The notes under the pieces are model-generated. The model was given only the letters and a program-made list of their open reading frames with translations. It was not told the origin of the DNA and searched no databases. A stretch of 64,000 nucleotides of DNA from Haliotis rufescens (lineage: Eukaryota): NCBI RefSeq assembly GCF_023055435.1, contig NW_025963879.1, forward strand, positions 558,001 to 622,000. Reading direction: 5' to 3'. Positions 1 through 64,000 of the stretch are shown piece after piece; positions within the stretch are counted from its first letter, which is position 1; the number at the start of each line of letters is the position of its first letter. The position numbers and the translations under genes are program-made.

Positions 1-310
1 TACGACGTCAAAACCGTCGTGCATGGCAATATGCATGTGTCACAGTTCATAGTACATCTATTTCGAACAGACAAAACTCTTTAATTTACAGTGTCGATAA
101 AAGTCAATTTCGCACATTTGAAGGTTTTATTCCGTTTTTGATTCCTGCTATTTAATATTTGAAATTTCTGGATTACACGGTTGGTTTCCGATCATCGAAT
201 ACTTAATGCCGAGTACCAAGCAGGGTAACATCATGTATCATATTTTGGTATTACGCCGTCGGGTATCGAACCACTGACCTTTCGCTCTCTTGAGTGTTCT
301 AGAGTGATAC

Positions 311-585
311 GGGGGCACGGGTGGCCCAGTCGTCTAAGGCGCCGCGATTCGCTGTGCAGAGTTGCGTCCCTTGGTCACGCCAAAGACCTACGATTGTGGG
401 TTTGAATCCCGGTTCGCCCCGATTATGTTTCTAGGTTTGTCAGCACCTACCCGTGTTTGTAGTCCCTATCATGGGTTTCACAGAAGTGGTAAACGTCTGA
501 GACCTGCATCACGTCGGGCTTTCCTCCCACATTAAGCTGACACGCCGTGATATAACTGGAATACTGTTAAAAGCAGCGTGTCGCT
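311..585 (+). mobile_element. tRNA(Leu-like)-derived SINE, ~280 bp
   Basis: A-box-like TGGCCCAGTCGTCTAAGG and B-box GGTT(C/T)GAATCC. Same family at 12755, 13226, 30251 and 35879. Confidence 0.75.
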
Positions 586-751
586 CTAGATCGACACTAG
601 GATAATTACCAGTCCATTGTTTTTTTTCACCACGAACTGTGCTTATCACTGAGTTAAACTAATTCGTAGTTAAAAGCAATAAACACCTTGCTGAAAGAGT
701 CCATACAATTGCGACTAAACCATGAGCATGTGTTCTATAACCATTATCAAT

Positions 752-1298
752 TCAATTCAGTTCAATTCAATTCAATTTCTTTATTAACTCAAACAACCAG
801 CCGGTGATATATGAGCAACAATAATAACATACATATATACCCCCAATTTTTTTTTTAGACTAACCAGCCGTGACTTACAGAATCCGGTTGATTAAAAACT
901 ACAGAAAGACCACACCTGTTTAATAAGCTCTTAATGAATTCCATCCAGTTGTTTCTATTGTTATTAGTATTATTTATAGAATTTATGTATTTCAATATTA
1001 GGGTTGAAAATTTTATCACAGGTTGATAATTACTTATATGTTTCTGCCAAAACGAAATCATCCTCTTATATATGATTCTACTTATTTGAAATCTCCCAAA
1101 TTCACCAAACATCATATAACCTGGTGTTGAGTTTCTAAGATTGAAGGCATGTTTAATGAATTTCAAATGTACTCTTTCCAATACTGAATGATTTTCGTCT
1201 CAAGTTTCACAACCATAGGTTAGAATAGGCAAGATTAGAACATCAAAGGCTTTGAGAAGACAATCAACAGGTAATTTAAATTCTGTGCTCTTTTTAAT
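752..1298 (-). mobile_element. 5'-truncated L2/CR1-group (Crack/Daphne-like) LINE fragment with (TTGAA)n tail; second copy ~13203-14325 interrupted by SINEs and the gap
   Basis: Translates to ...LILPILTYGCE...LERVHLKFIKHAFNLRNSTPGYMMFGEFGR, which resembles the post-RT region of these LINEs. Absent from intron 1 of A1. Confidence 0.65.
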
Positions 1299-1455
1299 AA
1301 ACAGTGATAATACCAAGTGTTCGCGAAAAGAAACTATTGATCTGGCATGAGCGTCTGTTTGGGGTGAATAATCAGTTGGCTTTAGCCGTTACTTTGTTAT
1401 ACAAGATTCGTGAATTGTATGTAATAATATATGTATAACCGCACTGATTACTTAC

Positions 1456-1669
1456 AATATCGAGCCCATCCACAGTTGTTGTTACCGTTACGGCAGCAGT
1501 CTCCCGAGTAGTCGACGTAGCTGTAGCGGGGCCTGAAGTGTCGCAGTGTAGATTGACTTTCAGCCTTTAAAGCACTTTCATAATTCTCTGTCTGATACTT
1601 AATGGAGAGATATTCGCAACTCACCATCACTGCCAGTGATAGGCAGACTAGTATGGGAAGGCAATTCAT
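1456..1669 (-). CDS. Subfamily A paralog A3, exon 1 only (signal peptide, propeptide, start of Cys/Tyr domain); exons 2-7 would lie beyond the left window edge
   Basis: ATG at 1669 and GTAAGT donor after 1456 (214 nt, phase 1). Near-identical to exon 1 of the complete copies at 14696 and 26741. Positions 1-1455 match intron 1 of those copies. Confidence 0.85.
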
Positions 1670-1725
1670 TCTGCTGTGTGTGGAGCTGTCAAGGCTCTGG
1701 CGTTCAAACAGGAGGGAGACGGGGT

Positions 1726-1732
1726 ATTTATA
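1726..1732 (-). promoter_or_regulatory. TATA box of A3
   Basis: TATAAAT on the minus strand, 57 nt upstream of the ATG; same position in all three A copies. Confidence 0.65.
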
Positions 1733-2829
1733 CTGAGATGGATTTCGGTGGAAGATCTGCCATGGGATTTTGTTCTACTTAAACAGTGGTTCAAATACCA
1801 CAGGGTTTGTTTTCGATGTTGAACCAGCTGTTGTCGAAGTACATATCATAGAATATACCAATGTTTGTCATACAGAGATGGACGTTACAGGTGTGTTTCC
1901 ACTCTAGATACGACACCTAGAAAATTTCCTACAGCACAAGTAGGGATGCTTAATCATGCATTTCAAGGTTCGAAACATTTAGGAAACTTGTGGGCAAAAA
2001 TAGTATTTGTTTTATATAATTGAAATTTGAAAGAACTTTTGTTAAATTTGATTATGTGTATTTAACCATCACTTATTCCTGTAACCGTCTTTAAAAAGTA
2101 ATCTGTGGGTGGGTAATTTTGTGTTAAAATAATTTGGTTCAATGAAGACTAATGTGTAAGAAATGAATTTGTACTCACTTGACCTCTACAATGTTTGAAA
2201 TGTAAATTTGTGCCGAAAGAATGCAAATTTATTGAGTTTCAAAGATGTCTAAGATACCCATCAGTAGTTTTGTATTATGGAATGTTTCAAAATGTTTTTT
2301 AACAGTTTTAAATCAAATTATATTTTGAAAAAACCACGTACAATTATTCTTTGAGTGCTGACTAAGCGCCAGTTCATTTCTTTTGGATGAAATATCGCTA
2401 ACTTAACATATTTTCAATTGAAAATTAAACATATTATAAAGTCAAGTGAGAGGTATTATTGCTTTTGCGCCTCAGGTTTATGTACGTTACTATAAATAGT
2501 CGTGAGACATTTGCAATTATTCTCTTTTTGAATATAAAAAAAGACCATAACACCATGTGTCGGTCTTGCAATTAGCTGATTTCAATGATGCGACTTAAAA
2601 CACCTATCTTTTTTCGCACTACAATTATAACCGACGATACCAGCTCTGAACGTATCTGTGTTGAAGATTACGAGCCATAATGCTTTAATTGCTGTGTTTG
2701 TCTATGTTGGGATCCGGGGTAGAATGTGTCGTAAAACCATACTCACTCACTCACTTGGTTTGGATTTTTTCGTTTTCTTTCTTTTCTTGAATTTTGAGAA
2801 ATTTTGAGAAATTTCAAATTTAACATAGC

Positions 2830-5104
2830 CTCGAGTCTGATGCCCAGAAGGCGGTTGCTCACGGGCGAATCTAGTACGTTACACTGCTGGAATATATCTA
2901 TCCTGTAACCTCTTGGTGTTAGTCTGCTAGAGATCCACTGACATTTAACATCCCCGGTAAAGGCGCTCCGTGGGTCGGTAAATATGATTGTTGAAACATA
3001 TTCTTATTACAATGGCACCTTAAACAAATTTTAAAAAGTACTGATTCAGAAAGTGAACTTTTCCGATGATGAAACACTTGCCCGCTTGTGATATTCTGAG
3101 AAAGACACTTGGCTCAAGTCCATTGTGCTTGAGGCCACTGAAGAACACAAATTAACATCATATTTACCCTTTCTACTAGAAAAAAAAGCAACAAAAATTA
3201 AAGCAGGGAATGTCTGATGTTACAAAACTGAAGTGTGGCGCGTGTGGAACGCAAAACTCATAAACAATCTGCTACCCTTTTTGAATGAACTACACGAGTA
3301 TCATGTTTTGTTAGTTTGCTCCGGTTATAACACGGGTGGATCACTTACCACAAGAATATTGTGAATATGCGACCAAACAAAGAAATTATTATCATTATGT
3401 CTAAAACTGATTGTAAAGTAATTAAACGTTTTGCTATATTTTATATCTGTCAAGCGATGGCACTTCGTAGTACATTATTGTCAGAACAATAAGATCTGTG
3501 TACACCACGTCCATTGTAATACAAATGTAACTATGGACCGATGGCCTACACCTACGAAATAAACCGAATTGAATTGAATGAACAAAACCGGCAGATATCA
3601 AGATCGAAAGTTATGCTCATAAATCACTCAACTTCAATAAGGGGATCATCCGTGATCGTGCTCGTAGTTTAAATGACCTCTCAGTTGATGAAATTGTTTC
3701 TGAGCTAAGAGATCAAGGTGTTATTGAAGCAAAACGTTTCACGTTTAAGGAAGATGGGAACATTTTACCTTCCAACACTTATCTCTTGATCACGTTTGCT
3801 TCACCTAACCTTCCAGGTAGGTTGCTTTGCTATGAGGATTGAGAAGTAAGGAAATGATTTATGGATGAACAACTCAGTACTCAGTACTGCATTTTCTAAA
3901 TGCCTCTCAAAGAAGTTATGAGGATTGATTTGTGAAAATCATGTCCTAGCCACTGCTTCAAATGCCAACAGTTTGGTCATGCTCAAAATTGAAGTAGAAA
4001 TGAAGGCTTTGCTTGTTGTGCTACCCTCAAATGTTCTCACTGCACAGAAGCACACATGGCATCTTCCCCTGAGCGTCCTGTGTTCGAATTTGAGTCGGCT
4101 GTGTAAGGGGTTAAGTCTGAGCAAACTATTGGCTACGTTGATGCACGAAAGAAAGTTCCTGCTAATTCCTCTGCAGGACCAACTAAAATATCTCATGTCA
4201 CTGCCCTAAAACCCACCAAAAGTTACATACATGGCCACACTTCTGAAAAGAAAGTGGGTAGAGGTAGATCACCTGTTCACCCTCCATGAATAAAAATATC
4301 ATACAATGTAACTGTCGAGGAATTAAAGCTAATTTTGAAGAAATGAACCTTCTAGCCGAAGATAAGAACCACGTGGCGTTTAGTCTCCAGGAAACACGAG
4401 AGGGTCAGCTATTTGATTTACATCAGTAGGATACATATAGTTCGTTTGTAAGACTTTCTTATGGTAAGGCGTATGGTGGCAAACATATACCAGTAAAACA
4501 GGGATCTCCTCAAAGCCCTATTGCACTAAATACCTTCAGGCTGTTGCAGTGCGTATAACTTTGTATATTACAACAATAACTCTGTGTTCCTTATATATAC
4601 ATCCATCATCTGCTCAGGGATCTGGATAATCTCATTGACCAGCATCCCAAACCGTCTTTGATTATGGGAGACTTGAATGGTCACAAATCGTATTGGGTTC
4701 GTCCGACCATAATGATATAGGAAATGTGACAAAAGAATTACTTGATAAGCATAGTTTATGCCTTCCTAATGATGGAAGTTACACATACTTCAATCCAGGA
4801 TTTTGTTCTCAGCGTTGGATTTACCCATTTCTGACACTTTTTTATGACCTTTTTTTCAGTTCATGGTCAGTTCATGGTGATTTGTGCCGCACTGATCACT
4901 TTCCTACCGTACCTAAAGCTATATCTCCCTTTGTGGATAGTTTCATTTACAAAAGCAATTTTCCAAGGCAATGAGGCTGTCGTTTAGTTTCTTTTGCAGT
5001 ACTAAATTAAGGCTAATCATTTTATGAATGATCATGACCTTCTTAAACATTGCCACTGAAGCTATATCTAATACCTATACAACTCAACGTATCAGTACAC
5101 CATG
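2830..5104 (+). mobile_element. Decayed I/Nimb-like LINE (ORF1 gag-knuckle plus APE endonuclease remnant); copies ~15500-17460 and ~27850-30245
   Basis: Remnants: KGIIRDRARSLNDLSVDEIVSELRDQGV, CFKCQQFGH zinc knuckle, NIIQCNCRGI, LQET, IMGDLNGH, TDHFP. Many frameshifts. The 5' boundary is approximate. Confidence 0.75.
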
Positions 5105-5145
5105 ACTTCTTTCAGTGCCATTTAGAAGTTCTTTATTACAATTGG

Positions 5146-5185
5146 TGCGACGTTTCGGTGTAGATCCTAACACCTTTATCAAGCA
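5146..5185 (-). ncRNA. Minimal hammerhead ribozyme motif (PLE type), copy 1
   Basis: Minus strand: UGC UUGAUAA A GGUGU uaggaucu ACACC GAAACGUC GCA. This gives a U3-A8 core variant, 5-bp helix II, palindromic ACGU in place of helix III and a 3-bp helix I. Confidence 0.7.
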
Positions 5186-5221
5186 AGTGATGAAGTAAGA
5201 CCAGTTCTTTATTATAATTGG

Positions 5222-5261
5222 TGCGACGTTTCGGTGTAGATCCTAACACCTTTATCAAGCA
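5222..5261 (-). ncRNA. Minimal hammerhead ribozyme motif, copy 2
   Basis: Identical motif, 76 bp from copy 1. Confidence 0.7.
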
Positions 5262-8094
5262 AGTGATGGATAGTGCTAAACAACATAGGTATATATACTT
5301 ATTAACATCAATGTTTATACAGTTAATTGATTGATGGACACAGAGAGCTGATTAAGATAACTGGAAGCCAGTTGATGACTAATGAACACAGAGTCAGCAA
5401 GCAGACTGATAGAGATGATGGAAGCCAGTGGATTAATTGGACGGACATAGGGATTTAACAATAAGGTGATGGTAAGCAGGCGGGATGTAATAGCCTTGAT
5501 CTCTGTTCATTGCTGGCTGGATCCTTTTGATGTAGATGGCTTCTAGGAGTTTCCTGATTTTGTAGTCTGATTGATTGTTGGCCAGGATCTTGATGTTGTT
5601 CCACTGGATGTTGTGGTCGGGGTGGGTTTGGGTGTGGTCGGAGAAGGCTGATTTTGAGTCTTTTTTTTGTACTGAGGTCGTGTGTTCTTTTATTCTAATG
5701 GGTAGGGGCCTGGATGTTTCTCCTACATAGGAGTCGCCACAGTCACATTGTATGTGATATACGGCACCAGCTGGGTCTTCTTTCTTTGATGTAGGGGGCT
5801 TGCCATTGGCACTAAGGATGTTCTGGATTGTCCTGCCTCTCTGGAATACTGTATCAATGTTGGCGTGGTGTTTGAGCAGTCTGTGGATCTGGTGGCTGGC
5901 TGTTCCTATGTAGGGACGACGGATGACAAACGGGGCTGTCTGTTGTCGTGGAGGCCGCTCTCTGGGGCTGAGGATGCTGTTGATTGTTTGTTCAACTAGG
6001 CTGGTAGGATAATTGTTGAAGTTAGTGAAGACATGGCGGAGGTGGTTGAGTTCAGTTTGTAGGTGTTGTGGCGTGGAACAGATGTTGACGGCACGTCGGG
6101 CTAAGGTGGCGATAATTCCTCTTTTGATTTGTGGTGGATGGTTAGAGGAATTGTGCAGATACTGATCAGTATGGTATCACCCACTGGTAAATAAGATTCT
6201 AACGGATCTATTTGTACTGGCAAATAGTGCCAAAGTTGCACGGCTCTCTGTCATAAGAATTAAAACTGTTTATTCCAGAATCTCCAATATTAGCTCAATC
6301 TTCCCTACCGAGGTCAATGTAGAATTATATTGAATCCTAGAAGGGACATTGCCGTGTTAGTGCCCTCACAAAAACAAACTAAATGTGACAAAGCGAGACA
6401 TCTCGACATTTTGACCAAATGTCCCATCTGTTATGTTTATAAAGGCATTAAAATGTGCGACTATGCAAGTATTGATTAAATCGCATTGTGTCCCTTTTCT
6501 ATTAATATTGTACATGTATAATAAGTGAATATATCTACGCATGCACAGAAATGGTTATATTCCTTTACAAACTCCCGTGGTCTCCAATGATTCTAAAATA
6601 TAAGTACCGATGGCAATGTGGGTTACTTCCCTCGGAATGAAACCAAATCTCTCTTTTCGGGGTCGGTTTGAAATACCAACGTGTTTTGACAGCAAGAAAT
6701 AAACTCTTTTCTGTTTAATTAATTTTAGGTCTCCATTAACTAATCACATCGTTGAAGGAAGGGTACGGTTGTGCCAGTCATCCTGGGCGGTGTATTTGCT
6801 GTGCAGAGCTGTGTCAACTAGGCATAGGTTGGCATCCCAGCGCCTTTCCTGTGATTGTGGGTTTTACCAATGTGTTTAAATCTAAGATTTGCATCACTTC
6901 GGGCTCTCCTTCCGCATCAAGCTGTGCCGTGGTGATTTAATGATTGAACTCACTCAATCACACACTCTGTGCAGTGTTGCGTACCCTGAGCGTGACAGAA
7001 ACCTATATTGGATTTTGTTTTGAGACTGAATACTTTTTCAGTTACTGCTGCAAAACCAGAAGTATATCAAAACTATAAGCCTAAACTGTTGTTTTTGGTA
7101 AAAACCACCTTGGAACAATTTCTTTTCTTTCAAGTCTAAGGCATTAATACATTTTTTCAAGCATGTTTTGGGACAATCTATTTTTTTCGATGAAGTGTCT
7201 GAATTTAAACCCTTGACCTTATTTATCTATTGTTATACATCAGTCTTGGTTGGCATTGTGAAATAAGCAGTGCCACTATGCGCGAATGTGACAACACGAC
7301 AATGTAGTGCTAATAGCGAAAGTATGCAGTAATGAAAGAAAGGCGACGTGACGGGGCATGAGATCTGACTGGGCTGGTACTATAAAATCGACATATGGCC
7401 GACTGGAACAAACAGCCACACACGCGTACATGAAAGTCGCTACATTATTGTAATAATCCCTAATGACTTTTGAGTCTTGTCATATTTTGTCACATTGTGT
7501 TTTCTTGTAGATTTAAACAATAAAACGCGACATAAGAACTAAAATTGAGGTTTTGTATCTCGACGAATATATCAACTTCAATGATTAAATAGCTGTGCAG
7601 TGTTGCTTTCCAGCTTCCGTCCCTATTATAACCTTTGGTAGTCGTGGGTATTTCCAAAGTGGTGAAAGTCTGACTTGAGTCATTTTGGGGTTCGACATTA
7701 AAGGAAATCATCGAGTGATACTCATAGGCAAGAAGACATGAACTAAACACGTGAACTAAAAACGTCACAAAGGTATCTCCTTTCCGCATATGGCACCAAT
7801 GGTTTAAACTACCAGCTAAGACAGAGCGACGTCCATAGGGACGTATTATTTCATGATTGAGGACTATTTAACACGAAATTACTGTTGTTTATAAAATACA
7901 TTGAACTTATATAAATATCCTACCACCTAACGTTATGACTTTGACCGAATAAAGCATATTTTGTCAATTTGATCATTTCCAGTTTTTATTGCCAAAAGCT
8001 TTTGCTCTAGGAATCGTCAAAGTATACAAAGTATGCCATTGGATATACATGCACATAGTTACAATTACAACATGGTACTGTAAATGTTCAGCTG

Positions 8095-8100
8095 TTTATT
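8095..8100 (-). terminator. Polyadenylation signal AATAAA of A2 (equivalent site at 21827-21832 for A1)
   Basis: AATAAA on the minus strand ~40 nt after the stop codon; conserved in both complete A copies. Confidence 0.5.
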
Positions 8101-8138
8101 CAACATGGAATACCAGACAAATTGATAAAACAATATTT

Positions 8139-11100
8139 TTATCCGAGCTGGATTTGGTCCCTGCTTGTTGCAAGCACACGAACACTCGCTGCTTCAAGGT
8201 TGTAGAATCCTACAGCAGAACCGGCCGTGCAGTCTCCATTCTCGATCTGCCCAATAACCACCTGTTCTCCAGTCGTTAGGCTGCAAGATATTGGTCCACC
8301 GAAGTCGCCCTGGAAGTAAGGACACAACTAATTATGTATTAACGTTCAATTTTAATCATATTGCATCGCAGAGTTTGTTCGGACCTTTTTATTCAGGTCC
8401 TGGTATTCAGAATTGATTGGAACTTTACCTTTCGTGCCAATGCTTGTTATTGCAATTGAGTTCGTTGAAGCCTACTCTAACGCATTCATGGTCTTCTGGC
8501 ACAGAAGTGAGTGAGCGGGATGTCACCGATGTCACATATGAGGAAAGGTAAACAATAGACACAAATACAAATACACTACGCATTTAAAATAACAAATGAT
8601 CTTCCCAACCGCCCCTCCTCTTCGATGAGAATTAAAGGGTTTTAGGTGTAGAAGGTAGTAACGTTTCGAGATAGAGGCTTCACTATGAAACCATTTCAGC
8701 CTGGAAATAAGGAAACAATATACATACCGCACATGTAGAGCCACTGGGACTGATGAAGCAGTTATATGTGATGGCAGTGTTCGTGAAGTCAAAGACAGCG
8801 GAAGTGTCGGTGGCTGAAAGAAGTGCTTGACACGTGTCGGTTGGCTGCAGACTGGGGATATCCAGGTACTCGAAGGCAGGAGTTGAAGTTCCTGTGATGC
8901 AGAAGAGACGTGCGAGGTTGAGCATATGATATTCCAGGGTAGGTGGGATTGCAGGGTTGGGGAGATGAGATTGTTTAAAACAAATAATCACTTGGGAAAA
9001 TGAAGGGTTGTGGACTTGCAGATAGTTTGGGGCTCTTTCTTCCAGAGGTGAAGCTCTAACTTACGAAATATTTACCCGTGGGGCTAAAACAAGGAATCAG
9101 TATAATGTGCCTTATGAATCCATCTTAAACTGCGGCATTCTATCTCAGAGTGCTAGCACCACAACACTGGCATCAATCCGGACTGGTACAAACAGCCACA
9201 CGCACACGTGCATGCAAGTGAAATAATCTTGAACACGATGTTATACCCCATTTCACTTCACCCCACTGTCTAAAACTCCGAGATGGTATCTTGCATCATT
9301 GACGCCCACTTTTACACATGCGTCACTACGCATCTTCCACTCTTCTGAGATCGCTGCTCACCGGCATTATCAGAGAATCCTGCAGCAGCAACCTTGCAGG
9401 TATCCAGGAGGATGTCGCTTGCCATAGTGCTGGAATAGACACAGGCGATGCCGGGGCAGCTGTTTGACGTCACTGCTGTAGGTAAGGTCACTTCAACAGG
9501 GCCACCTACTCCTCCTGCGGTTGCTGAAATTTCCAAAGGTAAGGATACCTGTACATTGAGTTGATACAATCTGGAAATGCGGAACTACATATTTCTGTCC
9601 ATGGTAAGATAGGTAAGACGTACATTTTTAAACAAAATATTTGTTCCCCTTCTCCTAATTTCTACCTCAACATGTACAAAAGAACGAACCATCATGTATG
9701 TAAATACTCGGGAGATCAACAGCGTACTTGCGATAACTTATGTTCTTTTCATGTGAATAAAATGTGTAAACGAAAACCTAAACACACATCATTGTGAAGT
9801 GACCTGTATCTTACCTGTGATGCCTGTTGCGATAACGGTTCCATCCTGAGCCACAACACTACGAATAGAAAAATATACAGTTGAACTGGCTGCTTTTTCA
9901 GAATGTGTCCGAAACCAGATCAGAGCTGGGTGAAGGAAGGAAACTACCCGTGAGGACAATGTGACATTTTAGTGCTGTCTTTTCGTTGTGAGTGAGTGAG
10001 TTGGTAGTTAGAAGTTGGCTTCAGACATTGTACCCATGTTGGGAATCAAACCCTGTCTTTTAACCAGTAGGCTGTCCCACCATCCAATGGGGCTCGTCGA
10101 ACAAGGGTTCAATTACGACGACGCCTGTGGTGTTTGCATTTCAGTGATACATGTTGCACTTTTGGATTTATACATGTAAAAACACCTGACACATATTTGT
10201 GCTGTGACATACATGATCCTTAACTATAACTATAGGGACGAAATTGTAGAGCTTGAGAGGATCTTTTGGGAAGATCGACAATAACGATAGGTAATCAAGT
10301 ATTTGCAATGCAACATTGTCCATTTTGAAAAGTCCAAAATATTGAATATATATTATTGAACGTTCTATCCCTTTTGACAGCAATATGATCTGCAAGGTTC
10401 AGGAAAATTGTCAAATAAGCGAACCTAGCATGTGAAATGTCGTGCCTGCATCACAAGTGTAAAGTTAGTCGACTCCCCACTGATCTTGGTGCCTTAGGTT
10501 CACTACTTCCTTATCTCTTGGCGCAGATCAGGAGGATGCCACTGTGATTGCCCTTCTGGTTATCTGCGTAATGCTAAATGGTACAATTGAGCGGTATATT
10601 ATTACCAACAATTACACTAATAAAACACTACCTCCTATTAATAATAATATCTTAATAGTAATGAGTATCATATAGCCAGCTTACTCTGCTCCGTTTGCAA
10701 AAGCAGCACAGTTGCTGGGTATAGACAGGGTCGTGCCACTGGTGACGACTCCAGTGCATACAGTTGCTCCACCGATTTGGATGGCCACAAGCCCTGGGAA
10801 CTCATCGCATCCAGCGATAGCAAGGCCGTTCAGTAGCCTCGTGGTGGCGGTTGGGGCGGTTGAGGCCTCAGCTGGACAAACTGAAATTGTACACATAATA
10901 GTCAGTGAGTATGTTCTTGACGCCGCCATCAGCAATATTCCAGCTACACCCTGTCTGTAAATATTCAGGCACAGGAGTGGTTGATCTGATAAGCAGCATA
11001 AACCAGTGACTGAAAGCATGAACATCGATCCATATCATAACGATGGTCCGTAAGCAGCACATTAGGGTTACTGGAAACAATTCTACCCATGAATCTCCAC

Positions 11101-14100
11101 GCTTGTTCTGGTGGTAAATAAATATAGAACAATAAAATGTTTATGAAACTCACATCGTGTTGTGGCTGTTGTTGTTGGAGCTGCAGTAGTAGTTGTGGTA
11201 GTGGTAGTGGTAGTGTTAGTGGGTGCAGCTGTTGTTGTAGTTGGAGCAGCTGTTGTAGTCGTGGGAGCAGCTGTTGTAGTAGTGGTTGTAACAGCAACAG
11301 TTGTTGGAGAACATTGTTGTTCTCCCACACATCCGCAGTATACAACAGAGCTTTGTGGTCTATAATAGTAGCAGCCTCTCCTGGAGTATCGGGATCCATA
11401 GTAGTAGGAAGCATCTGAAACAAACAAGACACGCGATATTCACACACGGGTTTGTCGGCAAAATGTGTGTTTTCTGCGTCGAGGGATACGACGGGACTGA
11501 CAACTGTAAAAACGAATGAGACTGTGTGAGGCAATCTGTTTCTAATCGGGTTATTTTTCACGGAAAGAAAGGTTACAAATAAGCTTCTCAATCAAAGAAT
11601 CACCATCAAAGTCCCGGTTAAGTCATTTCAGAACGTGTATGGTGCATAGCTAAACATTTAAAGCAATTTGCCCCTGGCTTGGCAACATGATGCGCTGTTC
11701 TCTCCCATGCAATGACCTTCACATGGAGTGTTTGAACCACCTAACCCACTGGCTCCATATTGAGAGGGTGCTACCGGTAGATTAGGACACAAAACATGTA
11801 CTTACCATTTTCGCAAACACATGGTATTATTACTGAATTTCCGTGATGCATTCACTAATTTTCCATCACTTATTTGCCTTTTACGCCTTTTTATGATTTG
11901 TTGGTTTGTTGTGTAACGCCGCACTCAGCAATATTCGAGCTATATGACAGCGGTCTATAAATAATCGTGTCTGGACCAGACAATCCAGTGTTTGATATCA
12001 TGAGCATTAATCGACGCATTTCGGATCGATGACATGCATCAACCAAGTCAGCGAGTCTGACCACCCTTTCCCGTTAGTCGCCTCTTACGACAAGCATAGT
12101 CGCATTTTACAGCAAGTATGGGTTGCTGAAGACCTATTCTTCGCCAGATCTTTACGGGTCTTTACGCCCTATGGAATCTGGTTCCGCCGATTATTAAATT
12201 TTCTGGCGTTCACGTTTCTACTATAAAGGCTTCCAAATCTGGAAATATTCAGGACCTCTCGCTGCGTATCACCACCTGAGAAAGTGGCATTTAAGATGGC
12301 GACATCAATAGATCATTCATTCAATAATGCACTTGATTAATATTTATCAGCAAAAAACTTATATATTATGTGTTTGATTATTTCTCTATTTCGGCTAACC
12401 AGGCCTATTCAGTTGTCATTGGCGCATATGCCGTCAATGTATTACGACGTCAAAACCGTCGAGCATGGCAACATGCATGTGTCACAGTTCACAGTACATC
12501 TATTTCGAACAGAAAAAAACTCTTTTATTTACAGTGTCGATATAAGGTCAATTTCGCACATTTGAAGGTGTTATTCCTTTTTTGATTCCTGCTATTTAAT
12601 ATTTGAAATTTCTGGATTACACGGTTGGTTTCCGATCATCGAATACTTAATGCCGAGTACCAAGCAGGGTATCATCATGTATCATATTTTGGTATTACGC
12701 GGTCGGGTATCGAACCACTGACCTTTCGCTCTCTTGAGTGTTCTAGAGTGATACGGGGGCACGGGTGGCCCAGTAACCTAAGGCGCTGCGATTCGCTGTG
12801 CAGAGCTGCGTCCCTTGGGCACGCCAGAAACCTACGATTGTGGGTTTGAATCCCGGTTCGCCCCGATTATGTTTCTAGGTTTGTCAGCACCTACCCGTGT
12901 TCGTAGTCCCTATCATGGGTTTCACAGAAGTGGTAAACGTCTGAGACCTGCATCACGTAGGGCTTTCCTCTCACATTAAGCTGACACGCTGTGATATAAC
13001 TGGAATACTGTTAAAAGCAGCGTTAAACCCAACTCGCTCTAGAGTGATACTAGGATAATTACCAGTCCGTTGTTTTGTTTCACCACAAACTGTTCTTATC
13101 ACTGAGTTAAACTAATTCGTAGTTAAAAGCAATAAACACCTTGCTGAAAGAGTCCATACAATTGCGACTAAACCATGAGCATGTGTTTTATAACCATTAT
13201 CAATTCAATTCAGTTCAATTCAATTCGGGGGCACGGGTGGCCCAGTCGTCTAAGGCGACGTGATTCGCTGTGCAGAGTTGCGTCCCTTAGGCACGCCAGA
13301 AACCTATGATTGTGGGTTCGAATCCCGGTTCGCTCCGATTATGTTTCTAGGTTTGTCAGCACCATACCCGTGCTCGTGGGTTTCACAGAAGTGGTAAACG
13401 TCTGAGACCTGCATCACTTCGGGCTTTCCTCCCACATTAAGCTGACACGCCGCGATATTACTGGAATATTGTTNNNNNNNNNNNNNNNNNNNNNNNNNNN
13501 NNNNNNNNNNNNNNNNNNNNNNNNNNNNNNNNNNNNNNNNNNNNNNNNNNNNNNNNNNNNNNNNNNNNNNNNNNNNNNNNNNNNNNNNNNNNNNNNNNNN
13601 NNNNNNNNNNNNNNNNNNNNTTTCTTTATTAACTCAAACAACCAGCCGGTGATATATGAGCAACAATAATAACAGACATATATACCCCCAATTTTTTTTT
13701 TAGACTAACCAGCCGTGACTCACAGAATCCGGTTGATTAAAAACTACACAAAGATCACACCTGTTTAATAAGCTCTTAATGAACTCCATCCAGTTGTTTC
13801 TATTGTTATTAGTATTATTTATAGAATTTATGTATTTCAATATTAGGGTTGAAAATTTTAGCACAGGTCGATTATTACTTATATGTTTCTGCCAAAACGA
13901 AATCATCCTCTTATATATGATTCTACATATTGGAAATCTCCCAAATTAACCATACATCATATAACCTGGTGTTGAGTTTCTAAGATTGAAGGCAAGTTTA
14001 ATGAATTGTAAATGTACTTTTTCCAATACTGAATGATTTTCGTCTCCTCAAGTTTCACAACCATAGTGAGTGAGTGAGTATGGTTTTACACCGCTTTTAA

Positions 14101-14696
14101 CAATATTCCAGCAATATCACGGCGGGGGACACCAGAAATGGGCTTCACACATTGTACCCATGTCAGGAATCGAACCCGGGTTTTCGGCGTGACGAGCGAA
14201 CGCTTTAACCACTAGGCTACCCGACCGCCCCTTCACAACCATAGGTTAGAATAGGCAAGATTAGAACATCAAAGGCTTTGAGAAGACAATCTACAGGTAA
14301 ATTTAAATTCCGTGCTCTTTTTAATAAAGAGTGATAATACCAAGTGTTCGCGAAAAGAAACTATTGATCTGACATGAGCGTCTGTTTGGGGTGAATAATC
14401 AGTTGGCTTTAGCCGTTACTTTGTTATACAAGATTCATGAATTGTATGTAATAATATATGTATAACCGCACTGATTACTTACAATATCGAGCCCATCCAC
14501 AGTTGTTGTTACCGTTACGGCAGCAGTCTCCCGAGTAGTCGACGTAGCTGTAGCGGGGCCTGAAGTGTCGCAGTGTAGATTGACTTTCAGCCTTTAAAGC
14601 ACTTTCATAATTCTCTGTCTGATACTTCATGGAGAGATATTCGCAACTCACCATCACTGCCAGTGATAGGCAGACTAGTATGGGAAGGCAATTCAT
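8139..14696 (-). CDS. Subfamily A paralog A2: secreted serine-protease homolog (S1 pseudoprotease) with N-terminal Tyr/Cys-rich domain and Thr-rich linker, ~403 aa, 7 exons
   Basis: Exons joined by hand: complement(join(14483..14696,11154..11414,10685..10880,9815..9858,9362..9523,8728..8891,8139..8309)). All introns GT-AG, phases 1,1,2,1,1,0, 1212 nt with no internal stop. Signal peptide MNCLPILVCLSLAVMVSC. S1-like motifs TTR|LLNG, VCTGVV..PSNC, IACVY, STCAGDFGGPISC. Confidence 0.88.
11895..12160 (-). mobile_element. SINE family with central GTCGTAAGAGGCGACTAA motif; other copies ~25508-25778, 32218-32287, 50965-51145, 61392-61570
   Basis: Multiple dispersed copies, an (AACC/AAAC)n tail, and flanking tttacgcc repeats. 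The 3' end resembles the other SINE and LINE tails. Confidence 0.7.
12755..13037 (+). mobile_element. tRNA(Leu-like)-derived SINE with 13-bp TSD
   Basis: TSD tctagagtgatac at 12742-12754 and 13038-13050. The site is empty in paralog A1 (~26207-26219). Confidence 0.85.
13226..13473 (+). mobile_element. Second copy of the tRNA(Leu-like) SINE, inserted in the (ATTCA)n tail of a LINE and running into the N gap
   Basis: Same sequence as 12755-13037; absent from the equivalent position in A3. Confidence 0.8.
13474..13620. other. Assembly gap (147 N) in intron 1 of A2
   Basis: Run of N. Confidence 1.
14067..14231 (-). mobile_element. Short tRNA(Asp-like)-derived SINE with 13-bp TSD; older copies near 9990-10085, 38860-39005, 47830-47960 and 58290-58420
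   Basis: Minus strand reads GGTAGCCTAGTGGTTAAAGCG...GTCACG...GGTTCGATTCC with an (ACTC)n tail. TSD ttcacaaccatag at 14054-14066 and 14232-14244. The site is empty at ~1206 in A3. Confidence 0.85.
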
Positions 14697-14752
14697 TCTG
14701 CTGTGTGTGGAGCTGTCAAGGCTCTGGCGTTCAAACAGGAGGGAGACGGGGT

Positions 14753-14759
14753 ATTTATA
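14753..14759 (-). promoter_or_regulatory. TATA box of A2
   Basis: TATAAAT 57 nt upstream of the ATG at 14696. Confidence 0.65.
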
Positions 14760-17524
14760 CTGAGATGGATTTCGGTGGAAGAACTGCCATGGGATTTTGT
14801 TCTACTTAAACAGTGGTTCAAATACCACAGGGATTGTTTTCGATGTTGAACCAGCTGTTGTCGAAGTACATATCATAGAATATACCAATGTTTGTCATAC
14901 AGAGATGGACTTTACAGGTGTGTTTCCACTCTAGATACGACACCTAGAAAATTTCCTACAGCACAAGTAGGGATGCTTAATCATGCATTTCAAGGTTCGA
15001 AACATTTAACAAACTTGTGGGCAAAAATAGTATTTGTTTTATATAATTGAAATTTGAAAGAACTTTTGTTAAATTTGATTATGTGTATTTAACCATCACT
15101 TATTCCTGTAACCGTCTTTAAAAAGTAATCTGTGGGTGGGTAATTTTGTGTTAAAATAATTTGGTTCAATGAAGACTAATGTGTAAGAAATGAATTTGTA
15201 CTCACTTGACCTCTACAATGTTTGAAATGTAATTGTAGTCTTGCAATTAGCTGATTTCAATGATGCGACTTAAAACACCTATCTTTTCGCACTACGATTA
15301 TAACCGACGATACCAGCTCTGAACGTATCTGTGTTGAAGATTACGAGCCATAATGCTTTAATTGCTGTGTTTATCTATGTTGGGATCCGGGGTAGAATGT
15401 GTCATAAAACCATACGCACTCACTCACTTGGTTTGGATTTTTTTTTTCATTTTATTTTGTTTCTTGAATTATGAGAAATTTTGAGAAATTTCAAAATTTA
15501 ACATAGCCTCGAGTCTGATGCCCAGAAGGCTGTTGCTCACGGGCGAATCTAGTACGTTACACTGCTGGAATATATCTATCCTGTAACCTCTTGGTGTTAG
15601 TCTGCTGGAGATCCACTGACATTTAACATCCCCGGTAAAGGCGCTCCTTTGGGTCGGTAAACATGATTGTTGAAACATATTCTTATTACCATGGCACCTT
15701 AAACAAATTTTAAAAAGTACTGATTCAGAAAGTGAACTTTTCCGATGATAAAAACACTTGCTCGCTTGTGATATTATGAGAAAGACACTTGGCTCAATCC
15801 ATTGTGCTTGAGGCCACTGAAGAACACAAATTAACATCATATTTACCCTTTCTACTAGAAAAAAAGGTATAACAGTTAAAGCAGGGAATGTCTGATGTTA
15901 CAAAACTGAAGTGTGGCGCTCTGCTGATGGAACGCAAAACTCATAAACAATCTGCTACCCTTTTTGAACGAACTGCACGAGTATCATGTTTTGTTAGTTT
16001 GCTCCGGTTATAACACGGGTGGATCACTTACCACAAGAATATTGTGAATATGCGACCAAGCAAAGAAATTATTATCATTATGTCTAAAACTGATTGTGAA
16101 GTAATTAAACGTTTTGCTATATCTGTCAGGCGATGGCACTTCGTAGTACATTATTGTCAGAACAATAAGATCTGTGTACACCACGCCCATTGTAATACAA
16201 ATGTAACTATGGGCCGATGGCCTACACCTACGAAATAAACTGAATTGAATTGAATCAACTAAACTGGCAGATATCAAGATTTGTGAAAATCATGTCCTAG
16301 CCACTGCTTCAAATGCCAACAGTTTGGTCATGCTCAAAATTGAAGTAGAAATGAAGGCTTTGCTTGTTGTGCTACCCTCAAATGTTCTAACTTCAAATTA
16401 AAGAAGCACACATGGCATCTTCCCCTGAGCGTCCTGTGTTCGAATTTGAGTCGGCTGTGTAAGGGGTTAAGTCTGAGCAAACTATTGGTTACGTTGATGC
16501 ACGAAAGAAAGTTCCTGCTAATTCTTCTGCAGGACCAACTAAAATATCTTATGTCACTGCCCTAAAACCCACCAAAAGTTACATACATGGCCACACTTCT
16601 GAAAAGAAAGTGGGTAGAGGTAGATCACCTTTTCACCCTCCATGAATCATAATATCATACAATGTAACTGCCGAGGAATTAAAGCTAATATTGAAGAAAT
16701 GAACCTTCTAGCCGAAGATAAGAACCACGTGGCGTTTAGTCTCCAGGAAACACGAGATGGTCAGCTATTTGATTTACATCAGTAGGATACATATAGTTCG
16801 TTTGTAAGAGTTTCTTATGGTAAGGCGTATGGTGGCACACATATACCAGTAAAACAGGGATCTCCTCAAAGCCCTATTGCACTAAATACCTCCAGGCTGT
16901 TGCAGTGCGTATAACTTTGTATATTACAACAATAACTCTGTGTTCCTTATATATACATCCATCATCTGCTCAGGGATCTGGATAATCTCATTGACCAGCA
17001 TCCCAAACCATTTTTGATTATGGGAGACTTGAATGGTCACAAATCGTATTGGGTTCGTCCGATCATAATGATATAGGAAATGTGACAAAAGAATTACTTG
17101 AAAAGCATAGTCTATGCCTTCTTAATGATGGAAGTTACACATACTTCAATCCAGGATTATGTTCTCAACGTTGGATTTACCCATTTCTGACACTTTTTTA
17201 TGACCTTTTTTTCAGTTCATGTTCAGTTCATGGTGATTTGTGCCGCACTGATCACTTTCCTACCGTACCTAAAGCTATATCTCCCTTTGTGGATAGTTTC
17301 ATTTACAAAAGCAATTTTCCAAGGCAATGAGGCTGTCGTTTAGTTTCTTTTGCAGTACTAAATTAAGGCTAATCATTTTATGAATGATCATGACCTTCTT
17401 AAACATTGCCACTGAAGCTATATCTAATACCTATACAACTCAACGTATCAGTACACCATGACTTCTTTCAGTGGCATTTAGAAGTTGGTGTGATGAAGTA
17501 AGACGAGTTCTTTATTACAATTGG

Positions 17525-17564
17525 TGCGACGTTTCGGTGTAGATCCTAACACCTTTATCAAGCA
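17525..17564 (-). ncRNA. Minimal hammerhead ribozyme motif, copy 3
   Basis: Identical motif in the duplicated PLE. Confidence 0.7.
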
Positions 17565-17600
17565 AGTGATGAAGTAAGACCAGTTCTTTATTATAATTGG

Positions 17601-17640
17601 TGCGACGTTTCGGTGTAGATCCTAACACCTTTATCAAGCA
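17601..17640 (-). ncRNA. Minimal hammerhead ribozyme motif, copy 4
   Basis: Identical motif, 76 bp from copy 3. Confidence 0.7.
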
Positions 17641-17656
17641 AGTGATGGATAGTGCT

Positions 17657-19095
17657 TACTTACTTACTTACTTACTTTGGAGTTTTAACGTGCGCTTTCC
17701 GACTGATGCGTATTTCGCACACGGGCCCGGCCAGGCCATTTAATGTGTTTCCGAAAGGGGCGAAGGTGGTCTGTGCAACCCAAGAGGGGGGTTTTAGGGG
17801 TTGCTTATATAGAATTGGGGAATTTTGAGATTTGGAATAGATGCCGATGGGATTGGGGGAGGAGAACTAAGGGAGCTGGGTATGGTGGATGTTTGTTTGT
17901 TTATGTGATTTTGATTTGGTAGGTTATTGTGTTTTTAGATGCGTTTTATTAGTTCCGTTTTTATTAAGAATACGCCTAGGGCCTTGAAGTTTTCTAGTTT
18001 ATTTTGTGGGTTAAGTATTGCTTCTAGAGTGAGAGCCTTGTTTAGATTGAGGGTGGTTTGTAATGCGGTTCGATGTGTTAGGTAGTGTGTGCAGTGGATG
18101 AGTGCGTGTTCTGGGGTTTCTGGTTGTTTGCAGTGTGGGCAGTTACCTGTAGTGTGTTTTTTTATTTTTTTTAGGTGGTTATTTAGGTTGGTGTGTCCTG
18201 TTTGGAGTTTAGTGATTACTCTGTCGATTTTTTTTATGGATGGAGAATTTTTGGTTTGGTTAGTGGCTTGCTGAGCACTTTTAAGATTTGGCTATTTGAG
18301 TTTAGATATAGGTTATGCCATTTTTTTGTGATTTTTTGCTTGTTTACACTTGTAATTTCTCATTTTGAGATGGGTAAGTTTAAGCTTATTTCTGGGATTT
18401 TGAGGGATAGTTTAGCTGCTTTATCGGTGTTTTCATTACCGTATATTCCTACGTGGGCGGGTATCCACGAGAAGGTTATTTGTTTGCCTGCCTTAGTTAG
18501 GTCGTTGGAGCTTTTAAGTATTTGATTTATTAATTTAGGTCGGTTTTTGGTATTTTTGTTTTGGAGGGCTTGCAGTCCACTTAGGGAGTCGGTAAGTATT
18601 AGGATTTTTTGTGGTTTTTGGATTCTTGATTATGGAGGGCTGAGGCCATGCCCATTAGTTCTGCCGTGAATATTGATTGGTTGTTTGGGAGTCGGAAGGA
18701 TTGTGTGATTTTAGTTGGTTGTGTGGTATGGACTCCGAAACCTGTGTGTTTGGAGGTCGGATCTGAGGATCCGTCCGTGTAAATGTGACACCAATTTGGC
18801 CAATTTTTCATGTATGTATGCTAGTGTGGTAGTCTTAGCTATGTTTGGGTCGGTTCGTTTATTTATTTGACCAGCAAGTGTTGTGTCTATTTTGGGTATT
18901 TTAAGTTTAGGGGTGAAGATATTTGATTGTTTGCAGTTTTGTTTAAGATTTTTAATTTGGTGTTCATTTAGGTAGTTTGTTATTCTTTGGGATATTGGGG
19001 TAAGTAAGGGGTGTTTACGAGCTCGAGCTTGGTTTTTGGGGCTGATGTTTTGGTTTATTAAGTTTTGGATGAGAGGGTTTGATTGGGACGCGGCC
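17657..19095 (-). mobile_element. 5'-truncated RNase H-containing LINE (I-group/Nimb-like) with (TAAG)n tail and 11-bp TSD
   Basis: RNase H motifs HIYTDGS...IFTAELMG, ILTDSLSGL, SWIPAHVGIYGNENTDKAAK, and a CPHC..ETPEHALIHC knuckle. TSD tggatagtgct at 17646-17656 and 19096-19106. The site is empty in the other unit (~5267-5277). Confidence 0.88.
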
Positions 19096-21870
19096 TGGAT
19101 AGTGCTAAACAACATAGGTATATATACTTATTAACATCAATGTTTATACAGTTAATTGATTGATGGACACAGAGAGCTGATTAAGATAATTGGAAGCCAG
19201 TTGATGACTAATGAACACAGAGTCAGCAAGCAGACTGATAGAGATGATGGAAGCCAGTGGATTAATTGGATGGACATAGGGATTTAACAATAAGGTGATG
19301 GTAAGCAGGCGGGATGTAATAGCCTTGATCTCTGTTCAATGCTGGCTGGATCCTTTTGATGTAGATGGCTTCTAGGAGTTTCCTGATTTTGTAGTCTGAT
19401 TGATTGTTGGCCATGATCTTGATGTTGTTCCACTGGATGTTGTGGTCGGGGTGGGTTTGGGTGTGGTCGGAGAATGCTGATTTTGAGTCATTTTTTTTCA
19501 CTGAGGTCTTGTGTAATTTTATTCTTGCCATTGGCACTAAGGATGTTCTGGATTGTCCTGCCTCTCTGGAATACTGTATCAATGTTGGCGTGGTGTTTGA
19601 GCAGTCTGCGGATCTGGTGGCTGGCTGTTCCTATGTAGGGAAGACTGATGACAAACGGGGCTGTCTGTTGTCGTGGAGGCCGCTCTCTGGGGCTGGGGAT
19701 GCTGTTGATTGTTTGTTCAACTAGGCTGGTAGGATAATTGTTGAAGTTAGTGAAGACATGGCGGAGGTGGTTGAGTTCAGTTTGTAGGTGTTGTGGCGTG
19801 GAACAGATGTTGACGGCACGTCGGGCTAAGGTGGCAATAATTCCTCTTTTGATTTGTGGTGGATGGTTAGAGGAATTGTGCAGATACTGATCAGTATGGT
19901 ATCACCAACTGGTAAATAAGATTCTAACGGATCTATTTGTACTGGCAAATAGTGCCAAAGTTGCTAGTCTCTCTGTCATAAGAATCAAAACTGTTTATTC
20001 CAGAATTTCCAATATTAGCTCAATCTTCACTACCGAGGTAAATGTAGAATTATACTGAATCCTAGAAGGGACATTGCCGTGTTAGTGCCCTCACAAAAAC
20101 AAACTAAAAGTGACAAAGCGAGACATCTCGACATTTTGACCCATCTGTTATGTTTATAAAGGCATTAAAATGTGCGACTATGCAAGTATTGATTAAATCG
20201 CGTTGTGTCCCTTTTCTATTAATATTATACATGTGTAATAAGTGAATATATCTACGCATGCCCAGAAATGGTTATATTCCTTTACAAACTCCAGTGGTCT
20301 CCAATGATTCTAAAACATAAGTACCGATGGCAATGTGGGTTACTTCCCCTGGAATGAAACCAAATCTCTCTTTTCGGGGTCGGTTTGAAATACCAACGTA
20401 TTTTGACAGCAAGAAATAAACTCTTTTCTGTTTAATTTATTTCAGGTCTCCAATAACTAATCACATCGTTGAAGGGTACGGTTGTGCCAGTCATCCTGGA
20501 CGGTGTATTTGCTGTGCAGAGCTGTGTCCACTAGGCATAGGTTGGCACCCCAGCGCCTTTCCTGACAGTGTGCTTGTGGGTTTTACCAATGTGTTTAAAT
20601 CTAAGATTTGCATGACTTCGGGCTCTCCTTCCGCATCAAGCTGTGCCGCGGTAATTTAATTATTGAACTCACTCACTCACACACTCAAATCGATGAACGC
20701 ACAGTGCAGTGTTGCGTACCCTGAGCGTGACAGAAACCTATATGGGGTTTTGTTTGGAGACTAAATACTTTTTCAGTTATTGCTGCAAAACCAAAATATA
20801 TTAAAACTGTAAGCCTAATCTGTTGTTTTTGGTAAAAAACACCTTGGAACAATTTCTTTTCTTTCAAGTCTAAGGCATTAGCACATTTTTTCAAGCATGA
20901 TTTGGGACAAAAAAATTTTTTCGATAAAGTGTCTGAATTTAAACCCTTGACTTATTCATCTATTGGTATAGATCAGTCTTGGTTGGCATTGTGAAATAAG
21001 CAGTGCCACTATGCGCGAATGTGACAACACGACAATGTAGTGCTAATAGCGAAAATATGCAGTAATGAAAGAAAGGCGACGTGACGCAGCATGAGATCTG
21101 ACTGGGCTGGTACTATAAAATTGACATAAGGCCGACTAGAACAAACAACCACACACGCGTACATGAAAGTCGCTACATTATTGTAATAATCCCGAATGAC
21201 TTTTGAGTCTTGTCATATGTTGTCACATTGTGTTTTCTTGTACATTTAAACAATAAAACGCGACATAAGAACTAAAATTGGGGTTTTGTATCTCGACGAA
21301 TATATCAACTTCATATGATTAAATATCTGTGCAGTGTTGCTTTCCAGCCTCGTCCCTATTATAACCTTTGGTAGTCGTGGGTATTTCCTAAGTGGTGAAA
21401 GTCTGACTTGAGTCATTTTGGGGTTCGACATTAAGGGAAATCGTCGAACGATACTCATAGGCAAGAAGACATGAACTAAACACGTGAACTAAATACATCA
21501 CAAAGGTATCTCCTTTCTGCATATGGCACCAACGGTTTAAACTACCAGCTAAGACAGAGGGACGTCCATAGGGGCGTATTATTTCATGATTGAGGACTAT
21601 TTAACACAAAATTACCGTTGTTTATAAAATAGATTGAACTTATATAAATATCCTACCACCTAACGTTATGACTTTGACCGAATAAAGCATCTTTTGTCAA
21701 TTTGATCATTTCCAGGTTCATTGCCAAAAGCTTTTGCTCTAGGAATCCTCAAAGTATACAAAGTATGCCATTGGATATACATGTACATATTTAAAATTAC
21801 AACATGGTACTGTAAATGTTCAGCTGTTTATTCAACATGGAACACCAGACAAATTGATAAAACAATATTT

Positions 21871-24800
21871 TTATCCGAGCTGGATTTGGTCCCTGCTTGT
21901 TGCAAGAACACGAACACTCGCTGCTTCAAGGTTGTAGAATCCTACAGCAGAACCGGCCGTGCAGTCACCATTTTCGATCTGCCCAATAACCACCTGTTCT
22001 CCACTCGTTAGGCTGCAAGATATTGGTCCACCGAAGTCGCCCTGGAAGTAACGACAGAACTAATTATGTATTAACGTTGAATTTTTGAGCGTATTGCATC
22101 GCAGAGTTTGTTCGGACCGTTATATTCAGATCCTGGTATTCAGAATTGATTGGAACATTACCTTTCGTGCCAATGCTTGTTATTGCAATTGAGTTCGTAT
22201 AGCCTACTCTAACAAATTCATGGTCTTCTGGCACAGAAGTGTGAGTGAGCGGGATGTCACCGATGTCACATGTGAGGAAACGTCAACAAAAGACACAAAT
22301 ACAAATACACTACGCATTTAAAATAACAAATGATCTACCCAACCGCCCCTCCTCTTCGATGAGAATTAAAGGGTTTTAGGTGTAGAAGGTAGTAACGTTT
22401 CGAGATAGAGGCTTCACTATGAAACCATTCAGCCTGGAAATAAGGGAAACAATATACATACCGCACATGTAGAGCCACTGGGGCTGATGAAGCAGTTATA
22501 TGTGATGGCAGTGTTCGTGAAGTCAAAGACAGCGGAAGTGGGGCTGGCTGAAAGAAGTGCTTGACACGTGTCGGTTGGCTGCAGACTGGGGATATCCAGG
22601 TACTCGAAGGCAGGAGTTGAAGTACCTATGATGCAGAAGAGACGTGCGAGGTTGATCATATGATATTCCAGGTTAGGTGGGATTGTTTAAAACAAATAAT
22701 CACTTGGGAAAATGAAGGGTTGTGACTTCCAGATAGTTTTGGGGCTCTTTCTTCCAGAGGTGAAGCTCTAACTTACGAAATATTTACCCGTGGGGCTAAA
22801 ACAAGGAATCAGTATAATGTGCCTAAGCAATCCATCTTAAACTGCGGCATTCTATCTCAGAGTGCTAGCACCACAACACTGACATAAATCCGGACTAGTA
22901 CAAACAGCCACACGCACACGTGCATGCAAGTGAAATAATCTTGAACACGATGTTATACCCCATTTCACTTCACCCCACTGTCTAAAATTCCGAGATGGTA
23001 TCTTGCATCATTGACTCCCACTTTTACACATGCGTCACTACGCATCTTCCACACTTCTGAGATCGCTGCTCACCGGCATTATCAGAGAATCCTGCAGCAG
23101 CAACCTTGCAGGTATCCAGGAGGATGTCGCTTGCCATAGTGCTGGAATAGACACAGGCGATGCCGGGGCAGCTGTTAGACGTCACTGCTGTAGGTAAGGT
23201 CACTTCAACAGGGCCACCTACTCCTCCTGCGGTTGCTGAAATTTCCAAAGGTAAGGATACCTGTACATTGAGTTGATACAATCTGGAAATGCGGAACTTC
23301 ATATTTCTGTCCATGGTAAGATAGGTAAGACGTACATTTTTAAACAAAATATTTGTTCCCCTTCTCCTAATTTCTACCACAACATGTACAAAAGTACAAA
23401 CCATCATGTATGTAAATACTCGGGAGAGGATAAATTACTTGCGATAAATTATGTTCTTTTCATGTTAATAAAATGTGTTTATACGAAAAACTAAACACAC
23501 ATCATTGTGAAGAGACCTGTCTCTTACCTGTGATGCCTGTTGCGATAACGGTTCCATCCTGAGCCACAACACTACGAATAGAAAAATATACATATGAATT
23601 GGCTGCTTTTTCAGAATGTGCCCGAAACCAGATCAGAGCTGGGTGAACGAAGGAAACTACCCGTGAGGACAATGTGACATTTTAGTGCTGTCTTTTCGTT
23701 GTGAGTGAGTGAGTTGGTGTGTAGCTAGAAGTTGGCTTCAGAGATTGTACCCATGTGGGGAACCAAACCCACCGTCCAATGGGGCTCGTCGAACAAGGGT
23801 ACAATTACGACGACGCCTGTGGTGTTTGCATTTCAATGATACATGTTGTACTATTGGAATTATATACGTAAAACCACCTGACACACATTTGTGCTGTGAC
23901 ATACATGATCCTTAACTATAACTATAGGGACGAAATTGTAGAGCTTGAGAGGATCTTTTGGGAAGATCGACAATAACGATAAGTAAACAAGTAATTTCAA
24001 TGCAACATTGTCCATTTTGATAAATTGTCAAATAAGCGAACCTAGCATGTGAAATGTCGTGCCTGCATCACAAGTGTAAAGTTAGTCGACTCCCAACTGA
24101 TCTTGGTGCCTTAGGTTCACTACTTCCTTATATCTTGGCGCAGATCAGGAAGATGCCACTGTGATTGCCCTTCTGGCAATCTGCGTAATGCTAAATGGTA
24201 CTATTGAGCGGGATATTATTACCAACAATTACACAAATAAAACACTACCTCCTATTAATAATAATATCTTAATAGTAATGAGTATCATATAGCCAGCTTA
24301 CTCTGCTCCGTTTGCAAAAGCAGCACAGTTGCTGGGTATAGACAGGGTCGTGCCACTGGTGACGACTCCAGTGCATACAGTTGCTCCACCGATTTGGATG
24401 GCTACAAGCCCTGGGAACTCATCGCATCCAGCGATAGCAAGGCCGTTCAAAAGCCTCGTGATGGCGGTTGGGGCGGTTGAGGCCTCAGCTGGACAAACTG
24501 AAATTGTACACATAATAGTCAGTGAGTATGTTCTTGACGCCGCCATCAGCAATATTCCAGCTACATCCTGTCTGTAAATATTCGGGCACAGGAGTGGTTG
24601 TTCGATAAGCAACACAAACCAGTGACTGAAAGCATGAACATCGATCCATATCATAACGATGGTCCGTAAGCAGCACATTAGGGTTACTGGAAACAATTCT
24701 ACCAATGAATCTCCACGGTTCTTCTGGTGGTAAATAAATATAGAACAATAAAATGTTTATGAAACTCACATCGTGTTGTGGCTGTTGTTGTTGGAGCTGC

Positions 24801-26741
24801 AGTAGTAGTTGTAGGAGTGGTAAGAGTAGTAGGGGTAGTGGGTGCAGCTGTTGTAGTAGTGGGAGCAGCTGTTGTAGTCGTGGGAGCAGCTGTTGTAGTA
24901 GTGGTTGTAGCGGCAACAGTTGTTGGAGAACATTGTTGTACTCCCACACATCCGCAGTATACAACAGAGCTTTGAGGTCTATAATAGTAGCAGCCTCTCC
25001 TGGAGTACCGGGATCCATAGTAGTAGGAAGCATCTGAAACAAACAAGACACGCGATATTCACACACGGGTTTATCGGCAAAATGTGTGTTTTGTGCGTCG
25101 AGGGATTCGACGGGACTGACAACTGTAAAACGAATGAGACTGTGTGAGGCAATCTGTTTGAATCGGGTTATTTTTCACGGAAAGAAAGATTACAAATAAG
25201 CTTCTCAATCAAAGAATCACCATCAAAGTCCTGGTTAAGTCATTTCAGAACGTGTATGGTGAATAGCTAAACATTTAAAGTAATTTGCCCCTGGCTTGGC
25301 AACATGATGCGCTGTTCTCTCCCATGCAATGACCTTCACATGGAGTGTTTGAACCACCTAACTCACTGGCTCCATATTGAGAGGGTGCTATTGGTAGAAC
25401 AGGACATAAAACATGTGCTAACCATTTTCGCAAACACGTGGTATCATTAATGAATTTCCGTGATGCCTTCACACATTTTCCATCACTTATTTGCCTTTAA
25501 CGCCCTGTGGTTGGTTGGTTGGTTTGTTGTGTAACGCCGAACTCAGCAATATCCGAGCTTTATGACGGCGATCTGTAAATAATCGAGTCTGGACCAGACA
25601 ATCCAGTGTTTGATATCATGAGCATCAATCCACGCATTTGGGATCAATGACATGCATCAACCAAGTCAGCGAGCCTGACCACCCTATCCCGTTAGTCGCC
25701 TCTTACGACAAGCATAGTCGCATTTTACGGCAAGTATGGGTTGCGGAAAACCTATTCTTCGCCAGATCTTTACGGGTCTTTTCGTTGCGTATTACCACTT
25801 GGGAAAATGGCATTTGAGATGGCGACATGAATAGATCATTCATTCAATAATGCACTTGATTAATATTTATCAGCGAAAAAACATATATTATGTGTTTGAT
25901 TACTTCTCTGCTTACGCTAACGAGGTCATTCAGTTGCCATTGACAGATATGCCGTCATGCAAAGTATTACGACGTACGTCAAAACATTCGAGCTTGGCAA
26001 TATGCATGTGTCACAGTTCACAGTACATCTATTTCGGACAGCCATTTTCATTTACAGTGTCGATGAAGCTCATTTTTGCACATTTGAAGGTGTTATTCCG
26101 TTTTTGATACCTGCCATTTAATATTTGAAATTTCTGTATTACGCGGAGTAACAACAAGTATCATATCTTGGTAATCGAACCACAGACCTTTCGCTTTCTT
26201 GAGTGTTCTAGAGTGATACTAGGAGAATTACTAGTCCGTTGCTTTGATTCACCACAAAATGTTCTTGCCACTGAGTTAAACTAATTCGTAATTAACAGCA
26301 ATAAACACCTTCTTGAACGAGTCCATTATACCATTGCGACTGTACCATGAGCATGTGTTCTTTAACCACTATCAAACAGTGATAATATCAAGTGTTCGCG
26401 AAAAGAAACTATTGGCATTGGGGCCTGTTTGGGGTGAAAAAATCAGCATGGCTTTAGCAGTTACCTCGTTATACGAACTTCGGGAATTGTATGTAATAAT
26501 ATATGTATAATTGCACTTATTACTTACAATATCGAGCCCATCCACAGTTGTTGTTACCGTTACGGCAGCAGTCTCCCGAGTAGTCGACGTAGCTGTAGCG
26601 GGGCCTGAAGTGTCGCAGTGTAGCTTGACTTTCAGCCTTCATAGCACTTTCATAATTCTCTGTCTGATACTTCATGGAGAGATATTCGCAACTCACCATC
26701 ACTGCCAGTGATAGGCAGACTAGTATGGGTAGGCAATTCAT
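21871..26741 (-). CDS. Subfamily A paralog A1: secreted S1 pseudoprotease with Tyr/Cys-rich domain and Thr-rich linker, ~404 aa, 7 exons
   Basis: complement(join(26528..26741,24770..25033,24302..24497,23528..23571,23074..23235,22462..22625,21871..22041)). GT-AG introns, 1215 nt in frame. Near-identical to A2, with GDFGGP at the catalytic-Ser motif. Confidence 0.88.
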
Positions 26742-26797
26742 TCTGCTGTGTGTGGAGCTGTCAAGGCGCTGGCGTTCAAACAGGAGGGAGAAGGGGT

Positions 26798-26804
26798 ATT
26801 TATA
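26798..26804 (-). promoter_or_regulatory. TATA box of A1
   Basis: TATAAAT 57 nt upstream of the ATG at 26741. Confidence 0.65.
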
Positions 26805-29800
26805 CTAAGATGGATTTCGGTGGAGGAACTGCCGTGGGATTTTTTTCTATTTAAACAGTGATTCAAACACTACAGGGTTTGTTTTCGATGTTGAACCAGC
26901 TGTTGTAGAAGTACATATCATAGAATATACCAATGTTTGTCATACAAAGATGGGCTTTACAGAAGCGTTTCAACACAAGATACGACACCTAGAATACTTC
27001 CTACAGCACAAGTGGGGATGCTGAATTCATGCATTTCAAGGTTCGAAACAAACTTAGGGGCAAAATATAGTATCCCCAGTTTGTTTTATATAATTGAAAT
27101 TTGAAAGAACCTTTGTTAAATTTGATTATGTCTATTTAATTAACCATCACTTATTCCTGTAACCGTCTGTAAAACGTAATCTATGGATGGGTAATTTTGT
27201 GTTAAAATAATTTGGTTCAATGAAGACTTGTGTAAGAAATGAATTTGTACTCACTTGACCTCTACAATGTTTGAAATGCAAATTTATTGAGTTTCAAAGA
27301 TGTCTAAGATACCTATCGGCAGTTTTGTATTATGGAATGTTTCAAAATGCTTTTAAAAAGTTTTAAATCAAATTATATTTAAAAAAACACGTACAATTAT
27401 TCTTTGAGTGCTGAGTGCATCTTTTGGATGAAATATCGCTAACTTAACATATTTTCAATTGAAAATTAAACATCAACTCAATTGAAAGGTAAATTGCTTT
27501 TGCGACGCAGTTTTATGTATGTAACTATAAAAAGTGGTGAGACATTTGCAATTATTCTCTTTCTGAATATAAAATAGACCATAACACCATGTGTCGGTCT
27601 TGCAAATAGCTGATTTCAATAATGCGACTTAAAACACCTATCTTTTCGCACTACAATTATAACCAACGATACAAGCTCTGAAGGTATCTGTGTTGAAGTT
27701 TACGAGCCATAATGCCTTAATTGCTGTGTTTATCTATGTTGGGATCCGGGGTAGAATGTGTCATAAAACCATACTCACTCACTCTTTTTTTCTTCTTTTT
27801 TTTTCTTTCTTTCTTGAATTTTGAGGAATTTGAGAAATTTAAAAATGTAACAGATTCTCGATTCCGATTCCCAGAAGGCGGTTGCTCATGGGCGAATCTA
27901 GTACGTTACACTACTGGAATATATCTATCCTGTAACCTCTTGGTGTTAGTCTGCTGGAGATCCACTGACATTTAATATTCCCGGTATAGGCGCTCCGTGG
28001 GGTCGGTAAACGTGATTGTTTAAACGTATTCTTATTACCATGGCACAACAAATTTTAAAAAGTACTGATTCAGAAAGTGAACTTTTCCGATGATGAAACA
28101 CTTGCTCGCTTGTGATATTCTGAGAAAGACACTTGGCTCAAGTACATTGTGCTTGAGGCCACTGAAGAACACAAATTAACATGATGTTTACCCTTTCTAC
28201 TATAAAAAAAAGCAATAAAAGTAAAAGCAGGGAATGTCTGATGTTACAAAACTGAAGTGTGGCGACCTGCTGGTGGAATGCAAAACTCATAAACAATCTG
28301 CAACACTTTTGAATGAACTACACGAGTATCATGTTTTGTTAGTTTGCTCCGGTTATAACACGGGTGGATCACTTACCACAGAAATGTTGTGAATATCCGA
28401 TCAAACAAAGAAATTATTATCACTATGTCTAAAACTGATTGTAAAGTAATTAAACGTTTAGCTATATTTTATATCTGTCAAGCGATGGCACTTCGTAGTA
28501 CATTATTGTCAGAACAATAAGATCTGTGTACACCACGTCCATTGTAATACAAATGTAACTATGGGCCGATGGCCTACACCTACGAAATAAACCGAATTGA
28601 ATTGAATTAACTAAACCAGCAGATATCAAGATCGAAATTTATGCATAAATCACTCAACTTCAATAAGGGGATCGTCCGTGATCGTGATCGTAGTTGAAAT
28701 GACCTCTCGGTTGATGAACTTGTTTCTGAGCTTAGAGATCAAGGTGTTTTTGAAGCAAAACGTTTCACGTTTAAGGGAGATGGGAACTTTTAACCTTCCA
28801 ACATTTATCTCTTGATGTAAGGAAATGATTTATGGATGAACAGCTCAGTACTCAGTATTCCATTTTCTAAATGCCTCTCAAAGAAGTTATGAGGATTGAT
28901 TTGTGAAAACCATGTGAAAACTGCTTCAAATGCCAACAGTTTGGTCATGCTCAAAATTGAAGTAGAAATGAAGGCTCTGCTTGTAGTGCTACCCTCAAAT
29001 GTTCTAACTGCAAAGAAGCACACATGGCATATTCCCCTGAGCGTCCTGTGTTCAAATTTGAGTCGGCTGTGTAAGGGGTTAAGTCTGAGCAAACTATTGG
29101 TTACGTTGATGCACGAAAGAAAGTTCCTGCTAATTCTTCTGCAGGACCAACTAAAATATCTTATGTCACTGCCCTAAAACCCACCAAAAGTTACATACAT
29201 GGCCACACTTCTGAAAAGAAAGTGGGTAGAGATAGATCACCTGTTCACCCTCCATGAATCATAATATCATACAATGTAACTGCCGAGGAATTAAAGCTAA
29301 TTTTGAAGAAATGAACCTTCTAGCCGAAGATTAGAACCGTTTAGTCTCCAGGAAACATGAGATGGTCAGCAATTTAATTTACATCAGTAGGATACATATA
29401 GTTCGTTTGTAAGAGTTTCTTATGGTAAGGCGTATGGTGGCACACATATACCAGTAAAACAGGGATCGCCTCAAAGCCCTATTGCACTAAATACCTTCAG
29501 GCTGTTGCAGTGTGTATAACTTTGTATATTACAACAATAACTCTGTGTTCCTCATATATACATCCATCATCTGCTCTTCAACTCAGGGATCTGGATAATC
29601 TCATTGACCAGCATCCCAAACCATTTTTGATTATGGGGGACTTGAATGGTCACAAATCGTATTTGGTTCGTCCGATCATAAAGATATAGGAAAAGTGACA
29701 GAAGAATTATTTGATAAGCATTGTCTATGCCTTCTTAATGATGGAAGTAACACATACTTCAATCCAGGATAATGTTGGATTTGCCCATTTCTGACACTCT

Positions 29801-30250
29801 TTAATGATCTTTTTTCAGTTCATGGTCAGTTAATGGTGATTTGTGCCGCACTGATCACTTTCCTACCGTGCTTAAAGCTATATCTCCCTTTGTGGATAGT
29901 TTCATTTCCAAATGACAATTTTCCAAGGCTGTGAGGCTGTCGTTTAGTTTCTTTTGCAGTACTAAATTGAAAGCTAATCATTTTATGAATGATCATGAAC
30001 TTCTTAAACATTGCCACTGAAGCTATCTCTAAAACCTATACAACTCCACATGTTAGTACACCATGGTATAATGATGATTGAAAAAAAGCTAGAAACAAAA
30101 CAGGATAATGTCGGAAAGTGTATTCAATAAATATCCGACTAAAGATAACTTAAAACGCTTAAGGATATCAAAAGCATAAGCTCGTAGAACAATAAGGCAA
30201 AATAAACAAAGCAGCTGGAGACAATTTGGTTTCAAATTGACTACACGCAC

Positions 30251-30508
30251 TCTAAGGCGACGCGATTCGCTGGCAGAGTTGCGTCCCTTGGGCACACCAA
30301 AATCCTATGATTGTGGGTTCGAATCCCGGTTTTCCCCGATTATGTTTCCAGGTTTGTCAGCACCATACCCGTACTCGTGGGTTTCACCGAAGTGGTAAAC
30401 GTCTGAGACCTTCATCACTTCGGGCTTTCCTCCCACATTAAGCTGACACGCCGTGATATAACTGGAATACTGTTAAAAGCGGCGTTTTACCCAACTCACT
30501 CACTCACT
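30251..30508 (+). mobile_element. tRNA(Leu-like) SINE, 5'-clipped, with (ACTC)n tail
   Basis: Identity to the other copies and ends aactcactcactcactc. Confidence 0.8.
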
Positions 30509-30509
30509 C

Positions 30510-31664
30510 TAGTTGTAGAAGGGATTGTGCTGACGTCCAAAACGACACTCGTATCCGGTCTGGTTCTCTCTTCATAGAATGTGCATAGAGGCAGCAATCC
30601 AAACATTTGCTGAATGCACATCATTTGGCCGATACTGTTATTACTGTCTCAGTTCATAAATCTCTGAATTCATGCAGGGGCATTTTCAGCGTCCGAGCCA
30701 AGTGTCTGTCTGACATTTCAGAAGGGGATCTTGAGATAGAGCTAAAAGGAGTAACATCTGTGAAACGATTCACAATAAAAGATCATGCTAGCGTTGTCAA
30801 TACCAACACATATCTATTTACATTTGCCCTTTCCAAGCTTCCAACTTATTTTAAAACTGGTTATTTCAACAACGGAGTGGATGTGTATATACCAAATCCA
30901 CTCAGATGTTTCAATTGTCAACAGTTTGGACATGAAGCCAGGTTATCTCATAACTCCCCAGTCTGCTCCCGTTGCAATAAGAATCACGACAGCACTGATT
31001 GCACAGGTAACATCAAATGTACTAACTGCAACGGTGGGCACATGTCCTCCTCAAAACAATGTCCAGTCTTTGGAAGAGAATAAAAAAGTATGAAGGTCAA
31101 ATATACGAACAATATTTCCTTTTCCGATGCAAAGAAATCGGTAAAAGAACAATCACCTACCTCTTTAAAATCAAGATCATACTCAACCGCACGCAGTTCC
31201 ACTCTCAAGCAAACAGTTGATCATGCATCTCAGACAGACATTTGCTGGGTAACAGACAACCAAAAAGTGTTATATTTCATAGCTGAGGAATTAAACTGAT
31301 CACCATCGTCTGAAACAGACTTATCTACAATTAATCGCTAACTAACAGGCACCTGTAATAGAGCCTGAGTCTGAGCCTAAACCTGAACCTGATCCTGAAC
31401 CTGAGCCGCAACATCTACTTTTATCAAGGAAGGAGAGAATGCAGTCACGAAAAAAAGGAATCAAGGGCACTCAAACATTTGAAGGTGCCTTCAACCATTC
31501 TGTTGAGGTTCATAATACCTTTGAGCTTCTTGATATGGAAGTGTCTCCATCTCTGTTATCTCTGTCATAACGAGGACCTTCCCCCCGTTTACGTTCTCCA
31601 ATTGAGCCTCGATGAGTTGCTCTCACAATATAATACAATGGAATTGCAGGGGACTTAGGCACAT
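30510..31664 (+). mobile_element. Second I/Nimb-like LINE remnant: ORF1 with three CCHC knuckles and the first codons of ORF2
   Basis: ORF 30607-31083 reads HKSLNSCRG...YIPNPLRCFNCQQFGH..CSRC..H..C..CTNCNGGH....C. IIQWNCRGLR occurs near 31628. A probable LINE 3' end with (ACTC) tail lies at ~31890-32215. Confidence 0.8.
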
Positions 31665-31886
31665 TGTAGATATCGCTGCTATGAAATTGCATCACAATGC
31701 GTTGCTGACCACTGTGACGTCATTGCTAGCATGACGTCACAATCAAATGACTGAGGCTGTCAGCAGTACTTTTTACACTTAAGACACTGCTTATTACTGT
31801 CTACAAACTGATAAAGTTGGAAGAATGATGTTAGATGATAAATAAAATCTCACCCTCGTGTCTTTTTTTTATCAAATATATCAACA
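31665..31886 (+). mobile_element. Possible solo LTR (222 bp)
   Basis: Imperfect inverted ends TGTAGATAT...ATATCAACA and an internal AATAAA; it interrupts LINE ORF2. No TSD found. Confidence 0.35.
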
Positions 31887-33129
31887 CTCGTTGATAAAAG
31901 TGGAAAAACTCCTCGGCAAGCCTCAGAGTTTTTCCACTCTGAAAGGTGTAAATCCTTCTGGGGAACCATGCAGGTAGCAGAGGTACCGTAAGTCCCCTTG
32001 GTCCCTAGTATGGTGACCTTACCTTTGTTCCTGGCGACTTGTAGTCCCAGGTTTATATTGTATCGGTTTAATCGGTTTTTACTGTTCAACTAATTTTAAG
32101 TCAAACTGTGATATATTGCTAGTTATAATACTGTCCTTCGTTTTGTATAACTTGGTCAAGTCACAGTATGGCTGAAATATTGCCGACGTGACTTAAAATT
32201 ATATTTTACTCACTCAATTCCCGTTGGTCGCCTCTTACGACAGGCATTGGTTGCTGAAGACCCATTCTAACCCGGATCTTCACGGGTTTTATTTGTATTA
32301 AAGTATACGAGCCATAACATTCTGGCGCTGTATTTATCTGTCTTGAACAATACGAATTTTAACACTACTAACGCTGTATTCATCTGTGAAATCCGCTTAA
32401 CATCGGTTTCTTATTGTAGTCTTGTTAAAAGCACGTAACCATTCCCAGTGTTCCCAAATAATGCTGAAATGCAGCAATTTGTTCATCCATCGAAACATTT
32501 TGATAATGAATTGATTAAAAACGAAAAGCTAATTTACAATCTTAACAGACTGATGGCCTGGACGCGTTCATATTTAAACCTCTCCTGGAACACGAACAGT
32601 CAAGTTGTCTTAAACTCCACAGAGGCGGATATGATAACAACCAGTAAAGCCATACACATGTATGTGTGAAGAGGTGACACTAAAATAGTACGATTATGTA
32701 TGACTCGGTATGGGAATAAGCCGATGAACACTCCAATGGTACCTTTAAGTTGACACTTCGTGATATAACTGAACTACTGTTTGAAGTGACGCAAAAACCA
32801 ACCCACTAACGCACATACTTGTATAAACAAACAACCCCACGACAGATGAGATACAGCTGGTGTGTAAGCCCAGCATCTCCGTCACACAGAAGCCACTCCC
32901 GTGCGGTCGTATTTACGTTCACTGTTTGTCTGTGTCAGCTGGTGGAGCATTGTTGTTTTAAGGTAGGCGCCACGTGCTCAGTTACCTGTGTGAGCCCTAC
33001 GTGTTTTTTTGTGTGGGTAAAACATCAACGACACAACTCATGGAAAGGAACGGTCTTATTCATGGTTGAAATTTATGCCGTCGTCTTCATTATTACGTGT
33101 CCAGAAGGGTTCATTCATTACTATCAAGG

Positions 33130-33597
33130 TGAGGTAGTGAGGTAAAATGGGGTTAAACGTCGCGTCCAAGATTATTGCATTTATATAGCGACGTGCATGT
33201 ACGTGTGTGTGTGTGTGGATGCTTGTACTAGTCCGGACTGATGCCGATTTATAGTGCTAGCTCACTGAGATACCATGCCGCAGTTTAGCATGAATACCAC
33301 ACTCAGACACAGTATACTGACTCCAAGCCGACCAGTCCTTGCTTTAGCCCCTTAATACCGAGCGCCAGATAGGGTAACAACAAGTAACATCTAACATAAC
33401 ACTTAACATGAATACCCCACTCCGACACAGTATACCGACTCCGAGCCCTTGTCTCAACCGCTAAATGCCGAGCGCCAGACAAGATAACAACAAAAACAAG
33501 TACCAACTTTTAACGTCTTTTAGTATGACGCGGCCGGGTATCGTACACCGGACCTTCCGGTCTCTGGACAGACGCTCTTCCTCGAGACCACAAGGAG
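33130..33597 (-). mobile_element. tRNA-derived SINE with internal (CA)n; other copies ~34448-34770, 50598-50950, 61026-61377; fragments near 205-290, 7340-7450, 9130-9215
   Basis: The 50598 copy shows tRNA boxes on the minus strand (TGGTCTAGTGG...GGTTCGATCCC). Dispersed copies occur in both orientations, and this copy has an internal duplication. Confidence 0.7.
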
Positions 33598-33854
33598 TAT
33601 GCAACCTTTTAAACCAATTGTAAAGGACCTTTCGCGTTTTTTTCTATAACTTGCTCCTGTCATGGTAATGTGTGGATTAAATTTATACTGGCATCCGAGA
33701 GTGGTTCCAGTCCAGGTTCGAACCCCCAAAAGGTCATGTTTGTTATTACGTCTCTATAAGTGTAATGTTCAGCCTGTGAGGATATTTTGATGAGTGTGAA
33801 TCGAACTGAGCTTGTAGCAGAATAGAGATAAATTACAACAATTAGAAAAACATA

Positions 33855-33860
33855 TTTATT
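33855..33860 (-). terminator. Polyadenylation signal AATAAA of B3 (equivalent sites at 43945-43950 and 54475-54480)
   Basis: AATAAA ~255 nt after the stop codon, inside a 3'UTR strongly conserved among all three B copies. Confidence 0.55.
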
Positions 33861-34112
33861 AAAATCATACTCTTCGCAATTGCTAAAACAACCAAATACA
33901 AACAACACATATTTTTCATAATCAACAACATATTTCCATTAATATAGAATAGACATATCTATCTAAACTCCTGTTTTAAACATGCAAAGGAAAACGTTGA
34001 AACTTGCACGTGTATACTGTGCACACAAGACATACCATATGACAATAACAAACAATAAACAATTCCGAGTAAACACACAAGAAGTAAAAAGTCCTTTCAT
34101 GTGTTAAACCAT

Positions 34113-36601
34113 CTAGCCAAGAGTAATCTTGGGTTTACCAAGAATAACTCGGGTTGCTTTTCTGCCGGTGCCAAGGACAATCTTATGTTTGTTAAATCTC
34201 CTGAAAGGCTGGTAGCCCAACAGAATAGACCCTTTCCCTCTACGTTCCACTCTGATAGCCGCAGCCTCCAGATTGTAGAAGCCAACGATGTCGGTGCCGT
34301 CGCAGGGCATGTTCTCAGCCTGACCGATGACTACAATTTCTCCGGTGGTAAGGGGACACATGATAGGAGCTCCAGAATCACCCTTAAAAAATACATTAGG
34401 TAAGGTTAGTAAACAAAAGCGATGAGAACCATTTAAATAATCATAAGAGGTGAAATCGGGTTTAACGTTGCACTTATATAGCGACGTGCTTGCACGTGCG
34501 TGTGTGGCTGCTTGTACTAGTCCGGACTAATGCCGATTTTATAGTGCTAGGTCATTGAGATACCATGCCGCATCAATTACACACTTAGACACAGTAAACT
34601 GACCCCAAGCCAACCAGTCCTAAGGCTTGTTTTATCCCCTTAATACCGAGCACCAGGCAGGGTGACAACAAGTACCATCTTGTAACGTATGGTGGTATGA
34701 CGAGACAGGGGATAGAACCCTGGATATGCCGCTCTCAGGGCAGACGCTCTACCACTAGACCTAAGAGGCGATATGAAATCTCTGCTGAAAGTACAGTCCA
34801 TTGTACGATTCAGACTATATCATTAGCATGAATTTATGAATCACTATCAAGTAGTGATGATCACACGTGTTCGTGAAAAGGTGAGCGGCACTCGTTGCAA
34901 ACACGTACATCTGAAAACACACGAGAACATGTCTTCCAGAAAACCTTGGCACACGTGTCAGAACCACAAGGCTACCCCCTTCTTAATGCATTGGGTCCTA
35001 GGTAATGTGAGGAAGTACGTTGTGTTATATATACGTACACCACAGGTAGAAGATCCTGTATTGAAGAAACAGTTGTACGTAAGACCAGTGCCAAAGAGGA
35101 CGGCTTGACCAGACGCCTGCAGGAGGGCGGGACAATCGGCCGTGGGCTGGAGACTTGGCACGGTGTAGAAGGATAATGTTGCGGGGTTCGTGCCTGAAAA
35201 GTAACACATGCTAAAAAATGAATGAATGTGTGCTGCAACCTTGAAAGACTTCTTAAACGAGACCAGATCGAGGAAGTCTTTCGAACTTTTCATGAGAATG
35301 AATATTTTTCTCAATCCCAATTTGTAAAAGCGTGCATTTGAAACATCCGACTAACGCCGTAGGGTCTAATAAAGTTTCCGGGCATCAAATACTCAATAAC
35401 ACCCGCAAATCTAAACACACATAACATTTATCTACTATAAATATCATATTCATTGCCTGAAAAATAAAGTAGCTGAAATAAACGTCGATCAATGTTTACC
35501 GAGGAACACAAAGCAGATTGAAAGAACATAGGAATTAACAGTTTCTTCCTAATTTTGTCATATGCTTTCTAAAGCCTGTATGATATACCTGCAATATCGT
35601 CATGTCCGGCACCGACAACGACGCAGCTTGTGAGGTCAATGTCATCGACCATGGCAGCGTCATAGATGCATGCAACGCCAGGGCAACTCGTGGAGCTGAT
35701 GGGCGTGGACAGAGTGATTGTGAACGGACCTCCTGTTGCGACGGTGGTGGCTAGGAAACGAGGCAAGACATATCGATATAAATATAAGATATTATGCCCA
35801 TTTTAACCCTAGTCCTACCATTTCACTGCGGTAGACATTATAAATGTACCATATAGGGAATCCAACCTTGGTCTTCGTGAGTGAGTGAGTGAGTGAGTGA
35901 GTGAGTTGGGTTTAACGCCGCTTTTAACAGTATTCCAGTTATATCACGGCATGTCAGCTTAATGTGGGAGGAAAGCCCGAAGTGATGCAGGTCTCAGACG
36001 TTTACCACTTCCGTGAAACCCACGAGCACGGGTATGGTGCTGACAAACCTAGAAACATAATCGGGGCGAACCGGGATTCGAACCCACAATCATAGGTTTC
36101 TGGCGTGCCCAAGGGACGCAACTCTGCACAGCGAATTGCGGCGCCTTAGACGACTGAGCCACCCGTGCCTCCCCCCCCCCCCCCCCCCCCCCCCTGGTCT
36201 TCGTCTGACGAGAGAGCGATTTAATCAGTAGCATCGGCTACCCTTCTTTATATTGTAAGTGTTTTTCATATTTCAATCATACCAGAGTAATATATTAACT
36301 TGGCCCCCCTATCGATGAATATATTTTCATTTGTCATTACATACTGTACATTGCATTCAGAGCTATGCATCAAAGTTGTTGTGCTCTCATCTCAATAGAT
36401 CTCTTGATTATGTGTCGCCATTACTTTGTTTCATAAGTTCGTGGATATTCCAGATATTAATGAAGATTTAGTTACTCGAGAAAAGGAAATCGTTCACTTA
36501 CTGTCAATTACAGGTAGAGTTTCAATGACGGTGCCAGTGGTTGGGTCTTGTAGTTCAAGCCTAAAATAGCATCGATATGCATATCAATGTTAAAGAACAT
36601 T

Positions 36602-36654
<53 letters not shown>

Positions 36655-39520
36655 TAAAAAATGATGATGATGATGATGATGATGATATGGAATGTAGATT
36701 ATTGAATTATCAGTGGATGCCCAGCTTTGGCACAAACTACATGATGGTGTAGCTTGATCATTTTATTACCGTCTTCGCCATGCTTGTGGTTTTGACAAAG
36801 AGGTCCACCCTTGTTACGACTCGGAATATGTAGAGGGCGTCATGGAAAATGACAAATACAAATTCTTTGGAATAGGCCCATTTACAGCCTTAGACCAACA
36901 AATCTGATCTTGTTCTTTTTGATAAATCCAATGAGATCATTTATATCATTGAATTTTCTGTCCCCTTTGACACTAATGTGAATGACAAGACTAAGGAAAA
37001 ACATGGCAAATATGCGGACCTCGCTTTCGAAATGTCACGCTTGCATCCCAAGTACCAAGTTGTCCGACTCCCCATTGTGCCTTAGGTTTGGTACCTCCCA
37101 ATCTGTTGACTGACATTGGGAGAGTACCCGGGTTTGCTACCAGGAATACAGCCCTTCTGACGATCTGGGTAATGCAGAAGGCTGCAGTGTTGCGGAGTCT
37201 TCACATTCTCCGAAAAGTTCTGGGTGGGTTTGACTATGCAGCGCTTCCTGGGAGAAGTCCCATTCGCTGTCTGGGCTGCGTGTAGAGGGGGCAAGGGCGC
37301 TGGGCTGATGATGAGCCTAACCAGCCTGACTGTGCCAGAATCACCCAAACCCTCTTTGGTGCATATTTATATCTTAATCTGTACATGGTAATAACTAAAA
37401 CCGATTACACTGTATCTGTGTAAATGTTCATGCGTTTCCAATGTAGTGAAACAGAAATGAATCAGAGAGAAAAATATTCAGTCATTTTGAGAACATCATA
37501 ATGATCTTCAGAGTAACCTCATTATTACTTCCGAGTAGAACGATTGAGAGTAATAACTTTCCGATATTTGCACATGATAACATTTCGTCATCTAAACAAT
37601 AGTTTGACTTGATGTCACAATGAGTAATATACAGAATAACTCAAATCTCGGATTTACGGTAAAGCTACCAGTTGTTATTGAATACAAGTTTCCTCGTACT
37701 TGACGTGGGCCTTACACTATTCCTTCATTCGCTACGCACAATCAGATTCAGATATTAAATCGTTGGTTATTCTCTGAATATTATACATACGCAGTGCCCA
37801 TGAGCTGAGCACAATTGTTGGGTACGGAGACAGTTGTTGTTGAGGTGACGACGCCCGTGCACACAGTATTTCCCGAAGTGGGGTCCACGACCCTGACGAC
37901 GCCGGGGTTGGTGGTGCAGTCTGTCACAGCGGTACCGCCGAGAATCCTGGTAACGGTAGACTGTGTGGTCGCCGTCGTTGGGCAGACTAGAACAGAGTTC
38001 AGAAATGTATTGACCAATATGTAAGTCACTTGCGCATACGACTTCATTCGCACCGAGAAAAAAGTCCATATTTATTGATGCTACAACAGCCTCCTTTGTT
38101 ACCCGAGTAGGGAGAATTTCCGATTATGGAGAGATTGTTTAGGGAGGTTTGTCAAGGGTAAAGTGACATAAGAGATTACTGATATGACCGACAACGGTGC
38201 TGTTTTTTATGTTTTTATTACTGTCTTCTTTAAAATGTTTTTTTGGAACTAGACATCCGTTTGGGGCGAATTTCGGTTTATAAGCGAAGTCAGTAGCATG
38301 GGCAACAAGCCTAAGGCAATTGTAAGGGCTACAACGGATAATATATATGGTTTTAAGATAGTGTCTTAATGTGATACAGGATAAAATAGGCCGATCATAA
38401 TAGAGCACGTTTACTGCACTTACATCGTGTTACAACAGTGGTAGTTGGGGTGGTGGTTGTAGTTGTAGTTACTGTAGTAGTAGCAGTTGTGGTCGTTGCA
38501 GTTGTGGTTGTAGCAGTTGTAGTTGTAGCAGCTGCAGTAGTAGCAGCTGCAGTAGTAGCAGCAGTAGTAGTTGTTGGAGTTGTGGTAGTAGTAGTTGTAG
38601 TAGTAGTAGTAGTAGTAGTGGTCGTAGTAGTAGTGGTGGTCGTTGTTGTGGTCGTGGTGGTTGTTGTAGCTGCTGGTGCAGCTGTTGTTGCTGCTGCAGT
38701 TGCTGGTACGTTGGAACACGAGGATTGGTAGGAGCTGCAGAGGCACTGGATCTTGCATGAATGATACCAGAAGTTACCAGGATAGAAAGGCATCGTGTTG
38801 AAATAGAAGTAGTTGTTTCCTGCAGGGTTAAGAAATATGGTTTCAGTAACTCTTGTAATAAAACATGATTTTACGCCGCTTTTAGCAATATTCCAACAAT
38901 TTCTCGGCATGGGACACCAGGAACATGTTTGACCCATGTAAAGAATATAGCCCAGGTCTTCAGCACGATGAGCGAACGCTTTAACCACTGGGCTACCCAA
39001 CCGCCTATTTTCGGCCGATATCAGTATAAGTCAGTATTAGTTAATATACATAAATCTCCAATTGCTTGTCGTAAGAACCGACTAAAGGAGTGTGAATGAT
39101 CAGGTTTGGTGGCTGGACTGATTGCATATGATCTTGCAATTTATTAGTTTTATTTTAAGTGTGTAGCATTTGTTTTCCCCCGAACATTTATATTAAATAG
39201 TATCGGTTCATAAATGAGTGTGATATTCAAATGTATGTAAATTCAATACTAACATGTCGAAAGCTATTCATCTAATATTCCTTCTTTGAAAAGTACGTGT
39301 AATTCTTACTTGTTCTGCTGTATCTTTTGTAGTAACGGCAGTCGGCGATGTCGTTAGCACAGCATTGACCAGAAGTATCCAGCCAACACGATCTGATGTC
39401 TCTGGTCTTTTTGCTCACGTCAATGGCTCTCAAGAATGTTTGTCTCTTGAAAAATGCATTTCTGTTTGCCGCGTATGTGACGGCTGCAAACGTCGCCAGT
39501 AGAAGGACCAGCTTCAACAT
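34113..39520 (-). CDS. Subfamily B paralog B3: secreted serine-protease homolog with Cys/aromatic domain, long Thr linker and basic C-terminal tail, ~482 aa, 7 exons
   Basis: complement(join(39310..39520,38424..38819,37791..37986,36502..36560,35589..35750,35039..35193,34113..34382)). 1449 nt in frame; the last acceptor is AAG. Signal peptide MLKLVLLLATFAAVTYA. Motifs VTR|ILGG, VCTGVV..PNNC, STCGGDSGAPIMC. Confidence 0.87.
35879..36194 (-). mobile_element. tRNA(Leu-like) SINE with 10-bp TSD, (ACTC)n tail and 5' poly-G run, in intron 4 of B3
   Basis: TSD tggtcttcgt at 35869-35878 and 36195-36204. Absent from intron 4 of B1 and B2. Confidence 0.85.
36603..36686. repeat. Compound microsatellite (AAT)n + (GAT)n
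   Basis: Directly visible in the sequence. Confidence 0.95.
36690..37370 (+). mobile_element. R4/Dong-like (restriction-like endonuclease) non-LTR fragment in intron 3 of B3
   Basis: IISGCPALAQT and DLVLFDKSNEIIYIIEFSVPFD...KEKHGKYADL (RLE domain). Lies next to (TAA)n(GAT)n and is absent from B1 and B2. Confidence 0.65.
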
Positions 39521-39574
39521 GTTTGATCCGTCTGTGTGTGTTGGACTCGAAAATGGCATTTCGAAGAAGAATCT

Positions 39575-39581
39575 ATTTATA
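39575..39581 (-). promoter_or_regulatory. TATA box of B3
   Basis: TATAAAT 55 nt upstream of the ATG at 39520, similar spacing to subfamily A. B1 and B2 read TATACAAT at the equivalent place. Confidence 0.6.
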
Positions 39582-39654
39582 TATTAAAACGATAATAATC
39601 ATAATAATCATAATAATCATAATCATAATCATAAAAATCTATCTATAATCCATC

Positions 39655-40165
39655 TGAACGATCACTGCATCGAGTTTATGTTCAGTGTGTTGAAAAGGTC
39701 AGCAACCCTGCAGAGTCCTTCGCTTGGATGAGGTCGGCTGGCCTGAAAAGTGAAACAGAATGCTTTCTGTTTGCTGCTCAGGACCAGTCATTTCCCACTC
39801 GAAACCGTCAATGTGTGATTTTGCATCAAAATGTAAATATGAAATGTAGATTATGTAATGAATTTAATGAGACTGTCCAACACATTGTCAGTGGATGCCC
39901 AGCTTTGGCACAAACACACCATCTTAAGCGTACCAAGTTGTCCGACTCCCCATTGTTCTTGGTGCCTTAGGTTTGGCACCTCCCATTATGTTGACTTACA
40001 TTCGGAGCGTACCCGGGTTTGCTACCTCATGTTGTCGAGTCTTTACATTCTCTGAAATGGTCTGGATGGGTTTGACTAGGCAGCGCTTCCTTGGGGAATG
40101 CCCTGGGCTGATGATGAGCCTGACCAGCCTGACTGTGCCAGGATCACCCAAATCCTCATTGTTAC
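39655..40165 (+). mobile_element. R4/Dong-like non-LTR fragment just upstream of B3
   Basis: WMRSAGLKSETECFLFAAQDQ...CRLCNEFNETVQHIVSGCPALAQ (CCHC region). Its 3' part is shared with 37050-37360. Confidence 0.7.
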
Positions 40166-42774
40166 ATTTTTTTTGGTTTTAATCTGTAGTTCATAATACA
40201 CATTATCATTCTCAACATTATTAGTCCAAACGGTTTTAGGTGTATGAGTGAGTATATTTTCCGCAGCTTTAAGCTATAATATCCGAGTAGTGTCACTACG
40301 TGGAATCGGAAAGGGTCTGTGGCGTGATGAGCGATAATTGTATAACAACGAGATACACCATAAAGCGACAATTAGAGAGAGCATAACAAATGCACCATTA
40401 CCAACATCAATAGTTCAATGTCTATGTTAAGGCAAGCTTTGACATCTGAAATATTTCCATTATCGTCTCAGTTATGTACAGTTTGGCTCTTCCGGGGACA
40501 TGCACAGTTCCCGTGCACGTTGTTAGTGCCGATTGAAATGAGTATTGGATGGCGACCTTGGCACCAAACTGATCATACTTCCCTTTGTTGATTCTTTTTG
40601 TACCCAAAGGGGCTGCTGAACCCAATAAATATTTTAAAGAAATTTCATATTAAGAAAATAAATCAAAATATACGTTGCGCGTGGAAAGTTTAAAATCAAG
40701 AAGAATTGTGAAATAACTTCATGTGATATGTACAGTTGTTCCATAAAAAGAAAGAAAAGGTGAGACTGTCACCGCGCCCCGACGGCATGGGTCACTACTC
40801 TTGCTATCAACCAGTGATATGTCTTGGCTAGGTGCAGTTATTTACAAAACAACGTTCTACGTGTATCTCTGTAGTATTGGTAACTACTAGCATACATTAA
40901 AACAATATTCACTGTGTTACTCATTTACTCATAATCTGCAGTTTTGGTGATCTAACTGTCCATACATTGTAATATATGATGTTCAAGTTTACCTTTTGAT
41001 TCCAAACATTCATTTAGTGAGAAAACAGTTGCCAAATATCATGAGACGAAACAGTTTACTTACCAAAATGTGAACTGACTGTCAAGATGAAAGATGTCTT
41101 CGTCGACTAATGGTTCAGAACGGAATCTCAGCCCTTATATACAAGTCAAATGTGAGCAAGAACCAAAGACGCATCACGTGGTACACGCTGAGACAAAACG
41201 TCTTCTCTGACACAAGACAAAACAGTTAGACGTGATAACCTTCAATTGAATGAAATTTTATGAAAGTAAGTTTACACCTGGAAGGTAAAATTCCGCTTGG
41301 TCTAAGTGCAATTGTCTAGTCAGCACTGCACGAATTTGTTATACAGAAGAGATCGCGGCGCCAGGCATGGCTTTGTTTTTATAATGATTTTTAAACAATG
41401 CACCAACGTGACGTCTGAATAACCCTCGCTTTGTCTGAAGCGTTGGCGCGTCTCTTTACATAGCAGTTTACATTTTGTGACACAGTCCTATGGTATTGAG
41501 TATGAAGAAAGTAGAGAACGACCATTAGGCAATATATGGCACGTAATTATGTATAATCACATAACGTTTTCTTTAGAAACAGTAATTCGGCGATACTGAA
41601 AGGTTTTCCTGCGGTTTTAATTTCATTATCCAGATTAAGAGAACATTCTAATATGTTGACGTATTTCAAATCGAGACGAATTCGGGTATTGTTTTCTAAT
41701 ATTTTATGTGATATATTGAGTCAATTAGTGCAGGATATTGATGGAATTTACACAGACGAGTGGTAAGTATATATGTAAGTTCATACGCTTCTCATTATCG
41801 AGATATATTGCAAGTTATAGTTATCAGAAAATGTATGTAAATTTATAACATGGCACATTTGTTTGTCCTCTGTATTTTGATGATCATGTTTCTAGAGTGT
41901 CAATTTATGCGATAAATAGATAGTTTATGTTATAGAAGATACCGTTACTGTTACCGAAACACATTCAAAATAGCTATTGTATTTGAACAAGTTATTGTTG
42001 CCTGTCGTGCATAACAAATTGTACATATGAAAATTAGTTATGACCAAAACATTATAAACGTTATCAACACGGTACTTGTCTGAAAAAAGCCGTCGAAACA
42101 CTGTAAACGTGAGATTCAAAACACAACAACGATCCCCGTATCACATACCATCGAATAAACATTTCTTCTTCGTTTCATTTTTAGCCACCATCAAACAAAG
42201 GTGTACACGTTATTTTGCCCGACATTTTAGAACTCATTCATGAGTCATTAGGAATAATGTTAAAAAATATATTTAGTTATATATGTATTTTACGTTCATA
42301 ATTTATTTATCTATTTATATATTTCTTTATTTATTTGCTTTTTAATAAACACAATTGCAATAGAGACTAGAGAGAGTGAATAAAATCAGTAATGTAAGAT
42401 AGATATTAATCAGCATTGCATTTTTACTGTGTTTAATCACATGAGATATGACTATTAGTTTGGTGTGACGTGTGTGACCACTGATACACATGTACCCATC
42501 GATATCAGTACATCTAACATTATTGAAGAACCATGGGTGTCATCACTGAGTTTCAGTGGTCCATTCCTATATTTTTCACAGCTATTGTGTTCTTTACACC
42601 AAATGGAATCTGTTTCGGCAGATGATCAGGAGTGATTATTCTCTTCCATTGAAATCTATATTTTCACCAGTCTGGAAGTGGACTATCACTGGTGTGCCTT
42701 TGTGATTTCCTTCCACACTAAGCTGCCAGATCGTGATAGAAATAAAATTCAGGTTCAAAGTGATTTTAAATTCA

Positions 42775-43345
42775 AACATGAGTAACAGTGGCTTTAAATA
42801 AAACATCACAAAACGTGTCTTTTAATCTAACACTAGTAACAGTTGCTTTAAATCCAACATCACCGAAAGTGGCTTTTAATCTAATACTAGTAACAGTGGC
42901 TTTAAATCCAACATCAACAAAAGTGGCTTTGAATCTAACACTAGTAACAGTGGCTTTAAATCCAACATCACCAAAAGTTGCTTTGAATCTAACACTAGTA
43001 ACAGTGGCTTTAAATCCAACATCAACAAAAGTGGCTTTTAATCTAACACTAGTAACAGAGGTTTTAAATCCAACATCACATTACTTGGCTTTTAATCCAA
43101 CACCGCTAACAGTGTCTTTAAATCCTACATCACAAATAACACTAAAAACACCAGAAATATTGGCTTTAAATCAAACACAAGTAACAGTGGCTTGAAATCC
43201 AACATTAGTAAAGATGTTTTTTAATCCAACACAAGTGACAGTGGCTTTAAATCCAACACATGTGACAGCGGCTTTAAATCCAACACAAGTGATAGTGGCC
43301 GTAAATCCAACATGAGTAAAGGTGGCTTAAATTCCAACATCAACT
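42775..43345. repeat. 27-bp minisatellite (GTGGCTTTAAATCCAACATCACCAAAA / GTGGCTTTTAATCTAACACTAGTAACA variants)
   Basis: About 20 tandem 27-bp units, partly alternating to give a 54-bp higher-order repeat. Confidence 0.9.
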
Positions 43346-44202
43346 GGCAGAATGATGACTCCATGTGTTAGTTCGTTCCCGATTATATAAAATTGCGATG
43401 TTTAGAAATACATCTCTTGCCCAGGCTTCATAAGCCTAGACCAAACATATATGAACGTTGTCGATTGTCCAGAGCGAATGTAGTAGCATATCAGTACGGT
43501 ACATCATTACATGTACACCACTATGTCATTGTGACTGAACTATCACACATGTTCAGTCATATGTTCATGGGGAAACGAAACAATGTTCATGTTCCTAATA
43601 TGTGTCACTCCTCTCGTGTATCATGCCAAAATGAAACCAGGAATCCCGGTGCTTGTTTAAAGCGAGTATGTAACTTCTGAAGCCAGTGGTATATGGCACC
43701 TTTCTCATAGTATCCATTATTGGTTACCAATATTAATATGCGTGGATTTAAATATTTATTGGCATCCGTGAGGGGTTTCAGTCCAGGTTCGAACCCAGAA
43801 AATGGTCATATTTGTGTTTATGCTTATATACGTGTAATATCCAGTCTATTTAGATATTGTCATGAGTGTGGTCATCAGATTAGTTTGAAGTGAATAGAGC
43901 TTGTAGGAGAACAGATATAAATTACAACAATTAGGAAAAAAATATTTATTAAAATCATACTCTTCGCAATTGCTAAAACAACCAAATACAAACAACACAT
44001 ATTTTTCATAATCAACAACATATTTCCACTAATGGAGAATAGTCACATCTATCTTAACACCTTGTTAAAACATGCACAGGAAAACGTTGAAACTTGCACG
44101 TGTGCACTGTGCACACAAGACATACCATATGACAATAACCAATAATAAACAACTCCGAGTAAACACACATGAAGTAAAAAGTCCTTTCATGTGTTAAACC
44201 AT

Positions 44203-47200
44203 CTAGCCAAGAGTAATCTTGGGTTTACCAAGAATAACTCGGGTTGCTTTTCTGCCGGTGCCAAGGACAATCTTATGTTTGTTAAATCTCCTGAACGGCT
44301 GGTAGCCCAACAGAATAGACCCTTTCCCTCTACGTTCCACTCTGATAGCCGCAGCCTCCAGATTGTAGAAGCCAACGATGTCGGTGCCGTCGCAGGGCAT
44401 GTTCTCAGCCTGACCGATGACGACAATTTCTCCGGTGGTAAGGGGACACATCACAGGGGCTCCAGCATCACCCTGAATAATACATTACGTAAGGTTAGCA
44501 TATAAAAGCGATGAGAAATATTTGAAATAATCACATTAAATCTCTGCTGAAAGTCCATTGTACTAGAATATCCATAGCATGTGTTTATGAATCACTATCA
44601 GATGGTGATGGTTTCAGGGGTTCGTGAAAAGTATGCTGCCCCACCGGTGGCACTCGTTACAAACTAATACAAAGACACGTCAATATTTATCTTAAAACAC
44701 ACGGGAAAGTATGATACAAGTTTATATATGGAATTGCATTGGACAAAATGTTGGTCGCTGGTCAAATTTGGCATGTCTTTTACACAGGTATCAGTAACAC
44801 AAGGCTTTCTGCTGCAATCATGCATTGGATGTTAGTTAATGTGAGGAAGTGCGTTGTGTTATATGTACGTACACCACAGGTAGAAGATCCTGTATTGAAG
44901 AAACAGTTGTACGTAAGACCAGTGTCAAAGAGGACGGCTTGACCAGACGCCTGCAGGAGGGCGGGACAATCGGCGGTGGGCTGGAGACTTGGCACGGTGT
45001 AGGAGGATAATGTTGCGGGGTTCGTGCCTGAAAAGAAACACATACTGAAAATTGAATAAAATGTGAAACATTGCTAACTGGGTTCGAATCCCGGACTTCA
45101 AACATCCTATGAATTCTTTTCTTGATCAGTATGTTATTTTTCTCAATCCCCTTTTGTAAAAATGTGCCAGCCTACTCAATGGTGGAAATCTTAACATTTG
45201 AAAATTCGACTAACGCCCTCGGGTCTAAATGAAATTTCCGGTCATCAAATACCCTATAACACCCGCAAATCAGAAAACACGTCACATTTATTTACTGATT
45301 AGCATATCCATTGCGTGACAGCTGAACTAGCTTAAGTTAACATCGATGGACGGGGTATAAAGTTAACCGAGGAAAACAAATCAGATTGAAAGATCATAGG
45401 CATTAACAGTTTCTTCCTAATTTTGTCAAAATCCTTTCTTAAACCAGTATTATGTACCTGCAAAATCGTCATGTCCAGCACCAACAACGACGCAGCTTGT
45501 GAGGTCAATGTTGTCGACCATGGCAGCGTCATAGATGCATGCAACGCCAGGGCAACTCGTGGAGCTGATAGGTGTGGTCAGAGTGATTTCGAACGGACCT
45601 CCTGTTGCGAGGGTGGTGGCTAGGAAATGGGACAATACATATGAATGCAAAACTAATGTAAATATAGAGTAAGCAAGGTTTAATGCCCAGTTTATCCCTA
45701 TTCTAGCCATATCAGTGCGGGAGGCATTGTACCGATGAGATACACCCTATCTTGGTATTTGATATGACGAGAGAGAGAGAGAGAGAGAGAGCGATTTAAT
45801 CAGTAGGCTGCCCTTCCAATTGATATTGTACTTGGTAGTTATTCTACCAGGGAAGTATATTTTCTTAATCTTATCACGAAATTGATGAATTATATTTTCG
45901 TTTGTCATTACATATTGTTGTCCTTTCTTTGAGAGCTACGCTTCAAAGTACCTGCACTGTCGTCTAAATCGATCCCTTGGTCATAGGTGTTAATTTTTGG
46001 GTCGGTGTTATTTTTCGTAAGTTCATGGATATTCCAGATATTAATGAAGATTTAGTTACTCGAGCAAAGGAAATAGTTCACTTACTGTCAATAACAGGTA
46101 GAGTTTCAATGACGGTGCCAGTGGTTGGGTCTTGTAGTTCAAGCCTAAAATTAAATCGATATGCATACCAATGTTAAAGAATATTTATCGCGGGGTCACT
46201 TTCTTCTTTGATTTGTTTATTCAAACCTCATTATTTTACCAACAATGAAATAATAATGGTAACTAAAAACGGTAACGCTGTATCTGTGAAAATATGTAGT
46301 GAAAAAGTACGAATGTATTAGAGAGAAAAATATTAAGTCATTATGAAAATATCAGAATGTACTTCAGAGAAAGCCTATTATTACTTCCGGGTAGAAGGAA
46401 TGAGAGTAATAACTTTCCGATATTGCACATTATGTAGCGTCATGAGATCACACATTGATAATATTACGTCATCTTAACAATAGTTTGACTTGAAGTCACA
46501 ATGAGTAATATACAGAATAACTCAAATCTCGGATTTACGATTTAGCTACGAGCTGTGATTGAATATAAGTTTCCTCGTACTTGACGTGAGCCTTACACCA
46601 TGCCTTCATTCGCTACGAACAATCAGACTCAACATTGGAATCGTTGGTTATTCTCTGAATACATACGCAGTGCCCATGAGCTGAGCGCAGTTGTTGGGTA
46701 CGGAGACAGTTGTTGTTGAGGTGACGACACCCGTGCACACAGTACTTCCCGAAGCGGGGTCCACGACCCTGACGACGCCGGGGTTGGTGGTGCAGTCTGT
46801 CACAGCGGTACCGCCGAGAATCCTGGTAACGGTAGACTGTGTGGTCGCCGTCGTTGGGCAGACTAGAATAGAGTTCAGAAATGTATTGACCAATATGTAA
46901 GTCACTTGCGCATACGACTTCATTCGCACCGAAAACAAAATACCAGTTTACTTTGAGCGCTAGATACTGAACTTATAAAGGTTATTACTGTCTCCTTTAA
47001 AAAATTGTCACCCGTTTCCGGTTAAGGAGGTGTCGGTTTAGAGAGGTTTGCCAAAGGAGCAAAAGACATGTCTGCTTCGACAGACAACAGCTGTGCGGGT
47101 TTTTTTTATTATAGCTATCTTCTATACCATTTTTGGTTGACATAACACCCGTTTAGGGTGAATATTGGTTTATAGAGAGGTCATTTTAGCGAGCATTGCA

Positions 47201-48744
47201 AAGGGCAATAAGGTAATCATCGTGTGATGCATACTTTGGGCACAATGCAATTACAAGGGCTACGTCGGATTATAAATTTGGTGTAAAGATGACGGTCAAG
47301 ATAGTATCGTTTTATTGTGAATGGATGATTTTAATAAGAATTGCTGAAGGTCCTATTTTAACAATGTGCGTTCGACAATGCCATGTTATTAACCATACTT
47401 TTTTAAATTTTATGATACAGCAATCGCAGTTAAATCCACTTACATCGTGTTACTACAGTAGTAGTCGGAGTGGTGGTTGTAGTTGTAGTCACTGTAGTGG
47501 TAGCAGTGGTCGTTGTCGCAGTTGTAGTTGTCGCAGTTGTAGTTGTAGCAGCCGTAGTAGTAGCAGTTGTTGTCGTAGCAGCTGTGGTAGTTGTTGCGGT
47601 AGTAGTGGTAGTCGTTGTGGTTGTTGTAGTTGCTGGTGCAGCTGTTGTTGCTGCTGCAGTTGCTGGTACGTTGGAACACGAGGATTGGTAGGAGCTACAG
47701 AGGCACTGGATCTTGCATGAAGAATACCAGAAGTTACCAGGATAGAAAGGCATCGTGTTGAAATAGAAGTAGTTGTTTCCTGCAGAGTAAAAGAATAATG
47801 TTTTCAATGGCGACGTTGGGTTCTTGTGAGTGAATATGATTTTATGCCAATAGTCCAACAATATCACGACTCGATACACCACAAATGGACTAGCCCATGT
47901 GAGAAATCGGACCCGGGTCTTCGGCCTGCCATCCGTACGCTTTAACAACTGGGCTTCCCATCGTCTCTTTCTGGTCGTTTCATAAGGGGATTGTAGTGTT
48001 ACAAAACAGACAGGCTACATACATGTATATACGGACAGCCGGTGCTCTACGTACATAGGGTTCGCTATAACAACGACCGGTAAACGTTTGTACCAAAGTC
48101 CTGTGTATCAATAAATCACTGTTTTCATCTTGCAATTTATTAGTTTTATTTAAATATGCAACAGTTGTTTCCCCCAAACATTCAAAGATAAAAGTATTGG
48201 TTTTTAACTGAGTGCTATATTCGGATGGTCTTGTCAAATTTCCTTTCATGCTCTTTATTAAATGTCAAATGGTTGCTTAACCGAACATTTCCAATTGGTT
48301 CAAATGAAAAGCACTTAAAACCTGTAAAAACATAACTATTTAAATTCAGTACTGAAATGTCGAGAACTATTTGTTTCATAATATTTGTATGTAGACAAAA
48401 ACCCACTGGTTCTGCTGTATCTGTTGTTGTTATGGCAGTCGGCGCAAAATAGCAAACGTATGTAAATTCAATAGTAACATGTCGAAAACATTTATCCAAT
48501 ATTACTTAAATGAAGTGTACATGTAATTCTTACTTGTTCTGCTGTATCTTTTGTAGTAACGGCAGTCGGCGATGTTGTTAGCACAGCATTGTCCCGAAGT
48601 ATCCAGCCAACACGATCTGATGTCTCTGGTCATTTTGCTCACGTCAGTGGCTCTCAAGAATGTTTGTCTCTTGAAAAATGCATTTCTGTTGGCCGCGTAT
48701 GTGACGACTGCAAACGTCGCCAGGAGAAGGACCAGCTTCAACAT
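44203..48744 (-). CDS. Subfamily B paralog B2: secreted S1 pseudoprotease, ~462 aa, 7 exons
   Basis: complement(join(48534..48744,47444..47779,46667..46862,46086..46144,45458..45619,44873..45027,44203..44472)). 1389 nt in frame, GT-AG introns. Motifs R|ILGG and STCGGDAGAPVMC. Confidence 0.88.
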
Positions 48745-51558
48745 GCTTGATACGTCGGTATGTGTTCTCGAAAATGGAAATTCGAAGATGTGCCTATTGT
48801 ATATTAAACGAGAATTTAATGAGGATTATAAAAGGAAGAGGCTTTGAGAAATATTCTAGCAATCGAACCGGGTCTAAGGCGTGATGAACGATATAGTTAC
48901 TATTACAAAATTAGCATTAACAACATTAATAGTTTAAGATATATGTTACATGACAGCTTTGAAATCGGTTATTTCGTGAAATGTTTGATGGAACTCAATT
49001 GCTATTTTAGTTAATCATCTCAGCAATGTACAGTTTGGTTCACCCGAGAAAGACGAGATGAATCAAAAGTGCCGACTGTAATGAGTATCGGATGGCTATA
49101 CTATACCCTTGAACCTTGTTCCTAAGACTCTCTTTTGTGTTTTTATTCCGATGGTACAGTACCCATCGGGGCTGCCGATAAACCCATTCGATTTTTTGAA
49201 GAATTAACACTTAATCTTAATCTTTAAAACTTAAAGTAAAAACGTTTGCTTGGTAAGTTTGGATTAATAAATTCTCAAGTGAATATGACATATCTTTATC
49301 ATAGATGTACAATTGTCCAAAAAGTAAGAAAATGTGAGACTGTCACAGCGACCCCACGGCAGGGATCGCTACTCTTGCTATCAACCAGTGTTATGTCTGG
49401 TCTAGAGGAAATTATTAGCATACGAACGTTAATGTCGCTGCAGTATTGGTACTGGTATACAACAAAACGAACTTCACTTTAATTTGTTCCTTATTCAATC
49501 ATAATCGGCAGTTTTGCAAAGAAGGATCTTATTATCCATATATTTTAATATATGATGCTCAATTTTAGTTTTTGATTACAAACTTTCTGTAGCTTATTAA
49601 AGCTGGAAACAAATGTAAAGAGACGAAACAGTAAGTGTGGGTTCGAATCCCGGACAGGACTCAACCCCAAAAAGTACGAGAATCTGTACTTTACTAAGAA
49701 AGTGTTATCCCAAATATAACATTTGTAACGAAACAGTATACTTACCAAAATGTGAACTGAGTGTCAAGATGAAACACTCTTCGTCAACTGATGGTTCCGG
49801 ACAGAATCTTCAGCCCTTTTATACACGTCAAATGAGCAAGAACTGAAGACACATCACGTGAGAGGCGTATTGCTTGTGTAAACTCTAACGTCACAGTGCA
49901 ATTCGGTGTAGTTCTATTATCTATCAAGCTATTATTCAATAGAAGTAACAAATACTCTTGCTGACCACTCGACAAGAACCGTGGCAGTAGGGCATGGCGG
50001 TACTCCGTTGACACATTACGTCTTCTCTGAAACAAGACAAAATAGTAAAACGTGTTTAATGGAATGAAAGTAAGGTTACACCTGGAATGTAAAATTCCTC
50101 TTGATCTAAGTGTACTTGTCCTGTCAGCATTGAACGAAACTGTTATACAGATGCGACCGAGGCGCCAGGCATAGCTTTGTTTTGATGATGATTTTGAACA
50201 CAATGTACCAACGTGACGTCTGAATGACCCACGTCGTGACCCAGGCGTTGTCACATAGGGGTTTACATTTGGCGACACAGTCTTATGGTACTGAGAATGA
50301 AAGGCCATTTAGCAATATATGGCCATGATGTCAGAATCACATAATAATACAATGTGTTTTTAGAAACAGTAATACGGCGATGCTGAAGGGTTTCTCTAAC
50401 AGAACACATGTAATATTCCTGCGTATTTCAAGTCATAGTTCGAGACGAATTTCTTGTATTTATTTCTGGTAATAATGAGTCAATAATTGCACGATGGCGA
50501 TAGAACTGACACAGAGGAGGCGTAATGTCCATACTCTTATGCCCTTTCTTGATATTTTTCAGAGTATACGTTGCAACAAATTGATGCATAAGATGGCGGT
50601 GAGGTGAGGTAAAATGGGGTTTAATGTCTCGTCCAAGATTAATTTACTTATATAGCGACGTTCATGTACGTGTGTGTGTGTGTCTGTGTGGCTGCTTGTA
50701 CTAGTCCGAACTGATGCCGATTTGAGTCCGATTAGAAACCATGCCACAGTTTAACATGAACACACCACTCAGACACAGTATACTGACTCCAAGCAGACCA
50801 GTCCTTGTTTTAACCCCTTAATGCCGAGCGCCGCACTGGTTAACAACAATTTCCATCTTTTAACGTCTTTTGGTATGCCGCGGCCGGGGATCGAACCCCA
50901 GACCTTCCGTTCTCCGGGCGGACGCTGTACCACTAGACCACGGAGGCGGTTTCCAGAGTGAATATATTTGTTTGTTGGTTGTTTAACGCCGCCCTCTGCC
51001 ATATTCCAGCTACATGACGGTAGTCTGTAAATAATTGAGTCAGGACCAGACAATCCAGTGATTGACATCGTGAGCATCGATCTACGCAATTGGGATACAG
51101 TGATATGCATCGCAAGAGGCGACTTACGGGATCGGATGGTCACGTAATTCTCCATTTGGACTTGTACCATATGTTAAACTTTTCAGGTGAACAATTGACA
51201 TGTCCTTGCATGTGTTTGTGACGGATGCCACCGGTGGGGCAAGATATGATCAGCATTTCGCGAACACCTGGTATAATCGTATGAAAGTGATTCATTAACA
51301 CGTGTGCTTGTATAGTTGGAAAGGTACAATGGACTCAGCTTTTAGCAGATATTTCCTGTGATCATGGAAATGGTTTTCAGCAGTAGCTATATGGCTGGAA
51401 TTATGCCGATGCGACGTTATATTTTAACTCACTCACACACTAATATAAACACTATATATAACTCACCATACTCACATTACATCTTTCATTGGTAACAATG
51501 TTATATGTGCGTCTTGTCAATAATGATTTCCTAAGGTTTTAGGAAGTTCTTGCGTTTT

Positions 51559-51734
51559 CAGTAAACTACGGTTATAACGAACACGCTTATAACGAACTGA
51601 CGGTTATAACGAACTTACTTCTTTGGTCCCGACTTTTTGCTGTAGTTATTCTGTATATATGCTTATAACGAACTACAGTTATAACGAACTGAAATTAGTA
51701 GTCCCTTTGAGTTCGTTATAACCGTAGTTTACTA
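51559..51734. mobile_element. Tc1/pogo-type MITE
   Basis: TIRs CAGTAAACTACGGTTATAACGAAC / GTTCGTTATAACCGTAGTTTACT and internal TTATAACGAAC repeats. Confidence 0.75.
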
Positions 51735-52279
51735 TAGTACAAAAAGGTTAGTTTATTCATGCTATTCTAAAAATACATTGGTATGTACTTTAAGTTCATT
51801 CTCTTATTTGAACTTGAGTCACATTCCAAACCATAATTTTAAATGACGAATTGAAAATCAGACGAGTGTCACACTACATCAAACTACATGCCAAAAGCAA
51901 AGGTGCCCAGTGACTGACATGTCTTGTAAGTTTCAACCAAACAGCTCAGTGATTTACATGTCTTGCCGCAAGACTAGACTGACATGCCATATAAATTTAA
52001 ACCAAGTCATGTGCAAGACAAGCCTTACTGTAAGTTTAAACCAAACGGGCCTAATGCTTGACATTCCTTCGTCTAAGTTAAAAAAAAGGGTCAAATGACT
52101 GGATTGCCTTTTTTAAAGTTAGAACAATACGGGACTTTGGGTCCGAAATCCCTTTGTCCAACGTGTTTATTTTCTGAGATTTTCATGTTGTCAAAATGTG
52201 GCATTACAGTTCTGACACATTCATCTTTGATTTGACACAACAGTGAGTGAGTTTTGTTTTAATCCATATCTATCGGTTA

Positions 52280-52455
52280 CAGTAAACTACGGTTATAACG
52301 AACTCAAATGGACTACTTATTTTAGTTCGTTATAACCGTAGTTCGTAATAAGCATATATACAGAATAACTACAGCAAATAGTCGGGACCAAAAAAGTAAG
52401 TTCGTTATAACCGTCAGTTCGTTATAAGCTTGTTCGTTATAACCGGAGTTTACTG
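52280..52455. mobile_element. Tc1/pogo-type MITE, inverted relative to the 51559 copy
   Basis: Same TIRs with TA on both flanks. Confidence 0.78.
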
Positions 52456-53477
52456 TATAAGAAGACATGTCAGCTTGATGTGAAACCCATTCGACCTCTT
52501 TAAGTTGAGACCGAGGGAATATAATCAGGTCAAACCTAGAATTCGAACCCAAATTCAAAGGTTTCCGACACGTCTATGGGATGCAGCTGTGCCGTCGGAA
52601 AGAGACACTCGATAGAATGGTTTTCTTATACATGTGGAGTTTGTAAACCTGATCGTTACGTAAGATGTAAACAAAGTAATGCTTCAAAACAAGAGCGTCA
52701 CCTGGTTGTATCCCCTAAAGGTATTTCTCGTTCTAAAGGATTGCAACAGGTAAGGATATGGAGGTATGTTGCGCAGATAGTGTGGCTGATTACATGTAAA
52801 TGTAAATCTCTCTGGTCGTCGATCAGTCATACTGACGTTCTTCCACATCTGGGTGGGAAATATCATTCTAGGTAAAACGCCAGTGTTGTCTCTCATGCAT
52901 GCATACCATATCCTTTGGGGGTAAGTTTTTAATATATGATGCTCATCTTTATGCTAAAAAATGTATTTTGCATGAATCCATACCTGTAAACTTTTATAGG
53001 AAATTCTACAGCCTCATTGTATCAAACACGTATAAAATACTTTTCCAGAATGCTAATGTCTTCATACGGCATCCACTGTCAGGGGCTCGACTTTAGGACA
53101 AAAGTACTAAATAGACGTTGGTTGACCAGTTGGTCCAGTGCTATTCATAGGTACTCATAAGTCACTTTTTATACTAATATATGTTATTTTTTTTGAAATT
53201 TACACGATATATGGCTTTTCCATCGGTCACATGACCGGGAAATTGACGTTCATAAGTATATGAATTACACAATTCGATGTGAATACGTTTTTCACGAGAC
53301 TGTGTTCTTGAAATGACGTAAACACTGATGGACTACGTCCACATTCCTGGGAAAACACCTAGATGTTTAAACATTTTAATGTTAAACTCAGCGGGTGTCC
53401 CTTTGTGATTTCCTCCCCCACTAAGCTGCCAGGTGGTTATAGAAATGAAATTCGGTTAAAAGTGATTTTAAATTCAA

Positions 53478-53985
53478 ACATGAGTAACAGTGGCTTTAAA
53501 TAAAACATCACCAAAAGTGGCTTTTAATCTAACACTAGTAACAATGGCTTTAAATACAACATCACTAACAGTGTCTTTAAATCCAACATCACTTACAGTG
53601 TTTTTAAATCCAACATCACTAACAGTGGCTTTAAATCCAACATCACCAAAAGTTGCTTTTAATCTAACACTAGTAACAGAGGCTTTAAATCCAACATCAC
53701 CAAAAGTGGCTTTTAATCTAACACTAGTAACAGAGGCGTTAAATCCAACATCAATATACGTCTCTTTGAATCCAACACCGCTAACAGTGGCTTCAAATCA
53801 AACATCACCAAAAGTGGCTTTTAATCTTACACAAATAACAGTGGCTTTACATCCAACACAAGTGACAGTGGCTTTAAATCCAACACCAGTAACAGTGGCT
53901 TTAAATCCAACACAAGTGACGGAGGCTTTAAATCCAACACAGGTGACAGTGGCTTTAAATCCAACACAGGTGACAGTGGCTTTAA
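53478..53985. repeat. 27-bp minisatellite, duplicated copy with a different unit order
   Basis: Same unit as 42775-43345. Confidence 0.9.
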
Positions 53986-54732
53986 GCCTAGACCAAACAT
54001 ACATGGACGTTGTCACTTGTCCAGAGCGAATGTAGTAGCATATCAGTACGATACACCACTAGCTTGATATGTCATTGTGACTGAACTATCACACATGTTC
54101 AGTCAAATGTTCATGGGGAAACGAAACAATGTTCATGTTCCTAATATGTGTCACTCCTCTCGTGTATCATTCCAAAATGAAACCAGGAATCCAGGTGCTT
54201 GTTAAAGCGAGTATGTAACTTCTGAAACCAGTGGTATGGGACCTTTCTCATAGTATCCATTATTAATATGCGTGGATTTAAATATTTATTGGCATCCGTA
54301 AGGGGTTTCAGTCCAGGTTCGAACCCAGAAAATGGTCATATTTGTGTTTATGCTTATATACATGTAAAAGCCAACCTATTTAGATATTGTCATGAGTATG
54401 GTCATCAGATTAGTTTGAAGTGAATTGAGCTAGTAGGAGAACAGAGATAAATTACAACAATTAGGAAAAACATATTTATTAAAATCATACTCTTCGCAAT
54501 TGCTAAAACAACCAAATACAAACAACACATATTTTACATAATCAACAATATATTTCCACTAATGGAGAATAGTCACATCCATCTAAAGACCTTGTTAAAA
54601 CATGCAAAGGAAAACGTTGAAACTTGCACGTGTATACTGTGCACATAAGACATACCATATGACAATAACCAACAATAAACAACCCCGAGTAAACACACAT
54701 GAAGTAAAAAGTCCTTTTATGTGTTAAACCAT

Positions 54733-56305
54733 CTAGCCAAGAGTAATCTTGGGTTTACCAAGAATAACTCGGGTTGCTTTTCTGCCGGTGCCAAGGACAA
54801 TTTTATGTTTGTTAATTCTCCTGAACGGCTGGTAGCCCAACAGAATAGACCCTTTCCCTCTACGTTCCACTCTGACAGCCGCAGCCTCCAGATTGTAGAA
54901 GCCAACGATGTCGGTGCCGTCGCAGGGCATGTTCTCAGCCTGACCGATGACGACAATTTCTCCGGTGGTAAGGGGACACATCACAGGCGCTCCAGCATCA
55001 CCCTGAATAATACATTACGTAAGGTTAGTATATAAAAGCGATGAGAAACATTTGAAATAATCACACGAAGTTTTTGCTGAAAGTCCATTGTACTATTATA
55101 TCCATAGCATGTGTTTATGAATCACTATCAGGTGGTGATGGTACCAGGTGTTCGTGAAAAGGTGAAAGTATGCCGCCCCACCGGTGGCACTCGTTACAAA
55201 CTAATACAAAGACACGTCAATATTTATCTTAAAACACACGGGAAAGTATAATACAAGTGAATATGAGGAATTGCATTGGACAAAATGTTGGTCGCTGGTC
55301 AAATTTGGCATGTCTTTTACACAGGTATCAGTAACACAAGGCTTTCTGCTGCAATCATGCATTGGATGTAAGGTAATGTGAGGAAGTGCGTTGTGTTATA
55401 TATACGTACACCACAGGTAGAAGATCCTGTATTGAAGAAACAGTTGTACGTAAGGCCAGTGTCAAAGAGGACGGCTTGACCAGACGCCTGCAGGAGGGCG
55501 GGACAATCGGCAGTGGGCTGGAGACTTGGCACGGTGTAGGAGGATAATGTTGCGGGGTTCGTGCCTGAAAAGAAACACATACTGAAAATTGAATTAATGT
55601 GAAACATTGCTAACTGGGTTCGAATCCCGGACTTTTAACATCCTATGAATTCTTTTCTTGATCAGTATGGTGATTTTATCAATCCACATTTGTAAAAATG
55701 TGCCAGTCTACTCAATGGTGGAAATCTTAACATTTGAAAATTCGACTAACGCCCTCGGGTCTAAATGAAATTTCCGGTCATCAAATACCCTAAAACACCC
55801 GCAAATCAGAAAACACGTCACATTTATTTACTGATTTATCATATCCATTGCGTGACAGCTGAACTAGGTGAAGTTAACATCGATGGACGGGGTATAAAGT
55901 TAACCGAGGAAAACAAATCAGATTGAAAGATCATAGGCATTAACAGTTTCTTCCTAATTTTGTCAAAATCCTTTCTTAAACCAGTATTATGTACCTGCAA
56001 AATCGTCATGTCCAGCACCAACAACGACGCAGCTTGTGAGGTCAATGTTGTCGACCATGGCAGCGTCATAGATGCATGCAACGCCAGGGCAACTCGTGGA
56101 GCTGATAGGTGTGGTCAGAGTGATTTCGAACGGACCTCCTGTTGCGAGGGTAGTGGCTAGGAAATGGGACAATACATATGAATGCAAAACTAATGTAAAT
56201 ACAGAGTAAGCAAGGTTTAATGCCCAGTTTATCCCTATTCTAGCCATATCAGTGCGGGAGGCATTGTACCGATGAGTTACACCCTATCTTGGTATTTGAT
56301 GTGAC

Positions 56306-56336
<31 letters not shown>

Positions 56337-59187
56337 TGAGATTTAATCAGTAGGCTGCCCTTCCAATTGATATTGTACTTGGTAGTTATTCTACCAGGGA
56401 AGAATATTTTCTTAATCGTATCACGAAATTGATGAATTATATTTTCATTTGTCATTACATATTGTTGTCCTTTCTTTGAGAGCTACGCACCAAAGTACCT
56501 GCACTGTCGTCTAAATCGATCCCTTGGTCATAGGTGTTAATTTTTGGGTCGGTGTTATTTTTCGTAAGTTCATGGATATTCCAGATATTAATGAAGATTT
56601 AGTTACTCGAGCAAAGGAAATCGTTCACTTACTGTCAATAACAGGTAGAGTTTCAATGACGGTGCCAGTGGTTGGGTCTTGTAGTTCAAGCCTAAAATTA
56701 AATCGATATGTATACCAATGTTAAAGAACATTTATCGCGGGGTCACTTTCTTCTTTGATTTGTTTATTCAGACCTCATTATTTTACCAATAATAACTATT
56801 ATTTTACAATAGTAACTAAAAACGGCAACGCTGTATCTGTGAAAATGTCATATGTAGTGAAAAAGTACGAATGTATTAGAGAGAAAAATATTAAGTCATT
56901 ATGAAAATATCAGAATGTACTTCAGAGAAAGCCTATTATTACTTCCGGGTAGAAAGAATGAGAGTAACAACTTTCCGATATTTGCACATTATGCAGCGTC
57001 ATGAGATCACAAATTGATAACATTACGTCATCTAAACAATAGTTTGACTTGAAGTCACAATGAGTTATATACAGAATAACTCAAATCTCGGATTTACGGT
57101 TTAGCTACCAGCTGTGATTGAATACAAGTTTCCTCGTACTTGACGTGGGCCTTACACTATTCCTTCATTCGCTACGGACAATTAGATTCAGATATTGAAA
57201 AAATTGGTTATTCTCTGAATATTATACATACGCAGTGCTCATAAGCTGAGCGCAGTTGTTGGGTACGGAGACAGTTGTTGTTGAGGTGACGACACCCGTG
57301 CACACAGTACTTCCCGAAGTGGGGTCCACGACCCTGACGACGCCGGGGTTGGTGGTGCAGTCTGTCACAGCGGTACCGCCGAGAATCCTGGTAACGGTAG
57401 ACTGTGTGGTCGCCGTCGTTGGGCAGACTAGTATAGAGTTCAGAAATGTATTGACCAATATGTAAGTCACTTGCGCATACGACTTCATTCGCACCGAAAA
57501 CAAAATACCAGTTTACTTTGAGCGCTAGATACTGAACTTATAAAGGTTATTACTGTCTCCTTTAGAAAATGTCACCCGTTTCCGGTTATGGAGGTGTCGG
57601 TATAACAGCTGCTTAGAGTGAATTTTGGTTTATAGAGAGGTCGGTTTAGCGAGCATTGCAATGGGTAATAAGGTAATCATCGTGTGATGCATACTTTGGG
57701 CACAATGCAATTGCAAGGGCTACGTCGGATGATAAATTTGGTGTAAAGATGACGGTCAAGAAAGTATCGTTTTATTGTGAATTGATGATTTTAATAAGAA
57801 TTGCTGAAGGTCCCATTTTAACAATGTGCGTTCGACAATGCCATGTTATTAACCATACTTTTTAACTTTTATGATACAGCAAGCACATTTACTCCACTTA
57901 CATCGTGTTACTACAGTAGTAGTAGGAGTGGTGGTTGTAGTTGTAGTCACTGTAGTGGTAGCAGTGGTCGTTGTCGCAGTTGTAGTTGTCGCAGTTGTAG
58001 TTGTAGCAGCCGTAGTAGTAGCAGTTGTTGTCGTAGCAGCTGTGGTAGTTGTTGCGGTAGTAGTGGTAGTCGTTGTGGTTGTTGTAGTTGCTGGTGCAGC
58101 TGTTGTTGCTGCTGCAGTTGCTGGTACGTTGGAACACGAGGATTGGTAGGAGCTACAGAGGCACTGGATCTTGCATGAAGAATACCAGAAGTTACCAGGA
58201 TAGAAAGGCATCGTGTTGAAATAGAAGTAGTTGTTTCCTGCAGAGTAAAAGAATGATGTTTTCAATGGCGATGTTGGGCTCTTGTGAGTAAATATGATTT
58301 TATGCCAATAGTCCAACATTATCACGACTCGGGACACCAGAAATGGACTTGCCAATGTGAGAAATCGGACCCGGGTCTTCGGCCTGACAAGCGAACGCTT
58401 TAACAACTGGGCTTCCCATCGTCTCTTTCTGGTCGTTTCATAAGGGGATTGTAGTGTTACAAAACAGACAGGCTACATACATGTATATGCGGACAGCCGG
58501 TGCTCTACGTACATAGGGTTCGCTATAACAACGACCGGTAAACGTTTGTACCAAAGTCCTGTGTATCAATAAATCACTGTTTTCATCTTGCAATTTATAA
58601 GTTTTATTTAAATATGCAACAGTTGTTTCCCCCAAACATTCAAAGATAAAAGTATTGGTTTTTAACTGAGTGCTATATTCGGATAGTCTTTCCTTTCATG
58701 CTCTTTATTGAATGTCAAATGGTTGCTTAACTGAACATTGGTTCAAATGAAAAGCACTCAAAACTTGTAAAAACGTAACTATTTAAATTCAGTACTGATA
58801 TGTCGAGAACTATTTGTTTCATAATATTTGTATGAAGACAAAAACCCACTGGTTCTGCTGTATCTGTTGTAGTTATGGCAGTCGGCGCAAAATAGCAAAC
58901 GTATGTAAATTCAATAGTAACATGTCGAAAACATTTATCCCATATTACTTAAATGAAGTGTACATGTAATTCTTACTTGTTCTGCTGTATCTTTTGTAGT
59001 AACGGCAGTCGGCGATGTTGTTAGCACAGCATTGTCCCGAAGTATCCAGCCAACACGATCTGATGTCTCTGGTCATTTTGCTCACGTCAGTGGCTCTCAA
59101 GAATGTTTGTCTCTTGAAAAATGCATTTCTGTTGGCCGCGTATGTGACGGCTGCAAACGCCGCCAGAAACAGCACTAGCTTCAACAT
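54733..59187 (-). CDS. Subfamily B paralog B1: secreted S1 pseudoprotease, ~462 aa, 7 exons
   Basis: complement(join(58977..59187,57902..58237,57232..57427,56633..56691,55995..56156,55410..55564,54733..55002)). 1389 nt in frame, GT-AG introns. Near-identical to B2, with GDAGAP. Confidence 0.88.
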
Positions 59188-61982
59188 GCTTGATGCGTCG
59201 GTATGTGTACTCGAAAATGGAAATTCGAAGATGTGCCTATTGTATATTAAACGATAATTCAATGAGGATTATAAAAGGAAGAGGAATATTTGAGGAATAT
59301 TTGAGGAATATTCTAGCAATCGAACCGGGTCTAAGGCGTGATGAACGATATATCATGTTACATGAAAGCTTTGAAATCGGTTATTTCGTGAAATATTTGA
59401 TGGAACTCAATTGCTATTTTAGTTAATCATCTCAGCAATGTACAGTTTGGTTCACCTGGGAAAGACGAGATCAATCAAAAGTGCTGACTGAAATGGGTAT
59501 CGGATGGCTATACTATACCCTGGAACCTTGTTCATAAGACTTTCTTTTGTGTTTTCATTCTGATGGTACGGTAGCCATCGGGGCTGCCGATAAACCCATT
59601 CGATTTTTTAAAGAATTAAAACTTAATCTTAATCTTTAAAACTTGAAGTAAAAACGTTTGGTTGGTAAGTTTGGAATAATAAATTCTCAAGTGACTATGA
59701 CATATCTTTATCAGAGATGTACAATTGTCCAAAAAGTAAGAAAAATGTGAGACTGTCACAGCGACCCCACGGCAGGGATCGCTACTCTTGCTATCAAGCA
59801 GTGTTATGTCTTGTCCAGATGAAGTTATTAACATTCGAACGTTGTGTCGCTGCAGTATTGGTATTGGTTACAACAAAACGAACTTCACTATGTTCCTTAT
59901 TCAATCATAATCGGCAGTTTTGCAAGAAGGGTCTTATCATCCATATATTTTAATATATGATGCTCAATTTTAGTTTTTGATTACAAACTTTATGTAGCTT
60001 ATTAAAGCTGGAAACAGCTGCCAAATATCAAGAGACGAAACAGTAAGTGTGGGTTCGAATCCCGGACAGAACTCAACCCCAAAAAGTACGAGAATCTGTA
60101 CTTTACTAAGAAAGTGTTATCCCAAATATAACATTTGTAACGAAACAGTATACTTACCAAAATGTGAACTGAGTGTCAAGATGAAACACTCTTCGTCAAC
60201 TGATGGTTCCGGACAGAATCTTCAGCCCTTTTATACACGTCAAATAAGAAAGAACTGAAGACACATCACGTGAGAGGCGTATTGCTTGTGTAAACTCTGA
60301 CGCACAGTGCAATTCGGTGTAGTTCTATTATCTATCAAGCTATTATTCAATAGAAGTAACAAATACTCTTGCTGACCACTCGACAAGAACCGTGGCAGTA
60401 GGGCATGGCGGTACTCCGTTGACACATTACGTCTTCTCTGAAACAAGACAAAATAGTAACACGTGTTTAATGGAATGAAAGTAAGGTTACACCTGGAATG
60501 TAAAATTCCTCTTGATCTAAGTGTAATTGTCTTGTCAGCATTGAACGAAACTGTTATACAGATGCGACCGAGGCGCCAGGTATAGCTTTGTCTTGATGAT
60601 GATTTTGAACACAATGTACCAACGTGACGTCTGAATGACCCACGTCGTGACCCAGGCGTTGTCACATAGGGGTTTACATTTGGCGACACAGACTTATGGT
60701 ACTGAGAATGAAAGACCATTTAGCAATATATGGCCATGATGTCAGAATGACATATTAACACAATGTTAGTTTAGAAACAGTAATACGGCGATGCTGAAGT
60801 GTTTCTCTAACAGAACACATGTACATGTAATATTCTGGCGTATTTCAAGTCATAACTCGAGACGTATTTCTTGTATTCATTTCTGGTAATAATGAGTTAA
60901 TAATTGCAGGATGGCGATAGAATTGACACAGAGGAGGCGTTAGTATATATGCATGTCCATAATCTTATACCCTTTCTTGATATTTTTCAGATTATACGTT
61001 GCAACAAATTGATGCATAAGATGGCGGTGAGGTGAGGTAAAATGGGGTTGAACGAAGCGTCCAAGACTATTGCACTTATATAGCGACATTGATGTACGTG
61101 TGTGTATGTCTGTGTGGCTGCTTGTACCAGTCCGGACTAATGCCGATTTGAGTCCGATTAGAAACCATGCCACAGTTTAACATGAACACACCACTCAGAC
61201 ACAGTATACTGACTCCAAGCAGACCAGTCCTTGTTTTAACCCCTTAATGCCGAGCGCCGCACTGGTTAACAACAATTTCCATCTTTTAACGTCTTTTGGT
61301 ATGCCGCGGCCGGGGATCGAACCCCAGACCTTCCGTTCTCCGGGCGGACGCTCTACCACTAGAACACGGAGGCGGTTTCCAGAGTGAATATATTTGTTGG
61401 TTGGTTGTTTAACGCCGCCCTCTGCAATATTCCAGCTACATGACGGTAGTCTGTAAATAATCGAGTCAGGACCAGACAACCCAGTGATTGACATCGTGAG
61501 CATCGATCTACGCAATTGGGATACATTGATATGCATCGCAAGAGGCGACTTACGGGATCGGATGGTCACGTAATTCTCCATTTGGACTTGTACCATATGT
61601 TAAACTTTTTCAGGTGAACAATTGACATGTCCTTGCATGTGTTTGTGACGGATGCCACCGGTGGGGCAAGATATGATCAGCATTTCGCGAACACCTGGTA
61701 TAATCGTATGAAAGTGATTCATAAACACGTGTGCTTGTATAGTTGGAAAGGTACAGTGGACTCAGCTTTTAGCAGATATTTCCTGTGATCATGGAAATGG
61801 TTTTCAGCAGTCGCTATATGGCAGGAATTATGCCGATGCGACGTTATATTTTAACTCACTCACACACTTATAAACAGTATATATAACTCACCATACTCAC
61901 ATAACATCTTTCATTAGTAACAATGTTACATGTGCATCTTGTCAAAATGATTTCCTAATTCTTTAGGAAGTTCTTGCGTATA

Positions 61983-62158
61983 CAGTAAACTACGGTTATA
62001 ACGAACGCGCTTATAACGAACTGACGATTATAACGGTCTTACTTTTTTGGTCCCCACTATTTGCTGTAGTTATTCTGTATATATGCTTATAACGAACTAC
62101 AGTTATAACCAACTAAAATAAGTAGTCCCTCTGAGTTCGTTATAACCGTAGTTTACTG
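61983..62158. mobile_element. Tc1/pogo-type MITE
   Basis: TA|CAGTAAACTACGG...CCGTAGTTTACTG|TA. Confidence 0.8.
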
Positions 62159-62732
62159 TAGTACAAAAAGGTTAGTTTATTCATGCTATTCTAAAAATAC
62201 ATTGGTATGTACTTTGAGTTCATTCTCTTATTTGAACTTGAGTCACATTCTAAACCCTAATTTTAGATGAGGAAATGAAAATCAGTGTCACACTACATAA
62301 AACTACATGCCAAAAGCAAAGGTGCCCAGCGACTGACATGTCTTGTAAGTTTCAACCAAAAGAGCCCTGTAAGTTTCAACCAAACAGCTCAGTGATTTAC
62401 ATGTCTTGCCGCAAGACTATACTTACATGACATATAAATTTAAACCAAGTCAAGTGAAAGACAAGCCTTAATTGTAAGATTAAACCAAACGGGCCTAATG
62501 CTTGACATTCCTTCGTCTAAGTTCGAAACAAAAGGGTCAAATGACTGGTTTGCCTTTTTTAAAGTTTGGGTCCAAAATCCCTTTGTCCAATCTGTTTATT
62601 TTCTGAGATATTCCTTTTTGTCAAAATGTGGCATTTGCTCCTTTGCGCAGATTACATTACCGTTCTGACACATTCATCTTTGATTTGACACAAAAGTGAG
62701 TGAGTTTGGTTTTAATCCATATATTTCGGTTA

Positions 62733-62881
62733 CAGTAAACTACGGTTATAACGAACTCAAAGGGACTACTTCTTTTAGTTCGTTATAACAGGGACCAAAA
62801 AAGTAAGTCGGGACCAAAAAAGTAAGTTCGTTAGGGCCGTCAGTTCGTTATAAGCGTGTTCGTTATGACCGGAGTTTACTG
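62733..62881. mobile_element. Tc1/pogo-type MITE with internal rearrangement
   Basis: TIRs and TA flanks retained; internal deletion plus duplication of gggaccaaaaaagtaagt. Confidence 0.75.
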
Positions 62882-64000
62882 TATAAGAAGACATGTGAGC
62901 TTGATGTGAGACCGAGGGAATATAATCAGGTCAAACCAAATTCGAACCCACAGTCAAAGGTTTCCACAACGTCTATGGGATGCAGCTGTGCCCTCGGAAA
63001 GACACTCGATAGAATGGTTTTCTTATACATGTGGCGTTTGTAAACCTGAATGTTACGTAAGATGTAAACAAAGTAATGCTTCAAACAAGAGCGTCACCTG
63101 GTTGTATCCCCTAAAGTATTTCTCGTTCTAAAGGATTGCAACAGGTAAGTCACGTACAACCGAGCACCAACGCCTACAACAGTCACACACCTATAGGCCA
63201 AGAGTCTCCTATTGTTGTCTGGCTATCCAGGACAGTAACGTACACACAGAGCAAGAGCAACACTTCCTGGAACCTATCCTCGACTGAGCGAATGAGACAA
63301 ACAGCCTTATATTTAGTTGTTGAAATCGGCAAGGTTATGGTGGTATGTTGCGCAGGGTAGTGTGGCTGATTATATGTAAACGTACTATCTTTCTGGTCGT
63401 CGATCAGTAAAACTGACGTTCTTCCAAATCTGGGTGGGAAATATCATTCTGGGTAAAACGCCAGTGTCTTCTCTCATGCATGCATACCATATCCTTTGGG
63501 GGTAAGTTTTTAATATATGATGCTCATCTTTATGCTAAAATATCGTAAATGTATTTTGTATGCACCCATACCTGTAAACTTTTATAGGAAATTCTACTGC
63601 CTCATGGTATGAAACAATAATAAAATACTTTTCCAGAATGCTAATGTCTTCATACGGCATCCACTGTCAAGGGATCAACTTTAGGACAAAAGTACTAGAT
63701 AGACGTTGGTTGACCAGTTGGTCTAGTGCTATTCATGTGTACTCATAAATCACTTTTTATACCAATATATTTTTTTACATTTGAAGTTTACACGATAAAT
63801 GGCTTTTCCATCGGTCACATGACCGATAAATTGACGTTAATAAGTATATGAGCTACACAATTCGACGTTGATACGTTTTTTCACGAGACCGTGTTCTTGA
63901 AATGACGTAAACACTGATGGACTACGTCCACATTCCTGGGAAAACCCCAAGATGTTTAGACATTTTAATGTTAAACTCAGCGTTTTAGTATAAATTGAGA

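What the first reader, a model, noticed from the sequence alone, without database searches (positions are those of the whole stretch)
1456..59187. Tandem family of secreted mosaic pseudoproteases: novel Tyr/Cys head, mucin stalk, dead trypsin domain, IxLG tail
Seen: six minus-strand 7-exon paralogs in two diverged subfamilies. They share intron phases (1,1,2,1,1,0), the lengths of exon 3 (196 nt) and exon 5 (162 nt), and the same domain order. Established: a Cys-knot head, Thr linker and non-catalytic S1 domain is the layout of arthropod clip-domain SPHs (masquerade, PPAF-II), which act as cofactors or as adhesion/recognition proteins. Here the head does not show clip-domain Cys spacing, and I do not recognise it. 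Inference: a lineage-specific, recently amplified family of extracellular binding or structural proteins (mucus, shell/periostracum, adhesive, egg coat or immune recognition) that may have converged on the clip-SPH design. The ORF track misses it because it is split across introns.
Basis: partly seen in the sequence, partly recalled or inferred. Interest (0 to 1): 0.88.

Follow-up and report, generated by a model that had tools for sequence, protein, structure and literature searches.

The report
Abalone mucin-stalked dead-protease gene cluster
A tandem cluster of transcribed red-abalone genes encodes secreted proteins with an unrecognised Tyr/Cys-rich head, a threonine (mucin-like) stalk and a trypsin-derived domain that has lost its catalytic histidine; it is a gastropod-restricted variant of the known "serine protease homologue" theme, its function is untested, and public annotation misnames it.

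Summary
The window (Haliotis rufescens, contig C101:558001-622000) carries five complete minus-strand 7-exon genes, A2, A3, B1, B2 and B3, plus exon 1 of a sixth, A1. A1's other exons lie just left of the window. All models have GT-AG introns, phases 1,1,2,1,1,0, exon 3 of 196 nt and exon 5 of 162 nt.

All six B2 introns are confirmed by intron-less contigs in RNA-like runs and are absent from a DNA run. A2 and A3 are identical to RefSeq proteins named "cell wall protein DAN4-like". The whole genome holds eight intact copies of four subtypes in one ~91-kb cluster.

The trypsin call is invisible exon by exon. It is supported by:
- a marginal Pfam hit on orthologues;
- profile-profile alignment (P 1e-4);
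- language-model neighbours (0.97, all Trypsin);
- a model with an S1 fold (Z 15, biased alignment);
- four of five introns lying at the positions and phases of a genuine trypsin gene of the same genome.

His57 is Asn in all eight copies, so these are pseudoproteases.

The head has no detectable relatives. Relatives were found only in Haliotis and Patella. Paralogue dN/dS is mostly 0.2-0.3. The assembly gap lies in intron 1 of A2.

Function is unknown. This is a new variant of a known kind. The scan's other notes on this family lie on this same window.

The parts
1456..1669 (-). A1 exon 1 (ATG, signal peptide, start of head); exons 2-7 lie left of the window
   Evidence: 214 nt, donor GTAAGT; with outside exons gives an intact 409-aa protein
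14483..14696 (-). A2 exon 1 (signal peptide + head part 1)
   Evidence: spliced product identical to XP_046333475.2
13474..13620 (.). assembly gap (N) inside intron 1 of A2
   Evidence: non-coding position; flanks colinear with the A1 unit; abuts a SINE-like repeat at 13227-13473
11154..11414 (-). A2 exon 2 (Tyr/Cys head part 2 + Thr stalk)
10685..10880 (-). A2 exon 3, 196 nt: FCP Cys, TR|LLNG junction (Arg codon 10837-10839), Cys42..Asn-Cys58 (Asn at the His57 place, 10711-10713)
9815..9858 (-). A2 exon 4, 44-nt micro-exon
9362..9523 (-). A2 exon 5, 162 nt (CPGIAC, Cys136)
8728..8891 (-). A2 exon 6 (Cys168, Cys182, Cys191)
8139..8309 (-). A2 exon 7: GDFGGP (Phe at the Ser195 place, 8301-8303), Cys201, Cys220, ends ..QIQLG-stop
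26528..26741 (-). A3 exon 1
   Evidence: product identical to XP_046333485.2
24770..25033 (-). A3 exon 2 (head part 2 + stalk)
24302..24497 (-). A3 exon 3, 196 nt
23528..23571 (-). A3 exon 4, 44 nt
23074..23235 (-). A3 exon 5, 162 nt
22462..22625 (-). A3 exon 6
21871..22041 (-). A3 exon 7 (GDFGGP .. QIQLG-stop)
39310..39520 (-). B1 exon 1
38424..38819 (-). B1 exon 2 (head part 2 + 96-aa stalk)
37791..37986 (-). B1 exon 3, 196 nt (TVTR|ILGG; Asn at the His57 place, 37814-37816)
36502..36560 (-). B1 exon 4, 59 nt
35589..35750 (-). B1 exon 5, 162 nt
35039..35193 (-). B1 exon 6
34113..34382 (-). B1 exon 7: GDSGAP (Ser195 kept, 34374-34376) + 33-aa basic (I/V)xLG tail
48534..48744 (-). B2 exon 1
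   Evidence: junction 47779/48534 in transcript contigs
47444..47779 (-). B2 exon 2 (head part 2 + 76-aa stalk)
46667..46862 (-). B2 exon 3, 196 nt
   Evidence: junctions 46862/47444 and 46144/46667
46086..46144 (-). B2 exon 4, 59 nt
   Evidence: junction 45619/46086
45458..45619 (-). B2 exon 5, 162 nt
   Evidence: junction 45027/45458
44873..45027 (-). B2 exon 6
   Evidence: junction 44472/44873
44203..44472 (-). B2 exon 7: GDAGAP (Ala at the Ser195 place, 44464-44466) + basic tail; transcript contig runs on to 44155
58977..59187 (-). B3 exon 1
57902..58237 (-). B3 exon 2
57232..57427 (-). B3 exon 3, 196 nt
56633..56691 (-). B3 exon 4, 59 nt
55995..56156 (-). B3 exon 5, 162 nt
55410..55564 (-). 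B3 exon 6
54733..55002 (-). B3 exon 7 (GDAGAP + basic tail)

Best explanation
SHOWN. The region is part of an eight-gene tandem cluster in Haliotis rufescens, in the order D, A1, A2, A3, B1, B2, B3, C. Each gene encodes a secreted protein of 400-510 aa with these parts in order:
- a signal peptide;
- a basic head of about 88 aa that is about 19% aromatic and holds 7-8 Cys, with no detectable relatives;
- a stalk of 52 to about 140 aa that is 58-69% Thr in the six window genes;
- a conserved Cys (FCP), followed 12-13 residues later by Arg|(I/L)(L/I/M)(G/N)G;
- an acidic 12-Cys domain of about 230 aa that descends from a trypsin-type (S1) protease gene.

In all eight copies the residue before Cys58 is Asn instead of His57. 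The segment between residues 60 and 100, which carries Asp102 in trypsins, is about 35 residues shorter. Ser195 is Phe (A), Ala (B2, B3), Thr (D), or Ser only in B1 and C. These proteins therefore cannot work as conventional serine proteases. B2 is transcribed and spliced as modelled. Most paralogue comparisons give dN/dS of 0.2-0.3.

INFERRED (mechanism, about 35-40%).
- The stalk is heavily O-glycosylated and holds the head away from the S1-like domain.
- A trypsin- or furin-like convertase cuts after the conserved Arg (Patella has RRRR|MIGG).
- The new N-terminus docks on the conserved Asp194 (GDxG is kept in all eight copies), which orders the former active-site region.
- The head and stalk stay tethered through the FCP cysteine, like Cys1-Cys122 of chymotrypsin.
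- The matured domain then acts as a binding or cofactor module, and the basic, aromatic head as a second binding or cross-linking module in an extracellular matrix or secretion.

This is how clip-domain SPHs, HGF/MSP and haptoglobin use dead S1 domains.
For: Gene models and splicing. All six B2 junctions appear in RNA-like contigs and none in the DNA run. A2 and A3 are identical to RefSeq proteins.

Cluster of eight intact genes.

S1 ancestry:
- Pfam PF00089 scores 21.2 bits (cut-off 20.6) on the H. rubra orthologue. It scores 13.1 bits, colinear over profile positions 2-188 of 220, on the Patella protein.
- hhalign of the family against three trypsins of the same genome gives P 9.8e-5 over 122 columns.
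- The family HMM ranks the true trypsin ORFs first among 365 ORFs.
- ESM-Atlas features for residues 159-403 of the A2 protein give a top score of 0.97, and all 30 listed hits fall in Trypsin-family sets.
- MAFFT aligns Cys42, 58, 136, 168, 191, 201 and 220 and places Cys182 within one column.
- The AF2 model has pLDDT 74 and pTM 0.77. It matches only chymotrypsin-fold chains, with Z 15.3, rmsd 3.4 A and 198 residues aligned; the top matches include the non-catalytic haptoglobin and protein Z.
- Four of the five introns of the S1 part lie at the position and phase of introns in a bona fide trypsin gene, L005.

Triad status.
Constraint: dN/dS is 0.18-0.32 in most pairs.
Secretion and composition.
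Against: - The window's own proteins give no Pfam Trypsin hit, whether whole or exon by exon.
- Exon profiles find no protease in the PDB.
- AF2 with family sequences alone failed (pLDDT 38). The good model used an alignment that included three real trypsins, so it is not independent evidence.
- Foldseek TM is only about 0.5.
- Cleavage at the Arg, glycosylation, disulfide tethering, ligand, tissue and localisation were not tested.
- Transcription of the A-type genes was not tested here.
- The RNA nature of the runs is the tool's guess.
- dN/dS rests on few substitutions, and the A1-A2 pair gives 0.5-0.9.
Confidence: 0.6

Rival explanations
1. A purely structural secretion or matrix component, such as mucus, periostracum, an adhesive or an egg coat. 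The O-glycosylated stalk and the Tyr-rich head (cross-linked through Tyr/DOPA or disulfides) would do the work. The dead S1 domain would be only a stable globular end-cap, with no cleavage switch and no specific ligand.
For: - The head is 18% Tyr in A-type and about 19% aromatic in B-type, basic and Cys-rich.
- The stalk is 58-69% Thr and varies in length between copies (52-96 aa in the window, about 140 aa in copy C), as in mucin VNTRs.
- The main transcript contig is deep, 295 in one run.
- Tandem amplification fits a dosage-driven secreted product.
Against: - The Arg|(I/L)(L/I/M)(G/N)G junction, Asp194 and all 12 Cys of the domain are conserved across four subtypes that are only 40-63% identical, and in Patella. 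That is more constraint than a passive cap needs.
- None of the 14 reported limpet pedal-mucus adhesive proteins shows this architecture (PMC7333891).
Confidence: 0.27
2. The C-terminal domain is not an S1 relative. It is a new Cys-rich fold whose trypsin-like motifs are chance or convergent.
For: - The window's own proteins and single exons give no Pfam or PDB sequence hit.
- AF2 failed on the family-only alignment.
- The successful model was seeded with trypsins.
Against: These lines do not depend on that model:
- Pfam hits on two orthologues.
- hhalign P 1e-4.
- Language-model neighbours that are all Trypsin, top score 0.97.
- Colinear canonical cysteines.
- Four shared intron positions and phases with a real trypsin gene of the same genome.
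Confidence: 0.06
3. Some copies (B1 and C, which keep Ser195 and Asp194) are active hydrolases that use an unconventional general base.
For: B1 reads GDSGAP and C reads GDSGGG.
Against: - His57 is Asn in every copy.
- The Asp102 segment is shortened.
- The 214-216 substrate-binding strand is altered.
- B2 and B3, 95-96% identical to B1 in the domain, carry Ala at the Ser195 place with no sign of relaxed constraint.
Confidence: 0.04
4. Decaying duplicates or an annotation artefact with no function.
For: The copies are recent tandem duplicates surrounded by transposon debris.
Against: - Eight of eight open frames are intact and every splice site is canonical.
- A spliced full-length transcript exists.
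- dN/dS is below 1.
- Orthologues exist in four other Haliotis species and two Patella species.
Confidence: 0.03

Closest known systems
Arthropod clip-domain serine protease homologues (masquerade, PPAF-II; PDB 2b9l)
   Same: - Both are secreted proteins with a disulfide-rich N-terminal module, a low-complexity Ser/Thr linker and a C-terminal S1 domain lacking catalytic residues.
- Both have an Arg-type junction before an IVGG-like motif.
- The honey-bee masquerade orthologue is tabulated as 5[clip - S/T-rich low complexity] - SPH, and SPHs are defined by loss of one or more triad residues (PMC1761132).
- PPAF-II is among the Foldseek matches.
   Different: - The head is not a clip domain. Pfam gives no CLIP hit. 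The Cys order is CC first and then four spaced Cys, against the six-Cys, three-disulfide clip pattern.
- Clip-SPHs usually keep His57 and Asp102 and change Ser195 to Gly. Here His57 is lost in all copies and the Asp102 segment is shortened.
- The family is found in gastropods, not arthropods.
Vertebrate non-catalytic S1 proteins: haptoglobin, protein Z, HGF/MSP beta-chains, azurocidin
   Same: - They use a dead chymotrypsin fold as a binding module.
- Haptoglobin and protein Z are among the best structural matches (Z 14.3-15.3).
- HGF-beta and MSP-beta are also matched.
- From general knowledge: HGF needs cleavage at the zymogen site to act, and stays disulfide-linked.
   Different: - The N-terminal modules are unrelated (CCP, Gla-EGF, kringle).
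- They have no mucin stalk.
- Sequence identity is only 9-13% in the structural alignments.
Conventional abalone trypsin genes (for example L005, G000:C1:26699906-26703163; others lie 94-356 kb right of the window's right end on the same contig)
   Same: - Four intron positions and phases are shared.
- The canonical Cys pairs align.
- hhalign gives P 1e-4.
   Different: - The trypsins keep TAAHC, NDIAL and GDSGGP. They score 40-65 bits per exon against PF00089, where the family's exons score nothing.
- They have no head or stalk.
- The family has one extra intron and a deletion of about 35 residues.
RefSeq names 'cell wall protein DAN4-like' and 'mucin-22-like'
   Same: Only the Thr-rich low-complexity stretch resembles them.
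   Different: No homologous domain is shared. The names come from compositional similarity, and no Pfam domain was on record for these proteins.

Membership tests
S1 (chymotrypsin-fold) peptidase superfamily, Pfam PF00089 | Significant match to the Trypsin profile | tested here: inconclusive
   - H. rubra orthologue: 21.2 bits against a cut-off of 20.6, E 2.8e-4.
- Patella: 13.1 bits, E 0.088, colinear over positions 2-188 of 220.
- The window's own A2/A3 proteins, the B-type orthologue and all single exons: no hit.
- hhalign against same-genome trypsins: P 9.8e-5.
S1 (chymotrypsin-fold) peptidase superfamily, Pfam PF00089 | Two-beta-barrel chymotrypsin fold | tested here: met
   The AF2 model has pLDDT 74.2. 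All 500 best Foldseek matches are S1 chains. VIA gives Z 15.3, rmsd 3.4 A and 198 residues aligned. Caveat: the alignment held three true trypsins, and the family-only run failed. Independent support comes from ESM features, 0.97 to Trypsin clusters.
S1 (chymotrypsin-fold) peptidase superfamily, Pfam PF00089 | Canonical disulfide cysteines 42-58, 136-201, 168-182, 191-220 | tested here: met
   All eight cysteines are conserved in the eight paralogues. Seven sit in the same columns as in same-genome trypsins and Cys182 within one column. The pairing itself was not observed.
S1 (chymotrypsin-fold) peptidase superfamily, Pfam PF00089 | Shared gene structure with S1 protease genes | tested here: met
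   Introns at these places match trypsin gene L005:
- before the pre-activation Cys (phase 1);
- after the His57 exon (phase 2, shifted by 5 codons);
- 12 residues after Cys136 (phase 1);
- before GDxGGP (phase 0).
Active serine protease (S1 catalytic member) | Catalytic triad His57, Asp102, Ser195 | tested here: not met
   - His57 is Asn in all eight H. rufescens copies and in H. asinina, and Ser in Patella.
- The Asp102 segment is shortened, with no aligned Asp.
- Ser195 is Phe, Ala, Thr or Gly, and Ser only in B1 and C.
Serine protease homologue (SPH; PMC1761132: S1-like sequence lacking one or more catalytic residues) | S1-like domain with at least one triad residue replaced | tested here: met
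   See the rows above; the definition was read.
Clip-domain SPH | N-terminal clip domain: six conserved Cys forming three disulfides (PF12032) | tested here: not met
   Pfam gives no CLIP hit at E up to 10 on full-length P0001, P0006, P0009 or P0007. The head has 7-8 Cys in the order CC..C..C..C.C..C.
Clip-domain SPH | Proteolytic cleavage at the junction, with the chains staying disulfide-linked | not testable with these tools
   Only the sequence motif is seen: a Cys 12-13 residues before R|(I/L)(L/I/M)(G/N)G, conserved in all copies, and RRRR|MIGG in Patella.
Mucin-type (PTS) domain protein | Long Thr/Ser/Pro-rich segment in a secreted protein | tested here: met
   The stalks are 52-96 aa with 58-69% Thr, following a signal peptide. 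O-glycosylation was not tested.
Yeast DAN4 / cell-wall mannoprotein (the RefSeq name) | Homology outside the low-complexity region | tested here: not met
   No fungal or DAN-type family appears in the Pfam scans. Every relative returned is a gastropod protein.

The most novel reading that the evidence does not exclude
This is a gastropod-specific class of cleavage-activated, non-catalytic S1 ligands or cofactors, working like HGF or a clip-SPH. It arose independently from a molluscan trypsin gene by fusion to a new Tyr/Cys-rich head and a mucin stalk. It has diversified into four subtypes with different 'active-site' residues, and hence perhaps different partners. The universally conserved C-terminal Leu-Gly, multiplied in the basic B-type tail, would serve as a processing or amidation signal.
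Probability: 0.25. Interest if true: 0.65.

Novelty: new variant of a known kind. Interest (0 to 1): 0.5.

Why it matters
Dead proteases reused as binding modules are a recurring theme: haptoglobin, HGF and the insect SPHs that control melanisation. I found no description of a molluscan example with this architecture.

The results do three things:
- They show that proteins filed in RefSeq as "DAN4-like", "mucin-22-like" or "uncharacterized" contain a cryptic S1 domain.
- They define an eight-gene cluster in a farmed and conservation-relevant animal.
- They give a clean case in which shared intron positions rescue a homology call that profile methods barely see.

If the cleavage switch is real, the family offers an independent origin of the SPH design for comparative study. 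If the head proves to be a cross-linking or adhesive module, it is of interest for biomaterials. At present the function is unknown, so the value is mainly in annotation and in generating hypotheses.

Tried and rejected
- Pfam on ten single exons, E up to 10: no hit.
- PDB sequence search with the exon-7 profile: nothing. With the exon-3 profile: only chance hits to antibody light chains, E about 0.05.
- Pfam on the window's own full-length proteins (P0006 = A2, P0009 = A3) and on the B-type orthologue P0001: no Trypsin hit.
- AF2 on a seven-row family-only alignment: pLDDT 38, unusable.
- Exhaustive profile search with exon 7: apart from three Haliotis proteins, only two bacterial repeat proteins (P0004, P0005). 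I rejected these as summed repeat matches.
- Head (residues 19-112 of A2): no relatives by word-indexed search, no usable language-model neighbour, no Pfam family.
- Literature: no paper holds the accession numbers or LOC names. 'Haliotis + DAN4-like' gives only unrelated papers. Abalone SPH/mucin and shell-proteome searches found nothing relevant. The limpet pedal-mucus adhesive paper lists no protein of this architecture.
- Earlier notes of the scan, searched by words: no other window with this family.
- An ORF reading 'MDNVALQIL' in intron 3 looked at first like the NDIAL/Asp102 motif. I rejected it, because the real exon 4 is a 44- or 59-nt micro-exon elsewhere, and the B2 one is confirmed by transcript junctions.

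Full report
WHAT IS THERE. A self-comparison shows two kinds of tandem unit: about 12.4-13 kb (three A units) and about 10.5 kb (three B units). Translated comparison of A against B picked out six conserved minus-strand blocks. Reading the flanks gave seven exons per gene, including a 44-nt (A) or 59-nt (B) micro-exon 4. Mapping the A3 and B2 models onto the other copies gave intact frames for A2 (403 aa), A3 (404), B1 (482), B2 and B3 (462). Every intron is GT-AG, the phases are 1,1,2,1,1,0, exon 3 is 196 nt and exon 5 is 162 nt. A1 has only exon 1 in the window. Its other exons lie 1.0-4.2 kb to the left and complete an intact 409-aa protein.

THE GAP. The N run 13474-13620 lies in intron 1 of A2, so frame is not at issue. 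The outer flanks, 12443-13226 and 13621-14066, match one contiguous stretch of the A1 unit (1-773, 776-1218). The 247 nt left of the gap are a dispersed SINE-like repeat with at least five other copies. The join is therefore consistent with continuity, and RefSeq's model spans it.

EXPRESSION. Seven runs of one organism label, from two studies, hold 20-24% of the sampled words of the B2 gene, which is about its exon share. I laid contigs of two of these runs, one from each study, and of one run of a second organism label. They join exactly at 44472/44873, 45027/45458, 45619/46086 and 46144/46667. The two first-label runs also join at 46862/47444 and 47779/48534. All joints have CT..AC ends on the plus strand. 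One 1520-nt contig (depth 295) covers E1-E7 from 48794 to 44155. A DNA run that covers all 30 bins has none of these joints. The runs' RNA nature is the tool's guess, but intron-less contigs absent from DNA are what transcripts look like. Five older runs of the same label hold none of the words, so expression is probably tissue- or stage-specific. Run identities are coded, so I cannot name a tissue. I did not test A-type transcription.

WHOSE GENES. An exhaustive profile search with exon 7 found only three family proteins among 1.84 billion representatives. Word-indexed searches added a few more. The relatives are:
- H. cracherodii XP_071086317.1 (B-type, 98.5% identical to B2) and a 'mucin-22-like' A-type;
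- H. rubra LOC124260320;
- an H. asinina protein;
- H. rufescens XP_046333475.2 and XP_046333485.2, both named 'cell wall protein DAN4-like';
- Patella vulgata LOC126816046 and a P. caerulea protein.
My A2 and A3 models are identical to the two H. rufescens proteins, which identifies the genome as red abalone. No H. rufescens B-type protein was returned.

Genome-wide, exon 7 occurs eight times, all on contig C101 between 542 and 628 kb. The two extra genes, D on the left and C on the right, are also intact 7-exon genes. Domain identities between subtypes are 40-63%.

A NOTE ON METHOD. Searches used single exons by reference, or database proteins (P0006 and P0009, identical to A2 and A3; P0001, 98.5% identical to B2). 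Joining was done only inside scripts, for translation, paralogue alignment, dN/dS and local comparison with loci of this genome. Searching the window's own spliced B proteins was therefore left out.

IS THE C-TERMINAL DOMAIN A TRYPSIN RELATIVE? Exon by exon, no: Pfam gave nothing, and exon profiles found no protease in the PDB. PF00089 over the whole genome hits hundreds of ordinary trypsin exons, some 94-356 kb to the right of the window's right end on the same contig, but none inside the window. The window's own full-length proteins also give no Trypsin hit.

Five other lines agree that it is.
(1) Pfam scores 21.2 bits (cut-off 20.6) on the H. rubra A-type orthologue. It scores 13.1 bits on Patella, colinear from the MIGG start to profile position 188.
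(2) A family HMM ranks the real trypsin ORFs first among 365 ORFs. hhalign against three same-genome trypsins gives P 9.8e-5 over 122 columns.
(3) ESM-Atlas features of residues 159-403 of the A2 protein have Trypsin clusters as all 30 neighbours, best 0.97. Shuffled proteins reach 0.95 about once in 100.
(4) MAFFT puts Cys42, 58, 136, 168, 191, 201 and 220 in the trypsin columns and Cys182 within one column. It also aligns GDxGGP and the GxY end motif. AF2 on that 19-row alignment gives pLDDT 74 and pTM 0.77. The model matches only chymotrypsin-fold chains: Foldseek E 1e-7 with TM about 0.5, and VIA Z 15.3, rmsd 3.4 A, 198 residues, with the top matches including the non-catalytic haptoglobin and protein Z. 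This line is not independent, because three rows were trypsins and the family-only run failed.
(5) Gene structure. In a bona fide trypsin gene of this genome (L005), four introns match family introns:
- phase 1, one split codon before the Cys that precedes the activation site;
- phase 2, just after TAAHC;
- phase 1, in a Gly codon 12 residues after Cys136;
- phase 0, between Cys191-x and GDSGGP.
The family has introns at these same four places and phases (the second shifted by 5 codons), plus one extra intron, E4|E5. I regard descent from an S1 protease gene as established, at about 0.93.

IS IT DEAD? The residue before Cys58 is Asn in all eight H. rufescens copies and in H. asinina, and Ser in Patella. 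The 60-100 segment is about 35 residues shorter and has no aligned Asp102. Ser195 is Phe (A), Ala (B2, B3, H. cracherodii), Thr (D) or Gly (Patella), and Ser only in B1 and C. The 214-216 strand is altered. By the usual definition (PMC1761132) these are serine protease homologues. Three things are kept everywhere: all 12 Cys, Asp194 (GDxG), and the junction Arg|(I/L)(L/I/M)(G/N)G with a Cys 12-13 residues upstream. Patella has a furin-type RRRR|MIGG.

THE OTHER PARTS.
- Head: about 88 aa, pI 8.7-9.4, 7-8 Cys. A-type has 16 Tyr; B-type has 8 Tyr plus 9 Phe/Trp.
- Stalk: 52-96 aa in the window and about 140 aa in copy C, 58-69% Thr in the window genes, with length differing between near-identical copies.
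- S1-like domain: acidic, pI 4.1-4.9.
- Tail: B-type adds a 33-aa tail of pI 12 with three more (I/V)xLG units. All eight genes end in Leu-Gly-stop.
The head matches no Pfam family (CLIP included), no protein in the word-indexed search and no Atlas neighbour. It is shared by A, B, C and D, and in reduced form by Patella.

SELECTION. Within subfamilies dS is 0.01-0.14 and dN/dS mostly 0.18-0.32. Counts are small, and A1-A2 gives 0.5-0.9. Between A and B, synonymous sites are saturated. A and B both exist in H. cracherodii, so the subtypes are old. The triplications are recent, or have been homogenised by gene conversion.

HOW IT PROBABLY WORKS. Shown: a secreted, stalked, non-catalytic S1 protein family that is transcribed and constrained. 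Inferred, by analogy with clip-SPHs, HGF/MSP and haptoglobin:
- cleavage at the conserved Arg;
- docking of the new N-terminus on Asp194;
- disulfide tethering of head and stalk;
- use of the matured domain and the basic, aromatic head as two binding or cross-linking modules in an extracellular secretion or matrix.
The main rival is a passive structural mucus or matrix protein. Ligand, tissue and processing are all untested.

NOVELTY. The kind of protein (a dead S1 domain behind a Cys-rich module and an S/T linker) is known from arthropods and vertebrates. This head, the universal loss of His57 together with a shortened first barrel, the gastropod restriction and the eight-gene cluster make it a new variant. 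The gene models themselves are already in RefSeq under misleading names. I found no paper mentioning them.

Noticed in passing
window 34113-34214, 44203-44304, 54733-54834 (B tails); stop codons of all genes: All eight cluster genes end in Leu-Gly-stop although the preceding residues differ (QIQLG, RVQLG, DVVLG, ITLG). B-type adds a 33-aa tail of pI 12 with three more (I/V)xLG units separated by basic residues. Copies C and D and the A-type end at the first LG, so the B extension looks derived. A terminal Gly could be an amidation signal; this is untested.
   Followed up: partly
window 42781-43342 and about 53457-53985: A minisatellite of 54-nt (2 x 27 nt) units, about 10.5 copies at 79% match. 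One copy lies in each of the B1-B2 and B2-B3 spacers. It reads as a spurious plus-strand ORF with 'VALNPTS' repeats.
   Followed up: partly
window 17656-19096 (insertion), ORFs 18599-18811(-) and 30607-31083(+): Transposon debris lies between the genes. One ORF is RNase H-like (PF00075, 27.4 bits), inside a 1.4-kb insertion with strong GC skew (0.43) that the A1-A2 spacer lacks. Another is a zinc-knuckle, gag-like ORF (PF15288, 23.2 bits).
   Followed up: partly
window 307-568, 12751-13012, 13227-13473, 30251-30474, 35926-36172: A dispersed SINE-like repeat of about 250 nt, 87-95% alike between copies. One copy abuts the assembly gap and probably caused it.
   Followed up: partly
G000:C101:716469-977664 (94-356 kb right of the window's right end): More than a dozen conventional trypsin exons (PF00089, 37-51 bits each) lie on the same contig. 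A neighbouring protease cluster may be the source of the family's S1 domain; this was not tested.
   Followed up: no
window 34113-59187 (B1-B3): No H. rufescens B-type protein is in the protein collections, although B2 is transcribed and H. cracherodii has an annotated orthologue. The three B genes may be missing from the RefSeq protein set of this genome.
   Followed up: partly
window 39521-39559: B1 has an in-frame ATG 13 codons upstream of the conserved MLKLV start. B2 and B3 lack it. Which start B1 uses is unknown.
   Followed up: no
L011 (G000:C101:538001-548000) and L013-L014 (622001-642000): Two further intact family genes flank the window: D (434 aa, GDTGAP) on the left and C (509 aa, GDSGGG, stalk of about 140 aa) on the right. 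The donor of exon 5 in C is ambiguous (71204 or 71207 in window-relative numbering).
   Followed up: yes

What the first reader, a model, noticed from the sequence alone, without database searches (positions are those of the whole stretch)
8139..10880. Catalytic triad lost, but fold and zymogen-activation switch retained
Seen: the TAAHC motif reads PSNC (A) or PNNC (B), so His57 is Asn. The DIALL region reads GGPVEVTL or GGPFTITL, so Asp102 is missing. GDSGGP reads GDFGGP (A) or GDAGAP (B1/B2), and the SWG region reads GQIEN or GQAEN. Yet all 12 Cys align between A and B, the activation site is kept (TR|ILGG, TR|LLNG), and so are Asp194 and the pre-activation Cys (RFCP). Established: in S1 proteases the new Ile16 N-terminus pairs with Asp194, and pseudoproteases such as the HGF beta chain use cleavage to switch on binding. 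Inference: these proteins may be switched on by an upstream protease, with the two chains held together by the Cys1-Cys122-type bond.
Basis: partly seen in the sequence, partly recalled or inferred. Interest (0 to 1): 0.75.

Follow-up and report, generated by a model that had tools for sequence, protein, structure and literature searches.

The report
Abalone mucin-stalked dead protease genes
This red-abalone gene, one of eight tandem copies, encodes a secreted trypsin-shaped protein that has lost its cutting residues but keeps the cut site that normally switches such proteins on, so it probably works by binding rather than cutting.

Summary
Window 8139-10880 (minus strand) is the 3' part of an intact, spliced gene. 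Its exons match RefSeq XP_046333475.2, "cell wall protein DAN4-like" of Haliotis rufescens, letter for letter.

The domain is a very divergent S1 (chymotrypsin-fold) domain:
- No single exon, nor the window protein itself, reaches Pfam Trypsin. An ortholog just does (21.2 bits against a cut-off of 20.6).
- A family profile finds only S1 proteases among solved structures (best E 0.0013).
- A low-confidence AlphaFold model built from family sequences alone matches only S1 chains (Foldseek E 2e-5; VIA Z 9.7).

Triad positions read Asn or Phe at 57, Gly or Asn at 102, and F/A/S/T/M/N or a deletion at 195. In contrast, the pre-cleavage Cys-Pro, the P1 Arg, the P2' Leu and Gly193-Asp194 are invariant from Haliotis to the whelk Babylonia.

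Paralog dN/dS is about 0.27, and A-type mRNA is abundant. Cleavage itself is not shown.

Verdict: an unannotated gastropod family of serine-protease homologues with a new architecture. The kind is known (HGF beta chain, insect SPHs).

The scan had already reported other dead-protease clusters elsewhere on this contig.

The parts
10685..10880 (-). Exon E1 of copy A1. It encodes (F)CPAEASTAPTATTR|LLNG...VCTG...PSNC...ANGA. It holds the pre-cleavage Cys, the putative activation site, the Cys42 and Cys58 equivalents, and Asn at the His57 position.
   Evidence: Reading frame and splice sites. RNA joints 10880/11154 and 9858/10685. Exact substring of P0006 at residue 160.
10834..10839 (-). Codons of the P1 Arg and P1' Leu (TTR|LLNG), the putative zymogen-type cleavage site.
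   Evidence: Arg is present in 8 of 8 relatives that cover the site, and the P2' Leu in 8 of 8. All 8 genomic copies have R|[IL][LM].
10711..10713 (-). Asn codon at the His57 position (PSNC). It lies 41 residues after the new N-terminus, with Cys at +26 and +42, as in chymotrypsin numbering (16, 42, 57, 58).
   Evidence: The chymotrypsin numbering is recalled.
9815..9858 (-).
   Evidence: Phase argument. RNA joints 9858/10685 and 9523/9815. Substring of P0006 at residue 225.
9362..9523 (-). Exon E2: TAGGVGGPVEVTL...SNSCPGIACVY...DTCKVAAAGFSDNA. It covers the Asp102 region (Gly at 9501-9503), an extra Cys, and the Cys122 and Cys136 equivalents.
   Evidence: Joints 9523/9815 and 8891/9362. hhalign register.
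8728..8891 (-). Exon E3: (G)TSTPAFEYLDIPSLQPTDTC...YNCF...STCA. It holds the Cys168, Cys182 and Cys191 equivalents.
   Evidence: Joints. HMMER alignment to plasma kallikrein.
8139..8309 (-). Exon E4 with the stop codon: GDFGGPISC...VVIGQIENGDC...GFYNLE...QIQLG*. Asp194 is at 8304-8306 and Phe at the Ser195 position is at 8301-8303. It also holds the Cys201 and Cys220 equivalents.
   Evidence: Joint 8309/8728. hhalign of this exon's profile against two canonical trypsins of the same genome gives E 0.0017 in register.
11154..11414 (-). Upstream exon E0 of the same gene: a Tyr/Cys-rich segment followed by a Thr-rich mucin-like stalk ending ...TTTATTR.
   Evidence: Joint 10880/11154, and a loose end at 11414 that continues into an exon near 14480-14510. 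Substring of P0006.
21871..24497 (-). Paralog A2, same five exons, GDFGGP.
34113..37986 (-). Paralog B0: PNNC, GGPFTITL and GDSGAP (Ser195 kept), with a basic C-terminal tail.
44203..46862 (-). Paralog B1: PNNC, GGPFEITL, GDAGAP.
54733..57427 (-). Paralog B2: PNNC, GGPFEITL, GDAGAP.

Best explanation
The stretch is the protease-like half of a secreted mosaic protein. The layout is signal peptide, Tyr/Cys-rich head, O-glycosylatable Thr-rich stalk, then a strongly diverged S1 (chymotrypsin-fold) domain that cannot act as a classical serine protease.

Shown here:
- The gene is intact, spliced as modelled, and belongs to an 8-copy tandem array.
- Its fold assignment is S1.
- His57, Asp102 and (in most copies) Ser195 are replaced.
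- The residues of the zymogen-activation apparatus are conserved across gastropods.

Inferred:
- A trypsin-like protease cuts after the conserved single Arg (TTR|LLNG).
- The new hydrophobic N-terminus inserts and pairs with Asp194, ordering the former substrate-binding loops.
- The head and stalk stay attached through the conserved Cys-Pro cysteine, bonded to the Cys aligned with Cys122.
- The cut two-chain form then acts by binding a partner (as cofactor, ligand or decoy) rather than by hydrolysis.
For: Gene model:
- Canonical AG/GT sites and open exons are present in 5 of 5 window copies.
- Five CT..AC joints in the contigs of four runs fall exactly at the predicted exon ends.
- All five A1 exons are exact substrings of RefSeq XP_046333475.2.

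S1 fold:
- PF00089 scores 21.2 bits (cut-off 20.6, E 2.8e-4) for the H. rubra ortholog.
- The family profile against PDB sequences gives 111 hits at E<=10. The 60 listed are all S1 proteases, with best E 0.0013 and Cys136/168/191/201 and the GDSGGP motif in register.
- ESM Atlas features place it nearest Trypsin clusters, at 0.97, 0.95 and 0.95.
- hhalign gives E 5.6e-4 over 127 columns.
- The AlphaFold model from a 10-sequence, family-only alignment gives Foldseek best E 2.2e-5. All 49 rows listed (ranks 1-50) are S1 chains, and 103 hits have E<=0.001.
- In the VIA-align search of 48,161 chains, all 50 listed are S1-fold. Protein Z is top at Z 9.7, rmsd 4.7 over 200 residues.

Dead triad: position 57 is N or F, position 102 is G or N, and position 195 is F/M/A/N/S or deleted. 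The genomic copies add T at 195.

Switch kept: Cys-Pro 7 of 7, P1 Arg 8 of 8, P2' Leu 8 of 8, Gly193-Asp194 9 of 9, Cys122-equivalent 9 of 9. These are among 34 invariant columns out of 220.

Constraint: pooled paralog dN/dS is 0.27, Fisher p 5e-6.

Secretion: an N-terminal hydrophobic leader is present in P0006, P0001 and P0009, judged by eye.
Against: - No protein-level data exist. Cleavage, the two-chain form and the lack of activity are all untested.
- The window's own protein gets no PF00089 hit at E<=10, and its own model is very poor (mean pLDDT 39.8).
- The better model is of an ortholog and is still low-confidence (pLDDT 50.7, pTM 0.40). TM-scores are only about 0.5, and VIA notes that Z of 7-8 is common for unrelated best hits.
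- The N-terminal half has no significant sequence match to canonical S1. E1 against two trypsins gives E 0.74 in the wrong register, and E1 against PDB gives only chance antibody hits.
- The E4 profile found no canonical S1 among 1.84 billion representatives.
- One relative (H. asinina, P0003) lacks residues 193-195, including Asp194, so the salt-bridge partner is dispensable at least there, or that gene model is faulty.
- Thr-rich sequence next to the Arg may be O-glycosylated, which could block cleavage.
- The RNA contigs at the 3' end carry variants of the neighbouring copy A0, so expression of A1 itself is not separated from its near-identical paralogs.
Confidence: 0.55

Rival explanations
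1. Same dead S1-fold protein, but the Arg site is not a conformational switch. Either the protein stays single-chain, or the cut only trims or releases the head and stalk, and the conserved R-x-L-G-G segment is kept for folding or secretion reasons.
For: Nothing here shows cleavage. Some S1 pseudoproteases work without activation cleavage (Protein Z, recalled; it is the top VIA hit). P0003 lacks Gly193-Asp194. The flanking Thr-rich sequence may be glycosylated.
Against: The P1 Arg (8 of 8), P2' Leu (8 of 8), Asp194 (9 of 9) and both cysteines of the presumed interchain bond are invariant across two gastropod lineages that share only 23-24% identity. That pattern is hard to explain without use of the site.
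Confidence: 0.3
2. Some copies keep a non-classical hydrolytic activity. The candidates are those with Ser or Thr at position 195: B0 (GDSGAP), the D-type copy (GDSGGG), the C-type copy (GDTGAP) and Babylonia P0029 (GDSGAP).
For: Ser or Thr is present at 195 in 3 of 8 genomic copies and in 1 of 4 Babylonia paralogs. The oxyanion-hole Gly193 is kept.
Against: His57 is Asn in 8 of 8 abalone copies and Phe in 4 of 4 Babylonia proteins, and there is no Asp at 102. Position 195 varies freely among close paralogs (F, A, S, T), as expected for an unconstrained site.
Confidence: 0.06
3. The S1 resemblance is a chance pattern of motifs in a Cys-rich secreted domain of another fold.
For: There are no exon-level Pfam or PDB hits. 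P0006, P0001, P0003 and P0009 get no PF00089 hit. Both models are low-confidence.
Against: Four independent kinds of test point only to S1: Pfam over its cut-off for one ortholog, the profile against PDB, language-model features, and two fold searches of a family-only model. The Cys spacing is also in register.
Confidence: 0.04
4. The copies are decaying duplicates of a protease gene and have no function.
For: Loss of the triad and rapid divergence from canonical S1.
Against: All exons are open with canonical splice sites in 5 of 5 window copies. dN/dS is 0.21-0.32. Spliced contigs reach word depth 25,000. The architecture is conserved in Babylonia.
Confidence: 0.03

Closest known systems
HGF / MSP beta chains (plasminogen-related growth factors; vertebrate S1 pseudoproteases)
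   Same: S1 fold without a working triad. They have a single-Arg activation site, Asp194 is kept, the two chains are held by a Cys122-type disulfide, and cleavage switches on receptor binding (recalled knowledge). HGF beta chains appear among the fold hits: 7moa_D, and 7mo7_D and 1si5_H at Z 9.0 and 8.7.
   Different: The abalone proteins have no PAN or kringle domains (Pfam scans of P0006, P0001 and P0009 found none at E<=10). A Tyr/Cys head and a mucin stalk take their place. The family is gastropod-only, sits in an 8-copy tandem array, and has no known receptor.
Arthropod clip-domain serine protease homologues (e.g. PPAF-II, PDB 2B9L)
   Same: Secreted dead S1 domains behind a small disulfide-rich N-terminal module. 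They are processed by upstream proteases and act as cofactors in immune cascades (recalled). 2b9l is rank 5 in Foldseek, has Z 7.7 in VIA, and is a sequence-profile hit at E 0.057.
   Different: No clip domain was detected by Pfam. A long Thr-rich stalk is present. The lost residues differ: cSPHs usually change only Ser195 to Gly (recalled), whereas here all three triad positions are changed.
Protein Z, haptoglobin and scabies-mite SMIPP-S (other S1 pseudoproteases)
   Same: A dead triad on an S1 scaffold, with function by binding. They are among the top VIA hits: 3f1s_B at Z 9.7, 4f4o_C at 9.1, and 3h7o_B and 3h7t_B at 8.5 and 8.1.
   Different: No detectable close sequence relationship. They have different accessory domains, and the status of the activation site differs among them (recalled).
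Other dead-protease clusters on the same abalone contig (scan notes s1-805549 and s1-816317)
   Same: Same genome and contig. They are tandem secreted trypsin-fold genes without a working triad, behind small Cys-rich modules (AI notes).
   Different: Those genes lie 246 kb and 373 kb beyond this window. Canonical PF00089 exon hits lie in that part of the contig (716-978 kb), whereas none of the matches listed lies in this window. My family profile finds matches only at 542-631 kb, so they form a separate family.

Membership tests
Peptidase family S1 / Pfam PF00089 Trypsin (as a non-peptidase homologue) | Sequence match to the family model above its curated cut-off | tested here: inconclusive
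   The window protein P0006 has no PF00089 hit at E<=10, and its single exons have none. The ortholog P0002 scores 21.2 bits against a 20.6 cut-off. P0007 scores 15.3 bits, below the cut-off. P0001, P0003 and P0009 have none.
Peptidase family S1 / Pfam PF00089 Trypsin (as a non-peptidase homologue) | Two-beta-barrel chymotrypsin fold | tested here: met
   Tested on the family-only AlphaFold model of ortholog P0002 (pLDDT 50.7). All 49 Foldseek rows listed (ranks 1-50) are S1 chains, with best E 2.2e-5 and TM about 0.5 over 220-245 columns. All 50 VIA rows are S1-fold, with Z up to 9.7, and model residues 48-254 match chymotrypsin-numbered residues 28-234. Caveat: the model is low-confidence and is of an ortholog 76-80% identical to the window protein.
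Peptidase family S1 / Pfam PF00089 Trypsin (as a non-peptidase homologue) | Catalytic triad His57, Asp102, Ser195 (defines active members only) | tested here: not met
   Position 57 is N or F, position 102 is G or N, and position 195 is F/M/A/N/S/T or deleted. So it is a homologue, not a peptidase.
Peptidase family S1 / Pfam PF00089 Trypsin (as a non-peptidase homologue) | Conserved cysteines at positions 42/58, 136/201, 168/182 and 191/220 | tested here: met
   Cys is present at the expected spacing and in register in the alignments. The pairing itself was not tested. The Cys220 column reads Q in Babylonia in my alignment.
Zymogen-activated two-chain S1 homologues (HGF-like logic) | P1 Arg/Lys followed by a hydrophobic N-terminus, plus Asp194 and an interchain Cys pair | tested here: met
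   Sequence features are invariant: R 8 of 8, P2' L 8 of 8, D194 9 of 9, pre-site Cys 7 of 7, Cys122-equivalent 9 of 9.
Zymogen-activated two-chain S1 homologues (HGF-like logic) | Actual cleavage at the site, and a cleavage-dependent gain of binding | not testable with these tools
   This needs protein chemistry. The RNA contigs say nothing about it.
Arthropod clip-domain SPH | N-terminal clip domain | tested here: not met
   Pfam scans of the full-length P0006, P0001 and P0009 at E<=10 list no clip domain.
Plasminogen-related growth factors (HGF/MSP) | PAN/apple and kringle domains before the S1 domain | tested here: not met
   The same Pfam scans list none.

The most novel reading that the evidence does not exclude
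The eight-gene array is a gastropod-specific, cleavage-gated binding system. An upstream trypsin-like protease cuts a mucin-anchored dead protease, whose remodelled former active-site cleft then engages a partner as cofactor, ligand or decoy. The cleft residues at 195 and 214-216 differ between paralogs (F/A/S/T at 195; IEN or AEN at 214-216). This would be a molluscan counterpart of the insect SPH or vertebrate HGF logic that arose independently. Paralog diversification would tune target specificity, for example in mucus, immunity or reproduction.
Probability: 0.25. Interest if true: 0.65.

Novelty: new variant of a known kind. Interest (0 to 1): 0.45.

Why it matters
RefSeq names these proteins "cell wall protein DAN4-like", "mucin-22-like" or "uncharacterized", names driven by the Thr-rich stalk. 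Recognising them as serine-protease homologues corrects the annotation.

The family is a clean natural experiment. Every triad position has drifted and position 195 is free to vary, yet the activation-site residues are frozen across two distant gastropod lineages. That pattern would separate the "switch" function of the S1 scaffold from catalysis.

If cleavage-gated binding is confirmed, it gives molluscs an SPH-type module, which has so far been studied mainly in arthropods and vertebrates. The very high transcript depth suggests a major secreted product worth locating.

Tried and rejected
Led nowhere:
- Pfam on the five stop-free exon segments gave no Trypsin hit.
- The PF00089 six-frame scan of the genome listed 147 matches, none in the window (only the best 150 of 298 candidates were scored).
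- The E4 exon profile against PDB sequences gave 0 hits at E<=10. The E1 profile gave 17 hits, all antibody light chains or a CoA ligase, which I take as chance.
- hhalign of E1 against two canonical trypsins gave E 0.74 in the wrong region. Both trypsin ORFs also lack their own N-terminal segment.
- hmmsearch of the E4 profile over 1.84 billion representatives gave 5 hits at E<=0.001. Three are family members. The other two (P0004, P0005) are bacterial repeat proteins (T9SS tail, RTX), which I take as chance.
- The AlphaFold model of the window's own protein P0006 with 5 sequences had pLDDT 39.8 and was not used for fold search.

Rejected exon models:
- A first model with a longer E1b (acceptor at 9885) was dropped in favour of the acceptor at 9858, because of its polypyrimidine tract, the B-copy homology and the RNA joint.
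- My own idea that Glu in PVEVTL sits at position 102 was dropped for the hhalign register, which puts Gly there. Neither is an Asp.

Alignment not used: A10, with exon fragments as rows, was built but set aside because MAFFT misplaced fragment ends.

Literature: four full-text searches found nothing on this family ('DAN4-like'+Haliotis; abalone+'serine protease homolog'; pseudoprotease+mollusc; Haliotis+trypsin-like+'catalytically inactive'). I saw search listings and abstract starts only, and read no paper.

Other limits:
- Residue-level structural superposition and Cys-Cys distances could not be obtained, because the tools give no coordinates.
- The pooled dN/dS uses B1 in two pairs, so those pairs are not fully independent.
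Full report
WHAT IS THERE. The window is G000:C101:558001-622000 of a 1.33-Gb animal genome. Minus-strand reading frames at 8139-11439 hold a multi-exon gene. tblastn of its exon translations against the window finds five tandem copies, all on the minus strand:
- A1 at 8142-11439
- A2 at 21874-25058
- B0 at 34215-38035
- B1 at 44305-46980
- B2 at 54835-57545

I worked out the exon ends of A1 from reading frames, AG/GT sites and splice phases:
- E0, 11154-11414: a Tyr/Cys-rich segment followed by a Thr-rich stalk
- E1, 10685-10880
- E1b, 9815-9858
- E2, 9362-9523
- E3, 8728-8891
- E4, 8139-8309, including the stop codon

I looked for it because the E1 donor leaves two bases and the E2 acceptor needs one. 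All five copies keep open exons and canonical splice sites.

INDEPENDENT CHECK OF THE MODEL. Contigs of four public runs of one study (X1-X4) were laid on 8000-13450. They show joints with CT..AC ends, which are GT..AG on the minus strand, at 8309/8728, 8891/9362, 9523/9815, 9858/10685 and 10880/11154. These are exactly the predicted boundaries.
- Contigs across the joints have word depth up to 25,000, against 7-65 for contigs that cover introns.
- The runs are listed only as 'RNA? (a guess)'. The spliced joints are what show that they hold RNA-derived sequence.
- At 8161 and 8163 the dominant contigs carry the letters of the neighbouring copy A0, not A1. A-type expression is therefore shown, but expression of A1 alone is not.

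Each A1 exon translation is an exact substring, in order, of protein P0006. P0006 is XP_046333475.2, 'cell wall protein DAN4-like [Haliotis rufescens]', and is encoded on a contig of 25,740,563 bases, the length of C101.

Whole-protein steps used this and other public proteins returned by the searches.

THE OBSERVATION. All quoted motifs are present:
- A copies: RFCP (across the E0/E1 junction), TTR|LLNG, PSNC, GGPVEVTL, GDFGGP, GQIEN.
- B copies: TR|ILGG, PNNC, GGPFEITL (B1, B2) or GGPFTITL (B0), GDAGAP (B1, B2), GQAEN.

The 12 Cys are invariant columns in 5 of 5 copies.

IS IT AN S1 DOMAIN? At exon level the answer cannot be obtained:
- No Pfam hit at E<=10.
- No S1 hit for the E4 or E1 profiles among PDB sequences.
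- No canonical S1 protein among 1.84 billion representatives for the E4 profile. That search gave five hits: three family members and two bacterial repeat proteins, which I take as chance.
- The window protein P0006 also gets no PF00089 hit.

With whole-domain information the answer is consistent:
- PF00089 scores 21.2 bits (cut-off 20.6) for the H. rubra ortholog P0002 and 15.3 bits for P0007.
- A five-sequence family profile against PDB sequences gives 111 hits at E<=10. The 60 listed are all S1 proteases. The best E is 0.0013, with tCkvaaaGy aligned to nCWVTGWGY and stCagdlGaP aligned to dACKGDSGGP.
- ESM Atlas features place the domain (residues 160-403 of P0006) nearest Trypsin clusters, at 0.97, 0.95 and 0.95.
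- hhalign of the ten-sequence family against two canonical trypsin ORFs of the same genome gives E 5.6e-4 over 127 columns, at only 30% probability.
- hhalign of the E4 exon profile alone gives E 0.0017, in register.

STRUCTURE. The model of P0006 from a five-sequence alignment was poor (mean pLDDT 39.8). Its residues 181-260 did form the strand-strand-strand-short helix-strand pattern expected of the first barrel.

A second model used ortholog P0002 with ten family sequences and no canonical proteases in the alignment. It reached pLDDT 50.7 and pTM 0.40.
- Foldseek against the PDB: 103 matches at E<=0.001, best 2.2e-5. All 49 rows listed (ranks 1-50) are S1 chains, covering 218-249 columns at TM about 0.5.
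- VIA-align against 48,161 representative chains: all 50 listed are S1-fold, with Z up to 9.7. Model residues 48-254 fall on chymotrypsin-numbered residues 28-234.
- Several top rows are known pseudoproteases: Protein Z, haptoglobin, HGF beta chain and SMIPP-S.

The model is low-confidence, and VIA warns that a Z of 7-8 is common. The weight lies in the unanimity of the hits and the full-domain coverage.

THE TRIAD AND THE SWITCH. Taking the residue after the Arg as 16, the simple offset puts Cys at 42, Asn at 57 and Cys at 58 in the A copies without any gap (chymotrypsin numbering is recalled). The B copies have a two-residue insertion before Cys42.

The family beyond the window comprises H. 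rubra, H. cracherodii and H. asinina proteins and four paralogs of the whelk Babylonia areolata. The Babylonia paralogs (LOC143291873, 74, 77 and 78, all on one contig) have the same layout of head, Thr-rich stalk and domain.

In the ten-sequence alignment, 34 of 220 domain columns are invariant in both genera. They include:
- the pre-site Cys-Pro (7 of 7)
- the P1 Arg (8 of 8)
- the P2' Leu (8 of 8)
- the Cys42, 58, 122, 136, 168, 182, 191 and 201 equivalents, plus one extra Cys
- Gly193-Asp194 (9 of 9), Gly196 and Pro198

The triad columns are not conserved. Position 57 is N in Haliotis and F in Babylonia. Position 102 is G or N, in the hhalign register. Position 195 is F, M, A, N, S or deleted.

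Overall identity between the two genera is 23-24%. The activation-site residues are therefore kept far better than the average position. It is indirect, because nothing here shows cleavage.

FAMILY SIZE AND CONSTRAINT. A family profile scanned over the whole genome gives 32 exon matches. All are on C101 between 542 and 631 kb, on the minus strand, which makes eight tandem genes. The three outside the window are:
- another A copy (GDFGGP)
- a C type (TTR|LLGG, PANC, GDTGAP)
- a D type (VR|IMNG, PSNC, GDSGGG)

Position 195 therefore reads F, F, F, S, A, A, T and S in the eight copies, while position 57 is Asn in all eight.

Nei-Gojobori counts, summed exon by exon:

| Pair | dN/dS |
|---|---|
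| A1/A2 | 0.21 |
| B1/B2 | 0.23 |
| B0/B1 | 0.32 |
| pooled | 0.27 (Fisher p 5e-6) |

B1 is used in two pairs.

HOW IT MOST LIKELY WORKS. I read it as a secreted, mucin-stalked, catalytically dead S1 homologue. An upstream trypsin-like protease cuts after the single conserved Arg, and no RxxR motif is present there. The head and stalk stay tethered through the conserved Cys, the new N-terminus pairs with Asp194, and the ordered domain binds a partner.

I put about 0.9 on 'S1 fold and not a classical protease', and about 0.55 on the whole chain including cleavage-gated binding.

The main rival, at 0.3, is the same protein without a functional switch. H. asinina P0003, which lacks residues 193-195, and the possibly glycosylated Thr-rich flank speak for that rival.

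COMPARISON AND NOVELTY. It works like the HGF/MSP beta chains and the arthropod serine protease homologues. It is a member of neither group, because no kringle, PAN or clip domain is found.

It is a non-peptidase homologue of family S1 by fold and, marginally, by sequence.

Four literature searches found nothing on it (listings only). Supplements could not be opened.

Earlier notes of this scan describe other dead-protease clusters 246 kb and 373 kb further along the same contig. My profile does not reach them, so this is a separate and far more diverged family.

I rate it a new variant of a known kind, of moderate interest.

Noticed in passing
window 34374-34382 (minus strand), copy B0: B0 reads GDSGAP, with Ser kept at position 195, while its close paralogs B1 and B2 read GDAGAP. 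B0 still has Asn at position 57 and GGPFTITL.
   Followed up: partly
L009 (G000:C101:541500-549500), L010 (553000-558000), L011 (627000-634000): Three more family copies flank the window: an A-type (GDFGGP), a C-type (GDTGAP, PANC) and a D-type (GDSGGG, PSNC, VR|IMNG). The array therefore has eight genes, all on the minus strand.
   Followed up: partly
window 8161, 8163, 8177: The very deep spliced contigs of runs X1-X4 differ from A1 here. The first two differences match copy A0, just outside the window. The most abundant A-type mRNA in those runs may therefore come from A0 or an allele rather than from A1.
   Followed up: partly
window 11822-12185 and 12732-13450 (intron between the head exon and E0): These stretches carry very high summed contig depth and many non-canonical joints in the four runs. 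They look like dispersed repeats or transposon fragments transcribed elsewhere in the genome.
   Followed up: no
window 34116-34214, 44206-44304, 54736-54834 (minus strand): B-type copies carry a 33-residue basic C-terminal tail (YQPFRRFNKHKIVLGTGRKATRVILGKPKITLG) that is absent from the A types. A types end ...QIQLG, and H. rubra P0008 ends ...AKAKITLG.
   Followed up: no
protein P0003 (Haliotis asinina, 200 aa): This relative lacks the three residues aligned with Gly193-Asp194-x195 (TCQ---GAPIVC). This is either a real deletion of the salt-bridge partner or a faulty gene model.
   Followed up: no
proteins P0009, P0027, P0028, P0029 (Babylonia areolata LOC143291877, 73, 78, 74): A whelk has four paralogs on one contig with near-consecutive LOC numbers. 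They share the same layout of Cys-rich head, Thr-rich stalk and dead S1 domain. Phe sits at position 57, and position 195 reads A, N, N and S.
   Followed up: partly
window 11154-11414 and about 14480-14570 (minus strand): The loose end of RNA contigs at 11414 continues into sequence that matches an exon near 14480-14510 (VTTTVDGLDI). The intron between the head exon and E0 therefore spans the N run at 13474-13620.
   Followed up: partly

Follow-up and report, generated by a model that had tools for sequence, protein, structure and literature searches.

The Cys- and Tyr-rich head described here is a real N-terminal domain of larger proteins that are predicted to be secreted, and is not a free peptide. 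These proteins are encoded in Haliotis rufescens by a tandem array of eight genes (types A1-3, B1-3, C and D) that extends leftwards beyond the window, the whole stretch of 64,000 nucleotides that was analysed. All eight copies are open, consist of seven exons with the common intron phases 1,1,2,1,1,0 and encode a signal peptide (called by inspection only), a propeptide, the Cys-rich head, a Thr-rich stalk and a trypsin-fold (S1) domain that has neither His57 nor Asp102. Quite possibly, the head is a disulfide-stapled tip with which a small mucin binds or links within mucus or some other extracellular coat. What best explains the head is a context that the earlier note omitted: its protein has a Thr stalk and a catalytically dead trypsin fold, and the gene cluster also contains giant mucins.

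Gene A2, like the other genes placed here, lies on the minus strand. Its first exon (14483..14696) encodes a signal-like hydrophobic start (about residues 1-17, by inspection), the propeptide, the sequence RHFRPR (14570-14553) and the first half of the head with its DxSGxCC-x6-C pattern (14552-14483). The head is interrupted within its Tyr/Arg loop by intron 1 (11415..14482; phase 1, GT..AG), which also contains a stretch of N at 13474-13620. The 5′ part of exon 2 (11311..11414) supplies the second half of the head, with the Tyr-rich loop and C-x11-CxC-x5-C, and the 3′ part (11154..11310) a Thr/Pro/Ala stalk of 51 residues, 63% of them Thr, with an Arg at its end. Exon 3 (10685..10880) carries the linker Cys, the activation site R↓LLNG, Cys42 and an Asn at the position of His57, and the 44 nt exon 4 (9815..9858) continues the S1 domain. 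Exon 5 (9362..9523) contributes a Gly at the Asp102 position, CPGIAC with Cys122, and Cys136; exon 6 (8728..8891) contributes Cys168, Cys182 and Cys191; exon 7 (8139..8309) contains GDFGG, in which Asp194 is kept and Phe occupies the Ser195 position, followed by Cys201, Cys220 and the stop codon. The database protein P0002 is identical to this gene model.

The joints between these exons are seen in contigs from four runs, whose RNA status is the tool's guess, no listed run being on record as RNA. Position 14483 is joined to 11414 in three of the four (X1, X2 and X3; two studies), with exon 1 pieces spanning 14483-14717 in X1 and 14483-14627 in X3. Exon 1 is thus spliced to exon 2, and an end at its read-through stop, which had been named as an alternative, is not what the contigs show. 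The joint between exons 2 and 3 (10880-11154) also appears in three of the four runs and those of exon 4 in all four; the joint of exon 6 is reported with a shift of 2 nt. For B1, the exon 1-2 junction is covered in none of four runs compared with this gene and rests on splice signals, phase and the database protein P0001. Its exons 5 and 7 lie on one contig (X8), and the absence of cover for the B1 head exons in these runs is no evidence of silence.

Exon 1 of A1 lies at 1456..1669 of the window and the remainder of the gene to the left of it (G000:C101, to 553758). A3 is a whole seven-exon gene (21871..26741) with an open frame of 404 residues, identical in its letters to P0004. The three B genes are likewise whole, with seven exons each: B1 (34113..39520; 482 residues), with its eight-Cys head at 39391-39310 and 38819-38716, B2 (44203..48744; 462 residues) and B3 (54733..59187; 462 residues), to which P0001 is orthologue-like. 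The B sequence quoted in the earlier note is found at 39391-38716, outside the interval 11154..14696 to which it had been assigned. P0001 is of B type and P0003 of A type, both from another abalone. When one half of the head and exon 7 were used as queries against the own genome, only the array and one weak S1 exon on contig C35 were returned. The entries XP_046333475.2 ('cell wall protein DAN4-like'), XP_071086317.1 and XP_071086331.1 ('mucin-22-like') are array-type proteins whose names reflect the Thr stalk only, with neither the head nor the S1 domain annotated.

The S1 fold is indicated by an Atlas score of 0.97 to PF00089 trypsin clusters and by a match of the family profile to chymotrypsinogen (E 1e-20). 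Pfam Trypsin matches nine of 31 aligned family members; the abalone proteins alone fall below any Pfam report for this family. At the positions of His57, Asp102 and Ser195, A2 has N/G/F, B3 has N/G/A, B1 and D have N/G/S and C has N/G/T. A, B2, B3 and C have lost the whole triad; B1 and D lack His57 and Asp102, with GDSGA still present in B1. An active S1 protease, with His57, Asp102 and Ser195 in TAAHC, DIAL and GDSGG, was set aside, as this combination is not found in the array types. The zymogen elements, in turn, are present in all five abalone types aligned: the R↓(I/L/M/V) N-terminus, Asp194, the linker Cys and Cys122. Among the 31 family rows without His57, P1 is Arg or Lys in 25, position 16 is Ile, Leu, Met or Val in 29 and Asp194 is kept in 30; Cys201 and Cys220 occur in all 31, the linker Cys in 22 (the other nine being gaps) and Ser195 in two. 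With MEROPS S1A and Pfam PF00089 (chymotrypsinogen, kallikrein, prostasin), the abalone proteins share the fold, the activation motif, Asp194 and at least six conserved Cys, but they lack the triad and do not keep Trp141 and Asp189. The available part of PMC1761132 defines a serine protease homolog (SPH) as an S1 domain without one or more triad residues, and by their sequences the array proteins fall within this definition.

The stalks comprise 51-141 residues with 60-81% Thr, and 21 of the 31 His-less rows contain at least 14 Thr within a window of 30 residues. Two genes just to the left of the array each contain one uninterrupted frame made up of (TTSA)n (2668 and 3041 codons), which is followed by a His-less S1 exon; a phase-1 donor and acceptor fit in frame, the splicing being predicted only. 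By their layout the array proteins appear mucin-like, with a Thr/Ser/Pro-rich centre flanked by Cys-rich domains and predicted secretion. Gel-forming mucins contain VWD and C-terminal cystine-knot domains. Neither is matched by Pfam in P0001 or P0002, the two proteins scanned, and the stalk of 51-96 residues in A-C is rather short for gel formation, which counts against the mucin reading. Mollusc mucins are described in the accessible part of PMC10475054 as a Cys-rich head, a Ser/Thr-rich centre and a Cys-rich tail. The invertebrate A-B-A mucins and Cornu CAMPs treated in that part resemble the array proteins in having Cys-rich end domains around a Thr-rich centre; as in the array, the N-terminal part, a proposed gel tie, is distinct from a separate globular C-terminal domain. 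The C-terminus of the array proteins, however, is a dead trypsin fold and not a lectin, fibrinogen, VWA, VWD or cystine-knot domain, and a link by sequence was not detected. The mucus reading is weakened by proteome supplements on limpet pedal mucus (one paper), land-snail mucus (two papers) and abalone shell (one paper), in which, with incomplete files and some without sequences, no family motif was detected. Has-vm1 was set aside by its description: the accessible part of the source predicts few glycosylation sites in it and reports that it resembles no known protein. In Cernuella, a contig matched to 'DAN4-like [Biomphalaria]' (E 5e-12) has raised levels in the reproductive albumen gland; it was also put aside, as the Thr stalk by itself may account for the match.

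A recount agrees with the earlier composition of the heads: in A2, the 58 residues that follow RHFRPR include 13 Tyr and seven Cys, and the B1 head has eight Cys and 14 aromatics. The frame DxSGxCC-x6-C ... CxC-x5/6-C recurs in all eight genes. The odd Cys count pointed out for A is a lineage trait: A and C, which group as sisters in the tree, have seven Cys, and B and D eight. The proposed RxxR site is clean in B and D, where RDIR or RDLR directly precedes the head; in A it is non-canonical, RHFR being followed by Pro-Arg, and before the C head it is absent. The Cys spacings are 0,6,19,11,1,5 in the A head and 7,0,6,30,3,1,6 in the B head. The heads resemble one another beyond chance: the score of A is matched or beaten by two of 2000 shuffles against B, by none of 2000 against C and by 34 of 2000 against D. 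The heads are basic (net charge +3 to +9, pI 8.5-9.4) and the S1 domains acidic (net charge -3 to -15).

Tyr makes up 21-22% of the A heads, 13% of those of B and D and 6% of C. The enrichment in A (binomial P ~1e-8 at 3% Tyr) and runs of Tyr that precede or lie within the heads of P0015, P0055 and P0009 would suit a structural component of hardened organic layers (periostracum, radula, operculum, or egg or larval coat) that is DOPA or dityrosine cross-linked via the Tyr loop and anchored to chitin. The C head points the other way, since the Phe that it carries in place of Tyr suits stacking rather than catechol chemistry. Chitin-binding families in Pfam match neither the exons nor the whole proteins nor the heads, and six family motifs have no real match in 24 of 27 supplementary files (H. 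laevigata shell proteome). We consider such a role decidedly unlikely.

Pfam searches with 12 single exons, two whole proteins and nine head rows gave no match near the cut-off, and no fn1, VWC or pacifastin match for the heads at E up to 10, with filters that drop weak matches. For the second half of the head profile (aromatic-x-x-G-x-x-aromatic ... CxC-x6-C), the best PDB sequence match is the fibronectin type I (FnI) domain of factor XII (4bdw; E 0.077, not significant). FnI, VWC and pacifastin folds are not retrieved with the AlphaFold model of the head, which is of low confidence (pLDDT 64, pTM 0.45). Fold searches with this model reached at best a Foldseek E of 1.1 and a VIA Z of 3.3, with no clear match of the FnI type or to a knottin, and because of its low confidence it cannot show a new fold. 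A single-sequence fold of A2 (pLDDT 38) is unusable, and an Atlas search with the B head gave no usable match, which shows neither absence nor novelty. The earlier description of a small, unrecognised Cys-rich domain with a Tyr/Arg-rich insert stands, there being no significant Pfam or PDB match; the knot proposed for it stays putative, and the DOPA or dityrosine, chitin and membrane roles attached to it find no support here. Release of the head, or of head and stalk, as an antimicrobial or membrane-active peptide would draw on its cationic and aromatic character, on the long Tyr/Arg hairpin in the low-confidence B model and on the Arg directly before the linker Cys in all eight genes. It is highly improbable: no basic site separates head and stalk in A or B, the net charge is only +3 to +5 in A-C, and no defensin-type or other peptide family matches the head in Pfam or PDB sequence searches.

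Arthropod clip SPHs, masquerade, Scarface and 2b9l likewise combine a signal, a Cys-rich N-terminal domain, a low-complexity linker, a linker Cys and an S1 domain without the full triad. The abalone family differs in its head, in its triad losses, in including giant mucins and in being gastropod in 19 of 20 matches looked up. A clip domain has six Cys, with Cys5 and Cys6 adjacent, and requires five residues between Cys2 and Cys3, whereas the head has seven or eight Cys with an adjacent pair at its start, and the A and B spacings do not fit. The SPHs masquerade and Scarface, among others, affect cell-matrix structure according to the accessible part of PMC4338370, in favour of a role in a coat. 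The array proteins probably work like an accessory-domain SPH of the masquerade type, with a head that is not a clip domain. The clip-SPH layout (Cys domain, linker Cys and S1 homolog; available part of PMC1761132) is also compatible with an immune recognition protein or cascade cofactor, in which the variable head would read microbes and the cleaved dead S1 domain would scaffold an active protease or phenoloxidase. The retained activation switch, the basic and aromatic heads, the tandem expansion with fast head divergence between types and a PDB match to the prophenoloxidase activating factor 2b9l (E 1e-16, below chymotrypsinogen and kallikrein) are consistent with this. Between A and B, dN is ~1.0 for the head versus 0.48 for the S1 domain, and with the A head diverging faster than S1, ligand or pathogen recognition fits as well as a structural role. 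Recent copies (A-A and B-B), however, have a head dN of 0-0.03 and show no diversification, the clip pattern fails, and giant mucins are the closest cluster neighbours. An immune role is, on balance, unlikely.

The B and D heads are 74-76% identical (dN 0.13-0.15) and their S1 domains 48-49% (dN 0.42-0.44), a difference that favours the reading of the head as a mucin tip; pS is also lower in the head (0.50 versus 0.78), so that conversion or exon exchange may explain part of the head conservation. The identity of these heads argues against a dead S1 domain that carries the function, as a substrate trap, receptor ligand or inhibitor decoy, with the head an exchangeable oligomerisation cap without a specific binding role. 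Head patterns vary across the family, some members have no head and the S1 Cys are nearly invariant, as this reading would predict, and we give it very little weight.

Different gastropods share the dead S1 domain, with variable Cys heads: of 20 matches looked up, 19 carry gastropod names. The heads of P0015, P0025, P0030, P0037, P0052, P0055, P0098 and P0158 occupy the same position and have 8-9 Cys and a terminal CxC-x5-C (x10 in P0052). Homology of these heads to those of abalone is putative at best: with Cys kept fixed, 10-273 of 300 shuffles attain the HMM cross-scores between them, and hhalign gives 0.3%. At least five members (P0016, P0017, P0018, P0112 and P0050) lack both the head and the stalk, neither of which is therefore needed for the core role of the family. 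A word-based homolog search with exon 1 retrieved only the two abalone types among 5869 candidates, weak evidence for restriction. No description of the family was found in the literature covered, with subscription journals outside it, and six accessions or locus ids matched no paper.

As the tip of a small mucin, the head would be exposed after removal of the propeptide by a convertase, for which B and D have an RxxR site, A a doubtful one and C none, and O-glycosylation would turn the stalk into a rod. Three or four disulfides would pin both ends of a Tyr/Phe/Arg loop of 19-40 residues. Possible partners of this loop are surfaces, polyanionic glycans or, in a neighbouring molecule, the acidic S1 domain, and the spare Cys of A and C may link chains. 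Once cut at R↓I/L, the dead S1 domain would switch to its mature shape and serve as a non-cutting binding module, kept attached by the linker disulfide.

Snail mucus and coats are poorly explained at the protein level, and the array genes go unnoticed under names like 'DAN4-like', as their domains are missed by both Pfam and the annotation. The present result is a sound annotation, with the assignment of function predicted; it provides a defined family, a profile that finds its members and a genomic cluster tying small forms to giant mucins. An unlikely but wider proposal is that gastropod mucus and coats consist in part of an undescribed mucin class of 400 to >3000 residues, with a dead-trypsin assembly end switched by proteolysis and a swappable disulfide-stapled head at the other end. 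The abalone head would then be a small domain of a new kind, perhaps with an FnI-like core into which a Tyr/Arg loop is inserted, and would cross-link chains via its spare Cys and basic loop. A pseudo-protease serving as a mucin end module would, if true, put a very well studied fold to a new use.

The Cys-rich module forms the head of Thr-stalked trypsin pseudo-proteases that make up a gastropod family, and its description in the earlier note as unrecognised holds, in that the head matches no Pfam family. It is encoded in an array of eight seven-exon genes that lie in tandem in the order C, A1, A2, A3, B1, B2, B3, D across the window, which corresponds to G000:C101:558001–622000, and its flanks, all with open frames of 403–509 amino acids, GT..AG introns and phases 1,1,2,1,1,0. 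The stretch 11154–14696 holds exons 1 and 2 of A2 on the minus strand: exon 1 (14696–14483) ends within the head, while exon 2 (11414–11154) carries the rest of it followed by the Thr-rich stalk. The Cys and aromatic counts reported previously are correct for A2 and for B1 (head at 39391–38716). The A2 model is identical to XP_046333475.2 (P0002), with the source name 'cell wall protein DAN4-like [Haliotis rufescens]', and two H. cracherodii proteins are of the B type (P0001) and the A type (P0003).

The joining of A2 exons 1 and 2 is borne out by the contig sets of three of the four public runs placed on A2, the RNA status of which is a guess by the tool. The exon 2–3 joint is likewise present in three runs and the remaining four joints in all four (one shifted by 2 nt), and the N stretch of A2 falls within intron 1. 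The B1 head exons are covered in none of the four runs placed on B1; exons 5 and 7 of this gene are spanned by a single contig in run X8. Between gene copies (window 5433–6176, 17935–19901 and 30589–31296) sit frames that by eye resemble parts of retrotransposons (endonuclease-like, RNase H-like and zinc-knuckle-like) and are partly duplicated along with the A units. Downstream of B2 and B3 (42691–43350 and 53394–53985) lies a degenerate 27/54 bp tandem repeat in which both strands carry open frames.

Seven Cys are present in the A and C heads, both of which lack C1, and eight in the B and D heads; every array type has 12 in the S1 part. A further Cys at residue 18 of A1–A3 is Ser in P0003 and therefore does not generally even the count. 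The best PDB sequence match of the head is the fibronectin type I (FnI) module of factor XII (E = 0.077), in the second half. If this FnI core is real, the pairing would presumably join C1–C7 and C6–C8 in the B head and C2–C5 would pin the loop, leaving C7 free in A and C. AlphaFold, run on a nine-row alignment, gives a pLDDT of 64 and a pTM of 0.45 and places the Tyr/Arg loop in a long hairpin, not in an FnI sheet; Foldseek and VIA-align searches with this model returned no clear structural match. Heads are basic (net charge +3 to +9) and S1 parts acidic (−3 to −15), separated by stalks of 51–141 residues with 60–81% Thr. The DOPA or dityrosine cross-linking and chitin binding suggested earlier would correspond to a tanned or chitin-bound structural protein, which we consider decidedly unlikely; Tyr is abundant only in the A heads (21–22%, and 6% in C), which weakens a general DOPA role. 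Between B and D the heads are 74–76% identical and the S1 domains 48–49%, compared with 29% and 51% between A and B. The B/D head dN is 0.13–0.15 and the synonymous distance is reduced too.

Pfam reports no S1 domain in P0001 or P0002, and P0002 alone matches prostasin with an E value of 0.003. The Atlas groups the C-terminal domain with trypsin clusters at 0.97, and the 31-sequence family profile matches chymotrypsinogen (E = 1e-20). No abalone type retains His57 or Asp102, both being substituted, and Ser195 is kept only in B1 and D. The zymogen activation elements are retained: among the 31 His-less sequences, the P1 residue is Arg or Lys in 25, residue 16 is hydrophobic in 29 and Asp194 is present in 30. 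In S1 proteases these activation residues form a salt bridge once the chain is cleaved, and this bridge remodels the domain; the linker Cys is paired with Cys122, so that the two chains would stay joined. We infer that the switch still operates in the dead domain. Cys residues near positions 25 and 117 (exons 3 and 5), which likely form an extra disulfide, occur in 30 and 29 of the 31 His-less rows, respectively, and in seven of 13 His-bearing rows. The B genes (54733–54835, 44203–44305 and 34113–34215) encode a basic C-terminal tail of 33 residues, absent from A, C and D, in which a hydrophobic-hydrophobic-Leu-Gly unit recurs.

The abalone protein belongs to the serine protease homolog (SPH) class and would work like an accessory-domain SPH, and also like a small mucin; its head is not a clip domain. 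We regard an immune SPH as rather unlikely. No description of the family was found in the literature searched, which included passages of PMC2034539, PMC1761132, PMC4338370, PMC3374290, PMC7333891, PMC11940790 and PMC10475054; subscription papers may hold these proteins. In the H. laevigata shell proteome (PMC6003135) a term search matched no passage, and family motifs gave only two chance matches, to unrelated sequences, in 24 of 27 supplementary files, in which long table cells were truncated. The motifs were not found in the supplementary files searched for PMC7333891 (two) and PMC10475054 (three of four), and the PMC11940790 archive in this search consists of annotations, not sequences. 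Supplementary files outside the motif search may contain family proteins.

A profile of four full-length proteins, searched against 1.84 billion representatives, gave 211 matches at E ≤ 0.001, many via the stalk alone; among the 150 matches listed, 19 of the 20 S1-matching members looked up carry gastropod names. The genera are Haliotis, Patella, Littorina, Babylonia, Nucella, Aplysia (via a cluster member), Elysia, Biomphalaria, Physella, Bradybaena and Candidula. A midpoint-rooted tree of 44 rows, several of them near copies (26 stored His-less proteins, five models of our own and 13 His-bearing matches; fragments and stalk-only matches left out by hand), sets the His-bearing rows apart at 99/92, although the His motif served as the criterion for sorting rows, which partly builds in its occurrence in none of the 31. 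The nine rows from the abalone array group at 100/100. B adjoins D (87/54) and A adjoins C (99/96), so the seven-Cys state maps to one branch. Other family members have different Cys heads or none; that the head is a mere cap is very improbable in our estimate. Eight relatives have heads with 8–9 Cys, some of them Tyr-rich, that end in CxC-x5-C (x10 in one). Their cross-scores with the abalone heads are reached by 10–273 of 300 Cys-fixed shuffles and hhalign gives 0.3%; common ancestry is possible. An S1 last exon on another contig (C35, L032:1500–1600), a near match to H. asinina P0023 ('integumentary mucin C.1-like'), is one more member of the family, located away from the cluster.

The RxxR site proposed to precede the head is clean in B and D only, and not in A and C. 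In all eight genes an Arg directly precedes the aromatic-Cys-Pro linker (window 11154–11160 and equivalents); cleavage at this possible second site would release head and stalk from the S1 domain. A released peptide as the functional product seems as improbable to us as the cap.

Across 464 kb of contig C101, additional S1-like exons lie on both sides of the array, and none of the first S1 exons read in this neighbourhood has the His motif. To the right, at least eight S1-like genes lie on both strands (G000:C101:644926–798670; loci L012–L017, L022, L023, L048–L055). The first exons read there lack His57 (e.g. TTAAC, TTRIC, TSAVC, TTASC), which gives the region the appearance of a large pseudo-protease cluster. 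To the left are two giant mucin-like genes on the minus strand (G000:C101:505796–530238 and 456457–492536; loci L004–L007, L018–L021, L038), each with one uninterrupted reading frame (2668 and 3041 codons, respectively) of TTSA repeats, in which Thr accounts for about 50% and Ser for about 25%. Upstream of each frame stand repeated Cys modules; the S1 exon downstream is His-less and has an R|L/M activation site, and donor and acceptor phases fit in frame. A 53 bp tandem array occupies an intron of the second gene (459057–462176).

Our preferred reading, held with somewhat less than even confidence, is that the array products are small mucin-like secreted proteins with a stapled basic/aromatic head, a glycosylated rod and a cleavage-switched dead S1 domain. 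The disulfide-stapled head on its rod would bind polyanions or acidic partners, the A and C heads would link chains through their spare Cys, and cleavage would switch the S1 domain. The giant mucin genes predicted from the DNA beside the array are the strongest hint that these proteins may have a role in mucus.
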